Notes under the pieces: model-generated
Told to the model about the DNA's origin: nothing
Databases searched by the model: none
What the model saw: the letters and a program-made list of their open reading frames with translations, nothing else
Shown here: positions 1 through 64,000 of the stretch, piece by piece
Layout of the letters: each line of letters begins with the position of its first letter
How positions within the stretch are numbered: the stretch's first letter is position 1
Assembly: GCA_965285935.1 (NCBI GenBank)
Contig: OZ260666.1
Span: 806,001 to 870,000 of the forward strand
Source of the DNA: Ophelia neglecta
Taxonomy: Eukaryota
DNA length: 64,000 bases
Direction of reading: 5' to 3'
Made by a program: the position numbers and the translations under genes

Positions 1-610
1 AGTTTACTTACCCACAATGGCCCAGGAGTTTACTTGCCCACAATGCCCCAGGGGTTTACTTACCCACAATGCCAACCAGAGATTACGTCCCCACAATGCC
101 CAGAGGAGTTTACTTACCGATAATTCCCCCGGAGTTTACTTACCCACAATGCCCCAGGAGTTTCTTACCCACAATGCCCCAGGAGTTCACTTACCCACAA
201 TGTCCCAGGAGTTTCTAACCCATAATGCCCCAGGAGTTCACTTACCCACAATGCCCAGAGGAGTTTACTTACCGATAATTCCCCCGGAGTTCACTTACCA
301 GGAGTTTCTTACCCACAATGGCCCAGGAGTTTACTTACCCACAATGCGCCAGGAGTTTACTTAACCACGATGCCAACAGGAGTTAACTTACCAACAATGC
401 CCCAGGAGTTTAGTTTCCCAAAATACCCCAGGTTTGTAATTACACTTAATTCCAAAAGGAATTAATTCACCCACAATATGTTTCAGGAGTTTATCTTCCC
501 ATAATGCCCCAGGAGCTTAGTTACCAACATTGCCCCAGGACTGACTTACCCACAATGCCCCAGGACTTACTCACCCACAATGCCCCAGGACTGACTTACC
601 CACAATGCCC
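1..610. repeat. 25-26 bp minisatellite (cttacccacaatgccccaggagttta) made of the MCT exon-5 end plus its 5' splice site
   Basis: More than 20 tandem units; the minus strand of a unit reads GGGCATTGTGG|GTAAG, the same as the true exon end at 600. Confidence 0.9.
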
Positions 611-1354
611 AAACGAGAGAGCTGCTGCTAACATACAGAACAGAGGATTTCTCAGTAGCTCCCGGTCAAACAGCCTTGCCACAAACGCTCTCACTGGTGA
701 CCTTCCCCTGTTCTCTGGGGTCACAGCATTGGTTGTCATGGTGCCATCTGCCCCTGAGATGTCTGTAAGGGTGTCCTGGAGTGGGATATGGTACAGAGAA
801 CTGTGGCTTGGGGCCTGTAAGTCCTGTGGGAGTCGGGGCGTGACTCGTGACAGGGAGCGTACACTCCATCCTCTACGGACCCTGGCTGACCTCCTGACCC
901 GAGGTTGCCATGACAACGACCTGGCCATATAAACCTCTTTGATTTCTACCTGTGCACTATGATCGGCGGTTGGAAAGGTAATTGGTTGATTTTCCTTGTT
1001 ATGACAGTCGACCCTCCCCACTCCAGCTTGGCTCCTCCCCTCTGTATTCTGACTCCTCCCCTCTTTATTCTGACTCCTCCCCTCTGCATTCTGACTCCTC
1101 CCCTCTGTATTCTGACTCATCCCCTCTGTATACTGACACTTCCCTTCTCCAGCTTGGCTCCTCCCCTCTGTATGCTGACTCCTCCCCTCTCCAGCTTGGC
1201 TCCTCCCCTCTGTATGCTGACTCCTCCCCTCTCCAGCTTGGCTCCTCCCCTCTGTGAGCTTGTCAGGCCCCCTTGAGAAGAACTCCGTTGGCCGTAGCAG
1301 GAGAGCTGCAGGGAGGGCCTGCAGGGCCAGCCCGGCGTACATCAGCAAAGAACC
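600..1354 (-). CDS. SLC16/MCT-family transporter, exon 5 (TM6, large cytoplasmic loop, start of TM7); gene continues beyond the left edge
   Basis: 755 nt, TAG acceptor / GTAAGT donor; GSLLMYAGLALQALPAALLLRP (TM6 with LLRP motif) ... LFDRELLRNPLF (pre-TM7 motif). Confidence 0.85.
1012..1255 (-). repeat. 21-bp coding tandem repeat (EGRSQNT / EGRSQAG heptapeptides) in the MCT loop
   Basis: About 11 units of (g)actcctcccctctgtattct-like sequence, in frame within exon 5. Confidence 0.85.
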
Positions 1355-1840
1355 CTAGAGAAAGTACGGAGAATGTCTATAGATGACACTAACAGTGGAA
1401 TGTCTAAATTCAGAGTCAGTTGAAAGGAAAACAGAAGTATCACTAATTGACAACTAAGATTTCATATGACTATCTGACCCACCGTCAGGGCAGATAGTGG
1501 CAAGTGCCAATCGCCCTACCCCTCCCCCGACGTCCTTCCCCTCCCCCGACGTCCTTCCCCTCCCCCGGCGTCCTTCCCCTCCCCCGACGTCCTCCTCCCT
1601 CCCCCGACGTCCTTCCCCTCCCCCAGCCCCACCTGAAAGCCGTAGTGCGTACTGTGGTATGACCAGCGGACCCAGACACCCCCTAGACAAGGTAGACCAT
1701 AAGGCAGGGCTCCCCGCCATCTTGCCCCGCCCTTCTCCCTTGTCCCGCCCCTCCCCCTTGCCCCCCCCCCTTGCCCCTCCCCCTTGCCCTTCCCCCTTGC
1801 CCCGCCCCTCCCCCTCACCCCCTTCCTCCCTATGCCTCAC

Positions 1841-1968
1841 CTGAAAGCCGTAGTGTCGTATCATCAGACTGAGGTACTGTGGTATGACCAGCTGACCCAG
1901 ACTCCCTCCAGACAGGGTTAGACCATTGGCCAGAGCTCGGCGACTCTTGAAGTACTTTCCTACCATCA
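1841..1968 (-). CDS. SLC16/MCT-family transporter, exon 4 (VMVGKYFKSRRALANGLTLSGGSLGQLVIPQYLSLMIRHYGFQ)
   Basis: YFxxRRALANG is the diagnostic SLC16 motif before TM5; 128 nt, CAG / GTGAGG, phase 1-0. Confidence 0.9.
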
Positions 1969-2189
1969 CTGAAGGGAGAAAACAAAAAAAACTAAATGTT
2001 GAAATAACCAAAAAATACAATCTCAGAATCACAAGAAGACGAGGGAGGGGGAATTGAGGTCTTGCAGAATTTATATCAAGTTTGCACAAATTATTCTGTT
2101 TACATTCTGTCTATCTTTGTATTAATTAAAAGTTCAAGGAGTTATTTGAAGAAAAACACATGACCCGTCACCCTGAACGAATACCTTAC

Positions 2190-2369
2190 CAAGACTCGGC
2201 CCAAAGAGCAATCCGCAGCCGACCCCTGAGCCCAAGCCAAGAGTTACCAAGACAACCAAGATATTGGGGGCCATTGAGGTCAAGGTCAAGGACAGGGTCA
2301 AGGTCATGATGCCTACTAACACCACCTGGCGGTAGGAAGTAAAGGCACCCACAGCATTCCCTACAGCCG
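2190..2369 (-). CDS. SLC16/MCT-family transporter, exon 3 (TM3-TM4)
   Basis: 180 nt, CAG / GTAAGG, phase 1-1; LGLGSGVGCGLLFGPSL matches the MCT TM4 G-x-G-x-G pattern. Confidence 0.85.
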
Positions 2370-3107
2370 CTGAAAATAATAAAAGTATCATGCTATAGTA
2401 TAAAAGAACTTCTTGGTGCTGCCCCCTGTTGATTGAATAAAAGAATCATTCTTGTTGGTGCTGCTCCCTGTTTATTGTATAATAGTGTTTTCATTACCGT
2501 TTTTTAATGGAAAACCCCAATTTCAGACCTGCGCAAAATCTTTAACATTCCAATGTGAAATATGCACCTTGGTAAACATTGTATGGAGTGATTGTAGCTT
2601 CAGTAACTTTAGGCCCAGTGTACTCCAACAAATAACAATACTACTAACGACGAAAAGGGTAAAAAATGGTCACAATTTGAGAATACGGGGCAAAATAGCC
2701 CGGGGGAGGTATCATCCCTGTTAACTCCAATCCCCGGGGAGGAATAAACCCTGGACATGGGCGGGTAAGCTTCACCCAAGGGCCAGATATGGGACCTAAA
2801 AAAAGAGCTTAACCTCCAGACAAAAAATGACGTAACTTCAAATGAAAATACGGGTAAAAAGGAGCTGTCTCGTGTAATGAGGGTCTTAAAGAGCAGTTTA
2901 CGCGATAACAAGGGTCGAAAAGAGCGGTTATTTCGAAAATTGAGGCTAAAGGATTAAGCACACCCGTATGGACTAATACACTATTGAGTGCCCCCCACCC
3001 CCACCCCCCTCCGGCAAAATAGAAATTTCATTGGAAGGCTGTATATGATACTGGGATAATTAAATCGCTAGTGATGAGTTTAATAGTATAAAATTGAGAA
3101 GTAGTAC

Positions 3108-3251
3108 CAAAGACTGCGAATCCTGCAGCTACTAGGGCCATGGCGAGGGCCGTTATACTACTATCCGCCTTGAACCTGGCCATGAGCTCCACAAAAAGGA
3201 TGCCGAGGGAGCGAGTCCCTCCCTGCACCAGAAACTGCTGGACAGCACAAC
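3108..3251 (-). CDS. SLC16/MCT-family transporter, exon 2 (GCAVQQFLVQGGTRSLGILFVELMARFKADSSITALAMALVAAGFAVF)
   Basis: 144 nt, CAG acceptor and GT donor, phase 1-1. SLGILFVEL..F is typical of the MCT TM1-TM2 region. Three duplicated acceptors lie upstream. Confidence 0.8.
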
Positions 3252-3515
3252 CTGAAAATAACAACAGGGAAGGGGTAAGACAGAACAGCGAGGGAGCGTG
3301 TCCCTCCCTGGACCAGAAACTGCTGGACAGCACAACCTGAAAATAACAACGAAGAGGGGATAAGACAGAAAAGCGAGGGAGCGTGTCCCTCCCTTGATCA
3401 GAAACTGCTGGACAGCACAACCTGAAAATAACAAAGAGGAGGGGATAAGACAGAACAGCGTGTGGGCGTGTCCCTCCCTGGACCAGAAACTGCTGGACAG
3501 CACAACCTGAAAGAA
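3205..3515. repeat. 85-bp tandem repeat, ~4 copies of the MCT exon-2 acceptor plus exon start
   Basis: gaaactgctggacagcacaacctgaaa recurs, giving potential exon starts at 3251, 3336, 3421 and 3506. Confidence 0.9.
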
Positions 3516-4573
3516 ACAGCAAACTACCCATTTACATTTAATAATAACCAGGTAAAGTTGGATTGACTTATTTTGACATATATATTTAGGGCAAATTATG
3601 TACCCTCCAGGTTTAAATTTTTCAATATGCAGGATAAACGAATATTTTAAAACTAAACTAACAGCCTGGAGGGAAGGGGGAAGTTGTTTGATTGAACAGC
3701 CTGAAATATTCAACGGGAAGGGGTTAGACATAATTCAAGCAACCTGGTATATACACAGAACAGCCTGGAACACACAAGGCCAAAATATAAGGACTGGTTA
3801 AATACGGTTAGGCAATTTGCTATATTTTTATATTTAGATGTGATGTAGGGGACGCCTGGAGCGTGTCCTTTGGCGTTGCCCTTCTGAGATGTTAATATCG
3901 GGGTTTACGGAGAAAGCGGCTGTGGCAGGTTCTCATAGTATGCTCCATATTGCTTTTTTGTGCTGAAAATACTTCCGATTTCTCCATTTTAGACCTAAAG
4001 TCCATATTGTTTACACGGCTGCCCATGAATAATCATGAAAACAAACAGAGGACACGTAAATTCGAATGAATGTCCATATGAAGCATAATATTATTTATTG
4101 GCTGAATAAAGCCAAGCAAAACGCATGCGCTATGCTTTATCCGGGCTGATAATTACATTGACGTCACCATGGGGGATTCCCGGGTCTTTCCCACAACAGC
4201 GTTATTTATGGTTTTTCGCAATCCAGTGTATTCAACAGTTGTTTTCAAATAATTCATTTGACCTACTGCTATATTCATATTTAACATGCTATCTATAACT
4301 GATTCTGATCTTTGGCCTACACTACCTGGGTGTTCCAAAATTGATGACGTCAATATATCAGCTTGTTCAGCTATAACACCAACTTAGTTGAAAATAGTGA
4401 CTCAGTGTGTTAATCAACTCAGTCGTTGTCATCTGCATTTTATTGCGTAAACCAGATAAAAAAAAAAGACAAAAAAGGCCGCACGCTGGCATGACTTTTA
4501 GCAAAGTGAAACTACCAAAAACTACTGCCTTGTTTTTTTGGTATTGTCTACATTAATTTTTATATGCACTTAC

Positions 4574-4622
4574 CAAAACAGACGACCCATGCGTAGCCAT
4601 GATCCACAGGGTGAGCTGCCAT
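4574..4622 (-). CDS. SLC16/MCT-family transporter, coding exon 1 (MAAHPVDHGYAWVVCF)
   Basis: ATG at 4622; PVDHGYAWVV matches the MCT TM1 D-G-G-W-G-W-type signature; donor G|GTAAGT at 4573; phase 1 joins exon 2 in frame. Too short for the ORF track. Confidence 0.8.
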
Positions 4623-4639
4623 TATCCTATCCCTCCAGA

Positions 4640-4985
4640 CAGAGTGATGCTAGGCCTGTGTAGACCGACACAGGTATATCACCTATAGTCCAGAGTGATG
4701 CTAGGCCTGTGTAGACCGACACAGGTATATCACCTATAGTCCAGAGTGATGCTAGGCCTGTGTAGACCGACACAGGTATATTATCTATACTCCAGAATGA
4801 TGCTAGGCCTGTGAAGACAGTCACAGATATGTCCTATACCTCAGTGTGATACCAGGCCTGTGTAGACCGACACAGGTATATTATCTATTCTCCAGAGAGA
4901 TGCTAGCCCTGTTTAGGCCGACACGGGTATAACACCTATACCTCAGAGAGATGCTAGACCTGTATAGACTGACAGAGGTACATAT
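4640..4985. repeat. 51-bp tandem repeat (~7 copies) immediately upstream of the MCT ATG
   Basis: cagagtgatgctaggcctgtgtagaccgacacaggtat at 4640, 4691, 4742 and so on; internal hairpin cctgtgt/acacagg. Confidence 0.9.
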
Positions 4986-5151
4986 TTTTTACACTTCAGA
5001 TGGACTTCTGGATAGACCAAATCTCGTGCAGTGAATCTCTGAGTAGCCTGGCTGTCGACTACAGGAGCACTGAGTTGACAGCGAGATGTGGTTTAAAGAT
5101 TTAACAAACCTAATTTGTATTCAAAAACATTAGGAGAACATAAAACCAAAC

Positions 5152-5898
5152 TGCACTGTGCTCAAGGCCCCAGCGAGGAGTGGGTCTGGGGGACCTCGGA
5201 GGGCGGGTGACACAGTTAGCGACCTCGACTGTCAGCTGATTAACCTACCAGCCGCCTGTGTAGTGCTAGTGTAGAACCGTTCTGGGCGGGGCTGCCCACT
5301 GCACTGGTCTCAAGGCCCCAGCGAGGAGTGGGTCTGGGGGACCTCGGAGGGCGGGTGACACAGTTAGCGACCTCGACTGTCAGCTGATTAACCTACCAGC
5401 CGCCTGTGTAGTGCTAGTGTAGAACCGTTCTGGGCGGGGCTGCCCACTGCACTGGTCTCAAGGCCCCAGCGAGGAGTGGGTCTGGGGGATCTCGGAGGGC
5501 GGGTGACACAGTTAGCGACCTCGACTGTCAGCTGATTAACCTACCAGCCGCCTGTGTAGTGCTAGTGTAGAACCGTTCTGGGTGGGGCTGCCCACTGCAC
5601 TGGTCTCAAGGCCCCAGCGAGGAGTGGGTCTGGGGGACCTCGGAGGGCGGGTGACACAGTTAGCGACCTCGACTGTCAGCTGATTAACCTACCAGCCGCC
5701 TGTGTAGTGCTAGTGTAGAACCGTTCTGGGTGGGGCTGCCTGCTGCACTGTGCTCAAGGCCCCAGCGAGGAGTGGGTCTGGGGGACCTCGGAGGGCGGGT
5801 GACACAGTTAGCGACCTCGACTGTCAGCTGATTAACCCACCAGCCGCCTGTGTAGTGCTAGTCTAGAACCGTTCTGGGTGGGGCTGCCCACTGCACTG
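5152..5898. repeat. 148-bp GC-rich tandem repeat, 5 near-identical copies
   Basis: ctcaaggccccagcgagg at 5161, 5309, 5457, 5605, 5753. Confidence 0.95.
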
Positions 5899-8808
5899 CT
5901 GACATTTTGTCACTTTAGACGGGGTCCCAGATCACAATCTGACTCGGAGACCCTAGTATTTGACCCTCCTCTACATAAGCCACTGGCCAAAGTGTGACCC
6001 GTGGACAGGAGGGTCCCCTTCAAGGGATTAGAATGGAATAAGGACGCTTGGGTTCTTTTCAACTGCACGTCAAAGAATGTGGGCGGCACCACCAAGAATG
6101 GTTCTAAAGTAAGCAGTACCAATGAGAATGATTGTAAATGGTTGTAAAGTGGGCCAAACCACCGAGAATGGTACTATACTCCCTCTGAGACTAGGAGCAT
6201 GTGTCATCAGACCATACTGGTAACCTGGTATGATATTTGGTTGGAGTACACTTGCTGGTAACTCCATTATAAAACATATAAAACATCGGTTACAGCATCT
6301 GGAGGGTTAAAGGGGGGGGGGGGGGGCTGGATGTGGAACGGGGTCTGGGTCCTTCTTGGGGTGCATGATATGAGTTTGTGACCCTACCTACACCCATAAA
6401 TCTCCTACGCGTGTTAGTATCTACGCTTCAAAGCGTAAAACTAAGTATAACAGTATCCCACACGGGCAGGAATCTCATGATCTGTGGTGCCGCTACTGTA
6501 ACTACCAAGGCAATCCTAAAGGTTATTCTTAATGATTTTCATCAAATTGAATTTTGGAATTGAAGTAGTTTATATGGTGTTACTTGACGCATCGCATCAA
6601 CACGTACAGGGGAGGAGTGCGGTTTTAATATACTAACAGTAACGCCAGGACGCCAGTAATAGCCCAGGCTTTAAGACTGGACGCCCTTTAACATTTATAC
6701 ATAGATACAATGGTAGAATAAGCATATGCTATACGAGTATGTATCAGTAGGCCTATAGTAACTCATTGCGCGTTCCGATAAATTACCCAAATAACTCGTC
6801 TGCCTTATAAATAATGAGGATTGCCAAAAGATGAAGAATAAATTGTAGACATTACCAGTAATGAGAAAATCACTAATATACTTAATATACTATTAAAAGA
6901 CTCTCCAATACGGAGAGACTGTTCGTTAAAATACCTAATACGGAGCCGGGGCCTCCTCCGGGAGGACCAACGCCAGGCTGGCCTCCGGCGGAGCCCACGC
7001 CGGGAGGTCTCCGCCGAGAGGCCTACGCCGGGAGGACCTAAGCCAGGCCGGGGCCTACGTTTAAATCTGGGTTACATTTGATGACTCAAAATACTGGCTC
7101 ATCCTTAAAAGAACTTATTTTCAGGGGAGTCACCCTCTCACCGGCGTTGCCATGCGACCAAAGCGGAGAGAGGTTAAACAGAGTGTTTATCGCAGTTAAA
7201 CGGTAGCGCTAAGCTGTCACAGCGCCACTCGGCGTGTTATGCTATGATCAATGGAAACTAAGTTACTTTTTTTATTTTAGGGTTCGATGTTTAAAGTTTT
7301 GTTTAACATAAGTATGGACCCTTTTTTTCTTGTGTTTTGTATAGACGCAAAGACCCCAAGCTGGCTATGCAGCTTACTCCCGGGTATATACATATAGACT
7401 AGGCCTATAATATATATAAATTTAAGGCCTACCAAGCTCCGGCATTGGGTGACAGACTCCGGCATTCGAGCTATGAGTGCCGCCCTCCGTCTGGGTAAGT
7501 ACCAACATTCAAACAAATATTCATTCTGCTCCGAGAGTGTTCTTAAATATATGAACAAATGTAATCATTCTGTGTTGGAGTGCCACTGTTTTGTATGCCA
7601 GTTCCGGAACATGGTCGTCTGCAAACAGCCAGAGATCGGAATATCCTGGATATTATATAAGCTTTAAGTTTTCTTCTGATCATAATCTGCGATGACTTGA
7701 TTAGACGGTTGAAAGGGTAATAGCAGCTTACAGCTATCAAACAGTACGGAGGTCAGCAGCCATTCCCAAGCCATACAACTTTTTGCTTAGCCTATTATTA
7801 GCATCACCACAATTGTGGTGCAGACCTACAAAGTTAGTCACTTTAAATAGTCCTACCGTTTAGACTATTCGCCACAAAGTCCTACTTATTAAGACGTTAC
7901 ACCACACAGGAAACCATAAATAAACAGGAAAAAAAATACGAAGATTGTTTATTATATACCTTTTTTTTTTTTTCACATACAAGATTTTTTATCTTCTACG
8001 AAGATTTTTTATCATATACAGGTTCTGTTTATTCTTAGTCTCTGGTAACATTGTACGGCCTTTAATATCCGTTGTCGGTGGCTTTCCAGTTTATTTATAA
8101 ACATGACTAGCCAAGAACGAACTTAATGCTCTGTTTCATTAGTGGACAACAGGAAGTCTTTCATATGTGATTGTAATAATCTGAATCGATTATCACTTGT
8201 ATAAAGGGAGACTACCACAGTCAAGCTGTTCCTCTTGGACTCCAGCCTTGTATAACCTCTGTAAAGTACTTCCATTATGAAAACAGTTTTGATTTGATGC
8301 ATATTAAGTGCATATTTTTTATATATCGGCAAATCATCAGTTCATCTAAAGCAATACAAATTAAACAAAATTAAATTCCGTTGGCGCATACCCGAAGATC
8401 TTCATCCCGGGGCTTTGCTGCTAGTCTCCCGCATTAGAATTTCTCAGACTTGACAGTCCTGCCGGCATTGTCCGTACTATGATACCTGTATCATTCCAGA
8501 GAATTCAGTGAACACCATACTCGCTGATAGTGGAGGTCGCGCAGTTTGTTAATCGTCAATGAGGTAAAATCTCCAGTTCTTTTTAGCTATCCAGTCTAGG
8601 TATGCTTTAAAACGGCACCAGCCTAGCACTCCGAAAACAACTACGGTGATCATACGTTTAGGAAGTTTTGCAGCGAGATACCAAACTGCCTTTACTTTAC
8701 ATCAACTTTCCCTAGTCCTTAGCTGAGACCTGCATATTCGGCCAGGACGCTTCCTAAGTGTGTCAGACTCCGTAAACTCTCTCCTGCAGTGCCTCCTAAT
8801 GCCACACA

Positions 8809-9620
8809 TGAAGTGTAGTAAAGTGAAGTGAAGTGAGAAGTGAAGTGAAGAGAAGTGAAGTGAGGTTTATTTACCACATATCATATCCATAGGAATACAT
8901 ACATTCAATCATAAATAGAAAACGAAACAATAATAGTGGAAGGAGAATAAAATGGAAGCTCCAAGGAGCTTATTGCATCACCCTGTAGTGGATAATAACG
9001 AATCATGATTTACTTATATGGTAAAGTGCTATACAAAGTATAGGTCAAATTAGACATGTACATGAAAAAAGATTTATATACAAAGAAACTGGAATTAGGT
9101 AATAAAAAAAGAACACATACAAGATAACAGTTATTATATCGCGAGAAGACTACTATTATAGTTTTGGCGGCATTGAAATCAAACCTCCACTTGTTACTAC
9201 AGCTGACACAGATGTCTATGATCTGTTGTAGGCGTGTCGGGGACATACAGGGCAATGTCCTGCGCTGATGGTGACAGTTCTCCCACAGATACATCCACAT
9301 GAAGTTAATAAACAAGTCATGATTGTATATTGGGTAGTTATAAGCTCCCAGGACGGAGCCTTGTCGAGATGACTGTAGTAGTGGCAGCTTTTCGGAGGGT
9401 CTTCTGTTTACTACTAATTGCGCGCAGATCTTTTTCCAGCGGTTTCTAAGCCGCCGCCAGTATTTACTCTTGAACTTTACCTTGTACATTTTAACGCAGA
9501 AGCTACCATGCCACACACTATCAAAAGCGGTGGCTTCATCTAGAAGACATATACTGGCGTCCCGTTCTCCAGGCAGCACACAATTACTTCCTGGACTGTC
9601 AACCAAGTCATCAGGCTACA
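8809..9620 (-). mobile_element. Decayed non-LTR retrotransposon (RT remnant, 3' UTR and (CTTCA)n tail)
   Basis: ORF 9010-9606 has RT-like motifs LDEATAFDSVWH, RQGSVLG and KWRFDFNAAKT; the minus strand ends AATAAA followed by (CACTT)n at ~8809-8870. Confidence 0.75.
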
Positions 9621-9717
9621 ATTTTGCTTCTGCTATGCCCCTTGCATTTCATTTCAACATTCCATTACAATAACGTGCAGTAGAAGCCAAGTCACGCGAA
9701 GTAGAAGAAATCTACTC

Positions 9718-9796
9718 CTACGTGAAAGAGATCCGATTACCAAACTCCTCATTTAATTGCTTCCTCTTGTTGAGAGACAAGCAGTTGTTTCCTAAA
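9718..9796 (-). CDS. NLR terminal exon (LGNNCLSLNKRKQLNEEFGNRISFT*)
   Basis: TTTTCAG acceptor, compatible phase, LRR-start motif LxxN, TAG stop. Confidence 0.7.
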
Positions 9797-10185
9797 CTGA
9801 AAAATAAAGAAACAAGTAAGTGAGCTGTCAGGTCTGTATCGAAAGTCTACACGGGGATCCTCTACTGAACGTACTGTTGGATGAAATGAAACATGATTCC
9901 GGTGTCAGTAGCCACATAATTACTATATCTGATACATGGTTATGTGCAAATTTCGAAATGGCGGTACAAATACAAGTCTGCATTCTGGTTTGTAAGTATA
10001 AAGTACCAGAAAAATAGCTATGTGGAGGTCAGTTCATATCTATGAAATCTCGTGTACAATTAAAATGGAGGAATGACATTATACTTGAATCTGAGGCAGA
10101 GTTTCACTATGTTGGTTTAATTACAAAACTGTGTTGTGTTAATACACTGTGTTGTTGTCCATACAATGTACACGGGTGTACTTAC

Positions 10186-10266
10186 ACCATTGACAGAGTG
10201 CTATTAATCCTGAGAACTTCAGCCAATCGATCCGCCCCGATATCGGTTATTCGGTTTCCATACAGA
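10186..10266 (-). CDS. NLR LRR exon (LYGNRITDIGADRLAEVLRINSTLSM)
   Basis: 81 nt, CAG / GTAAGT, RI-like LRR consensus. Confidence 0.8.
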
Positions 10267-10349
10267 CTGTAAAATAAAGAATTACCTTTAGGATGAAATA
10301 TAATTTATTGAGACAGTGAAACATAGATTCATACGCAATTACTATAAAA

Positions 10350-10353
<4 letters not shown>

Positions 10354-10386
<33 letters not shown>
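10354..10386. repeat. (TA)n microsatellite
   Basis: Direct reading. Confidence 0.95.
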
Positions 10387-10389
<3 letters not shown>

Positions 10390-10504
10390 CATTCACCACA
10401 TTTGTTCGTAGGAAATCTAGTTTTTATTCTGTTTAAAAATGTTCAGTTGTTTTGTTTGACATTTTGAGTGTAAGTTGAAAAGTGAGGAAGGGGAGAACAT
10501 CGCT

Positions 10505-12540
10505 TGGAGTCAATGGACTTGGCGGTACTTACTTCACAGACCCCAGATTGGTGTCAATGGACCTCGCGGTACTTACTTCACGGACCCCAGATTGGTGGAC
10601 ATGGCGGTACTTACTTCAGAGACCCCAGATTGGTGGACATGGCGGTACTTACTTCAGAGACCCCAGATTGGTGGACATGGCGGTACTTACTTCAGAGACC
10701 CCAGATTGGTGTCAATGGACCTCGCGGTACTTACTTCACGGACCCCAGATTGGTGGACATGGCGGTACTTACTTCAGAGACCCCAGATTGGTGGACATGG
10801 CGGTACTTACTTCAGAGACCCCAGATTGGTGGACATGGCGGTACTTACTTCACAGACCCCAGATTGGTGGACATCGCGGTACTTACTTCACAGACCCCAG
10901 ATTGGTGGCCATGGCGGTACTTACTTCACAGACCCCAGATTGGTGGACATCGCGGTACTTACTTCAGAGACCCCAGTTTGGTGGACATCGCGGTACTTAC
11001 TTCACAGACCCCAGATTGGTGGACATCGCGGTACTTACTTCACAGACCCCAGATTGGTGGACATGGCGGTACTTACTTCAGAGACCCCAGATTGGTGGAC
11101 ATCGCGGTACTGACTTCACAGACCCCAGATTGGTGGACATCGCGGTACTTACTTCACAGACCCCAGATTGGTGGACATCGCGGTACTTACTTCACAGACC
11201 CCAGATTGGTGGACATGGCGGTACTTACTTCAGAGACCCCAGATTGGTGGACATCGCGGTACTTACTTCACAGACCCCAGATTGGTGGACATCGCGGTAC
11301 TTACTTCACAGACCCCAGATTGGTGGACATCGCGGTACTTACTTCAGAGACCCCAGATTGGTGGACATCGCGGTACTTACTTCAGAGACCCCAGATTGGT
11401 GGGCATCGCGGTACTTACTTCACAGACCCCAGATTGGTGGACATGGCGGTACTTACTTCAGAGACCCCAGATTGGTGGACATCGCGGTACTTACTTCAGA
11501 GACCCCAGATTGGTGGGCATCGCGGTACTTACTTCACAGACCCCAGATTGGTGGACATGGCGGTACTTACTTCAGAGACCCCAGATTGGTGGACATCGCG
11601 GTACTTACTTCAGAGACCCCAGATTGGTGGACATCGCGGTACTTACTTCACAGACCCCAGATTGGTGGACATCGCGGTACTTACTTCACAGACCCCAGAT
11701 TGGTGGACATCGCGGTACTTACTTCACAGACCCCAGATTGGTGGACATGACGGTACTTACTTCAGAGACCCCAGATTGGTGGACATCGCGGTACTTACTT
11801 CACAGACCCCAGATTGGTGGACATCGCAGTTCTTACTTCACAGACCCCAGATTGGGGGACATCGCGGTACTTACTTCAGAGACCCCAGATTGGTGGACAT
11901 CGCGGTACTTATTTCAGATACCCCAGATTGGAGGACATGGCGGTACTTACTTCAGAGACCCCAGATTGGTGGACATCGCGGTACTTACTTCACAGACCCC
12001 AGATTGGTGGACATCGCGGTACTTTCTTCAGAGACCCAGATTGGTGGACATCACGGTACTTACTTCAGAGACCCCAGATTGGTGGACATGGCGGTACTTA
12101 CTTCAGAGACCCCAGATTGGTGGACATCGCGGTACTTACTTCACAGACCCCAGATTGGTGGACATGGCAGTACTTACTTCAGAGACCCCAGATTGGTGGA
12201 CATCGCGGTACTTACTTCACAGACGCCAGATTGGTGGACATCGCGGTACTTACTTCAGAGACCCCAGATTGGTGGACATCGCGGTACTTACTTCACAGAC
12301 CCCAGATTGGTGGACATCGCGGTACTTACTTCAGAGACCCCAGATTGGTGGACATCGCGGTACTTACTTCACAGACCCCAGATTGGTGGACATGGCGGTA
12401 CTTACTTCACAGACCCCAGATTGGTGGACATCGCGGTACTTACTTCAGAGACCCCAGATTGGTGGACATCGCGGTACTTACTTCAGAGACCCCAGATTGG
12501 TGGACATCGCGGTACTTACTTCACAGACCCCAGATTGGTG
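10505..12540. repeat. 38-bp minisatellite (~53 copies) made of the LRR exon end plus its 5' splice site
   Basis: Unit gtggacatcgcggtacttacttcacagaccccagattg; the minus strand reads CAATCTGGGGTCTGTGAA|GTAAGTACCG. Confidence 0.95.
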
Positions 12541-12603
12541 TTAACCACGAGAGCGGTAAACAAGCTCTCCGCCCCGACATCAGTTATCTGGTTCCGTCCT
12601 AGG
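12520..12603 (-). CDS. NLR 84-bp RI-like LRR exon (LGRNQITDVGAESLFTALVVNTNLGSV)
   Basis: Classic 28-codon phase 2-2 NLR LRR exon with CAG / GTAAGT. Confidence 0.85.
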
Positions 12604-13094
12604 CTGTAAAAAACAATTCTTACATTATGTATATTTCACTTCGAAATTCAACATAACCAGAGAGATAATAAACAATCAGAGACTACAACATACAAGTCGT
12701 GACCAGATTTGCCCTAACAATTTAAAGCGTTTCATTCAACGCGGATTTGATCTAGCATTACTGCTTTAAAACTGTCATTAACGTGCAAGCAAAAATACAT
12801 TAAACCAGTATTACAATACTCTTTTACTCATACGCTACATATAATACTACTTCCTTTAGTTCACTATACCCAGCATACTAGATTGGAGCATTAAGTAGTA
12901 CGGAGGATATAGTAGAGTAGGGTAGCATAGACGATATTCTGTAAACCAGACTGCATTTTACCTATAAGTTGTTTATTGCATGTCAACATCAGAATTAAAA
13001 TGATGCTTGGATAAACATGAAAAACCAGGTTTGATATTACCTACGTGTTAACTGTAAATCTGCACATGAACAATTAACGTTAGTTGCAACCTAC

Positions 13095-13850
13095 ATGAGG
13101 TGTGTAATGGCCTTAGAGTGCGACACGTAAGCCCCCAGAGCTCGACAGTCCTCTTCTGTTAAGGAGGTATCGGAGAGGTCCAGCATTCCATCTCGCCCGG
13201 TCACATGACGGTCTAACAGAGGTACCAGTCGTGGCTGGTTCTCAGAGGTTATCCCTCTCATCAACTGCACCGCGGTGTACAACTCAATGCCTTGTACACA
13301 TTGAGTAGTCAATACGTAAGTCAGTAACCCTGCAACGTCATCCCTGTGCAACTGGAGGCCTTGAACGTTTAAAATGCCAGACTTGAGAACGACTGCGTCT
13401 AGAATAGGTAGCAGAGTGGCCTGGTTCTCGGGGGTTATCCCTCTCATCAACTGTACGGCAGTGTGGTCTGCTATTGTTAGTAGACTATGTCTGCTCAGGA
13501 CATAAGTCACTAACCCGGTTACGTCATCAGTGGACAACTGTAGTTCATGAACGTCGAGTACATGACCGAATCGTAGAATAGCTCTCTCAATAAGAGGTAT
13601 CAACTGGTCCTGGTTTTCAGGAGTTATCCCTCTAAGCAACTGTACCGCGGTGTACTTCCCTATGGTCGCCAAATTATTACTTCTCAGGACGTAAGTCACT
13701 AAACCGGATAAGTCATCCCTGGACAACTCTAGGTTGTGAAGGTTTAAATGACCCGACTGAAGAACAGCAGTGTCAAGAATAGGTACTAGTCTGGCCCCGT
13801 TGTCGGAGGTTATCAATTTCATCAACCCGAAGCTGTCAGATAGGTCAAGG
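13095..13850 (-). CDS. NLR exon of ~60-aa leucine-rich tandem repeats
   Basis: 756 nt, phase 2-2; repeated GLVTYVL...TAVQL(L/M)RGITPENQ..L.P.LD; ends LDLSDTSLTEEDCRALGAYV (RI-like LRR). Confidence 0.75.
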
Positions 13851-13957
13851 CTGAAAGAAGAGTGAATCTGTTAAAGTGCAGTTGATTACAGCATAAACTA
13901 AAATCACAATTATTATGATTATAGTCATGCTTTCTTTCTTTATCATTTGGTAATCAA

Positions 13958-14361
13958 ATAGGGCCAGTCGGATATGTTTCATACTGCTGACCAACAACCA
14001 CTTTTCTTACCTCCAAAGCTGATTGCAATTAAAAGGCAGTGCTAAGGCTGGGATAAGTGGGGCTACTTTCAGCTGCTCATATGGGAATTTAACATGGGAA
14101 TGATGCTTTAAAAGCCCTTACTTAGTGCTTGTTGAAGTAATCAAAACAAAACTTTCAGGGATGATTAACATTTTAGAGGGCTTTCCATTCAGGTAAATTT
14201 CACATTTGTGTGATAGCTACAGGTTTCGCAATGAACATGGAACCGCTGCAAATCTGTAGTCTAGCCCCACATTCAAGTGCAGACTATTGGTATGCAGTGC
14301 TGTCACCTCCTTGCTAGCAGGCTGAACTAGAATTATTACATCATCCCCGACTGACCCTATT
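13958..14361. mobile_element. ~400-bp MITE in an NLR intron; its right half recurs at 21465-21651
   Basis: Terminal inverted repeats aatagggccagtcggatatg / catccccgactgaccctatt; ~185 bp near-identical second copy. Confidence 0.65.
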
Positions 14362-14723
14362 GGATGGTAGATAGGTTGGGGAGAACATCAGTTTCAGATA
14401 GGGATGATTAAATCTAACCGTAAACGCACACTTCCTACTGGTTTGTGTATTCTGAGATATACAAGTCTTAGCTAGAGATTTTAGTACAGAATAATATCGA
14501 CTTTCTACGTTGGTATGGTTGTTATCTGTTTACGAACTAATATGCAACTTAAGTTGTATTCTACGATATATCACAGTCTAAGAGAAGCAACTCGAATGCC
14601 CGTCGATTGTCCTTCATGCCTTATAAGGCGATAGGTTTGGAACACCCAGACAGTAACTCTCACGTGGGAAAGGCCAACTACGCAATGTTTATAAGATTAA
14701 GGTATGTAAAGCAGTATACTTAC

Positions 14724-15952
14724 CTCAGAGATTGTACCCTCTCCGACCACTGAATAAAGAAAGCCACAGATGGCCAATGCTCCGGGAGGAGCCCGACAGG
14801 CATATCACTGAGGTCCAATGTCCCGGATGTCAGCACCAAACTCTCGATCCTTTTTACCATGTCTTTGTGGTTCCCTTCTGCAGCACGTCTAAGTAGCTGA
14901 AGTCGCCCCAGGTTACGGCTGTCTTTACCTTTTCTGGTGAGTGGTGGAAGCAGCCGAAATCGCCTTTCATATTCCACAACCAAGCTATCAAAAAACTTGA
15001 GTCTTTGGTCGAGAGTTTCCGATTTAAGCTTTTGAGTAACTGATTGAATAGGCGATCTTCCTAAGGGGTTCCCTAGAAGGCCTGATAGGAATAGAAGGAC
15101 CATGTTGAACTTGTGCGATGATGTACGACTTATGATCATTTTGATGTGGACATCATTCCACGTGATTGCAATGTGCAAAGCGGTTAAAAACTCCTGAAAA
15201 CTAAAATGTAAAAAGGCACAAGTCGTGTTGGCCAGCTCTCTGGAGATATTTGTGTTGTCCGCTGAAAATTCCAAAAGACCACAGGGGAGGTCTTTCTTTT
15301 CGATGGGCTTGACTGCTGAATATCAACGGAGGCGAATTCCGGAGCATACCCCAGGCTGCAAGTTCCATTATTTTAAATAATGTATTGCACCATTCGTAGA
15401 CTTCTCCAAACCTGTCCTTTATCCTTGTCGTTTGGTGCCCACGTCTTTTAAGCAAAACCAAAAGAACATAAATATAAAGTACTGTTACACAGTTGATAGA
15501 TTCGTGTTCCGCTTTCTCCTCGGGGTTTTGGCTCAGTTTATCCAATACGACATGACCTGTTATGAAACACCCAAGTAGTAGTGTTCAGAACAAATACAAC
15601 TGGGGCCAGTGGTGTAGATGCTCTAACACTGCCTTCTGGTCCCCTGCATTACCCTCTGCTACGGCGAGAATGCAATATTCGATGGATTTTCTGCCGAACC
15701 CGAATATTCTGACCGTCTTTTGGAATAAATTCGTATCTATTTGATCGACCGGCCTAGATGTAAACAAAACAAAACTCTCATCAGTTGACCAATCATTAAG
15801 CTGTGAATGAGTTCCAGAATCAACGCAGGTGCTTCCAGAAAATTCTAACCAGCCGGACAACTCATCAACTCCGTCAATGACAATCATAATACGCTGCTGG
15901 TTGGATAAAATTTCTTGCCTTGAACTTTCCCAGTCTGAGGTTTTCGGAACAT
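14724..15952 (-). pseudogene. NACHT exon, 3' part (Walker B, sensor 1, winged helix, HD2) with a nonsense codon and a frameshift
   Basis: ORFs 15585-15887 and 15201-15545 share a frame and are separated by TGA; ORF 14720-15274 is in another frame, with the shift near 15305 (..IEKKDLPCGLLEF). Confidence 0.8.
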
Positions 15953-16355
15953 TTTTTTATTTTTATTTTTTATTATTTCAAGCAAAAAGTATATACAAAT
16001 ATTATGCGCCCAATCATCACAACAGTTACTTCACATCACACACCATTTACATCTCCGTTTATCATTTGCGCGCAAGCTTACATATCCACTTCATTTACCA
16101 ATCCATGCATCTTATGCGGACACACTACAAATATTTACCTCTCAGTACATCTTATTCGGACACACTATTGCAGGCACATCTCATAATACAATTGTACAGT
16201 CATGCTTGCTTTTACACCTCGCACATATAAACCAGTTAATCGGACGTAAATGTTCCAATAGATAGATTTACAATCAAATATGACTGTGACAGATTTCACA
16301 GTGACTTATACAGATCACCCCAGATTTGCTCAAAATATATTCTTTTTTGTTTATT
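15953..16355 (-). mobile_element. Retro-insertion (5'-truncated LINE/SINE 3' end) in the NACHT exon with a 12-bp target-site duplication
   Basis: ttttcggaacat at both 15941-15952 and 16356-16367; A-rich tail on the minus strand (T-rich 15953-15978); removing it restores KHVPK-TSDWE. Confidence 0.75.
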
Positions 16356-17791
16356 TTTTCGGAACATGCTTCAGGAGCAGATCACGTATACTTATTTTTG
16401 TCTTCATTTCCACCATTCTATTAAGATGCCGGCAAGTTAGGGTAAACACGTAACTAAACTTTGTCCACAGTGTGCCAAGACCCCATTGTTCGCAGGAATG
16501 TTGGACCAAGGTAGATTTCCCTGAGCCGGCAGCCCCGAGAATCACCACTCTACGAGGCTCCTTTCCCTTTCCATCAGGTTCAAACAGGCTTGGCATGTCT
16601 ACGTACTGTGTGTGCTTTTCTTCGAAGCATATTTGCTTATTTGTTAGTAGATTTTAATATAGCTATATTATTATGTATAAGCTTACATATCCACTACATT
16701 TTACATCTTATTCGGACACACTATTGCAGGCACATCTCATAATACAATTGTACAGTCATGCTTGCTTTTACACCTCGCACATATAAACCAGTTAATCGGA
16801 CGTAAATGTTCCAATAGATAGATTTACAATCAAATATGACTGTGACAGATTTCACAGTGACTTATACAGATCACCCCAGATTTGCTCAAAATATATTTCT
16901 TTTCTGTTTATTTTTTCGGAACATGCTTCAGGAGCAGATCACGTATACTTATTTCTGTCTTCATTTCCACCATTCTATTAAGATGCCGGCAAGTTAGGGT
17001 AAACACGTAACTAAACTTTGTCCACAGTGTGCCAAGACCCCATTGTTCGCAGGAATGTTGGACCAAGGTAGATTTCCCTGAGCCGGCAGCCCCGAGAATC
17101 ACCACTCTACGAGGCTCCTTTCCCTTTCCATCAGGTTCAAACAGGCTTGGCATGTCTACGTACTGTGTGTGCTTTTCTTCGAAGCATATTTGCTTATTTG
17201 TTAGTAGATTTTAATATAGCTATATTATTATGTATAAGCTTACATATCCACTACATTTTACATCTTATTCGGACACACTATTGCAGGCACATCTCATAAT
17301 ACAATTGTACAGTCATGCTTGCTTTTACACCTCGCACATATAAACCAGTTAATCGGACGTAAATGTTCCAATAGATAGATTTACAATCAAATATGACTGT
17401 GACAGATTTCACAGTGACTTATACAGATCACCCCAGATTTGCTCAAAATATATTTCTTTTCTGTTTATTTTTTCGGAACATGCTTCAGGAGCAGATCACG
17501 TATACTTATTTCTGTCTTCATTTCCACCATTCTATTAAGATGCCGGCAAGTTAGGGTAAACACGTAACTAAACTTTGTCCACAGTGTGCCAAGACCCCAT
17601 TGTTCGCAGGAATGTTGGACCAAGGTAGATTTCCCTGAGCCGGCAGCCCCGAGAATCACCACTCTACGAGGCTCCTTTCCCTTTCCATCAGGTTCAAACA
17701 GGCTTGGCATGTCTACGTACTGTGTGTGCTTTTCTTCGAAGCATATTTGCTTATTTGTTAGTAGATTTTAATATAGCTATATTATTATGTA
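16122..17791. repeat. 557-bp tandem triplication containing the NACHT P-loop fragment
   Basis: Near-identical ORFs at 16351, 16908 and 17465 (RRVVILGAAGSGKST), period 557. Confidence 0.95.
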
Positions 17792-17955
17792 TGTAATGTT
17801 GCGTTTGGTCTTATTATGTTTGTTTTGCACCCCTGCACCAAGGGGCGTCCAGCAATAACAGCCTAGCGGCTACAGCTAGCGTCCCGGGGGAGTCCGAACC
17901 AGGGAAAAAAATACTATGTATATAAAATTACCCCGAATAAAAAGATTCATTCATT
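17768..17955 (+). mobile_element. Short LINE-like 3' end with AATAAA and (ATTC)n tail, inserted antisense in the NACHT exon
   Basis: gaataaaaagattcattcattc tail; removing it joins EVTQGLN to LLTNKQICFEE in frame. Confidence 0.55.
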
Positions 17956-18417
17956 CAAGCCCTGTGTGACCTCGTCCTGTCCGTGGACCAGAACGCTCCA
18001 GGGCACTATCAATAGTCCGATGAAAAACACGGCGCTACCAATATTTAGCCCAAAGTCAAGTTGTATTTCGCGGTTTGAGTCCCGGGAAACACACTTCTGG
18101 AATTGCCTCAGCACTGCCTGATAGATTACATGAATAGGTTTTCCTATCCTATAGAAAGGTGAACAATTTTGATAATTAATAACTCTAATGCCAAGTAATT
18201 AAGTACTGAGACGGCTAACATTACGTAATTATTAGATGTCGTAGAAGAATGTGACCTGACACTACAGCCCTGGGAGGAAAAGAAAAACGCGTTACCAATA
18301 AGTAACTGTCTACTGGTACTTAGTAATGGTCCTGTGGTATGATTTAAAACATTATGTTATGGTCTCTCAATTCAAAGAAAAACCAAATTACGCGATTTTT
18401 TAAAGTTTTGTTGATAC

Positions 18418-18690
18418 CTTGCCGTACACATGCGCCCGCTCCACCGTATTTCGGCAGTGTATCGAACGTCGAGAGAGGCCTACACATCAAAATGTCCAAT
18501 AGCAATTCGGCTCGTTCACGTGGTGTAGTTTTGCGTTCAATCTCTTCCCTCTGGGACTCAGTGATAACACTTGCCGCCTCTAGGTTATGAAGGTTGTAAA
18601 GCCCACCAGTCTCCCTCAGATCATCTACATATTTAGCTACATGTGGTCGCTTAGCTCTTCGGGTGTACTTTGAGAGAACGTTAAACTTGC
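18418..18690 (-). CDS. NLR CARD-like exon 3 (not in ORF track)
   Basis: 273 nt, CAG / GTATCA, phase 1-1; translated by hand: LHNLEAASVITESQREEIERKTTPRERAELLLDILMCRP. Confidence 0.65.
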
Positions 18691-18846
18691 CTGTGGAAAC
18701 AAGAAGCCAATTATGGAAATGGTGAAACTAGAGTTAATGATTTATCAAAAAAATAATTTGTATCGTTGGATTGTATGATGATGGAAAATAAAAGAATGAT
18801 TTATGTTTCTTAACCACATTAAAAGAAGGCTGTGTGCATGCTGTAC

Positions 18847-19137
18847 CTTCTTTTAGGATGAGATCGGCCAAGTGACCCTGGTCTGTCTGTGTTAGCACAT
18901 TAGCAAATTTCTCTATCTTTTCATCGTTTGCACTTCTTTTAATATAAGCCAGGAGTGCCTCGGCCCTCTTTATACGATTGGGTACAGCCTTTAAATCATG
19001 CATCTGAGTTTCTGTTATTACTTCACTCGAGCAAAGATGTAATAAAAATGATCCTTCAAAGCGGATATTGTGGATCAGAATGGCTTCGTGGGATTTCACC
19101 TTTCCCAACCATTTGGACTGCACTTTAGCAATAGCAC
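18847..19137 (-). CDS. NLR CARD-like exon 2
   Basis: 291 nt, phase 1-1; FLLHLCSSEVITETQMHDL...RIKRAEALLAYI...FANVLTQTDQGHLADLI. Confidence 0.75.
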
Positions 19138-20239
19138 CTGCAATACATATGTAAAAGTAATAATACTCCATTAACATGTTAGCTGTGCGAAGACTTAACC
19201 TGACAGTCGCACTCTCCACCCTGGAGTCGAGTGGCTACTTGGACGAATGAATAAGGTTCTTTGGCCCCAAGGCGACTATCCTTGTATGCCCGCCATGAGT
19301 TAGATGGTTCTATATGCCAGGGGGGGGGGGGGGGAGGATAGGTACCGTCGTGTGAACAGGCCTAGCCTGGAACAAGACGTAGTACCATGCCTGTTTTCTG
19401 TACAATATGAAAACATATTCACTGGCGCAAACATCCAAAGTGAAGGCATGTTATGGGTATAACACAAAAAGTATATAAATAAGAAAAGTAGTCTAATCAA
19501 TAAACTTGTTAGCCCTGATTCCCAACCCTCTGGCTAATATACCCCGAACTAGATGGATTTGATCCTTCCATGTAAGGGAAGAATATCTCATCACTCCCGA
19601 GATATTTGGTGGAGTTTAAACTTTTGATGTGTTGACTTATAATATATGCTTGGTTAGTGGTTAACAATTTTCTATTGTTTAAATAAATCCCAAATTGTAT
19701 TTTGTCTATATAAAGCGAAAAATTGCTAATTTGAAGCCAATCCACGGCTTTCACAATCTCCTCATTCCGCGTTTATTATAAGCTGTGTTCGTTCCATTGA
19801 TAATGCATTAGATCATCTGCTAAAAGCAGGTCAAGTGGTAACATGGTTAAGTGTGAAGTATGAAAAGAAAATGCAAATATCTGAATCCCCGTCATTAAAG
19901 GCATTGGATATTCTGTCAACAAGAAATATAAAAGCAAGATCGGTGTATCTATTTCCCGAAATCCATTTGGAGTAATCTTATGTTGTATTTCTAAATAAAT
20001 ACAATATTTATTTGTACATATTTTTTTCCATGAAAAAGGAGGTAGTACTGACACAAAGCGATAGTTGTTGGAATGCATAGAGTCCCCGCTCTTTAATAAG
20101 GGAAAAGACTAAGATTTTATGTTCTTGGGAAAAAACAAGTTAAATCATAATCTATCTTTTCGTTTTTCAAATTTCTATTTGTTTTATGATCAAAAGTCAT
20201 TTAAATCTGAATTAGAGGAAGAGAATGTAAATTATTTAC

Positions 20240-20539
20240 CTTGACCCATGGGTGCCCGATCCCTTATGACACTCAGCACTTCAAACTGTTTGGAGACTTC
20301 TAAAACCTCCTGAAAGCCGATGAAGTGTAAACGAGACCCTCTCATGATGACATCAAGTAAAGCCCCTGCTTGTCCAGCTGGAGTGGAGTCCGCTTGTATT
20401 TCTTCTTTCTGCTGTGAAGTTATTACACCGAGTTGTGACAGTGGCTGGAGAATCTGGTCAGTTTCCAGGTTTTTTGTGAGGTAGTCGAGGTTTGACCTAA
20501 GATGGCGTCTTGTATAATCATCGAGATGATCGCTATCCA
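20240..20539 (-). CDS. NLR CARD-like exon 1
   Basis: 300 nt, phase 1-1; LRSNLDYLTKNLETDQILQPLSQLGVITSQQKEEI...QAGALLDVIMRG is a CARD pattern. Confidence 0.75.
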
Positions 20540-22309
20540 CTAAAAGCAAACAAACAACCAGGTGTTTCACTTAAACCCGTATATGGTTAAATGATTGGTG
20601 TTGCAGCCCTGATTAAATATCAGTACACTTTACACACGAACATTTGCTGACAGTGATACCACCTGGTGTGGAGAATTTTCCTAGTGCGACCTTTAGTGAT
20701 CAGTTAAGTTTGCTCTCAGTATGGAAAGTCATGTTATAAATCATTCATAATTATAATAATAAAGGCTTCCACCAATAGCTAAATCTATCAAGGCTGTCCG
20801 AAATGTAAATGATTGGCATATGGCCGGGAATATCTATAAAGAAGCTGTTATAATGACCAAACCAAATATGTACGATGGCTGCCGTTTATTGGTTGACCAA
20901 CGCTTTGGTACTAGCTAAGTGAATCCAGAGCTTATAAATATGAATTTCAAATACTGTCCTTTACACAACCATCTGGATGGTACTGCATTGAAATCCACAC
21001 GTACGCTTTCACAATGTCACTAGACCCGTTCAACTGACCATTTGGAAGCATACTGTCCTTTTCTGGCTACTTCCCCATCTAGGTTAGCGGACCGTCCACA
21101 CACACAAACTAATAACTGATATCGTCAAAGCGGCGGCTTCCGGAAAAAGGCCGGTAAATTGGCCACAGTTCGATAAAACCTTCAGTATTGTCGGTCAAAT
21201 TGTCCGGCAGTAATATTAATAAGATTTCCGAGAAATGAATGAGATAGCTGCAACAACACTATCTGCCAGTTGTCTGCATCGCCCAACCGTAAACCAATGT
21301 ACCGGAGGTCATATCTAGTATCAGTTCCATCAGGTGTAAAGTGTCCCAGTAGTTCCATTTGTGACCAGATGTACAACAAACTACCATGAAAATGTCAAAA
21401 AATCAAATGCGTCTTGTTGGCGATAACACAGGTCCGATGGAGACCAGACATTAAGTAGGCCTAAAGAGGGCTTTCCATTCAGGTAAATTTCACATTTGTG
21501 TGATAGCTACAGGTTTCGCAATGAACATGGAACCGCTGCAAATCTGTAGTCTAGCCCCACATTCAAGTGCAGAATATTGGTATGCAGTGCTGTCATCTCC
21601 TTGCTAGCAGGCTGAACTAGAATTATTGTATCATCCCCGACTGACCCTATTAATGATTAATAAACTGCTGACTTGCATATGGCATGCAAAGTAGGCTTAA
21701 GGGGATAAAAAATCCTTCTTGTCCCCTGGCTTAAGGTAACATTCAGTCATTTGGTTAATATTTGGATAGTTCATTTAAAGACTAGTATTTCTACAAGAAA
21801 CCACCACCAGCCCTGCCTCTTGAGTATATATGCTATGGTTGGTGCCCCCTGGAGATACCAGTGGAAACCTGTTTGATGACAAGTAGAAATCTTTCATTCA
21901 TCCATTTTTTTTTCCAAACTATTCACACAGATAATTATTTTTCTAAATTATAAAATCCTAAATAATATATGGTTTAGTTTTTAAATAAATTCTTTTTAAA
22001 GTTTCCTGCTGCAATAATACCTAGACTTAGGTCAATTTTCAGTTAGCACATGGGGCTTAGAAAAAATTGACACAAAAGTGTAACTATAAAACTATCATCT
22101 GAAATAGACAAATACAGTTTGATTGATTAAAATGGGGTGTATGGTTAAATGTCTCCATGTCTGGTAAAAGTATATATTACAGGACAAACTGTGAATGATT
22201 CTTGTTTTTGGCTATTTCTGCCATGATCACCTGTTCAAAAGGGGAATACGCCTAATGCTAACAAGATGTAAGCGTCAACATTGCAGTGCTGGCTGTTATA
22301 GACCCGACC

Positions 22310-23742
22310 AACACGGGCCGCCACCTCATCACTCAACACGGCCCGCCACCTCATCTCACAACACGGCCCGCCACCTCATCTCACAACATGGCCCGCCACC
22401 TCATCCCACAACACGGCCCGCCACCTCATCTCACAACACGGCCCGCCACCTCATCCCACAACACGGCCCGCCACCTCATCTCACAACACGGCCCGCCACC
22501 TCATCTCACAACACCGCCCGCCACCTCATCTCACAACACGGCCCGCCACCTCATCCCACAACACGGCCCGCCACCTCATCTCACAACACGGCCCGCCACC
22601 TCATCTCACAACACGGCCCGCCACCTCATCTCACAACACAGCCCGCCACCTCATCCTACAACACGGCCCGCCACCTCATCTCACAACACGGCCCGCCACC
22701 TCATCTCACAACACGGCCCGCCACCTCATCTCACAACACGGCCCGCCACCTCATCTCACAACACGGCCCGCCACCTCATCTCACAACACGGCCCGCCACC
22801 TCATCTCACAACACAGCCCGCCACCTCATCCTATCACACGGCCCGCCACCTCATCTCACAACACGGCCCGCCACCTCATCTCACAACACGGCCCGCCACC
22901 TCATCTCACAACACGGCCCGCCACCTCATCACTCAACACGGCCCGCCACCTCATCTCACAACACGGCCTGCCACCTCATCTCACAACACGGCCCGCCACC
23001 TCATCCAACAACACGGCCCGCCACCTCATCTCATAACACGGCCCGCCACCTCATCTCACAACACAGCCCGCCACCTCATCCTACAACACGGCCCGCCACC
23101 TCATCTCACAACACGGCCCGCCACCCTCATCTCACAACACGGCCCGCCACCTCATCTCACAACACGGCCCGCCACCTCATCTCACAACACGGCCCGCCAC
23201 CTCATCTCACAACACGGCCCGCCACCTCATCTCACAACACAGCCCGCCACCTCATCCTACAACACGGCCCGCCACCTCATCTCACAACACGGCCCGCCAC
23301 CTCAACTCACAACACGGCCCGCCACCTCATCTCACAACACGGCCCGCCACCTCATCTCACAACACAGCCCGCCACCTCATCTGACAACACGGCCCGCCAC
23401 CTCATCTCACAACACGGCCCTCCACCTCATCTCACATCACGGCCCGCCACCTCAGCTCACAACACGGCCCGCCACCTCATCTCACAACACGGCCCGCCAC
23501 CTCATCTCACAACACGGCTCGCCACCTCATCTCACAACACGGCCCGCCACCTCATCTCACAACACGGCCCGCCACCTCATCTCACAACACGGCCCGCCAC
23601 CTCATCTCACAACACGGCCCGCCACCTCATCTCACAACACGGCCCGCCACCTCATCTCACAACACGGCCCGCCACCTCATCTCACAACACGGCCCGCCAC
23701 CTCATCTCACCACACGGCCCGCCACCTCATCTAACAACACGG
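22310..23742. repeat. 25-bp minisatellite (acacggcccgccacctcatctcaca), ~57 copies
   Basis: Direct reading; source of the 530-aa and 482-aa artefact ORFs. Confidence 0.95.
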
Positions 23743-23744
23743 CA

Positions 23745-24900
23745 TAATGATTTAGTACTTTTACATAGATGGACAGATGGACTTTAGTCCTAGTAGTACA
23801 AGATTCTGCTCAGTGTACAACAGCTTGTCAACGGGCTCTATCGTTATTGTTCTCTTAACCTACTCATTTTAAACGAGACAAATAATTATATGGTGTTTGC
23901 TGAAAGTGGGAGCAAAGAACTTTGTTTTGTTTTTTTTGGTTACCAGGCAATAGCCCTTGTAACAAAGTATACATGCTTAGGAAATTATATGAACGAAATT
24001 AGGTCTCTTAATACTGATCCGTTTACGTTCAGTAACCCTTATCTGTGCGACAAGCTCTGATATATATGCATTGAGGTCTACAAAAAATCGACTGCAGCCT
24101 ACCCATAAATGTGGCATCACCGTCTTTTGATGTTTGTATTAAACCTATCCTGCTATGCTGAAGAGATGTTTGGGGTATGAACAAATCGGGATTGGAATCC
24201 ATCGAGAATGTTCATTTGGGTTACTTGACGAGGGTACTTGATGTGAAACTTTACACCTCTTCCCTAGTCGTCTATGGCGAATGTGGTCGACACTCATTGT
24301 ATATAGATACACATGCCCAGGTGTTCAAATATTTCAAACTACTAGAAACCATGCTTGTAACCATGCATGTAAAACAAGTTTATAACAGTCTGAGATCATT
24401 TAAAGAAATAGGCGTTCCTACATGGGTTGGCAAAGCGCGACCAGTCATTAGTGTTTCCAATTTTAGTCAGCTTCAAATGCATTTCAACCCTGTGTCTATT
24501 TCTGCTTCTCTTAAAAACTTCAAACGTGACCTTAAGAATGAGTGTCAAGCAGAATGGAGACGAGCTGTGAGCGATATAAACTTAAATTCCAAAATGACGC
24601 AGCTACTGCCTTATAACAAATTTTTCCAGCTTGAAAAGTATTTACATATTAAATTTGGCAATCGGCTCGGACTGACTTAATTTGGGCTAGGCCGCCACCT
24701 GCTCGAAATTTAGACTGGGCATTAAGAGTTCAAGAGTTATCAGAACCAAACTATAACTTGAGAGAGTCTTGGTTTTTATGCCGCATATGTATGGAGATGG
24801 TATTATATGAAATTTGTTTTTGCCGCGTACGTTTTACCGATCAGTGAAGTTACCCCATGTGACAGACGTTTAATCCGAGTTGGCAGGCGTCACGATCTGT
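23745..24900 (+). mobile_element. Decayed non-LTR retrotransposon (RT C-terminal part); duplicated at ~35645-36600 and ~46855-47800
   Basis: LESIENVHLGYLTRVLDVK..VYGECGRH and related LINE C-terminal motifs, with many stops and frameshifts. Confidence 0.7.
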
Positions 24901-27900
24901 ATACAGCTCATGGAGCTTAGGCCAGTTCACAGAGACTACCGACTACTCACCGACTTACACTTACTGCAACCGTGCACTTTACATAAAGCCCCATCGTGTC
25001 CGAGATGGAAAGTGTAGCGGATCGCGGTCTGCTTACCTGGCCTTCGTCCTAATGTGGCTGTTACTTTCTCCTCCCTCTGCCCAAAGGGGGAGCCAGCACA
25101 TTTTGGGCCCCATTTTACTTCATTTTAATGAGTAGTTCAGCTATAAATGTCTTTAAGGTGAAGAGTGTACTTGCATGCATTGTACTATGATATTAATACT
25201 ATGGTCTTTATAATATGCAGTCAAGTTACAATTACATTGTGTCATGCATGCTTGGCTTGGTCCAATCTTCCGCCACAAGCCACATTGACATAAGGTAGTG
25301 GGGCCGATTCATTTCGTTTTTATTGTCTTCCTAATTCCAGTAAATGAGAGGTAGATTAAACATGAACGGAAGTAGTATACGTGATTCTTACCATACATGA
25401 AATCTCTATCCTTTTCATTATCCGTTTCCATGTTGAATCAAACCGTTATATATGCTTCTATGTTGGAATAAAAAAAACCTGTAGAAAGAAGCGACTCGTT
25501 ATATCTCGATAAGATTAGTACATTTCTGAACACATGTACCTTGCGTGTATGTTAATCTCCTTTATATGTTTTATTTAAGATACACACATAAATGCCTGTA
25601 GAGCTAATGCGAGGCATGTGATACCTGATTTCGGATGGGGAGTACCCCGGTTACCCCAAATAAAATTTATATCTCAGGGGCGGGGGGTGGGGGGGGGGTA
25701 AGATGGGACGTGCCGCAATTAGAAGGAAGGGGCGTCCAGGGAGAAGTGGGTGAAGGAGTTAGGACAGTTCAAGAAGTTAGGAGTAGGAGGTGAGGCAGAG
25801 GAGAATAAATTGTGGGTCGAAACTTGTCTATTGGACTGTATGTAAACACCGTTATATTATACCCAAGCCCGTACAATTTAACTTTGCACTTGATGTTAAT
25901 GGGTTAGGGTCCATGGTAAAAATATGTTCAAATTAGCCAATGTTAAAAAGCCATAATGCTTTAGCCAAGCTATCGCTTTCGCCACTTGCGGTAAAGCGTT
26001 AGTTGCATATGATGCACTCTAAGTAGTGTTCAGTTCTTCAGAGAGGTATGATTAATAAACTGCCGACTTGCATAAAGCACTTAACTCCATTGCTCGATAG
26101 CCCTTTTTTTCAAAAATGCACGGAGCTGTTTGGTGCAGAAACCACTCATGATTATTGAAAGATTTAATATATCACCGCTCATTATCTCTTAGGTGGATTT
26201 GGAGCGTGCACACAAATACTTGACACAGTAATTGCATGGTTCTCCTGTTGTCTGTGTACACGGGGGATAGCGTGGCAAGTATTTGTAGTGAGTTTGTAGG
26301 ACCGGAAAACTGATATAAGGAGCATGGCAGATGGGGGGGGGGGGGGGGGAGGGCAATCAGCGAGAAGTGGGACTAGCAGCAGTCTGAAGGCGTTGTCTGG
26401 ACAAAGTGGGTAAGGGGTCCAGCTGGTTGAAGGGAAGCAGAGTGGGTGAATCGGGTAGAATATAGGCTCCGGGTCAGGGTTGAATTTGCGGCAGTTCAAC
26501 CAAGGGTTTTATAAGGTTTTATGATGGCTTAAGGCGTTGGTTTGGTCGAGAAAAAGTAAGGGGTCACAAATTGAAACTGTGGGCAGATCGATCAGCGATA
26601 AATTAAGAAAAGGGTCAAAAATGGCATGGTCTGGCGTAGATACAGAAGAAATACCTGTCAAGTCTCGATTTACTAGATGATCCCGTCGGCAAGGATTGGG
26701 GTATGTAATGGGTTGGCTGGCGTTTATTACAACCAGCCCCTGCCCCATTTTGGTAATAAAAAGAGCGGTCGTTTTTTTCCATAAAACTAGTCATAACAAC
26801 TATGATAGTAATGGTAGTTTATTATAATGATATGAAAGAACAAAAACACGACATTAGACAACTCAACTTACGTTCTGTATCTCGAGGGACTGGGACCTAC
26901 GCAATTCGTCTATGCTGGAACAATTCTACACGAAGCTGTGGCAAAGATTTGTCGAGATGTATGAAGCAACAGCAGAATGCACGATGAAACCAGTTGATAG
27001 AATTGGTCTTAAAATATCCTATCAGATTTATTGAAATGTATAATCAGCACTGGGCCATCCAACTAGGACGAATGAACATAGTTACCAAACACAAACAAAC
27101 TGAATATCAAGTACTGATAAGGTAAGTGCCCATTAATCAACAGTTTGGTTCGGTTGCAAAGAACATCACAGTATTCTATATACAACATCTGACGATAAAT
27201 CACCTTTAGAGATAAACATTTATATAATCCATTGTGTGTTTGTGGGAGGGGGGGGGGGTGGTTATAAACAAATAAAGCTTTTGCTGGTTGAATTTAATTG
27301 TACGAACGTAGAGACAAAGTCAATAAATACCCTCCTGTGATATATGTTGCTTCGAGAATGGACGCCTTTCACCGCCATAGCAAATGACCATCCCATAAAA
27401 ACGTGGAAAACACGACAGTTGGGTCTGTACGCTTCGCGTGTCTCTTTTGGCCAATCAGAAATAGCTGGTCCAGTTTTGTGGGAATACACACACAGGAGTC
27501 ATCGCGTTGTACATGTATACCCTACTGGTTTTTTCTAGTACAGAACGCCAAATGGTTTAGATTTGTTTAGAAGGAAAATCAACATAGAACCAGTTGGTAT
27601 ATCACGTCGATTGTCCCGGTGCTCCTTGGAAAACATCGTGATCATATGTACTCGTGCATCTTTGCCAGCGAATATAAAACGTGTCTTCAAAAAAAAAATA
27701 TATATATATTTCTCCCCTACTTGGAAGGTTCAAAATGTGAAAGGCCCCACCCCCCTCTAAAGGCTTAGTGTTACGGGTCTTACGTTCATGTAGTGTTCGA
27801 AAAATTGTTGGAACAAACGAACCCTATAGCATGATATCTTACATGCCTTGCAGTGTCGGCGCCTGTCGGGTGGGAATATACACAGCTTTCCACAGGGCGA

Positions 27901-29521
27901 ATGTAAATGATACGCTCTAGTGATCTGCACACATATGAGCCAAACACTTTGTGAAGGTCGAAACCGAATAGGGTGGAATCCCTTATATCCCAAAATGCAA
28001 GCGGACCATTACTCTTTGCAAGCGGCAAGGCGCGGGGAGGGCGTGCAGCTGACAGTCTTGTGTACGAGAGCGGGACGAGATCTGCTGGATTTTACGTAAG
28101 CTTTACTCGTTTCACTAGCACATCTCTCGTCGTAGGTGACCTACTCTATCCAGTCTGAATCTTAGTGTCAAACTAGCGTCATTTAGTGACTATTGTTTCA
28201 GGTAGGTTACATGCTTCCTTTCTATACAAACTGTTGTATGAACGTCGCTTCTGATACATTAATCTCTAACCCCTATTATAGGATGACTACAAATAGTTAC
28301 CTAAAACTCCAAGTTGTAAAACTTACCTGCACCGTAACAGAGTACCTGGCATTTTCAACCAGAGGCTTACTGGAAAACCTAACACGAGATACGAGGGAAA
28401 TACGAGATGCACAGATACGACAACAACAAGTTAAATTCGGGCTGTGAGAGGGTTTGCTATAGGGTTAAGCCATCAACCTGACTGAGACACTTAAATAACC
28501 CTTAACCCTACCCCAAACCTACCCCAAACCTAATCCATATGGCTGAGGTTTAAACATCTCGTTCCTCATAGCTGTGTCTCGTAACTGGAATTTCCTATCA
28601 GGTATTCCCGTATGTCCCACCCAGAGATACTTTGGTACAATGGATTGTGGGAAACACTTAATCAAAACAATAACAACTGCAAATGGACCATAGTGTCCTG
28701 ATGGTTTGGTAACAAACTAGGCACAGCTGTCATAAGGTCACACGCAATCTGCAACGCAGAAATACTTGGATTCATGCACATAAATTGAACAACTGCCAAG
28801 CACCTATACATATGATTAGTCAGGGTATACAATTGGTATAATCCATATATAAAGGCGAGCCCAATTGATATCTGTACGTGAAACCATGCTTTGTCATGTA
28901 GCTGCACCTTTCATGAAAACAGCTTTAAGCAAGTGATATTCTTGTCACGACTACTTGTTAATAGTTGACACTTGACAAACAGGCACATAATGTACATATT
29001 ATGAAGGCATGTATTGACACACACACAAAAGTGTTTCACTCAAAGGTAAAGATGGAAGCGCAAGGAACATGCCGCTTAATGTAAGCATAATGTTAGCATA
29101 GGTGCCGGGTTGCACAACGCCAAATTTTTACCATTCATAAATTTTGTGCAGTCGCGATGTATAATGAAGACAAGATTATCATGTCCTCGAATAGCATAAC
29201 ACTTTGCTTAAAAACGAGTCTATATACCTTTTTATTACAAAATCTAAGCTAGTTTATTTAAAAATGTCAGCATAGTTATCGAAATCTTTCAAATGACTAG
29301 TGGTTTCATAGTCGGAAGAATCCTTGGGGATGCGCTGCAGGGAAAAGTATATTGAAAATGCGTATCCAGTATACTCGTATAAAGGCTGTCTCAGTTTTAT
29401 CTCACCTTGTGGCATTATGCCTCAGTTGTAAAAATATGTATTTGTAGATGAATTGCTGAATTTAAAGTTTTACCTCAAATATGCTAGTGATAAAATACAA
29501 TTATAAACATGTCAATGCAGC

Positions 29522-29706
29522 CAGTGGCGGATTCAGCCTGCCCCCACCCCCCTCCCCTCTTGCCAAAAAGTGGGCCCGGACTAGGGCCTATTTCTGGACC
29601 CAACAAGATGGTTTCAGAGGGTTGATAACAAGGACAATCCAGAAATGTGCCTTGTTAGCCTTAGAAACCCCCCCCCCCCCTTCCTGAAGTCCTGAACCCG
29701 CCACTG
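29522..29706. mobile_element. 185-bp MITE-like element (copy at 54159-54346)
   Basis: TIRs CAGTGGCGGATTCAG / CTGAACCCGCCACTG; no clear TSD. Confidence 0.6.
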
Positions 29707-30346
29707 GCATCATATTAGTACATTGGCAATACACACGTCAATTTAGCCACTCAGCATCATGTGTCTTTCTCTGCAATATTGTGCACTAAGCCACCTGAGG
29801 TCAAACAGACCATATCCCATGATGAATTGTGTACAACATCATCAGGAATTAGCAGCCCCATGCCCACACACAACAATACATCGACCTCCAGCTCCCAAAT
29901 AATAAATAAACTTGCAATGCAAGTAAAAAATGAAAATAAAAACCTGATACTACTTGCATTGAGAAGTAGTCAGCAGTTTCCATTACGTGAGTCATAACAC
30001 AAAACAAACGACTCAGTGGACAGAGATAAAATATGACCATGGAGGGTCTGTGATGGTGTGAACTCCCTTAAAATGTAGAGACCAATGGTGAAAGTGTCTC
30101 GATAAACTGGTCCCTGCAAGGTTCGCCAGTCCCACGTCCTCTACGATATAGGAACATTACAGAAATCAAGAGAAAAGAGATCTATTTGTAGGGCACTGTT
30201 CCTTACCTACGTACACCAAGCTTATATGCACAATTTTGGCTAGGCACAAGTTATAGACTAATGAGGTGCATATCACATGATCTAACAGAGAAATCGAGCG
30301 GTGTTTCATTTTAAATATAAAACTAGTCAAAATGAATTTGCATTTA

Positions 30347-30547
30347 CAGTCGAATCTGTCCTTGTGGGCATCTGTGAATTAAGGGCATCTTTGAATTAAG
30401 GGCACTTTTGTTCCATCCGGCCCGACATAACATGGGACTAATAGGAGACATCTAAGAATTAAGGGCATCTCTGAATTGAGGGCTTCTGCAAAATTAAGGA
30501 CAAATATGTTCAGTCCTATGAGTGCCCTTAATTCACAGATAGGACAG
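30347..30547. mobile_element. Tc1/mariner-like MITE flanked by TA (copy at ~55009-55212)
   Basis: ta|CAGTCGAATCTGT ... ACAGATAGGACAG|ta; internal gaattaagggca repeats in both orientations. Confidence 0.55.
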
Positions 30548-31179
30548 TATTTAAATAATTAATACATGAAGACTAAATGACATGACAGCAGTTTGAGGCT
30601 TTAATGAGAATAGCGAATGTCAGAACGGCAGAAATGCATCAGACGCCAGTACATTTCATCCAGTTAAGTACATGCCCAAGTCAGTCTGCCGCTCTTTAAT
30701 AGCCAGTCTGTAATAAGGCAGATAAGTCGGTTGCAACACAAGCTGAAAACGTTTCATAAGGTGCCACCTGAGAAATATGGAATGGCCATTCAGGCTGTGG
30801 AAATTACATTTTGTTCAAATTTTAAACATCATAGTTTGCTATATTATTCAATACTATAGAAGGGAGTCTTAACCTGTTATACCCAAACGTATTTTACGTA
30901 TTTAGTTAAAATATTTAAGACGCATTGGAAAAATATATTAGGCAAGTGTCAAAATTACTTTATGTGGATACATCTTGCAGCGAGACGACTTATTTCAATG
31001 GATATTAGAAAATGTATCATGTTTGTGATGACTTCACCTACTCATCCTAACAGTCTGACTTCTATCCCCATCTCTACAGCTATTGGCCCTTATCCAACCT
31101 CGTTCTGATTTGGGAACCAACCAATCAACATTCAAAATGACTTCGCCTACTCATCCTAACCCCATTTCTTACTATTCAG

Positions 31180-32256
31180 ATGGCGACCGCGATGCCCGAT
31201 CTTGTCGAATGTGAGATTTGCCTCAGTCCCCTCACGGCGCCGCGGGTTCTCACCTGCCGGCATATATTCTGTCTGTCCTGCCTAGAGACATTGGAAAGCT
31301 ACAAGAAAATCAAGTGTCCCAAATGTCGAAAGGAGACAGAGATACCCCAGGGCCTCCGGGTCTCTCATCTCCCAAAACGCATCATAAGAAGTCACACGAT
31401 AGTAAGGTCATCGATCGTCTTGGTGAAGTCCAAGCAGGTGGAGCGCGAGATAGGAAGTGTGAAAATCGACGACTACTCTCAGGTAATATATACAAGTACT
31501 ATGGACAGTGAGAAACCTATCAAAATGTATAACTACATGGGGGAATACCTAGGTCACCTGGCGGCTGATCGGCGTCTACTGATGGCTGGTTTGGACGTAG
31601 ACACCAAGAGAGGACTCGTCTTAGCTGCAATGGATACACACATAATAACATTCGACAGGGAAGGACAGCAGGTCGGTACCATCATCTGCCCGGATTTCAA
31701 ACATTTGTTTGATATTGTCTACCAGCCAGACAACGACAGGTATGTCGTGGGAGACATCGTGGCTCACTCTCTCTACTACGTCGACCCTGACACCGAGGAG
31801 GTCGTGCACACCGTACTAGCCGAGGAGGCTCGAATAACACAATGTGGGGCTAGGAACTTTTACATGGCAGCCAGCAAGGTTACTACTAGCTTGGCCCTAG
31901 GCACACTGGACGCAGAAAAAGGCCTTGTAAGGTTGTACGATAAAGGCGGGACACCTATAATGAGCTGTGGAGGAGCTGGAGTTGGATATGGGAAATTCCA
32001 ATTCCCAGGCGGTATCTGTTTTGATCCCCAGGGTCGGGTAGTGATAAGTGACCTGCGCAACCAACGTCTGGTACGCGTGTCTCCCGACGTAGTGGAGAAG
32101 CACAAAGAATGGCAGCTTCTGGTAGGAACACAGCAGTTTAATCTGGGGCATCCCCGTGTGATGGACATCACAGCTGACGGGCTGGCCGCCATGGTGTTCT
32201 ATGCCGACCCGAGTGTAGGTCCATTCCATCTGGCCATTCTCAGCGGTCTATGCTGA
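31180..32256 (+). CDS. RING-HC (C3HC4) + NHL-like beta-propeller protein, copy 1 (TRIM-NHL-like E3 ligase lacking B-box/coiled-coil)
   Basis: CEIC-x11-CRHIFCLSC-x11-CPKCR; NHL blade GVGYGKFQFPGGICFDPQGRVVISDLRNQRL; intact 358 aa; ATG directly preceded by a polypyrimidine-CAG acceptor. Confidence 0.9.
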   Translation: MATAMPDLVECEICLSPLTAPRVLTCRHIFCLSCLETLESYKKIKCPKCRKETEIPQGLRVSHLPKRIIRSHTIVRSSIVLVKSKQVEREIGSVKIDDYSQVIYTSTMDSEKPIKMYNYMGEYLGHLAADRRLLMAGLDVDTKRGLVLAAMDTHIITFDREGQQVGTIICPDFKHLFDIVYQPDNDRYVVGDIVAHSLYYVDPDTEEVVHTVLAEEARITQCGARNFYMAASKVTTSLALGTLDAEKGLVRLYDKGGTPIMSCGGAGVGYGKFQFPGGICFDPQGRVVISDLRNQRLVRVSPDVVEKHKEWQLLVGTQQFNLGHPRVMDITADGLAAMVFYADPSVGPFHLAILSGLC

Positions 32257-35029
32257 GTACAGTCACTTTTAACATAGGGTCGTAATATTGACCGTGAGAT
32301 CTACGCATAATCCCTCTTATATATGTGTTTTGTAATTCCCACTAACTTATTCCAAAAACACCTGTCGGGTGATTAAAAGTTTCATACTAATATGATAATT
32401 GCATTGTCAGATAGTGCTTTTCGAGAAAGAATATATGCAAAATGTTAATAGAATGGTCACCTAACTTAATGTAACTGACTGTGTGTAAAATAAAACTACA
32501 TATGTATAAGTATTGCATTACACAAACCTTTGTAACTTGTAGTCTACTGCCAGCCATTGAATTTAAAGGTTGGTATAACAATAGTAGTACTGTAATTAAC
32601 AATACGTATACTACTAGGCCATGAATGCCGCATACGGCGTCCGTCCTCATGTGATTTTTGGAAACATTCTTGAATTGCAATTTATTTGTGTATGGTTTAT
32701 TGTATATTTGTTGTTCATTTCACATTTGTTTGGTACTATATATATCCATGTATATCAACTCTTTTATACACACATAGTAACGAGCTGCAATATATTGTTA
32801 CTGCCATTATTAGTTTTTACCAAAGTTTTATCAGCAATACCAATTAACATGTTATACGCGCCCCAATGAATGGTTAAAGAATTCTGAAAATGCACATCGA
32901 ATAAACAGAAATGTTATAGGGCACATGGTTACAAATAATCTTGGTTTATTCCAGAACATTGCCAAATTTGTAACATCGGAAAAAGTCACGGATGTTTTAT
33001 TTGTGAAATAGGTACAGGATTATCTGTTTTATTGAGAGATATGTGCTCTCCTGTTATGCTAAAATTGTAAGCGAAAATATATCTATCTGTTATAAAAGCA
33101 TTTATATTAATGGGACTTAATTAATCTACACACACTGTTACTGCGCAAAACTAAAAGTTATTTGTACTTTGGCTTAATAAAATGAATAGGCGTTTCCTGC
33201 TATAACTATCTCCCGAGCTATCTAACTGTAAAGTAACTTGTTATAAAATATTATAAGGAAAGAAACTTAATATGGGGAAATGTGGGTAAGTACGATCACC
33301 TTGGTAACTACGATCATTTGTAACAAGGCTAATTTGAGTGTCTCCTATATAAAGCTTATGAGTAGTATACACGCGTTGTGTTGTTTTTACCATCCCACTA
33401 ATAATGTATATTTAGCACCTTAAATGAGGAAACTATATCTTGGATATTAAAGCAACAACAGACTATTGTAATTGGCTCTTTCATTGACTACGTCATTCCC
33501 CTGAAAAATCGCCAGCACTTCCAAGTAGTGACCGATTTTGAGGTATGTATGTTTAATGTACCTTGGTCCCATTGTAAGGCGTCCCCGCATCCTTCGAGTC
33601 GTATTTATTAAGAAAATAATAGTTTGAAGAACAAGTTGTAGTTTATTTCGTGTATAAAATATATCTTAATCAAATAAAATCAATAAAAGAAATCGATCGT
33701 ACTTACCTCAACCTAAACTTTCTAGCCTGGGGTAAATACACTCACCGACATTTGAGCGCGGGTAGGCCACGAGGATACTAGGTGCATGTCTAGGACTAGT
33801 ATGCTGATAATTTTTATGTGGTTGTCTGTATGCGAGCATGGTTATTTCTCCGCAAACACTGGATGAATGAGTGTCATGCCCCGGTTGAGAATAGTAATAA
33901 CAATGCACGTTGACATTACACTAGCCGAATATGTCCGCGACCCCGAGCGCCTGCCCTGAATCTCCAGTGACGTGTTGCTGCCTGTAGTCTAGATCTTGAT
34001 ATACAGCCGGCATCCTCAATGAACGTCCCCGGCGCGGGGTGTCTTTAAGGCTTTTTTGCTTATGCTTGAGAGCTTGGGGACATTTTAAGCATGACATTAT
34101 TGCCAGTAGAAACTTTCGGATCGAACAATAATTCCACAGCGTTACCTCCCAGACATATAGGCCTAAGTAGCCTACAGAACTTGTTCGTGAAGATTTGTGC
34201 GTGGTGGCAGATTGCACAATTAAAAGTTGAACTTATCATTATCACTGCATTCAGTAGAACTTAGTGTGTACCGAGAACAGTTCAAAAAAAGCTTTAAAAG
34301 AAATACAAGAGGCCTCGCGGTTATAGGGCCTAGAGGATATGTTTAGAAAATCAGTTATCATAGTAAAAGTTACGCTACCTACTTATATTTCGAAATGTTG
34401 TTGTTTTGTGACCCGAAAATGTACCGATAGGCCTACTGTTTATGCCTGTGCCGCAAGATCCCCACTCAACGAACAGGCCGCGGAGAACGCGGACATCTAA
34501 ATTGTTTACAGTCGATTTATTATTTTTTTCGCTGGCTCTTGTACGCCTAACCTAGATGACTTAGTGAAGTAAACACGGACATGAGGTTTTTAAGAGAAAC
34601 TTTGTGAAAGGTGGCAAAATAGAGCCCAGGCCTAGCAAAGAAAGTTAAATGATAAACAAAATATGTCAATTTGACGTAGAACATGGCCAGGGGTGAAACA
34701 TGCTTGTAATCCTGTTGATCGTAGTAACCATCATGTGATCGTACTTACCCCCACGTGACTTTTTTTTCACGCCACCCCATAATAAAAAATAATTTGTAAT
34801 GATCGATGGAGATTAATACCATCTTAACGGCATCTCACGCTTTTCTATATTCCTGTGAAATACCACAATAGTTTGTAATTAATTGTGGAGAACAAACGAT
34901 CCTATAATGTATGATAGGTTAGACGACAGAAGAAGATGCCATTCAAACTGAACAATGATTGGACAGCCATTGTTCAGTTTGAATGGCGTCCCAGAGGTAA
35001 TATCAATCAGTGTGCCCTTCCCAGAGGTG

Positions 35030-35642
35030 CTGCGTCCTGCCAGCTGTGATGATGCGACTTGCCAGCTGTGATGATGCGACTTGCCAGCTGTGGTGATGCA
35101 CTTGCCAGCTGTGGGGATGCGACTTGCCAGCTGTGGTGATGCCACTTGCCAGCTGTGGTGATACCAACTGTGGTGATGCCACTTGCCAGCTGTGGTGATG
35201 CGACTTGTCAGCTGTGGTGATGCCACTTGTCAGCTGTGGTGATGCCACTTTCCAGCTGTGGTGATGCCACTTGCCAGCTGTGGTGATGGGACTTGCCAGC
35301 TGTGGTGATGCCACTTGCCAGCTGTGGGGATGCGACTTGCCAGTTGTGGTGATGCCAGCTTTGGTGATGCCACTTGCCAGCTGTGGTGATGCGACTTGCC
35401 AGCTGTGGTGATGCCACTTGCCAGCTGTGGTGATGCGACTTGCCAGCTGTGATGATGCCACTTGCCAGCTGTGGTGATACCAGTTGCCAGCTGTGGTGAT
35501 GCCAGCTGTGGTGATGCCACTTGTCAGCTGTGGGGATGCGACTTGCCAGCTGTGATGATGCCACTTGCCAGCTGTGATGATGCCAGCTGTGGTGATGCCA
35601 CTTGCCAACTGTGGTGATGCCACTTGCCAGCTGTGGTGATGC
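35030..35642. repeat. 22-bp minisatellite (gccagctgtggtgatgccactt) with 15-bp variants
   Basis: Direct reading. Confidence 0.95.
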
Positions 35643-37229
35643 CTGCTCATTATAAACGAGACAAATAATTATATGGTGTTTGGTGAAAATGGGAACAAAG
35701 AACTTTGTTTTGTTTTTTTGGTGACCAGGCAATAGCCCTTGTACAAAGTATACATGCTTAGGAAATTATATGAACGAAATTAGATCTTATAAAGCTGATC
35801 CATTTAAGCTCAATAACCCTGTGTCAATTCTCTGAAGCTATATATGCATTGAAGTCTACAAAATATCAAGCGACAGGCTACCCATAAATATGGCATCGAC
35901 GTCTTTTGATGTTTGTATTAAACCTATCCTGCTATACGGCAGTGGTTTGTGGGGTATGAACAAATCGTGATTGGAATCCATCGAGAATGTTCATTTGGGT
36001 AACTTGACGAGGGTACTTACTCGATACCCATTGTATATATATACACATGCTCAGGTGTACAAATAGTTCATGCTACTAGAAAACATGCTTGAAAATACCA
36101 TTGTAAAACAAGTCTATAACTGTCTGAGATCATTTAAAGAAATTGGCGTTCCTACATGGGTTGGCAAAGCGCGACCAGTCATTAGTGTTTCCAATTTCGT
36201 CAGCTTCAGATGGAAGTCAACCCTGTATATCTATTTCTGTTTCTGTTAAAAGCTTCTAACACGACATTATGAAGGAGTATCAAACTAGATCGAGAGGAGC
36301 TGTGGGCACTAAAAAATGATATCGAAAATTACACAGCTACTGCCTTTATACAAAATCTTTCCAGATTGAAAAGTATTTACATATTGAATTTAGCAATCAG
36401 CTTGCACGGACTCAATTTAGGCTAAGCAGCCACCTGCTCTAAGTTTAGACTGGGCTTTAAGAGTTCAACAGTTTTCAAAACCAAACTATAACTTGAGAGA
36501 GTCGTGGTTTTTATGCCGCATATGTATGGAGACGGTTTTATGTGAAATTTCTTTTTGCCGCGTACGTTTTACCGATCAGTAAAGTAACCCCATGTGAAAG
36601 ACTTGTAATCGGAGTTGGCAGGCGTTACGGTGTGTATACAGCTCATGGAGCTTAGGCCAGTTCACAGAGACTACCGACTATACACCGACTTACACTTACT
36701 GCAACCGTGCACTTTATATAAAGCCGCATCGTGTCCGAGATGGAAAGTGTAGTAGATCGCGGTCTGCTAACCTGGCCTTCGTCCTAATGTGGCTGTTACT
36801 TTCTCCTCCCTCTGCCAGCACATTTTGGCCCCCATTTTACTTCATTTTAATGAGTAGTTCAGCTATAAATGTCTTTAAGGTATAGAGTGTACTTGCATGC
36901 ATTGTACTATGATACTAATTATATGTTCTTTATAATATACAGTCAAGTTATAATTACATTGTGTCATGCATGCTTGACTTGGTCCAATCTTCCGCCCCAA
37001 GCCACATTGACATAAGGTAGTGGGGCCCATTTATTTCGTTTTTATTTTCTTGCTAATTCCAGTAAACGAGAGGTAGATTAAACATGAACGGAAGTAGTAT
37101 ACGAGATTCTTACCATGCTTGAAGTCTGTATCCTTTTCAATTTCCGTTTCCATGTTGAACCAAAACCGTTGTATATGATTCTATGTTGGAATAAAAAAAC
37201 CTACGGAAAGAAGCGACTCGTTATATCTC

Positions 37230-37820
37230 AAACATTGGGTGAAGATGAGCAACGATGCTTTATTGCAAACTCCATTATCATTTGCACAAATAAGATGTAA
37301 GCTGGTCACGTGGAAAAAACTTATTGATTGTTTGAGTGGGACAGAGAATATTAGGATGATGTGGGCTCTGGTGGTGGACGTCGGACACTAGTTAAGTGTC
37401 TGATGAATGCCGCCTGCCGGCATAAAGTAGTTAAGGCAATCCAGTATTGATTACCATAATACTTAAATTTCATTTACACTGTATCCTTGCGGGCCCTGCA
37501 GTCACACTGAGGGATTTCCTTTTTCTGTTTTTTTTTCTTTTGTTTTAATTGTACACCTTGCATACTCTCTAACTATTGTTTAGTGCATCTAATTTTCTGT
37601 CCTTACATAAACAAACAGGAATATAATAAAGTTAAATGTAAATGTTTCACCAAGCAAGTAAAAACTGTAAAGGTATCCGATATCTCTCTTACAATTCCAC
37701 AATGATGAAATTTGGTGTGAAATCAACCTAGTAAGTTTTGTATGCATTCAATTCTCAAGATTTGAATGATGTGATGTATAAAATGAAATATTAATAAATA
37801 AAAAATAAAAAAAAATAAAA
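37230..37820 (+). mobile_element. Unit-2-specific retro-insertion with A-rich tail and 7-bp TSD (atatctc)
   Basis: Empty site gttatatctcgataag at ~25500 and ~48443; filled site atatctc-[insert-(aaaat)n]-atatctc. Confidence 0.8.
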
Positions 37821-40800
37821 ATATCTCGATAAGATTAGTACATTTCTGAACACATGTACCTTGCGTGTATGTTAATCTCCTTTATATATTTTATTTCAGA
37901 TACACACATAAATGCCTGTAGAGCAAATGTAACTAATGCGAGGCATGTGATACCTGATTTCGGAAGGGGAGTACCCCGGTAACCCCAAATAAAATATAGT
38001 ATACCTCAGGGGCGGTGGGGGGGGGGGGTAGGTAAGATGGGACGTGCCGCAATTAGAAGGAAGGGGCGTCCAGGGAGAAGTGGGTGAATGAGTTAGGACA
38101 GTTCAAGAAGTTAGGTGTAGGATGTGAGGCAGAGGAGGAGAAATAGCGGGTCGAAACTTGTCTATTGGACTGTATGTAAACACCGTTATATTATACCCAA
38201 GCCCGTACAATTTAATTTTTCACTTGATGTTAATGGGTTAGGGTCCATGGTAAACAATGTGTTCATATTAGCCGATGTTAAAAAGCCATAATGCTTTCGC
38301 CAAGCTATCGCTTTCGCCACTTGCGGTAAACTTGGCGTTAGTTGCATAGGATGCACTATAAGTAGTGTACAGTTCTTCAGAAAGGTATGATTAATAAACT
38401 GCTGACTTGCATAAAGCACTTAACTTCATTGCTCGATAGCCCTTTTTTCAAAAAATGCACGGAGCTGTTTGGTGCAGAGACCACTCCTGATTATTGAAAG
38501 ATTTAATATATCACCGCTCATTATCTCTTAGGTGGATTTGGAGCGTACACACAAACACTTGACACAGTAATTGCATGGCTCTCCTGTTGTCTGTGGTATA
38601 CACAGGGGATAGCGTGGCAAGTATTTGTAGTGAGTTTGTATGACCGGAAAACTGATATAAGGAGCATGGCAGATGGGGGGGGGGGGGAGGGGGGAGGGCA
38701 ATCAGCGAGAAGTGGGACTAGCAGCAGTCTGAAGGCGTTGTCTGGACAAAGTGGGTAAGAGGTCCAGCTGGTTGAAGGGGAGCAGAGTGGGTGTCGGGTA
38801 AAATATAGGCACCGGGTCAGTGTTGAATTTACGGCAGTTCAACCAAGGGTTTTATAAGGTTTTATGATGGCTTAAGGCGTTAGTTTGGTCGAGAAAAAGT
38901 AAGGGGTCACAAATTGAAAATGTGGGCAGATCGATCAGCGATAAATTAAGAAAGGGGTCAAAAATGGCATGGTCTGGCGTAGATACAGAAGAAATACCTG
39001 TCAAGGCTCGATTTACTTGATGATCCCGTCGGCAAGGATTGGGGTATGTAATGGGTTGGCTGGCGTTTATTACAACCAGCCCCTGCCCCATTTTGGTAAT
39101 AAAAAGAGCGGTCGTTTTTTCCATAAAACTAGTCATAACAACTATGATAGTAATGGTAGTTTATTATAATGATATGAAAGAACAAAAACACGACATTAGA
39201 CAACTCAACTTACGTTCTGTATCTCGAGGGACTGGGACCTACGCAATTCGTCTATGCTGGAACAATTCTACACGAAGCTGTGGCAAAGATTTGTCGAGAT
39301 GTATGAAGCAACAGCAGAATGCACGATGAAACCAGTTGATAGAATTGGTCTTAAAATATCCTATCAGATTTATTGAAATGTATAATCAGCACTGGGCCAT
39401 CCATCTAGGACGAATGAACATAGTTACCAAACACAAACAAACTGAATATCAAGTACTAATAAGGTAAGTGCCCATTAATCAACAGTTTGGTTCGGTTGCA
39501 AATAACATCACAGAATTCTATATACAACATCTGACGATAAATCACCTTTAGAGATAAACATTTATATAATCCATTGTGTGTTTGTGGGAGGGGGGGTGGT
39601 TATAAACAAATAAAGCTTTTGCTGGTTGAATTTAATTGTACGAACGTAGAGACAAAGTCAATAAATACCCTCCTGTGATATATGTTGCTTCGAGAATGGA
39701 CGCCTTTCACCGCCATAGCAAATGACCATCCCATAAAAACGTGGAAAACACGACAGTTGGGTGTGTACGCTTCGCGTGTCTCTTTTGGCCAATCAGAAAT
39801 AGCTGGTCCAGTTTTGTGGGAATACACACACAGGAGTCATCGCGTTGTACATGTATACCCTACTGGTTTTTTCTAGTACAGAACGCCAAATGGTTTAGAT
39901 TTGTTTAGAAGGAAAATCAACATAGAACCAGTTGGTATATCACGTCGATTGTCCCGGTGCTCCTTGGAAAACATCGTGATCATATGTACTCGTGCATCTT
40001 TGCCAGCGAATATAAAACGTGTCTTCAAAAAAAAAAAATAAAATAAAAGTTATTTCTCCCCTACTTGGAAGGTTCAAAATGTGAAAGGCCCCACCCCCCT
40101 CTAAAGGTTTAGTGTTACGGGTCTTACGTTCATGTAGTGTTCGAAAAATTGTTGGAACAAACGAACCCTATAGCATGATATCTTACATGCCTTGCAGTGT
40201 CGGCGCCTGTCGGGTGGGAATATACACAGCTTTCCACAGGGCGAATGTAAATGATACGCTCTAGTGATCTGCACACATATGAGCCAAACACTTTGTGAAG
40301 GTCGAAACCGAATAGGGTGGAATCCCTTATATCCCAAAATGCAAGCGGACCATTACTCTTTGCAAGCGGCAAGGCGCGGGGAGGACGTGCAGCCGACAGT
40401 CTCGTGTACGAGAGCGGGACGAGATCTGCTGGATTTTACGTAAGCTTTACTCGTTTCACTAGCACATCTGTCGTCGTAGGTGACCTACACTATCCAGTCT
40501 GAATCTTAGTGTCAAACTAGCGTCATTTAGTGACTATTGTTTCAGGTAGGTTACATGCTTCCTTTCTATACAAACTGTTGTATGAACGTCGCTTCTGATA
40601 CATTAATCTCTAACCCCTATTATAGGATGACTACAAATAGTTACCTAAAACTCCAAGTTGTAAAACTTACCTGCACCGTAACAGAGTACCTGGCATTTTC
40701 AACCAGAGGCTTACTGGAAAACCTAACACGAGATACGAGGGAAATACGAGATGCACAGATACGACAACAACAAGTTAAATTCGGGCTGTGAGAGGGTTTG

Positions 40801-42082
40801 CTATAGGGTTAAGCCACCAACCTGATTGAGACACTTAAATAACCCTTAACCCTACCCCAAACCTACCCCAAACGTAATCCATGTGGCTGAGGTTTAAACA
40901 TCTCGTTCCTCATAGCCATGTCTCGTAAATGGAATTTCCTATCAGGTATTCCCGTATGTCCCACCCAGAGATACTTTGGTACAATGGATTGTGGGAAACA
41001 CTTAATAAAAACAATAACAAGTGCAAATGAACCATATTGTCCTGAAGGTTTGGTAACAAACCAGGCACAGCTGTCATAAGGCCACACGCAATCTGCAACG
41101 CAGGAATACTTGGATTCATGCACATAAATTGAACAACTCCCATGCACCTATACATATGATTAGTCAGGGTATACATTTGGTATAATCCATATATAAAGGC
41201 GAGTCCAATTGATATATGTACGTGAAACCATGCTTCGTCATGTAGCTGTACCTTTCACAAAAACAGCTTTAAGCAAGTGATATTCTTGTCACGACTACTT
41301 GTTAATAGTTGACACTTGACAAACAAGCACATAATGTACATATTATGAAGGCATGTATTGACACACACACAAAAGTGTTCCACTCAAAGGTAAAGATGGA
41401 AGCGCAAGGAACATGCCGCTTAATGTAAGCATAATGTTAGCATAGGTGCCGGGTTCACGGCATGCACACCGCCAAATCTTTACCAGTCATAAATTTTGTT
41501 TTTAATGAGAATAGCGAATGTCAGAACGGCATTAATGCATCAGACGACAGTACATCTCATCCAGTTAAGTACATGCCCAAGTCAGTCTGCCGCTCTTTAA
41601 TAACGAGTCTGTAATAAGGCAGATAAGTCGGTGGCAACACAAGCTGAAAACGTTTTAAAAGGTGCCATCTGGGAAATATGGAATGGCCATTCAGGCTGTG
41701 GAAATTACATTTTGTTCAAATTTTAAACATCATAGTTTGCTATATAATTCAATACTATAGAAGGGAGTCTTATCCTGTTATACCCAAACGTATTTTACGT
41801 ATTTGGTTAAAATATTTAAGACTCATTGGAAAAATAAATTAGGCAAGGGTCAAAATTACTTTGTGTCGATACATCTTGCAGCGAGACTAGACTTATTTCA
41901 ATGGATATTAGAAAATCTATCATGTTTTTGATGACTTCACCTACTCATCCGAACAGTCAGACTTCTATCCCCACCTCTACAGCTATTGGCCCTTATCCAA
42001 CCTCGTTCTGATTTGGGAACCAACCAATCAACATTCAAAATGACTTCGCCTACTCATCCTAACCCCATTTCTTACTATTCAG

Positions 42083-43159
42083 ATGGCGACCGCGATGCCC
42101 GATCTTGTCGAATGTGAGATTTGCCTCAGTCCCCTCACGGCGCCGCGGGTTCTCACCTGCCGGCATATATTCTGTCTGTCCTGCCTAGAGACATTGGAAA
42201 GCTACAAGAAAATCAATTGTCCCAAATGTCGAAAGGAGACAGAGATACCCCAGGGCCTCCGGGTCTCTCATCTCCCAACACGCATCGTAAGAAGTCACAC
42301 GATAGTAAGTTCCGAGATCGTCTTGGTGAAGTCCAAGCAGGTGGAGCACCAGATAAGAAGTGTGAAAATCGACAGCTACTCTCAGGTAATATATACAAGT
42401 ACTATGGACAGTGAGAAACCTATCAAAATGTATAACTACATGGGGGAATACCTAGGTCACCTGGCGGCTGATCGTGGTCTACAGACGGCTTGTTTGGACG
42501 TAGACACCAAGAGAGGACTCATCTTAGCTGCATTGGGTACATACATAATAACATTCGACAGGGAAGGACAGCAGGTCGGTACCATCATCTGCCCGGATTT
42601 CAAACGTGTGGAGGATATTGTCTACCAGCCAGACAACGACAGGTATGTGGTGGGAGACATCGTGGCTCACTCTCTCTACTACGTCGACCCTGACACCGAG
42701 GAGGTCGTCCACACCGTACAGGCCGAGGAGGCTCGATATACACAACTTGGGTTTAAGAACTTATTCATGGCAGCCAGCAAGGTTACTACTAGCTTGGCCC
42801 TAGGCACACTGGACGCAGAAAAAGGCCTTGTACGGTTGTACGATAAAGGCGGGACACCTATAATGAGCTATGGAGGAGCTGGAGGTGGATATGGCAAATT
42901 CCAATTCCCAGGCGGTATCTGTTTTGACCCCCAGGGTCGGGTAGTGATAAGTGACCTCTACAACCAACGTCTGGTACGCGTGTCTCCCGACGTAGTGGAG
43001 AAGCACAAAGAATGGCAGCTTCTGATAGGAACACAGCAGTTTAATCTGGGGCATCCCCGTGTGATTGACATCACAGCTGACGGCCTGGCCGCCATGGTGT
43101 TCTTTGAAGACCCGAGTGAAGGTCCCTTCCATATGGCCATTCTCAGCGGTCTGTGCTGA
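42083..43159 (+). CDS. RING + NHL-like propeller protein, copy 2
   Basis: Intact 358 aa; 36 amino-acid differences from copy 1 by manual alignment. Confidence 0.9.
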   Translation: MATAMPDLVECEICLSPLTAPRVLTCRHIFCLSCLETLESYKKINCPKCRKETEIPQGLRVSHLPTRIVRSHTIVSSEIVLVKSKQVEHQIRSVKIDSYSQVIYTSTMDSEKPIKMYNYMGEYLGHLAADRGLQTACLDVDTKRGLILAALGTYIITFDREGQQVGTIICPDFKRVEDIVYQPDNDRYVVGDIVAHSLYYVDPDTEEVVHTVQAEEARYTQLGFKNLFMAASKVTTSLALGTLDAEKGLVRLYDKGGTPIMSYGGAGGGYGKFQFPGGICFDPQGRVVISDLYNQRLVRVSPDVVEKHKEWQLLIGTQQFNLGHPRVIDITADGLAAMVFFEDPSEGPFHMAILSGLC

Positions 43160-46073
43160 GTACATTTCCATATAACACAGGGTCGTAATATTGACCGTGA
43201 GATCTAAGAATAATGCCTCTAATATATGTGTTTTGTAATTCCCACTAACTTATTCCAAAAAACACCTGTCGGGTGATTAAGAGCTTCATACTAATATGAT
43301 AATTGCATTGTCAGATAGTGCTTTTCGAGAAAGAATATATGCAATATGTTAATAGAATGAGCACCTAACAAAATGTATCTGGCTGTGTGTAAAACAAAAC
43401 TAAATATGTAAGAATATTACATTACACAAACCTTTGTAACTTGTAGTCTACTGCCAGCCATTGAATTTAAAGGTTGGTATAACAATAGTAGTAATGTAAT
43501 TAACATTACGTATACTACTAGGCCATGACTGCCGCATGCGGCGTCCGTCCTCATGTGATTTTAGGAAACAATCTTGAATTGTACTTTATTTGTGTATGGT
43601 TTATTGTATATTTGTTGTACATTTCACATTTGTTTGGTACTATATATATCCATGTATATCAACTCATTTATACACACATAGTAACGAGCTGCAATATATT
43701 GTTACTGCCATTATTAGTTTTTACCAAAGTTTTATCAGCAATACCAATTAACATGTTATACGCGCCCCAATGAATGGTTAAAGAATTCTGAAAATGCACA
43801 TCGAATACATTTGTAAACAGAAATGATATAGGGCACAAGGTTACAAATAACCCTGGTCTATTCAAGGACATTGTCAAATTTGTAACATCGGAAAAAGTCA
43901 TGGATGTTTTATTTGTGAAATATGTACAGGATTATCTGTTATATTGAGAGATATGTGCTCTCCTGCTAAAATTGTAAGCGAAAATATATCTATCTGTTAT
44001 AAAAGCATTTATATTAATGGGAATTAATTAATCTACACACACTGTTACTGCGCAAAAAAACAAGTTATTTGTACCTTGGCTTAATAAAATGAATAGGCGT
44101 TTCCTGCTATAACTATCTCCCGAGCTATCTAACTGCAAAGTAACTTGTTATAAAATATTATAAGGAAAGAAACTTAATCTGGGGAAATATGGGTAAGTAC
44201 GATCACCTTGGTAACTACGATCATTTGTAACAAGGCTAATTTGAGTGTCTCCTAAATAAAGCTTATCAGTAGTATACAAGCGTTGTGTTGTTTTTACCAT
44301 CCCACTAATAATGTATATTTAGTACCTTAAAGGAGGAAACTATATCTTGGATATTAAAGCAACAACAGACTATTGTAATTGGCTCTTTCGTTGACTACGT
44401 CATTCCCCTGAAAAATCGCCAGCACTTCAAAGTAGTCCCCGATTTGAGGCATGTCTGTCTAATGTACATTGGTCCCATTATAAGGCGTCCCCGCATCCTT
44501 CGAGTCGTATTTATTAGAAATATAATAGTTTGAACAACAAGTTGCAGTTTATTTCGTGTGTAAAAAAATATCTTAATCGAATATATAAATAATAAAAGAA
44601 ATCGATCGTACTTTCCTCAACCTAAAATTTCTAGCCTTGGGTAAGTACGATCACCGACAATTGAGCGCGGGTAGGCCACGAGGATACTATTGTATTTGGT
44701 TCTAAGTCTTGGTAATTATTTAGAAGTTCACTTTCTCACTTATTTTTGAAATGAGGATTGTTCATAAAACTATGATCCATCTGTTATGTTGTCTGATGCC
44801 CTTTACCTGTATATTGATGAGATTTTTTCTTTTTTTCTTGCTCTTTCCGCATGATAGTGCTATTTAATATTAATTTTGTATTTTTCTAAGTAACCTTCAT
44901 GCAGGTGGCTCCTATGATAGCGTTCTTCGCGGAACTTAATGGGAGTCTCCTAGACATATTAGTAGTGTTAATTTACCATAAATAATGTATATATATAGTA
45001 CTAACCACCAATTGTTGTTGTACTTACCTGCCTATATCAATGTAAAAATTTGTCTAAATAAATACAATACCATACCATACTAGTTGCATGTCTAGGACTA
45101 GTATGCTGATAATTTTTATGGGGCTGTCTGTATGCGAGCATGGTAATTTCACTGCAAACACTGGATAAATGAGTGTCATGCCCCGGTTGAGAATAGTAAT
45201 AACAATGCACGTTGAAATTACATTATGCTGAATAGTCCAGTGGATAGTGACCGAAGGCATGCACTTTGGGTTAAATGGTGAATTTTATCACATGCATTGC
45301 GGCCAATGATTGTGATTTAATGACAGAGTGACCAACAGAAAATATCTCTGGTAGCTGTAGTAACGGGCATAAACATTCAAAATAACACTTGTCGGCTTCA
45401 TTGGAAATACAAGCAAAATCGATTTGTTAAAAAAGCAGTTCTACGGGATAAATTGGCTGTTCCCAACGTGAAACGACAAGATTTAACTTGCCGCAAAGAA
45501 AATTTATGTGCTATAGAAACATCTAGGTCTACTCATACAATTACGACTACCATCTTGATCAGTAACTTAATTAATAATAAAACAAAAGATATTAGACATA
45601 AACTGGCCGCTGAGGCAGATGTTAGCTCCTACAGTAAAGTGACTTAGAACTTTGTATGGGCATTGCTATTTAGTAGTAGTTAGGGTCGACTCCGTTTGAC
45701 TGTCGGTGCTTAAAATTGTTATTGCAATCTCGTGGCAACGCCCGGACATATCATTGTTACCACGATGCACCACAGGGCACGATATGATTAAATGACGACG
45801 GCATGCTCTGCAAATCACGCCACCCCATAATAATAAATAATTTGTAATGATCGATGAAGATTAAAACCATCTTAACGGCATCTGACGCTTTTCTATTTTC
45901 CTGTGAAATACCACAATAATTTGTAATTAATTGTGGAGAACAAACGATCCTATAATGTATGATAGGTTAGACGACAGAGGAAGGTGCCATTCAAACTGAA
46001 CAATGATTGGACAGCCATTGTTCAGTTTGAATGGCGTCCCAGAGGTACTATCAATCAGAGTGCCCTTCCAAGA

Positions 46074-46853
46074 GGTGATGCGACTTGCCAGCTGTCGTGA
46101 TGCGACTTGCCAGCTGTGGAGATGCGACTTGCCAGCTGTCGTGATGCCACTTCCCAGCTGTGGTGATGCCACTTGCCAGCTGTGGTGATGCCACTTGCCA
46201 GCTGTGATGATGCGACTTGACAGCTGTGGTGATGGGACTTACCAGCTGTGGTGATGCCACTTGCCAGCTGTGGGGATGCGACTTGCCAGCTCTGGTGATG
46301 CCAGCTGTGGTGATGCCACTTGCCAACTGTGGTGATGCCACTTGCCAGCTGTGGTGATGCCAGCTGTGATGACGCCACTTGCCAGCTGTGGTGATGCCAC
46401 TTGCCAGCTGCCGTGATGCGACTTGCAAGGTGTCGTGATGCAACTTGCCAGCTGTGGTGATGCGACTTGCCAGCTGTGGTGATGGGACTTGCCAGCTGTG
46501 GTGATGCCACTTGCCAGCTGTGGTGATGCCACTTGCCAGCTGTGATGATGCGACTTGACAGCTGTGGTGATGGGACTTACCAGCTGTGGTGATGTTACTT
46601 GCCAGCTGTGGGGATGCGACTTGCCAGCTGTGGTGATGCCAGCTGTGGTGATGCCACTTGCCAACTGTGGTGATGCCACTTGCCAGCTGTGGTGATGCCA
46701 GCTGTGATGACGCCACTTGCCAGCTGTGGTGATGCCAGCTGTGGTGATGCCACTTGCCAGCTGTGGTGATGCCACTTGCCAGCTGTGGTGATGCCACTTG
46801 CCAGCTGTGGTGATGCCAGCTGTGGTGATGCCACTTGCCAGCTGTGGTGATGC
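46074..46853. repeat. 22-bp minisatellite, paralogous and longer array
   Basis: Same unit and same flanks as 35030-35642. Confidence 0.95.
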
Positions 46854-49612
46854 CTGCTCATTGTAAACGAGACAAATAATTATATGGTTTTTGGTGAAAA
46901 TGGGAGCAAAGAACTTTGTTTTTGTTTTTTTTGTGATCAGGCAATAGCCCTTGTAACAAAGTATACATAGGAAATTATATGAACGAAATTAGATCTTATA
47001 AAGCTGATCCATTTAAGCTCAATAACCCTGTGTCAATTCTCTGAAGCTATATATGCATTGAAGTCTACAAAATATCAAGCGACAGGCTACCCATAAATGT
47101 GGCATCGACGTCTTTTGATGTTTGTATTAAACCTATCCTGCTATACGGCAGTGGTTTGTGGGGTATGAACAAATCGTGATTGGAATCCATCGAGAATGTT
47201 CATTTGGGTAACTTGACGAGGGTACTTACTCGATACCCATTGTATATATATACACATGCTCAGGTGTACAAATAGTTCATGCTACTAGAAAACATGCTTG
47301 AAAATACCATTGTAAAACAAGTCTATAACTGTCTGAGATCATTTAAAGAAATTGGCGTTCCTACATGGGTTGGCAAAGCGCGACCAGTCATTAGTGTTTC
47401 CAATTTCGTCAGCTTCAGATGGAAGTCAACCCTGTATATCTATTTCTGTTTCTGTTAAAAGCTTCTAACACGACATTATGAAGGAGTATCAAACTAGATC
47501 GAGAGGAGCTGTGGGCACTAAAAAATGATATCGAAAATTACACAGCTACTGCCTTTATAAAAAATCTTTCCAGATTGAAAAGTATTTACATATTGAATTT
47601 AGCAATCAGCTTGCACGGACTCAATTTAGGCTAAGCAGCCACCTGCTCTAAGTTGAGACTGGGCTTTAAGAGTTCAACAGTTTTCAAAACCAAACTATAA
47701 CTTGAGAGAGTCGTGGTTTTTATGCCGCATATGTATGGAGACGGTTTTATGTGAAATTTCTTTTTGCCGCGTACGTTTTACCGATCAGTAAAGTAACCCC
47801 ATGTGAAAGACTTGTAATCGGAGTTGGCAGGCGTTACGGTGTGTATACAGCTCATGGAGCTTTGGCCAGTTCACAGAGACTACCGACTACACACTGACTT
47901 ACACTTACGGCAGCCGTGCACTTTATATAAAGCCCCAACAATCCCGAGTGGGAAGCTAAGTAGATGGCGGTCTGATAACCTGGCCTGCGTCATAATGTGA
48001 CTGTTACTTTCTCCTCCCTCTGCCGAAAGAGGGAGCCAGCAGATTTTGGCCCCCATTTTACTTCATTTTAATGAGTAGTTCAGCTATAAATGTCTTTAAG
48101 GTGTAGAGTGTACTTGCATGCATTGCACTATGATACTAATTCTATGTTCTATTTAATATGCAGTTAAGTTATAATTACATTTTTCATGCATGCTTGGCTT
48201 GGTCCAATCTTCCGTCCCAAGCCACATTGACATAAGGTAGTGGGGCCGATTCATTTCGTTTTTATTGTCTTGCTAATTCCAGTAAACGAGAGGTAGATTA
48301 AACATGAACGGAAGTAGTATACGAGATTCTTACCAAGCTTGAAGTCTGTATCCTTTTCATTTTCCGTTTCCATGTTGAACCAAAACCGTTGTATATGCTT
48401 CTATGTTGGAATAAAAAAAACCTATGGAAAGAAGCGACTCGTTATATCTCGATAAGATTGTACATTTCTGAACACATGTTCCTTGCGTGTATGTTAATCT
48501 GTTTTATATATATTTTTTAGATACACACATAATTACCTGTAGAGCAAATGTAACTATGCGAAGGATGTGATACCTTTTTTTTGGAAGGGGAATACACCGG
48601 TAACCCCTAATGAAATATATACCTCAGGGTCGGTGGTAAGATGGGACGTGCCGATTTAAGAAGGAAGGGGCGTCCAGGGAGAAGTGGGTGAAGGAGTTAG
48701 GACAGATCAAGGAGCAGTTAGGAGTAGGAGGTGAGGCAGAGAATTAATAGCAGGTCGAATCTTGTCTATTAGACTTTATGTAAACACAGTTATATTATAC
48801 CCAAGCCCATACATGTACTTGATGTTAATGGGTTAGGGTCCATGGCAAACAATATGTTCATATTAGCCGATGTTAAAAAGCCATAATGCTTACGCCAAGC
48901 TATCGCTTTCCTCACTTGCGGTAAACTTGGCGGTCGTTGCATACGATACACTCTAAGGAGTGCACGGTCCTTCAGAAAGGTATGATTAATAAACTGCTGA
49001 CTTGCATAAAGCACTTAACTTCATTGCTCGATAGCCCTTCTTTCAAAACATCCACGGAGATGTTTGGTGCAGAGAGCACTCCTCGTTATTGAAGGATTTA
49101 ATATATCACCGCTCATTATCTCTTAGGTGGATTTGGAGCGTGTACAAAAACACACAGAGCAAACTGTTGATTTATGGGCACTTACCTTATCAGTACTTGA
49201 TATTCAGTTCGTTTGTGTTTGGTAACTATGTTCATTCATTCGTCCTAGCTGCATGGCCCAGTGCTGATTATACATTTTAATTAATCTGATAGGATATTTT
49301 AAGACCAATTCTATCAACTGGTTTCATCGTGCTTTCTGCTGTTGCTTCATACATCTCGACAAATCTTTGCCACAGCTTCGTGTAGAATTGTTCCAGCATA
49401 GACGAATTGCGTAGGTCCCAGTCCCTCGAGATACAGAACGTAAGGTGAGTTAACTAATGTCGTGTTTTTGTTCGTTCATATCATTATAATAAACTACCAT
49501 TACTATCAAAGTTGTTATGACTAGTTTTATGGAAAAAACGACCGCTCTTTTTATTACCGAAATGGGGCAGGGGATATAAGATCTTTTTCTAACGCAAAAG
49601 AACAAAAGCCAG

Positions 49613-49861
49613 GGGCCGGTTGTTAAAAGATTCTTAGACTTAGACTTGAACTTTGTTTCCATAGTTTCAGACTTAAACTTCAACTTCTGACTTCAAATTA
49701 AATGGGTTGTTAAAAGTTTCTTAGGATCACGTCAAGTCTAATTTTAGACTTAGACTATGGCTTTTCTCGACAGTGCTATGGTAAAAAGGTGTCTTAGACT
49801 TAAGACTTTGGCTTAAGATGGCTGCTAGATGTTCAAGTCAGACGTTTTGAACAACCAACCC
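49613..49861. mobile_element. MITE-like element with GGG(C/T)(C/T)GGTTGTT(A/C)AAA ends (possibly PIF/Harbinger-like)
   Basis: gggccggttgttaaaag ... ttttgaacaaccaaccc; internal agactt repeats. Confidence 0.5.
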
Positions 49862-50662
49862 AAGCGTAAGTCGGAGACAGAGACTTAAGTCAAATAAGAG
49901 ACTTAAACAAATTACAGAAGCAATAAAGGCGTTACCCTGTTTACAGAGGTTATAGTTACGTTCCTCACTAACTCTTACCTTGGGGGTTATCGGCTCTGTG
50001 AGCAGGGTATAAAGGCCGGTGAGAAAGAGATATAAACAGACTATTGGCAAATATAATGCTGCGTGAAGAAAGGAGTGTAGGTATTATAAATCAGGTAGAT
50101 GCTTATTAAGGAAGAGCACACCGAGTAGAAAAACCCCAAAATACCCATGCCAATCCACCCCTAGCTATAAACCAAATGAAACATCCCTACAGTTCAAAGT
50201 GCGAGATCTTACGTTTACGGGGCAATTTAGATTAATCCCAGTAGAAAGGATGGTCGGGGAGATGAGGCGAAGGGTTGAAAAAATCGGTCTTAGATGGGGT
50301 GGGGAGGCACAGAATTGGCGCGGACCCTGGCAGAGGGGTGGGCACGCCGAATTAAGTATCCCCCCCCCCCCTTTCGCCGCCATAGCAAATGACCGTCCCC
50401 TAAAAAAAACTTGATTGACTCCTTGAAATTATTGTGCGATGTGATACATTGGTTAATGATTTTACGCTTCATCATATTAGTTTTTACAATGGGTAAGTGC
50501 AGATCATTGGAATGTCTAGTATTGTTATTGTGAATTTCGTAAATAAAGAAGAAACGACTGTTGGTAAGGGTTCATTCATGAGTTTAAATTAAAGCAATGC
50601 TCTAGAGAGTTCCAAATCGGGTGCTTCATTAAATTTTAACCACTAATTTATGTGGTTAAAAC

Positions 50663-52131
50663 TATGGTCCAGGGAGACTCGTACTGAGTCCTATGGTCCA
50701 GGGAGCCTCCTACTGAGTCCTATGGTCCAGGGAGACTCCGACTGAGTCCTATGGTCCAGTGAGACTTGTACTGAGTCCTATGGTCCAGGCAGACTCGTAC
50801 TGAGTCCTATGGTCTAGGCAGACTCGTACTGAGTCCTATGGTCCAGGGAGACTCGTACTGAGTCCTATGGTCCAGGCAGACTCGTACTGAGTCCTATGGT
50901 CCAGGGAGACTCCTACTGAGTCCTATGGTCCAGGGAGACTCGTACTGAGACCTATGGTCCAGGCAGACTCGTACTGAGTCCTATGGTCCAGGGAGACTCG
51001 TACTGAGTCCTATGGTCCAGGCAGACTCGTACTGAGTCCTATGGTCTAGGCAGACTCGTACTGAGTCCTATGGTCCAGGGAGACTCGTACTGAGTCCTAT
51101 GGTCCAGGCAGACTCGTACTGAGTCCTATGGTCCAGGGAGACTCCTACTGAGTCCTATGGTCGAGGGAGACTCCTACTGAGTCATACGGGCCAGGGAGAT
51201 TCCTGCCGAGTCCTATGGTCCAGGGAGACTCCTACTGAGTCCTATGGTCCTGGGAGACTCCTACTGAGTCCTATGGTCCAGGGAGACTCCTACTGAGTCC
51301 TATGGTCCAGGGAGACTCCTACTGAGTCCTATGGTCCAGGGAGACTCCTACTGAGTCCTATGTTCCAGGCAGACTCCTACTGAGTCCTATGGTCCAGGCA
51401 GACTCCTACTGGGTCCTATGGTCCAGGGAGACTCGTACTGAGTCCTATGGTCCAGGGAGACTCCTACTGAGTCCTATGGTCCAGGGAGACTCCTACTGAA
51501 AGCTATGGTCCAGGGGACTCCTACTGATTACTTTGGTCCAGGGAGTCTCCCACTGGATCCTATGGTCCAGGGAGACTCGTACTGAGTCCTATGGTCCAGG
51601 GAGACTCCCACTGTGGCTTATGGTCCAGGGAGACTCGTACTGAGTCCTATGGTCCAGGGAGACTCCTACTGAGTCCTATGGTCCAGGGAGACTCCTACTG
51701 GGTCCTATGGTCCAGGGAGACTCCTACTGAGTCCTATGGTCCTGGGACACTCCTACTGAGTCATATGGTCCAGGGAGACTCCTACTGGGTCCTATGGTCC
51801 AGGGAGACTCGTACTGAGTCCTATGGTCCAGGGAGACTCGTACTGAGTCCTATGGTCCAGGGAGACTCCTACTGAGTCATATGGTCCAGGGAGACTCCTA
51901 CTGGGTCCTATGGTCCAGGGAGACTCGTACTGAGTCCTATGGTCCAGGGAGACTCCTGCTGAGTCCTATGGTCCAGGGAGACTCCTACTGAGTCCTATGG
52001 TCCAGGGAGACTCCTGCTGAGTCCTATGGCCCAGGGAGACTCCTACTGAGTCCTATGGTCCAGGGAGACTCCTACTGGGTCCTATGGTCCAGGGAGACTC
52101 CTACTGGGTCCTATGGTCCAAGGAGACTCCT
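50663..52131. repeat. 29-bp minisatellite (tatggtccagggagactcctactgagtcc), ~50 copies
   Basis: Direct reading; internal GACTC/GAGTC inverted repeat; no spacers. Confidence 0.95.
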
Positions 52132-55100
52132 CGATTGTCATGATGCAATTAGCGCATCCTGATGTATATCCATTCTCAAAAACCATGTCTAAAGACTTCT
52201 ACAATATTATTTATTTTATCTAATCAATGAATGTTCACCACTTATTTATGTGATGGGCAGACGCGAATGAAGTAAAACTTACATGACTCGACACGCCCGT
52301 ATGCGTAACACCTTCTAATGCCTCCACCGCCCTTGTTCTGGCCAATTCTGCCAAATTTCTGTCAGTAAGAGGTTCTACTTTTAACAATTTAAACAATGTC
52401 AACACCACGCAGTAGTTCAAATATAGTTTTGCTGAATGCATTTCCAAACTGTAAATAATACTACGTCAGCCGGGCGAACCTTCAGTTACCAGGCGCAATG
52501 GGCATATAACCCCTTGGTGCAATACATATAATCTATTGCAAGGAAGAAATTTCTGTTCCTAAATATGTATATCTAGAGGTGTTCTAAAAAAAAGGGGGTG
52601 AGCAAAAGGTGTGATGTTATAGTTGGTCATCACAAATGGGACTTGTTTTGTCAACTGGATCCTTTTAGCACCTGAAATAATATGACATACAAATAAGGAA
52701 ACCTATACTAACGCTAGGTTTTGCACATAAACATTACTTGCATTCAATGTCCTCTACTATACACAAACCACATCAACAGATTTACAAAGTTCACGTTTAC
52801 ACTTTTTGAATTATTCAAGTCAACATTGATAGTTCATATATACATAACTGGCAAGTGTCATTCATACATAACATACTGAACAACTAATTCAATCATACTA
52901 ACACGTAACTCTCACTCTAATGTATTAACACTGTAAGATGTTTATATGTATTCATCAAAGTATCCGTATATATAAAGTGCTTTGTGCCTATTGTATACCT
53001 TGGAGAAATGATTCCGAAGATAGGCCCCAATAACAGTTGAGATCGTATTGACATACACACTGATATTCATGTCCTACAACCAGATTATTTATTTTCGAGA
53101 AAGTCGGATTAATACTACTAGTTTATAAGGCAGCTTGCCACACAAGATGAGCTAGACCGGGTCTTACAGACAAATACAATATAATTCAGGGTCATGGGCA
53201 GCACAGCACATCACTACATGTACAGGTTTACATACAAAAAATGAAGACAGACTATCACTGTTTTCAGGAAAGAAATAATGCTTGGGTCCTTTCTACATGC
53301 TCAATATACAAACTAGTATATAATAAATGGCATCACGTAATTAAATGGCCCAACAAAGTACTGATTTCAATGACAAACTTAAATAAGAATTCATAAATAA
53401 TTTATATCCATATGGAATGAATTCCTAACTGTTATTGGTTTAAAATAATATAATTCCCACAAGGCACTTCCAAACCAATCAAATTGAAAGTACACTATTA
53501 GTCAAGAAGGCTAAACAATTTTACTATTCCTGAAAGTACAATGGATTGTGGGACACTCTTAATCAAAACAATAACTACTGCAAACGGAGCAGTGTCCTGA
53601 AGGTTGGGTAACAAACCAGGCACAGCTGTCATAAGGTCACACGCAATTTACAACGCAGGAATACTGGGATTCATGCACATAAATTGAACAACTGCCATGC
53701 AACTATACATATGATTAGTCAGGGTATACATTTGGTATAATCCATATATAAGGCGAGCCCAATTGATATATGTACGTGAAACCATGCTTCTTCATGTAGC
53801 TGTACCTTTCATGAAAACAGCTTTAAGCAAGTGATATTCTTGTCACGACTATTTGTTAATAGTTGACACTTGACAAACAAGCACATAATGTACATATTAT
53901 GAAGGCATGTATTGACACACACACAAAAATGTTCCACTCAAAGGTAAAGATGGAAGCGCAAGGATCATGCCGCTTAATGTAAGCATAATGTTAGCATAGG
54001 TGCCGGGTTGCACAACGCCAAATTTTTACCATTCATAAATAGTATTATGCCTCAGTTGTAACCTGTCAAAATATGTATTTGTAGATGAATTGCTGAATTA
54101 AAAGTTTTACGTCATATATACTCGTGATAAAATACAATTATAAACATGTCAATGCAGCCAGTGGCGGATTCAGCCTGCCTCCACCCCCCTCCCCTTTTGC
54201 CAAAAAGTGGTCCTGGACTAGGGCCTATTTCTGGACCCACCAAGATGGTTTCAGAGGGTTGATAACAAGGACAATCCAGAACTGTGCCTTGTCAGCATTA
54301 GAAAATCCCCCCCCCCCCCCTTCCTGAAGTCCTGAACCCGCCACCGGCATCATATTAGTACATTGGCAATACACACGTCAATTTAGCCACTCAGCATCAT
54401 GTGTCTTTCTCTGCAATATTGTGCACTAAGCCACCTGAGGTCAAACAGACCATATCCCATGATGAATTGTGTACAACATCATCAGGAATTAGCAGCCCCA
54501 TGCCCACACACAACAATACATCGACCTCCAGCTCCCAAATAATAAATAAACTTTTAATGCAAGTAAAAAAAATGAAAATAAAAACCTGATACTACTTGCA
54601 TTGAAAAGTAGTCAGCAGTTTCCATTACGTGGGTCAGAACACAAACAAAAAAAACGACTCAGTGGACAGAGATAAAATATGACCATGGAGGGTCTTTGAT
54701 GGTGTGAACTCCCTTAAAATGTAGAGACCAATGGTGAAATTGTCTCGATAAACTGGTCCCTGCAAGGTTCGGCAGTCCCACGCCCTGTACGATAAAGGAA
54801 CATTACAGAAATCAAGAGAAAAGAGATCTATTTGTAGGACACGCTACAGTTACCACTGTACCTTACCTACGTACACCAAGCTTATATGCACAATGTAGGC
54901 TAGGCACAAGTTATAGACTAATGAGGTGCACATCACATGATCTAATAGAGAAATCGAGCGGTGTATCATTTTAAATATAAAATTCTAGTCAAAATGAAAT
55001 TGCATTGACAGTCGAATCTGTCCTTGTGGGCATCTGTGAATTAATGACATCTTTGAATTAAGGGCACTTTTGTTCCATCCGGCCCGACTTAACATGGGAC

Positions 55101-55848
55101 TAATAGGAGAGGGCATCTGAGAATTAAGGGCATCTCTGAATTGAGGGCATCTGCAAAATTAAGGACAAATATGTTCAGTCCTGTGAATGCTCTTAATTCA
55201 CAGATTGGACAGTATTTAAATAATTAATACATGAAGACTAAATGACTTGACAGCAGTTTGAGGCTTTAATGAGAATAGCGAATGTCAGAACGGCAGTAAT
55301 GCATCAGACGACAGTACATTTCATCCAGTTAAGTACATGCCCAAGTCAGTCTGCCGCTCTTTAATAGCGAGTCTGTAATAAGTCAGATAAGTCGGTTGCA
55401 ACACAAGCTGAAAACGTTTTCAAAGGTGCCATCTTGGAAATATGGAATGGCCATTCAGGCTGTGGAAATTACATTTTGTTCAAATTTTAAACATCATAGT
55501 TTGCTAAAAAAAAGTCAATACTATAGAAGGGAGTCTTAACCTGTTATACCCAAACGTATTTTACGTATTTGGTTAAAATATTTAAGACGCATTGGAAAAA
55601 TATATTAGGCAAGTGTCAAAATTACTTTGCGTGGATACATCTTGCTGCGAGACTAGACTTATTTCAATGGATATTAGAAAATCTATCATGTTTTTGATGA
55701 CTTCACCTACTCATCCTAACAGTCAAACTTCTATCCTCACATCTACAGCTATTGGCCCTTATCCAACCTCGTTCTGATTTGGGAACCAACCAATCAATAT
55801 TCAAAATGACTTCGCCTACTCATCCTAACCCCATTTCTTACTCTTCAG

Positions 55849-56928
55849 ATGGCGACCGCGATGCCCGATCTTGACGAATGTGAGATTTGTCTCAATCCCC
55901 TCACGGCGCCGCGGGTTCTGACCTGCCGGCATATATTCTGTCTGTCCTGCCTAGAGACATTGGAAAGCTACAAGAAAATCAAGTGTCCCAAATGTCGGAA
56001 GGAGACAGAGATACCCCAGGGCCTCCGGGTCTCTCATCTCCCAAAACGTAACGTGAGAAGTCACACGATAAAAGTAAGGTCCTCGATCGTCATGGTGAAG
56101 TCCAAGGAGGTGGAGCACCAGATAAGAAGTGTGAAAATCGACGACTACTCTCAGGTAATATATACAAGTACTAAGGACAATGAGAAACCTATCAAAATGT
56201 ATAACTACATGGGGGAATACCTAGGCCACCTGGCGGCTGATCGTTGTCTACAGAGGGCTGGTTTGGACGTAGACACCAAGAGAGGACTCATCTTAGCTGC
56301 ATTGGGTACATACATAATAACATTCGACAGGGAAGGACAGCAGGTCGGTACCATCATCTGCCCGGATTTCAAACAGGTGAATGATATTGTCTACCAGCCA
56401 GACAACGACAGGTATGTGGTGGGAGACATCGTGGCTCACTCTCTTTACTACATCGACCCTGACACCGAGAAGGTCGAGCACACCGTACAGGCTGAGGAGG
56501 CTCGATTAACAAAATGTGGGACTAAGAACTTATACATGGCAGCCAGCAAGGTTACTACTAGCTTGGCCCTAGGCACACTGGACGCAGAAAAAGGCCTTGT
56601 AAGGTTGTACGATAAAGGCGGGACACCTATAATGAGCTGTGGAGGAGCTGGAGGTGGATATGGGAAATTCCAATCCCCAAGCGGTATCTGTTTTGACCCC
56701 CAGGGTCGGGTAGTGATAAGTGACCTTCACAACCAACGTCTGGTACGCGTGTCTCCCGACGAAGTGGAGAAGCACAAAGAATGGCAGCTTCTGGTAGGAA
56801 CAAAGCAGTTTAATCTGGGGCTTCCCCGTGTGATAGACATCACAGCTGACGGGCTGGCCGCCATGGTGTTCTTTGAAGACCCGAGTGAAGGTCCCTTCCA
56901 TCTGGCCATTCTCAGCGGTCTGTGCTGA
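55849..56928 (+). CDS. RING + NHL-like propeller protein, copy 3
   Basis: Intact 359 aa, with a one-codon insertion in the linker. Confidence 0.9.
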   Translation: MATAMPDLDECEICLNPLTAPRVLTCRHIFCLSCLETLESYKKIKCPKCRKETEIPQGLRVSHLPKRNVRSHTIKVRSSIVMVKSKEVEHQIRSVKIDDYSQVIYTSTKDNEKPIKMYNYMGEYLGHLAADRCLQRAGLDVDTKRGLILAALGTYIITFDREGQQVGTIICPDFKQVNDIVYQPDNDRYVVGDIVAHSLYYIDPDTEKVEHTVQAEEARLTKCGTKNLYMAASKVTTSLALGTLDAEKGLVRLYDKGGTPIMSCGGAGGGYGKFQSPSGICFDPQGRVVISDLHNQRLVRVSPDEVEKHKEWQLLVGTKQFNLGLPRVIDITADGLAAMVFFEDPSEGPFHLAILSGLC

Positions 56929-57930
56929 GTACAGTTACATATAACACAGGGTCGTAATATTGACCGTGAGATCTAAGAATAATGCCTCTAATATATGTGT
57001 TTTGTAATTCCCACTAACTTATTCCAAAAACACCTGTCGGGTGATTAAGAGCTTCATACTAATATGATAATTGCATTGTCAGATAGTGCTTTTCGAGAAA
57101 GAATATATGCAAAATGTTAATAGAATGAGCACCTAACAAAATGTATCTGGCTGTGTGTAAAACAAAACTAAATATGTAAGAATATTACATTACACAAACC
57201 TTTGTAACTTGTAGTCTACTGCCAGCCATTGAATTTAAAGGTTGGTATAACAATAGTAGTAATGTAATTAACATTACGTATACTACTAGGCCATGACTGC
57301 CGCATGCGGCGTCCGTCCTCATGTGATTTTAGGAAACAATCTTGAATTGTACTTTATTTGTGTATGGTTTATTGTATATTTGTTGTACATTTCACATTTG
57401 TTTGGTACTATATATATCCATGTATATCAACTCATTTATACACACATAGTAACGAGCTGCAATATATTGTTACTGCCATTATTAGTTTTTACCAAAGTTT
57501 TATCAGCAATACCAATTAACATGTTATATGCGCCCCAATGAATGGTTAAAGAATTCTGAAAATGCACATCGAATAAAGAGAAACGTTATAGGGCACAAGG
57601 TTACAAATAACCCTGGTCTATTCAAGGACATTGTCAAATTTGTAACATCGGAAAAAGTCATGGATGTTTTATTTGTGAAATATGTACAGGATTATCTGTT
57701 ATATTGAGAGATATGTGCTCTCCTGTTATGCGAAAATATATCTATCTGTTATAAAAGCATTTATATTAATGGGAATTAATTAATCTACACACACTGTTAC
57801 TGCGCAAAAAACAAGTTATTTGTACCTTGGCTTAATAAAATGAATAGGCGTTTCCTGCTATAACTATCGCCCGAGCTATCTAACTGTAAAGTAACTTGTT
57901 ATAAAATGTTATAAGGAAAGAAACTTAATA

Positions 57931-59935
57931 TGGGGAAATGTGGGTAAGTATGATCACCTGGGTAACTACGATCATTTGTAACAAGGCTAATTTGAGTGTC
58001 TCCTAAATAAAGCTTATCAGTAGTATACAAGCGTTGTGTTGTTTTTACCATCCCACTAATAATGTATATTTAGCACCTTAAATGAGGAAACTATATTTTG
58101 GATATTAAAGCAACAACAGACTATTGTAATTGGCTCTTTCGTTGACTACGTCATTCCCCTGAAAAATCGCCAGCACTTCCAAGTAGTGACCGATTTGAGG
58201 CATGTCTGTCTAATGTACCTTGGTCCCATTATAAGGCGTCCCCGCATCTTTCGAGTCGTATTTATTAGAAATATAATAGTTTGAAGAACAAGTTGCAGTT
58301 TATTTCGTGTGTAAAAAGTATCTTAATCGAATATATAAATAATAAAAGAAATCGATCGTACTTTCCTCAACCTAAAATTTCTAGCCTTGGGTAAGTACGA
58401 TCTCCGACATTTGAGCGCGGGTAGGCTACGAGAATACTATTGTATTTGGTTCTAAGTCTTGGTAATTATTTAGAAGTTCACTTTCTCACTTATTTTTGAT
58501 AGGAGGATTGTTCATAAAACTATGATCCATCTGTTATGTTGTCTGTTGCCCTTTACCTGTATATTGCTGAGATTTTTTCTTTTTTTCTTGCTCTTTCCGC
58601 ATGATAGTGCTATTTAATATTAATTTTGTATTTTTCTAAGTAACCTTCATGCAGGTGGCTCCTATGATAGCGTTCCTCGCGGAACTTAATGGGAGTCTCC
58701 TAGACATATAAGTAGTGTTAATTTACCATAAATAATGTATATATATAGTGCTAACCACCAATATTTGTTTTACTTACCTGCCTATATCAATATAAAAATT
58801 TGTCTAAATAAATACAATACAATACCATACTACGAGGATACTGGTTGCATGTCTAGGACTAGTATGCTGATAATTTTTATGGGGTTGTCTGTAAGCGAGC
58901 ATGGTAATTTCTCTGCAAACACTGGATAAATAAGCGTCATGCCCCGGTTGAGAATAGTAATAACAATGCACGTTGAAATTACACTAGCCGAATATGTCCG
59001 CGACCCCGAGCGCCTGCCCTGAATCTCCAGTGACGTGTCGCTGCTTGTAGTCTAGATCTTGATATACAGCCGGCATCCTCAATGAACGTCCCCGGCGCGG
59101 GGTGTCTTTAAGGCATTTTTGCTTATGCTTGAGAGCTTGGGACATTTTAAGCATGACATTATTGCCAGTAGACACTTTCGGATCGAACTATAATTCCACA
59201 GCGTTACCTCCCAGACATATAGGCCTAAGTAGCCTACAGAATTTGGCATTAACAGGCAGATTTGTGGCTGTGTTTACGTGCGATTCCCTGATCGGACGGG
59301 AGTGAAACTTAAAAAGAAATACAGAGGTCTCGCGGGTATAGGGCCTAAAGGATATGTTTAGAAAATCTGTGGTCATAGTAAAAGTTACGCTACCTACTTA
59401 TTTTTCGAAATGTTGCTGTTTAGTGACCCGAAAATGTACCGATAGGCCTCCTGTTTATGCCTGCGCCGCAAGATCCCCACTCAGCAAACAGGCTGCGGAG
59501 AACGCGGACACCTAAACTGTTTACAGTCGATTTATTATTTTTTTCGCTGGCTCTTGTACGCCTACCCTATATGACTTAGTGAAGTAAACACGGACATACG
59601 GTTTTTAAGAGAAACTTTGTGAAAGGTGGCAAAATATAGCCACAAAATGAAAAACAAAATATGTCAATTCGACGTAGAACATGGACAGGGGTGAAACATG
59701 CTTGTAATCCTGTTGGTCGCAGTTACCATCATGTGATCGTACTTACCCCCACGTGACCATTTGCTTATAATAAGAGCTGAGGTTGGGGAAAAGCACGTTT
59801 TAAGTAGTATTCATTGCTAGATCTTCAGTAAAGTCTCTCCTTAATCCAAGGTATATACTTCATACTACTTACAGTCCCGTTGCATTACCAAGTTGTCTAG
59901 GAATTCAACTGATAGTACTTACCCACATTTCTACG
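57931..59935. mobile_element. ~2-kb non-autonomous DNA transposon downstream of the RING-NHL gene (right-truncated copies from 33273 and 44180)
   Basis: TIRs GAAATGTGGGTAAGTA(C/T)GATCA / TGATAGTACTTACCCACATTTC, plus internal gatcgtacttacc subrepeats. Confidence 0.55.
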
Positions 59936-60309
59936 TGGAACGGGATTAATAGTCAACAGTTTTTCCATGATGCGAAGGGTCAGTGAAGTGGGGCAAATTG
60001 GTGCAAAAAATAATAATTATTTGGTGCAAACTGCGAGGAAAGCATGAAATTTTTTTAAGGATAGGAACCAAGAAAATCTGCTCCGTTGCCATGGTAACCA
60101 GAATAACACCCCTGGAATGGAATTATATTGGTCAAAATCTAAATGTATTTTACATTTTTATTTCAAAGTTTATATTATCAACGAACACCAATTATTTAAT
60201 TCAACGATAATATAAGCAATGAACACCCAAGGGCCCAAGGTACAGACTCCTGTAAGATGGCTTTGCTGCGCCCAACGGTTACCAGGGAAACAAGACAATT
60301 AATCAAATG

Positions 60310-61105
60310 TCTCTCACATTTTGGCATTTGCTCAATTGAGATGTATTTCTGGAATTAAGAAATACTTAACCAAAGAGGCGCTGCTTAGCATTACACATGC
60401 CTTCGTAACTTCCCGGCTTGACAATTTAAATTCATTATATGTTGGTTTGCCAGACACATTGGTAAACAAACTCCAGCGGGTGCAAAATGCTGCTGCTCGA
60501 CTGGTGACGGGCACTTCATATTCAAGTCACATAAGTCCAGTGATTGCTGATCTTCATTGGCTGCCTGTTAGACAGCGCATAAATTTTGAGATCTGTCACA
60601 TGGCTTACAAATGCCAGCAGGGTCTTGCCCCAAAATATCTGAGTGACTTGCTTGTCCCATATGTGCCAAAACGTAGCCTGAGGTCACAATCCCAGAACTT
60701 TTTAGTTGTGCCAAAATGCAACACGACAACTTGTGGCCAAAGACGGTTACCTGTTGCTGCTCCCCTGCAGTGGAATGCCTTACCTGTAGATATAAGAGCT
60801 TGTAAAAATTTAGAAACTTTTAAATGTAGGTTGAAAACCCATTGTTATAGAATAGCTTTTAATTAACTATAACTTATTTCTTTTATCAACATGAAAACAA
60901 TTTTTTAGAGAATAACTTTTGATCAATTATCACCTATTCTTTTTTATCAACATGTAGCACATTGTTCATTGTTTCAAACTCATTTTTGGTGCTTTAAATT
61001 ATCATTTTGTGAATGTTTTTTAAGTTATTGTACAGCGCTTTTGAACAGATTTTTCTGGAAGGGCGCTTTTATAAATGTAATAAAATAAAAAAATAGATAA
61101 AAAAT
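60310..61105 (+). mobile_element. 5'-truncated L2/CR1-group LINE (ORF2 C-terminus, 3' UTR and A-rich tail)
   Basis: HAFVTSRLDNLNSL..GLP...KLQRVQNAAARLV...HISPVIADLHWLPVRQRI is the characteristic L2-type ORF2 C-terminus. Confidence 0.85.
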
Positions 61106-61875
61106 ACTGTTCATTATAACTACCTAATACGGAGATATTGTTCATTATTACTACCTTATATGGAGAGACAGCTCGTTAAAACTACCTAATACGGAGAAAC
61201 TGTTCTTTATAACTACCTAATAGTAGTTTTAACGAACAGCCTCTCCGTATTAGGTACTTTTAACGACCTAAGCCAGGCCGGGGCCTAGGTTTAAATCTGG
61301 GTTACATTTGATGACTCAAAATACTGGCTCATCCTTAAAAGAACTTATTTTCAGGGAGTCGCCGCCCACCCTCTCACCGGGGTTTCCATGCGACAAACTC
61401 GGAGAGGGGCAAACAAAGTGTTTATCGCAGTTAAACGGTAGCGCTAAGCTGTCACAGCTGTCACAGCTGTCACAGCACCACTTGGCGTGTTATGCTATGA
61501 TCAAGGGAAACTAAGTTACTTTAGTTTTATTCAAGGAACAATAATTTGATAAAAGTTTCGATGTTTAAAGTTTATTTTTACATAAGTATGGACCTTTTTT
61601 TTCTTGTGGTTTAACTGTATCATTCCAGAGAGTGAACACCATACTCGCTTAGTTTGTTAATGGTCCATAAGGTAAAATGTCGAGTGTCTTTGAGCTTTTC
61701 AGTCTAAGTATGCTTTAAAACGGCACCAGCCTAGCACTCCGTAAACTACTACGGTTTCACTTTTACAGCAACTTTCCCTAGTCCTTAGCTGAGACCTGCA
61801 TATTCAATCAGGGCACTTGCTAAGTGTGTCATACTCCTGAAACTCTCTCGTACAGTGCCTCCGAATGCCACGCAT

Positions 61876-62024
61876 GAAGTGAAGAGGAGTGAAGTGAAGT
61901 GAAGTGAAGTGAGAAGTGAAGTGAAGTGTGAAGTGTGAAGTGTGAAGTGAGAAGTGAAGTGAAGTGAAGTAAAGTAAAGTAAAGTGAAGTGAAGTGAAGT
62001 GAAGTGAAGTGAAGTGAAGTGAAG
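61876..62024. repeat. (GAAGT)n microsatellite, expanded tail of the LINE paralogous to 8809-8863
   Basis: Direct reading; both flanks match 8490-9100. Confidence 0.9.
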
Positions 62025-63619
62025 TTTATTTACCACATATCATATACATAGGAATACATACTTTCAATCATAAATAGAAAACGAAACATAATAGTGGAAG
62101 GAGAATAAAATGGAAGCTCCAAAGAGGTTATTGCATACCCCAATAGTGGATAATAACGAATCACGATTTACATATATGGTAAAGCGCTACACAAAGTATA
62201 GGTTAAATTAGACATGTACATGAAAATAGATGTATATACGAAGAAACTGGAATTAGCTAATAATTTGCTATAGGGTTAAGCCATCAACCTGACTGAGACA
62301 CTTAAATAACCCTTAACCCTACCCCAAGCCTAATCCATATGGCTAAAGTTTAAACATCTCGTTCCTCATAGCTGTGTCTCGTAACTGGAATTTCCTGTCA
62401 GGTATCCCCGTATGTCGCACCCAGAGATTCTTTGGTACAATGGATTGTGGGCAACACTTAATCAAAACAATAACAAGTGCAAATGGACCATATTGTCCGG
62501 AAGGTTTGGTAACAAACTAGTCACGGCTGGTACATACTAAATCGAAACAATTACAAGTGCGAATGGACCATATTGTCCTGAAGGTTTGGTAACAAACCAG
62601 GCACAGCTGTCATAAGGCCACACGCAATCTGCAACGCAGAAATACTTGGATTCCTGCACATAAATTGAACAACTGCCATGCACCTATACATATGATTAGT
62701 CAGGGTATACAATTAGTATAATCCATATTTAAAGCGAGCCCAATTGATATGTGTACGTGAAACCATGCTTCGTCATGTAGCTGTACCTTTCATGAAAACA
62801 GCTTTAAGCAAGTGATATTGTTGTCACGACTATTTGTTAATAGTTGACACTTGACAAACAGGCACATAATGTACATATTATGAAGGCATGTATTGACACA
62901 CACACACCAAAGTGTTTCACTCAAAGCTAAAGATGGAAGCTCAAGGAACATGCCACTTTATGTAAGCATAATGTAATCTTAGGTGCCGGGTTCACGGCAT
63001 GCATACCGCCAAATCTTTACCAGTCGTAAATTTTGTTTTTAATGAGAATACCGAATGTGAGAACGGCAGTAATGCATCAGACGACAGTACATTTCATTCA
63101 GTTAAGTACATGCCCAAGTCAGTCTGCCGCTCTTTAATAGCGAGCCTATAATAGGGCAGATAAGTCGGTTGCAACACAAGCTGAAAAAGTTTTAAAAGGT
63201 GTGATCTGGGTACTAGGGAATGGCCATTCAGGCTGTGGAAATTACATTTTGTTCAAATTTTAAACATCATAGTTTGCTATATTATTCAATACTATAGAAG
63301 GCAGTCTTGACCTGTTATACCCAAAAGTATTTTACGTATTTGGTGAAAATATTTAAGACGCATTGGAAAAATACATTAGGCAAGTGTCAAGATTACTTTG
63401 CGTGGATACATCTTGCTGCGAGACTAGACTTATTTCAATGGATATTAGAAAATCTATCATGTTTTTGATGACTTCACCTACTCATCTTAACAGTCAAACT
63501 TCTATCCCCACCTCTACAGCTATTGGCCCTTATCCAACCTCGTTCTGATTTGGGAACCAACCAATCAACATTCAAAATGACTTCGCCTACTCATCCTAAC
63601 CCCATTTCTTACTCTTCAG

Positions 63620-64000
63620 ATGGCGACCGCGATGCCCGATTTTGTCGAATGTGAGATTTGTCTCAATCCCCTCACGGCGCCGCGGGTTCTCACCTGCCGG
63701 CATATATTCTGTCTGTCCTGCCTAGAGATATTGGAAAGCTACAAGAAAATCAAGTGTCCCAAATGTCGAAAGGAGACAGAGATACCCCAGGGCCTCCGGG
63801 TCTCTCATCTCCCAACACGCATCGTAAGAAGTCACACGATAGTAAGTTCCTCGATCGTCTTGGTGAAGTCCAAGGCGGTGGAGCACCTGCTAGTAAGTGT
63901 GAAAATCGACGACTACTCTCAGGTTATATATACAACTACTACGGACAGTGAGAAGCCTATCAAAATGTATAACTACATGGGGGAATACCTAGGCCACCTG
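63620..64000 (+). CDS. RING + NHL-like propeller protein, copy 4 (5' 127 codons, truncated by the window edge)
   Basis: Hand translation MATAMPDFVECEICLNPLTAPRVLTCRHIF...KAVEHLLVSVKIDDYSQVIYTTTTDSEK...GHL, open to the end. Confidence 0.9.
   Translation, partial: MATAMPDFVECEICLNPLTAPRVLTCRHIFCLSCLEILESYKKIKCPKCRKETEIPQGLRVSHLPTRIVRSHTIVSSSIVLVKSKAVEHLLVSVKIDDYSQVIYTTTTDSEKPIKMYNYMGEYLGHL

Follow-up and report, generated by a model that had tools for sequence, protein, structure and literature searches.

Positively selected E3 receptor families are known mainly from vertebrate TRIMs with a B30.2 domain. In TRIM5alpha and in the fish finTRIM and bloodthirsty-like TRIMs (PMC2657112, PMC3845644), lineage-specific, tandemly expanded RING E3 genes couple a conserved N-terminal effector module to a C-terminal B30.2/PRY-SPRY domain whose surface loops are under positive selection, and antiviral function has been shown for TRIM5alpha. 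These proteins also carry a B-box and a coiled coil. NHL propellers, in contrast, are regarded as conserved RNA or protein binders of development. In TRIM-NHL proteins such as TRIM71/LIN-41, TRIM2, TRIM3, Brat, Thin and Mei-P26, the six-bladed propeller accompanies RING, B-box, coiled coil and often filamin domains, and ligands are bound on the top surface around the central groove (PMC9634614, PMC4015489). A minimal architecture is also known. Malin (NHLRC1) consists of a RING followed by six NHL repeats, lacks a B-box and coiled coil, and is classed as a TRIM-like derivative of the TRIM-NHL subfamily (PMC3160408, PMC3503706). Malin is described as conserved across vertebrates and as working with laforin on glycogen metabolism (PMC3160408).

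Here, we analyzed a 64,000-nucleotide stretch of the Ophelia neglecta genome (the window; GCA_965285935.1, contig OZ260666.1, positions 806,001 to 870,000 of the forward strand). An initial annotation had proposed that the window carries a tandem array of RING-NHL genes with a constant RING and a hypervariable propeller face. Three intact ORFs are present on the + strand: c1 at 31180-32256 (358 aa), c2 at 42083-43159 (358 aa) and c3 at 55849-56928 (359 aa, with one in-frame codon inserted in the linker). A fourth copy, c4, starts at 63620 on the + strand, and its first 127 codons reach the end of the window at 64000. The full 358-aa ORF of c4 is intact in the genome (L004:1501-2577). Each gene has a single coding exon, and the four belong to a family of at least 46 intact intronless genes in this genome.

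The genes lie in a tandem segmental duplication (25000-64000) with gene-to-gene spacing of 10.9, 13.8 and 7.8 kb, flanks that are 92-96% identical, and mosaic relationships between units. The repeated unit starts near 25.0 kb, upstream of the 31180 given in the initial annotation. Because there are four distinct units with different spacers on one contig, we rejected haplotype mis-assembly as the source of the copies. A conserved 5' flank is shared by all four units (30600-31179, + strand, for c1, with equivalents at 41501-42082, 55265-55848 and 63038-63619), and its last 100 bp or so are nearly identical in all copies. A polypyrimidine tract and CAG sit directly before the ATG, so a 5'-UTR intron is probable.

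We next examined the domain architecture. Pfam finds a RING at codons 10-53 and one NHL repeat (PF01436) at codons 273-298 above its gathering score. The NHL repeat scored 24.4-26.2 bits against a cut-off of 20 in all three copies tested, and only this blade-5 repeat is canonical. An AlphaFold2 model of c1 (mean pLDDT 88.7, 24 strands) predicts a six-bladed propeller at codons 80-355, preceded by a disordered linker at about 61-79. In Foldseek searches, the top hits were the NHL domains of TRIM3, TRIM2, Thin, TRIM71 and Brat (E about 1e-14, target TM-score up to 0.80, and about 0.8 relative to the TRIM2 chain). A family profile matched the TRIM71 NHL domain at E = 1e-58 in six stretches. When we attempted to map the copies onto the RNA-contact residues of TRIM71 by pairwise phmmer, only the canonical blade-5 repeat aligned, and it aligned to all six TRIM71 repeats.

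No B-box was detected in c1-c3 at E up to 1, although the same search finds B-boxes in this genome's 642-aa TRIM-NHL genes. Only about 25 residues separate the RING from the first propeller strand. These residues have low pLDDT, with only a three-residue helical turn at 61-63, leaving no coiled coil. The genome has its own large set of complete RING-B-box-NHL genes of about 640-690 aa, distinct from the minimal family. The architecture of c1-c4 is that of malin, and the nearest ESM Atlas look-alike clusters are auto-named NHLRC1-like (score 0.95). However, malin is described as conserved across vertebrates and partnered with laforin, whereas here there are at least 46 intact paralogues, and four clades show omega above 1 at face sites.

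The RING of c1 (31207-31338, + strand) is of the C3HC4 type, and several Pfam RING models score above their cut-offs. C11, C14, C26, H28, C31, C46 and C49 are invariant, and C34 is kept in 48 of 49 family members. Positions expected from other RING E3s to contact and activate the E2 are also conserved: an aliphatic residue after the first Cys (I/V/L) in 49 of 49, Pro47 in 44 of 49, and a basic residue after the last Cys (R/K50) in 45 of 49. The initial annotation described the RING as invariant. We find that it is more conserved but not invariant, as five of its 60 positions vary among the four copies, against 58 of the other 298 (Fisher P = 0.04).

The residue patterns and counts in the initial annotation are correct. 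c1 and c2 are 90% identical, differing at 36 of 358 residues, one of them in the first 60. Nei-Gojobori counts for this pair are 13.2 silent and 44.8 replacement differences. In c1 (+ strand), hypervariable patches are found at codons 88-92 (31441-31455; loop 6d-1a and the start of strand 1a), 132-137 (31573-31590; loop 1d-2a), 175-177 (31702-31710; loop 2d-3a), 219-228 (31834-31863; loop 3d-4a), 292-293 (32053-32058) and 341-346 (32200-32217; loop 6b-6c). Codons 292-293 are the two free positions of the D-x-x-N-x-R motif in the b-c loop of the blade-5 repeat. Across c1-c4, codons 89-92 read REIG/HQIR/HQIR/HLLV and codon 108 reads M/M/K/T. Codons 132-135 read RLLM/GLQT/CLQR, with CLQG in c4, and codons 175-177 read HLF/RVE/QVN, with QVT in c4. 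Codons 219-228 show the three forms given in the initial annotation plus a fourth in c4, and codon 293 reads R/Y/H/R. Codons 151-154 also vary.

The four units are recombination mosaics. Codons 220-225 support the quartet topology 13|24, the 5' coding sequence supports 12|34, and the 3' end supports 14|23. In the patch at codons 219-228, c2 and c4 share states, which indicates exchange between copies. The three topologies have almost equal likelihood, so single-tree site tests are unsafe, and with only four sequences in the array we treat likelihood tests as approximate and supporting evidence. We therefore relied on counts that do not depend on a tree, scored at 41 codons chosen because they vary in other clades of the family. 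In this array (clade A), conservative amino-acid-state counts at these codons give 0.317 replacements per site, against 0.127 per silent site (P = 2.9e-4) and 0.10 in non-coding flanks (P = 3e-7), for an omega of 2.5-3.1. Taken alone, the silent rate at clade A's hot codons (5 events on 25 sites) leaves omega at 1.7, which is not significant by itself. When the four fast clades were pooled against the silent rate of the same codons, omega was 3.74 (P = 1e-6).

Gene-wide pN/pS is 0.81 in clade A and 1.02, 0.60 and 0.75 in clades D, E and F, but 0.31, 0.16 and 0.12 in clades B, C and G. Variable sites coincide between A, D, E and F, with odds ratios of 2-12. In cross-validated counts at hot codons, omega is 2.6 in A, 4.7 in D, 2.8 in E and 4.1 in F, against 0-0.4 in B, C and G. 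Interestingly, clades G and E alternate within the same duplicated region of C8 and have equal pS (0.097 and 0.096), but pN/pS of 0.12 and 0.60.

In our codon-model fits for clade A, M2a was preferred over M1a (2dlnL = 42.4) and M8 over M7 (2dlnL = 42.9). The preference for M2a held under all three quartet topologies and after removing codons 216-231, the patch that shows exchange (2dlnL 16.7-21.4). M2a was also preferred for clades E, D and F but not for G, B or C. Sites 90 and 92 are called in three or more clades. Site 135 is called in A, D and E, as is site 177, which has four states in four copies.

To determine where the variable sites lie, we assigned propeller faces from strand order, with the termini placed in blade 6 and the binding groove on the top surface as reported (PMC9634614). 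In the array, 22 variable sites are in d-a or b-c loops and 3 are in a-b or c-d loops (P = 4e-4). Of 28 propeller sites called by M2a in any fast clade, 26 are in the d-a or b-c loops or at the strand ends next to them, on the face where solved NHL domains bind ligands. Not all variation is on this face, since 28 of the 63 variable sites in A lie in strands and 10 in the RING or linker.

Together, these data support the interpretation in the initial annotation of diversifying selection on a putative recognition surface. The array evolves by duplication with unequal crossing-over or gene conversion between units, while purifying selection keeps the reading frame, the RING and the propeller scaffold. 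Replacements accumulate faster than neutral on the top face of the propeller, the pattern expected of a recognition surface tracking fast-changing targets. We consider it fairly likely, though the ligase and receptor roles are inferred from sequence, that each paralogue is an E3 ligase whose propeller face sets target specificity, and that the targets themselves change quickly, such as proteins or RNA of pathogens or selfish genetic elements. There is no evidence of transcription; the only public runs with the sequence, three from one sample, are contigs of unknown kind that cover genes and intergenic DNA alike. More tentatively, minimal RING-NHL ligases may form a previously undescribed class of variable intracellular receptors, acting as restriction factors or sensors against viruses or other fast-evolving parasites as an NHL-based counterpart of TRIM5 and finTRIM. 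In this reading, the top face would be renewed by positive selection together with exchange of loop patches between tandem copies. If the fast clades prove to be expressed and to bind foreign molecules, this would add a new scaffold to the known repertoire of innate recognition and give a compact, single-exon, 358-residue system for studying how specificity is written on a propeller face. In a limited literature search, we found no description of diversifying selection on an NHL face or of expanded malin-like families.

It remains possible, although we think it less likely, that diversification is driven by conflict or specialization within the organism rather than by pathogens. Examples are control of transposable elements or meiotic drivers, germline RNA regulation (the NHL domains of TRIM71, Brat and Mei-P26 bind RNA), or sub- and neo-functionalization toward different host substrates. 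The solved NHL domains closest to the model are RNA or protein binders with developmental roles, and the array lies among retroelement remnants and satellites. Sister clades B, C and G keep fixed, clade-specific top faces under purifying selection, suggesting stable endogenous targets for part of the family. However, recurrent change at the same sites, with three or four states among four young copies and again in three other clades, fits a continuing arms race better than a one-off specialization. A CARD-bearing NLR-like gene about 12 kb upstream is only a weak hint of immune context.

It is improbable that the signal of positive selection is an artefact of gene conversion and unequal crossing-over, in which shuffled patches create homoplasy that site models read as repeated replacement. 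Informative sites do switch between all three topologies along the unit, and sites 222 and 224, called by M2a, lie in the 13|24 patch. However, counting each distinct codon or amino-acid state only once is immune to shuffling and still gives omega of 2.5-3.1 at independently chosen codons, the likelihood preference persists without the patch, and clade G shares its region of C8 with clade E yet remains conserved. DNA searches of the assembly with the patch regions found only the four copies plus the conserved framework of clade B, so we rejected import of loop patches from donor fragments elsewhere in the genome.

Least likely is drift under relaxed constraint toward pseudogenes: although gene-wide dN/dS is 0.66-1.01, expression data are lacking, and one family member on C8 already carries a stop codon, all four frames are intact where 116 random substitutions would give a stop with P = 0.98, one in-frame indel is seen where 7.8 are expected from the flanks (eight-fold fewer), cold sites have omega 0.58, bottom loops have 3 variable sites of 56, and relaxation cannot push the replacement rate to three times the non-coding rate.

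Lastly, we searched for relatives by a word-indexed protein search, an exhaustive search of representatives and a cluster look-up. These returned only about six full-length relatives at 29-46% identity, all unnamed proteins from ENA metagenome contigs without organism or annotation. A tandem pair in another organism also differs mainly in the top loops.

The window occupies positions 806001-870000 of C9, one of the sequences of a 762-Mb eukaryotic assembly (G000), and from about 25 kb to its end it holds a tandem segmental duplication. Gene-to-gene spacing is 10.9, 13.8 and 7.8 kb, and the flanks are 92-96% identical. Each unit carries one intact ORF on the + strand: c1 at 31180-32256, c2 at 42083-43159 and c3 at 55849-56928. 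A fourth copy, c4, begins at 63620 and is cut by the end of the window but is complete and intact in the genome (positions 1501-2577 of the genomic locus L004). The proteins are 358, 358, 359 and 358 residues long and are 88-91% identical to each other. Every number and residue pattern given in the initial annotation is correct, including 36 differences between c1 and c2, only one of them in the first 60 residues, and few silent differences, which we count at about 13. A 123-aa ORF on the minus strand at 42800-43171 lies antisense to the 3' end of c2 and is most likely a chance frame. The spacers contain minisatellites. A 22-base unit (29 and 37 copies, about 80% matches) recurs in two units of the array at 35026-35642 and 46074-46858, while a 29-base unit (51 copies, 92% matches) at 50662-52131 is present only between c2 and c3. 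About 12 kb upstream of the array, on the minus strand at 13091-19219, lies an NLR-like gene. One of its ORFs gives a CARD hit (25.6 bits) and another a weak NLRC4 helical-domain hit, while an ORF that looks LRR-like by eye has no Pfam hit.

We next examined the domains and predicted fold of the proteins. Pfam finds a C3HC4 RING at residues 10-53 and one NHL repeat at 273-298 above its cut-off, and it finds no B-box. A profile of 49 family members matches the TRIM71 NHL domain at E = 1e-58 in six stretches, and also matches the TRIM56, TRIM2 and TRIM21 RING domains. The AlphaFold2 model has a mean pLDDT of 88.7 and shows the RING, a low-confidence linker (residues 70-77 below 50) and 24 strands, that is six four-stranded blades. 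The best structural matches are the NHL domains of TRIM3, TRIM2, Thin, TRIM71 and Brat. Seven zinc ligands are invariant and the eighth, C34, is kept in 48 of the 49 sequences. The positions that usually face the E2 are kept as well, namely an aliphatic residue after the first Cys, Pro47, and a basic residue after the last Cys. The N-terminus does not look like a signal peptide by eye, and the protein is most simply a cytosolic or nuclear RING E3 with an NHL recognition domain. This minimal architecture is not new in itself. Malin/NHLRC1 is a RING plus six NHL repeats and is regarded as a TRIM-NHL derivative that lost the B-box and coiled coil (PMC3160408, PMC3503706), and the nearest Atlas look-alike clusters are auto-named NHLRC1-like.

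A polypyrimidine tract and CAG lie directly before the ATG in all four copies, and the last 100 bp upstream are almost identical and more conserved than the coding sequence. A non-coding 5' exon and an intron are therefore likely. Just upstream of the probable splice acceptor, at 30880-31179 and in the equivalent positions upstream of c2-c4, a motif of about 24 bases, starting ATGACTTCACC or ATGACTTCGCC and then identical, occurs twice about 110 bp apart.

To place the array in its family, we performed a six-frame search of the genome, which gave at least 115 matches. We extracted 46 intact ORFs of 346-378 residues with the same RING-NHL layout, and these fall into seven young clades and several singletons. 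Clade A is the four genes of this array. Clade B (four genes) is dispersed at C9 1.8-2.6 Mb and clade C (four genes) is dispersed at C9 15.6-17.8 Mb. Clade D has seven genes, six in tandem at C9 21.65-21.69 Mb and one at 23.8 Mb. On C8, clade E (eight genes) lies at 11.18-11.58 Mb, clade F (three genes) at 6.57-6.64 Mb and clade G (six genes) at 11.20-11.57 Mb, interleaved with E. One family member (L009:1498-3261; C9:8036088-8037137) has an N-terminal extension of about 230 residues, with no Pfam hit, ahead of the RING-NHL body. Separately, the genome has many intronless ORFs of about 640-690 residues, on C7, C1, C2 and C5 (for example L052:612-2537 and L053:99-2024), whose NHL part matches at 25-30% identity. 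The two that we checked, both 642 aa, are complete RING-B-box-NHL genes, so this genome seems to have expanded both the full TRIM-NHL form and the minimal RING-NHL form.

The relationships among the four units change along their length. Far upstream, c1 pairs with c3 and c2 with c4. In the 5' coding part the informative sites favour c1+c2 | c3+c4, in codons 220-225 they favour c1+c3 | c2+c4, and in the 3' coding part and downstream they favour c1+c4 | c2+c3. The three quartet trees have almost equal likelihood. These data indicate that the units have exchanged segments by unequal crossing-over or gene conversion, and that codeml-type tests on one tree are not trustworthy by themselves. DNA searches with the patch regions find only the four copies, and no outside donors in the assembly.

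We then asked whether the genes show positive selection. Pairwise whole-gene dN/dS is 0.66-1.01, with dS of 0.056-0.078. In likelihood fits with our own codon-model code, M0 gives omega = 0.88. M2a beats M1a with twice the log-likelihood difference (2dlnL) = 42.4, M8 beats M7 with 42.9, and M8 beats M8a with 42.3. About 3.6% of sites have omega near 14, at positions 92, 135, 177, 219, 222, 224 and 293. The M2a result holds for all three topologies, and it also holds after deleting codons 216-231 (2dlnL 16.7-21.4, P at most 2.4e-4). M2a is likewise preferred for clades E (2dlnL 84), D (81) and F (11), and not at all for G, B or C. The called sites recur at 90/92, 135, 177, 193, 292/293, 324 and 342-346.

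Because of the mosaic history, we also used counts that do not depend on a tree, in which each distinct state in a codon column is counted once. The "hot" codons were chosen without looking at the target clade, as those variable in at least two of the other fast clades. For clade A, the 41 hot codons show 31 replacement events on 98 replacement sites (0.317 per site). The silent rate across the coding sequence is 0.127 per site, giving omega 2.5 (P = 2.9e-4), and the rate in 1373 aligned flanking non-coding sites is 0.10, giving a ratio of 3.1 (P = 3e-7). Cold codons give omega 0.58. The same test gives omega 4.7, 2.8 and 4.1 in clades D, E and F, and 0-0.43 in B, C and G. When A, D, E and F are pooled and compared with the silent rate of those same codons, omega is 3.74 (P = 1e-6), and the hot codons are therefore not simply mutational hot spots.

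Interestingly, C8 provides a natural control. At C8:11185726-11580575 (loci L021-L027, L033-L035, L039, L040 and L042-L045), clade G and clade E genes alternate on the same strand, a few kb apart where they are adjacent, within the same duplicated region. Their silent divergence is equal (pS 0.097 and 0.096 for G and E, respectively), yet pN/pS is 0.12 for G, which is strongly conserved, and 0.60 for E, which diversifies. One E copy (L022) carries a TAG stop.

We also asked whether the genes are maintained. The four coding sequences carry 116 nucleotide events. Random placement of that many substitutions gives at least one stop codon with P = 0.98, and none is present. From the flanks, 7.8 indel events are expected, and a single in-frame one is seen (P = 0.0035). 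Relaxed drift toward pseudogenes is therefore rejected.

To determine where the fast sites lie, we assigned strands on the basis that the N- and C-termini both belong to blade 6 and that the binding groove is on the top surface (PMC9634614), so that strand 80-87 is 6d and the remaining strands follow in order. In clade A, 22 variable sites lie in d-a or b-c loops and 3 in a-b or c-d loops (P = 4e-4). For the hot set defined from D, E and F, the split is 22 against 0. Variable strand residues sit in the top halves of strands (20 against 8; P = 0.002). Of 28 propeller sites called by M2a in any fast clade, 26 are in top loops or at top strand ends. Clades B, C and G show no such bias. Even if the labels "top" and "bottom" were swapped, the fast sites would still lie on one face. 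Sites 292 and 293 are the two free positions of the D-x-x-N-x-R motif in the b-c loop of the canonical repeat. Within the slow clades the same patches are invariant but differ between clades, which is what one expects if this face sets specificity. A tandem pair of relatives on a metagenome contig from another organism (78% identical to each other) also differs mostly in the top loops, at 40% of positions there against 14% in bottom loops (P = 9e-4).

Several partly independent tests thus support the evolutionary interpretation offered in the initial annotation, which proposed diversifying selection on a recognition face of the NHL propeller coupled to an invariant ubiquitin-ligase module, although ligase activity, the ligand and any immune role remain inferred. 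The RING, however, is more conserved than the rest but not invariant, as 5 of its 60 positions vary. In clade D (L019, L020, L026, L028-L030 and L032), the RING region itself shows more replacement than silent change (pN/pS 1.68, on small counts), unlike in the array studied here. To this picture our analysis adds that the array is a recombination mosaic and that the family contains conserved sister clades. The array follows the logic of TRIM5 and finTRIM and uses the architecture of malin, but the hypervariable surface is an NHL face, of which we found no description in the literature searched.

We also observe further variation in contigs from public sequencing runs. The runs that contain the sequence are three contig sets of unknown kind from one sample, possibly the same sample as the assembly, and they cover intergenic DNA as well as genes. 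These contigs carry a c1-like sequence, which may be an allele or an unassembled copy, with M108K (31502), V268G (31982), a silent change at D282 (32025), V304E (32090) and H324P (32150). Four of these states occur in other copies, and P324 is new, at a site that is fast elsewhere in the family.
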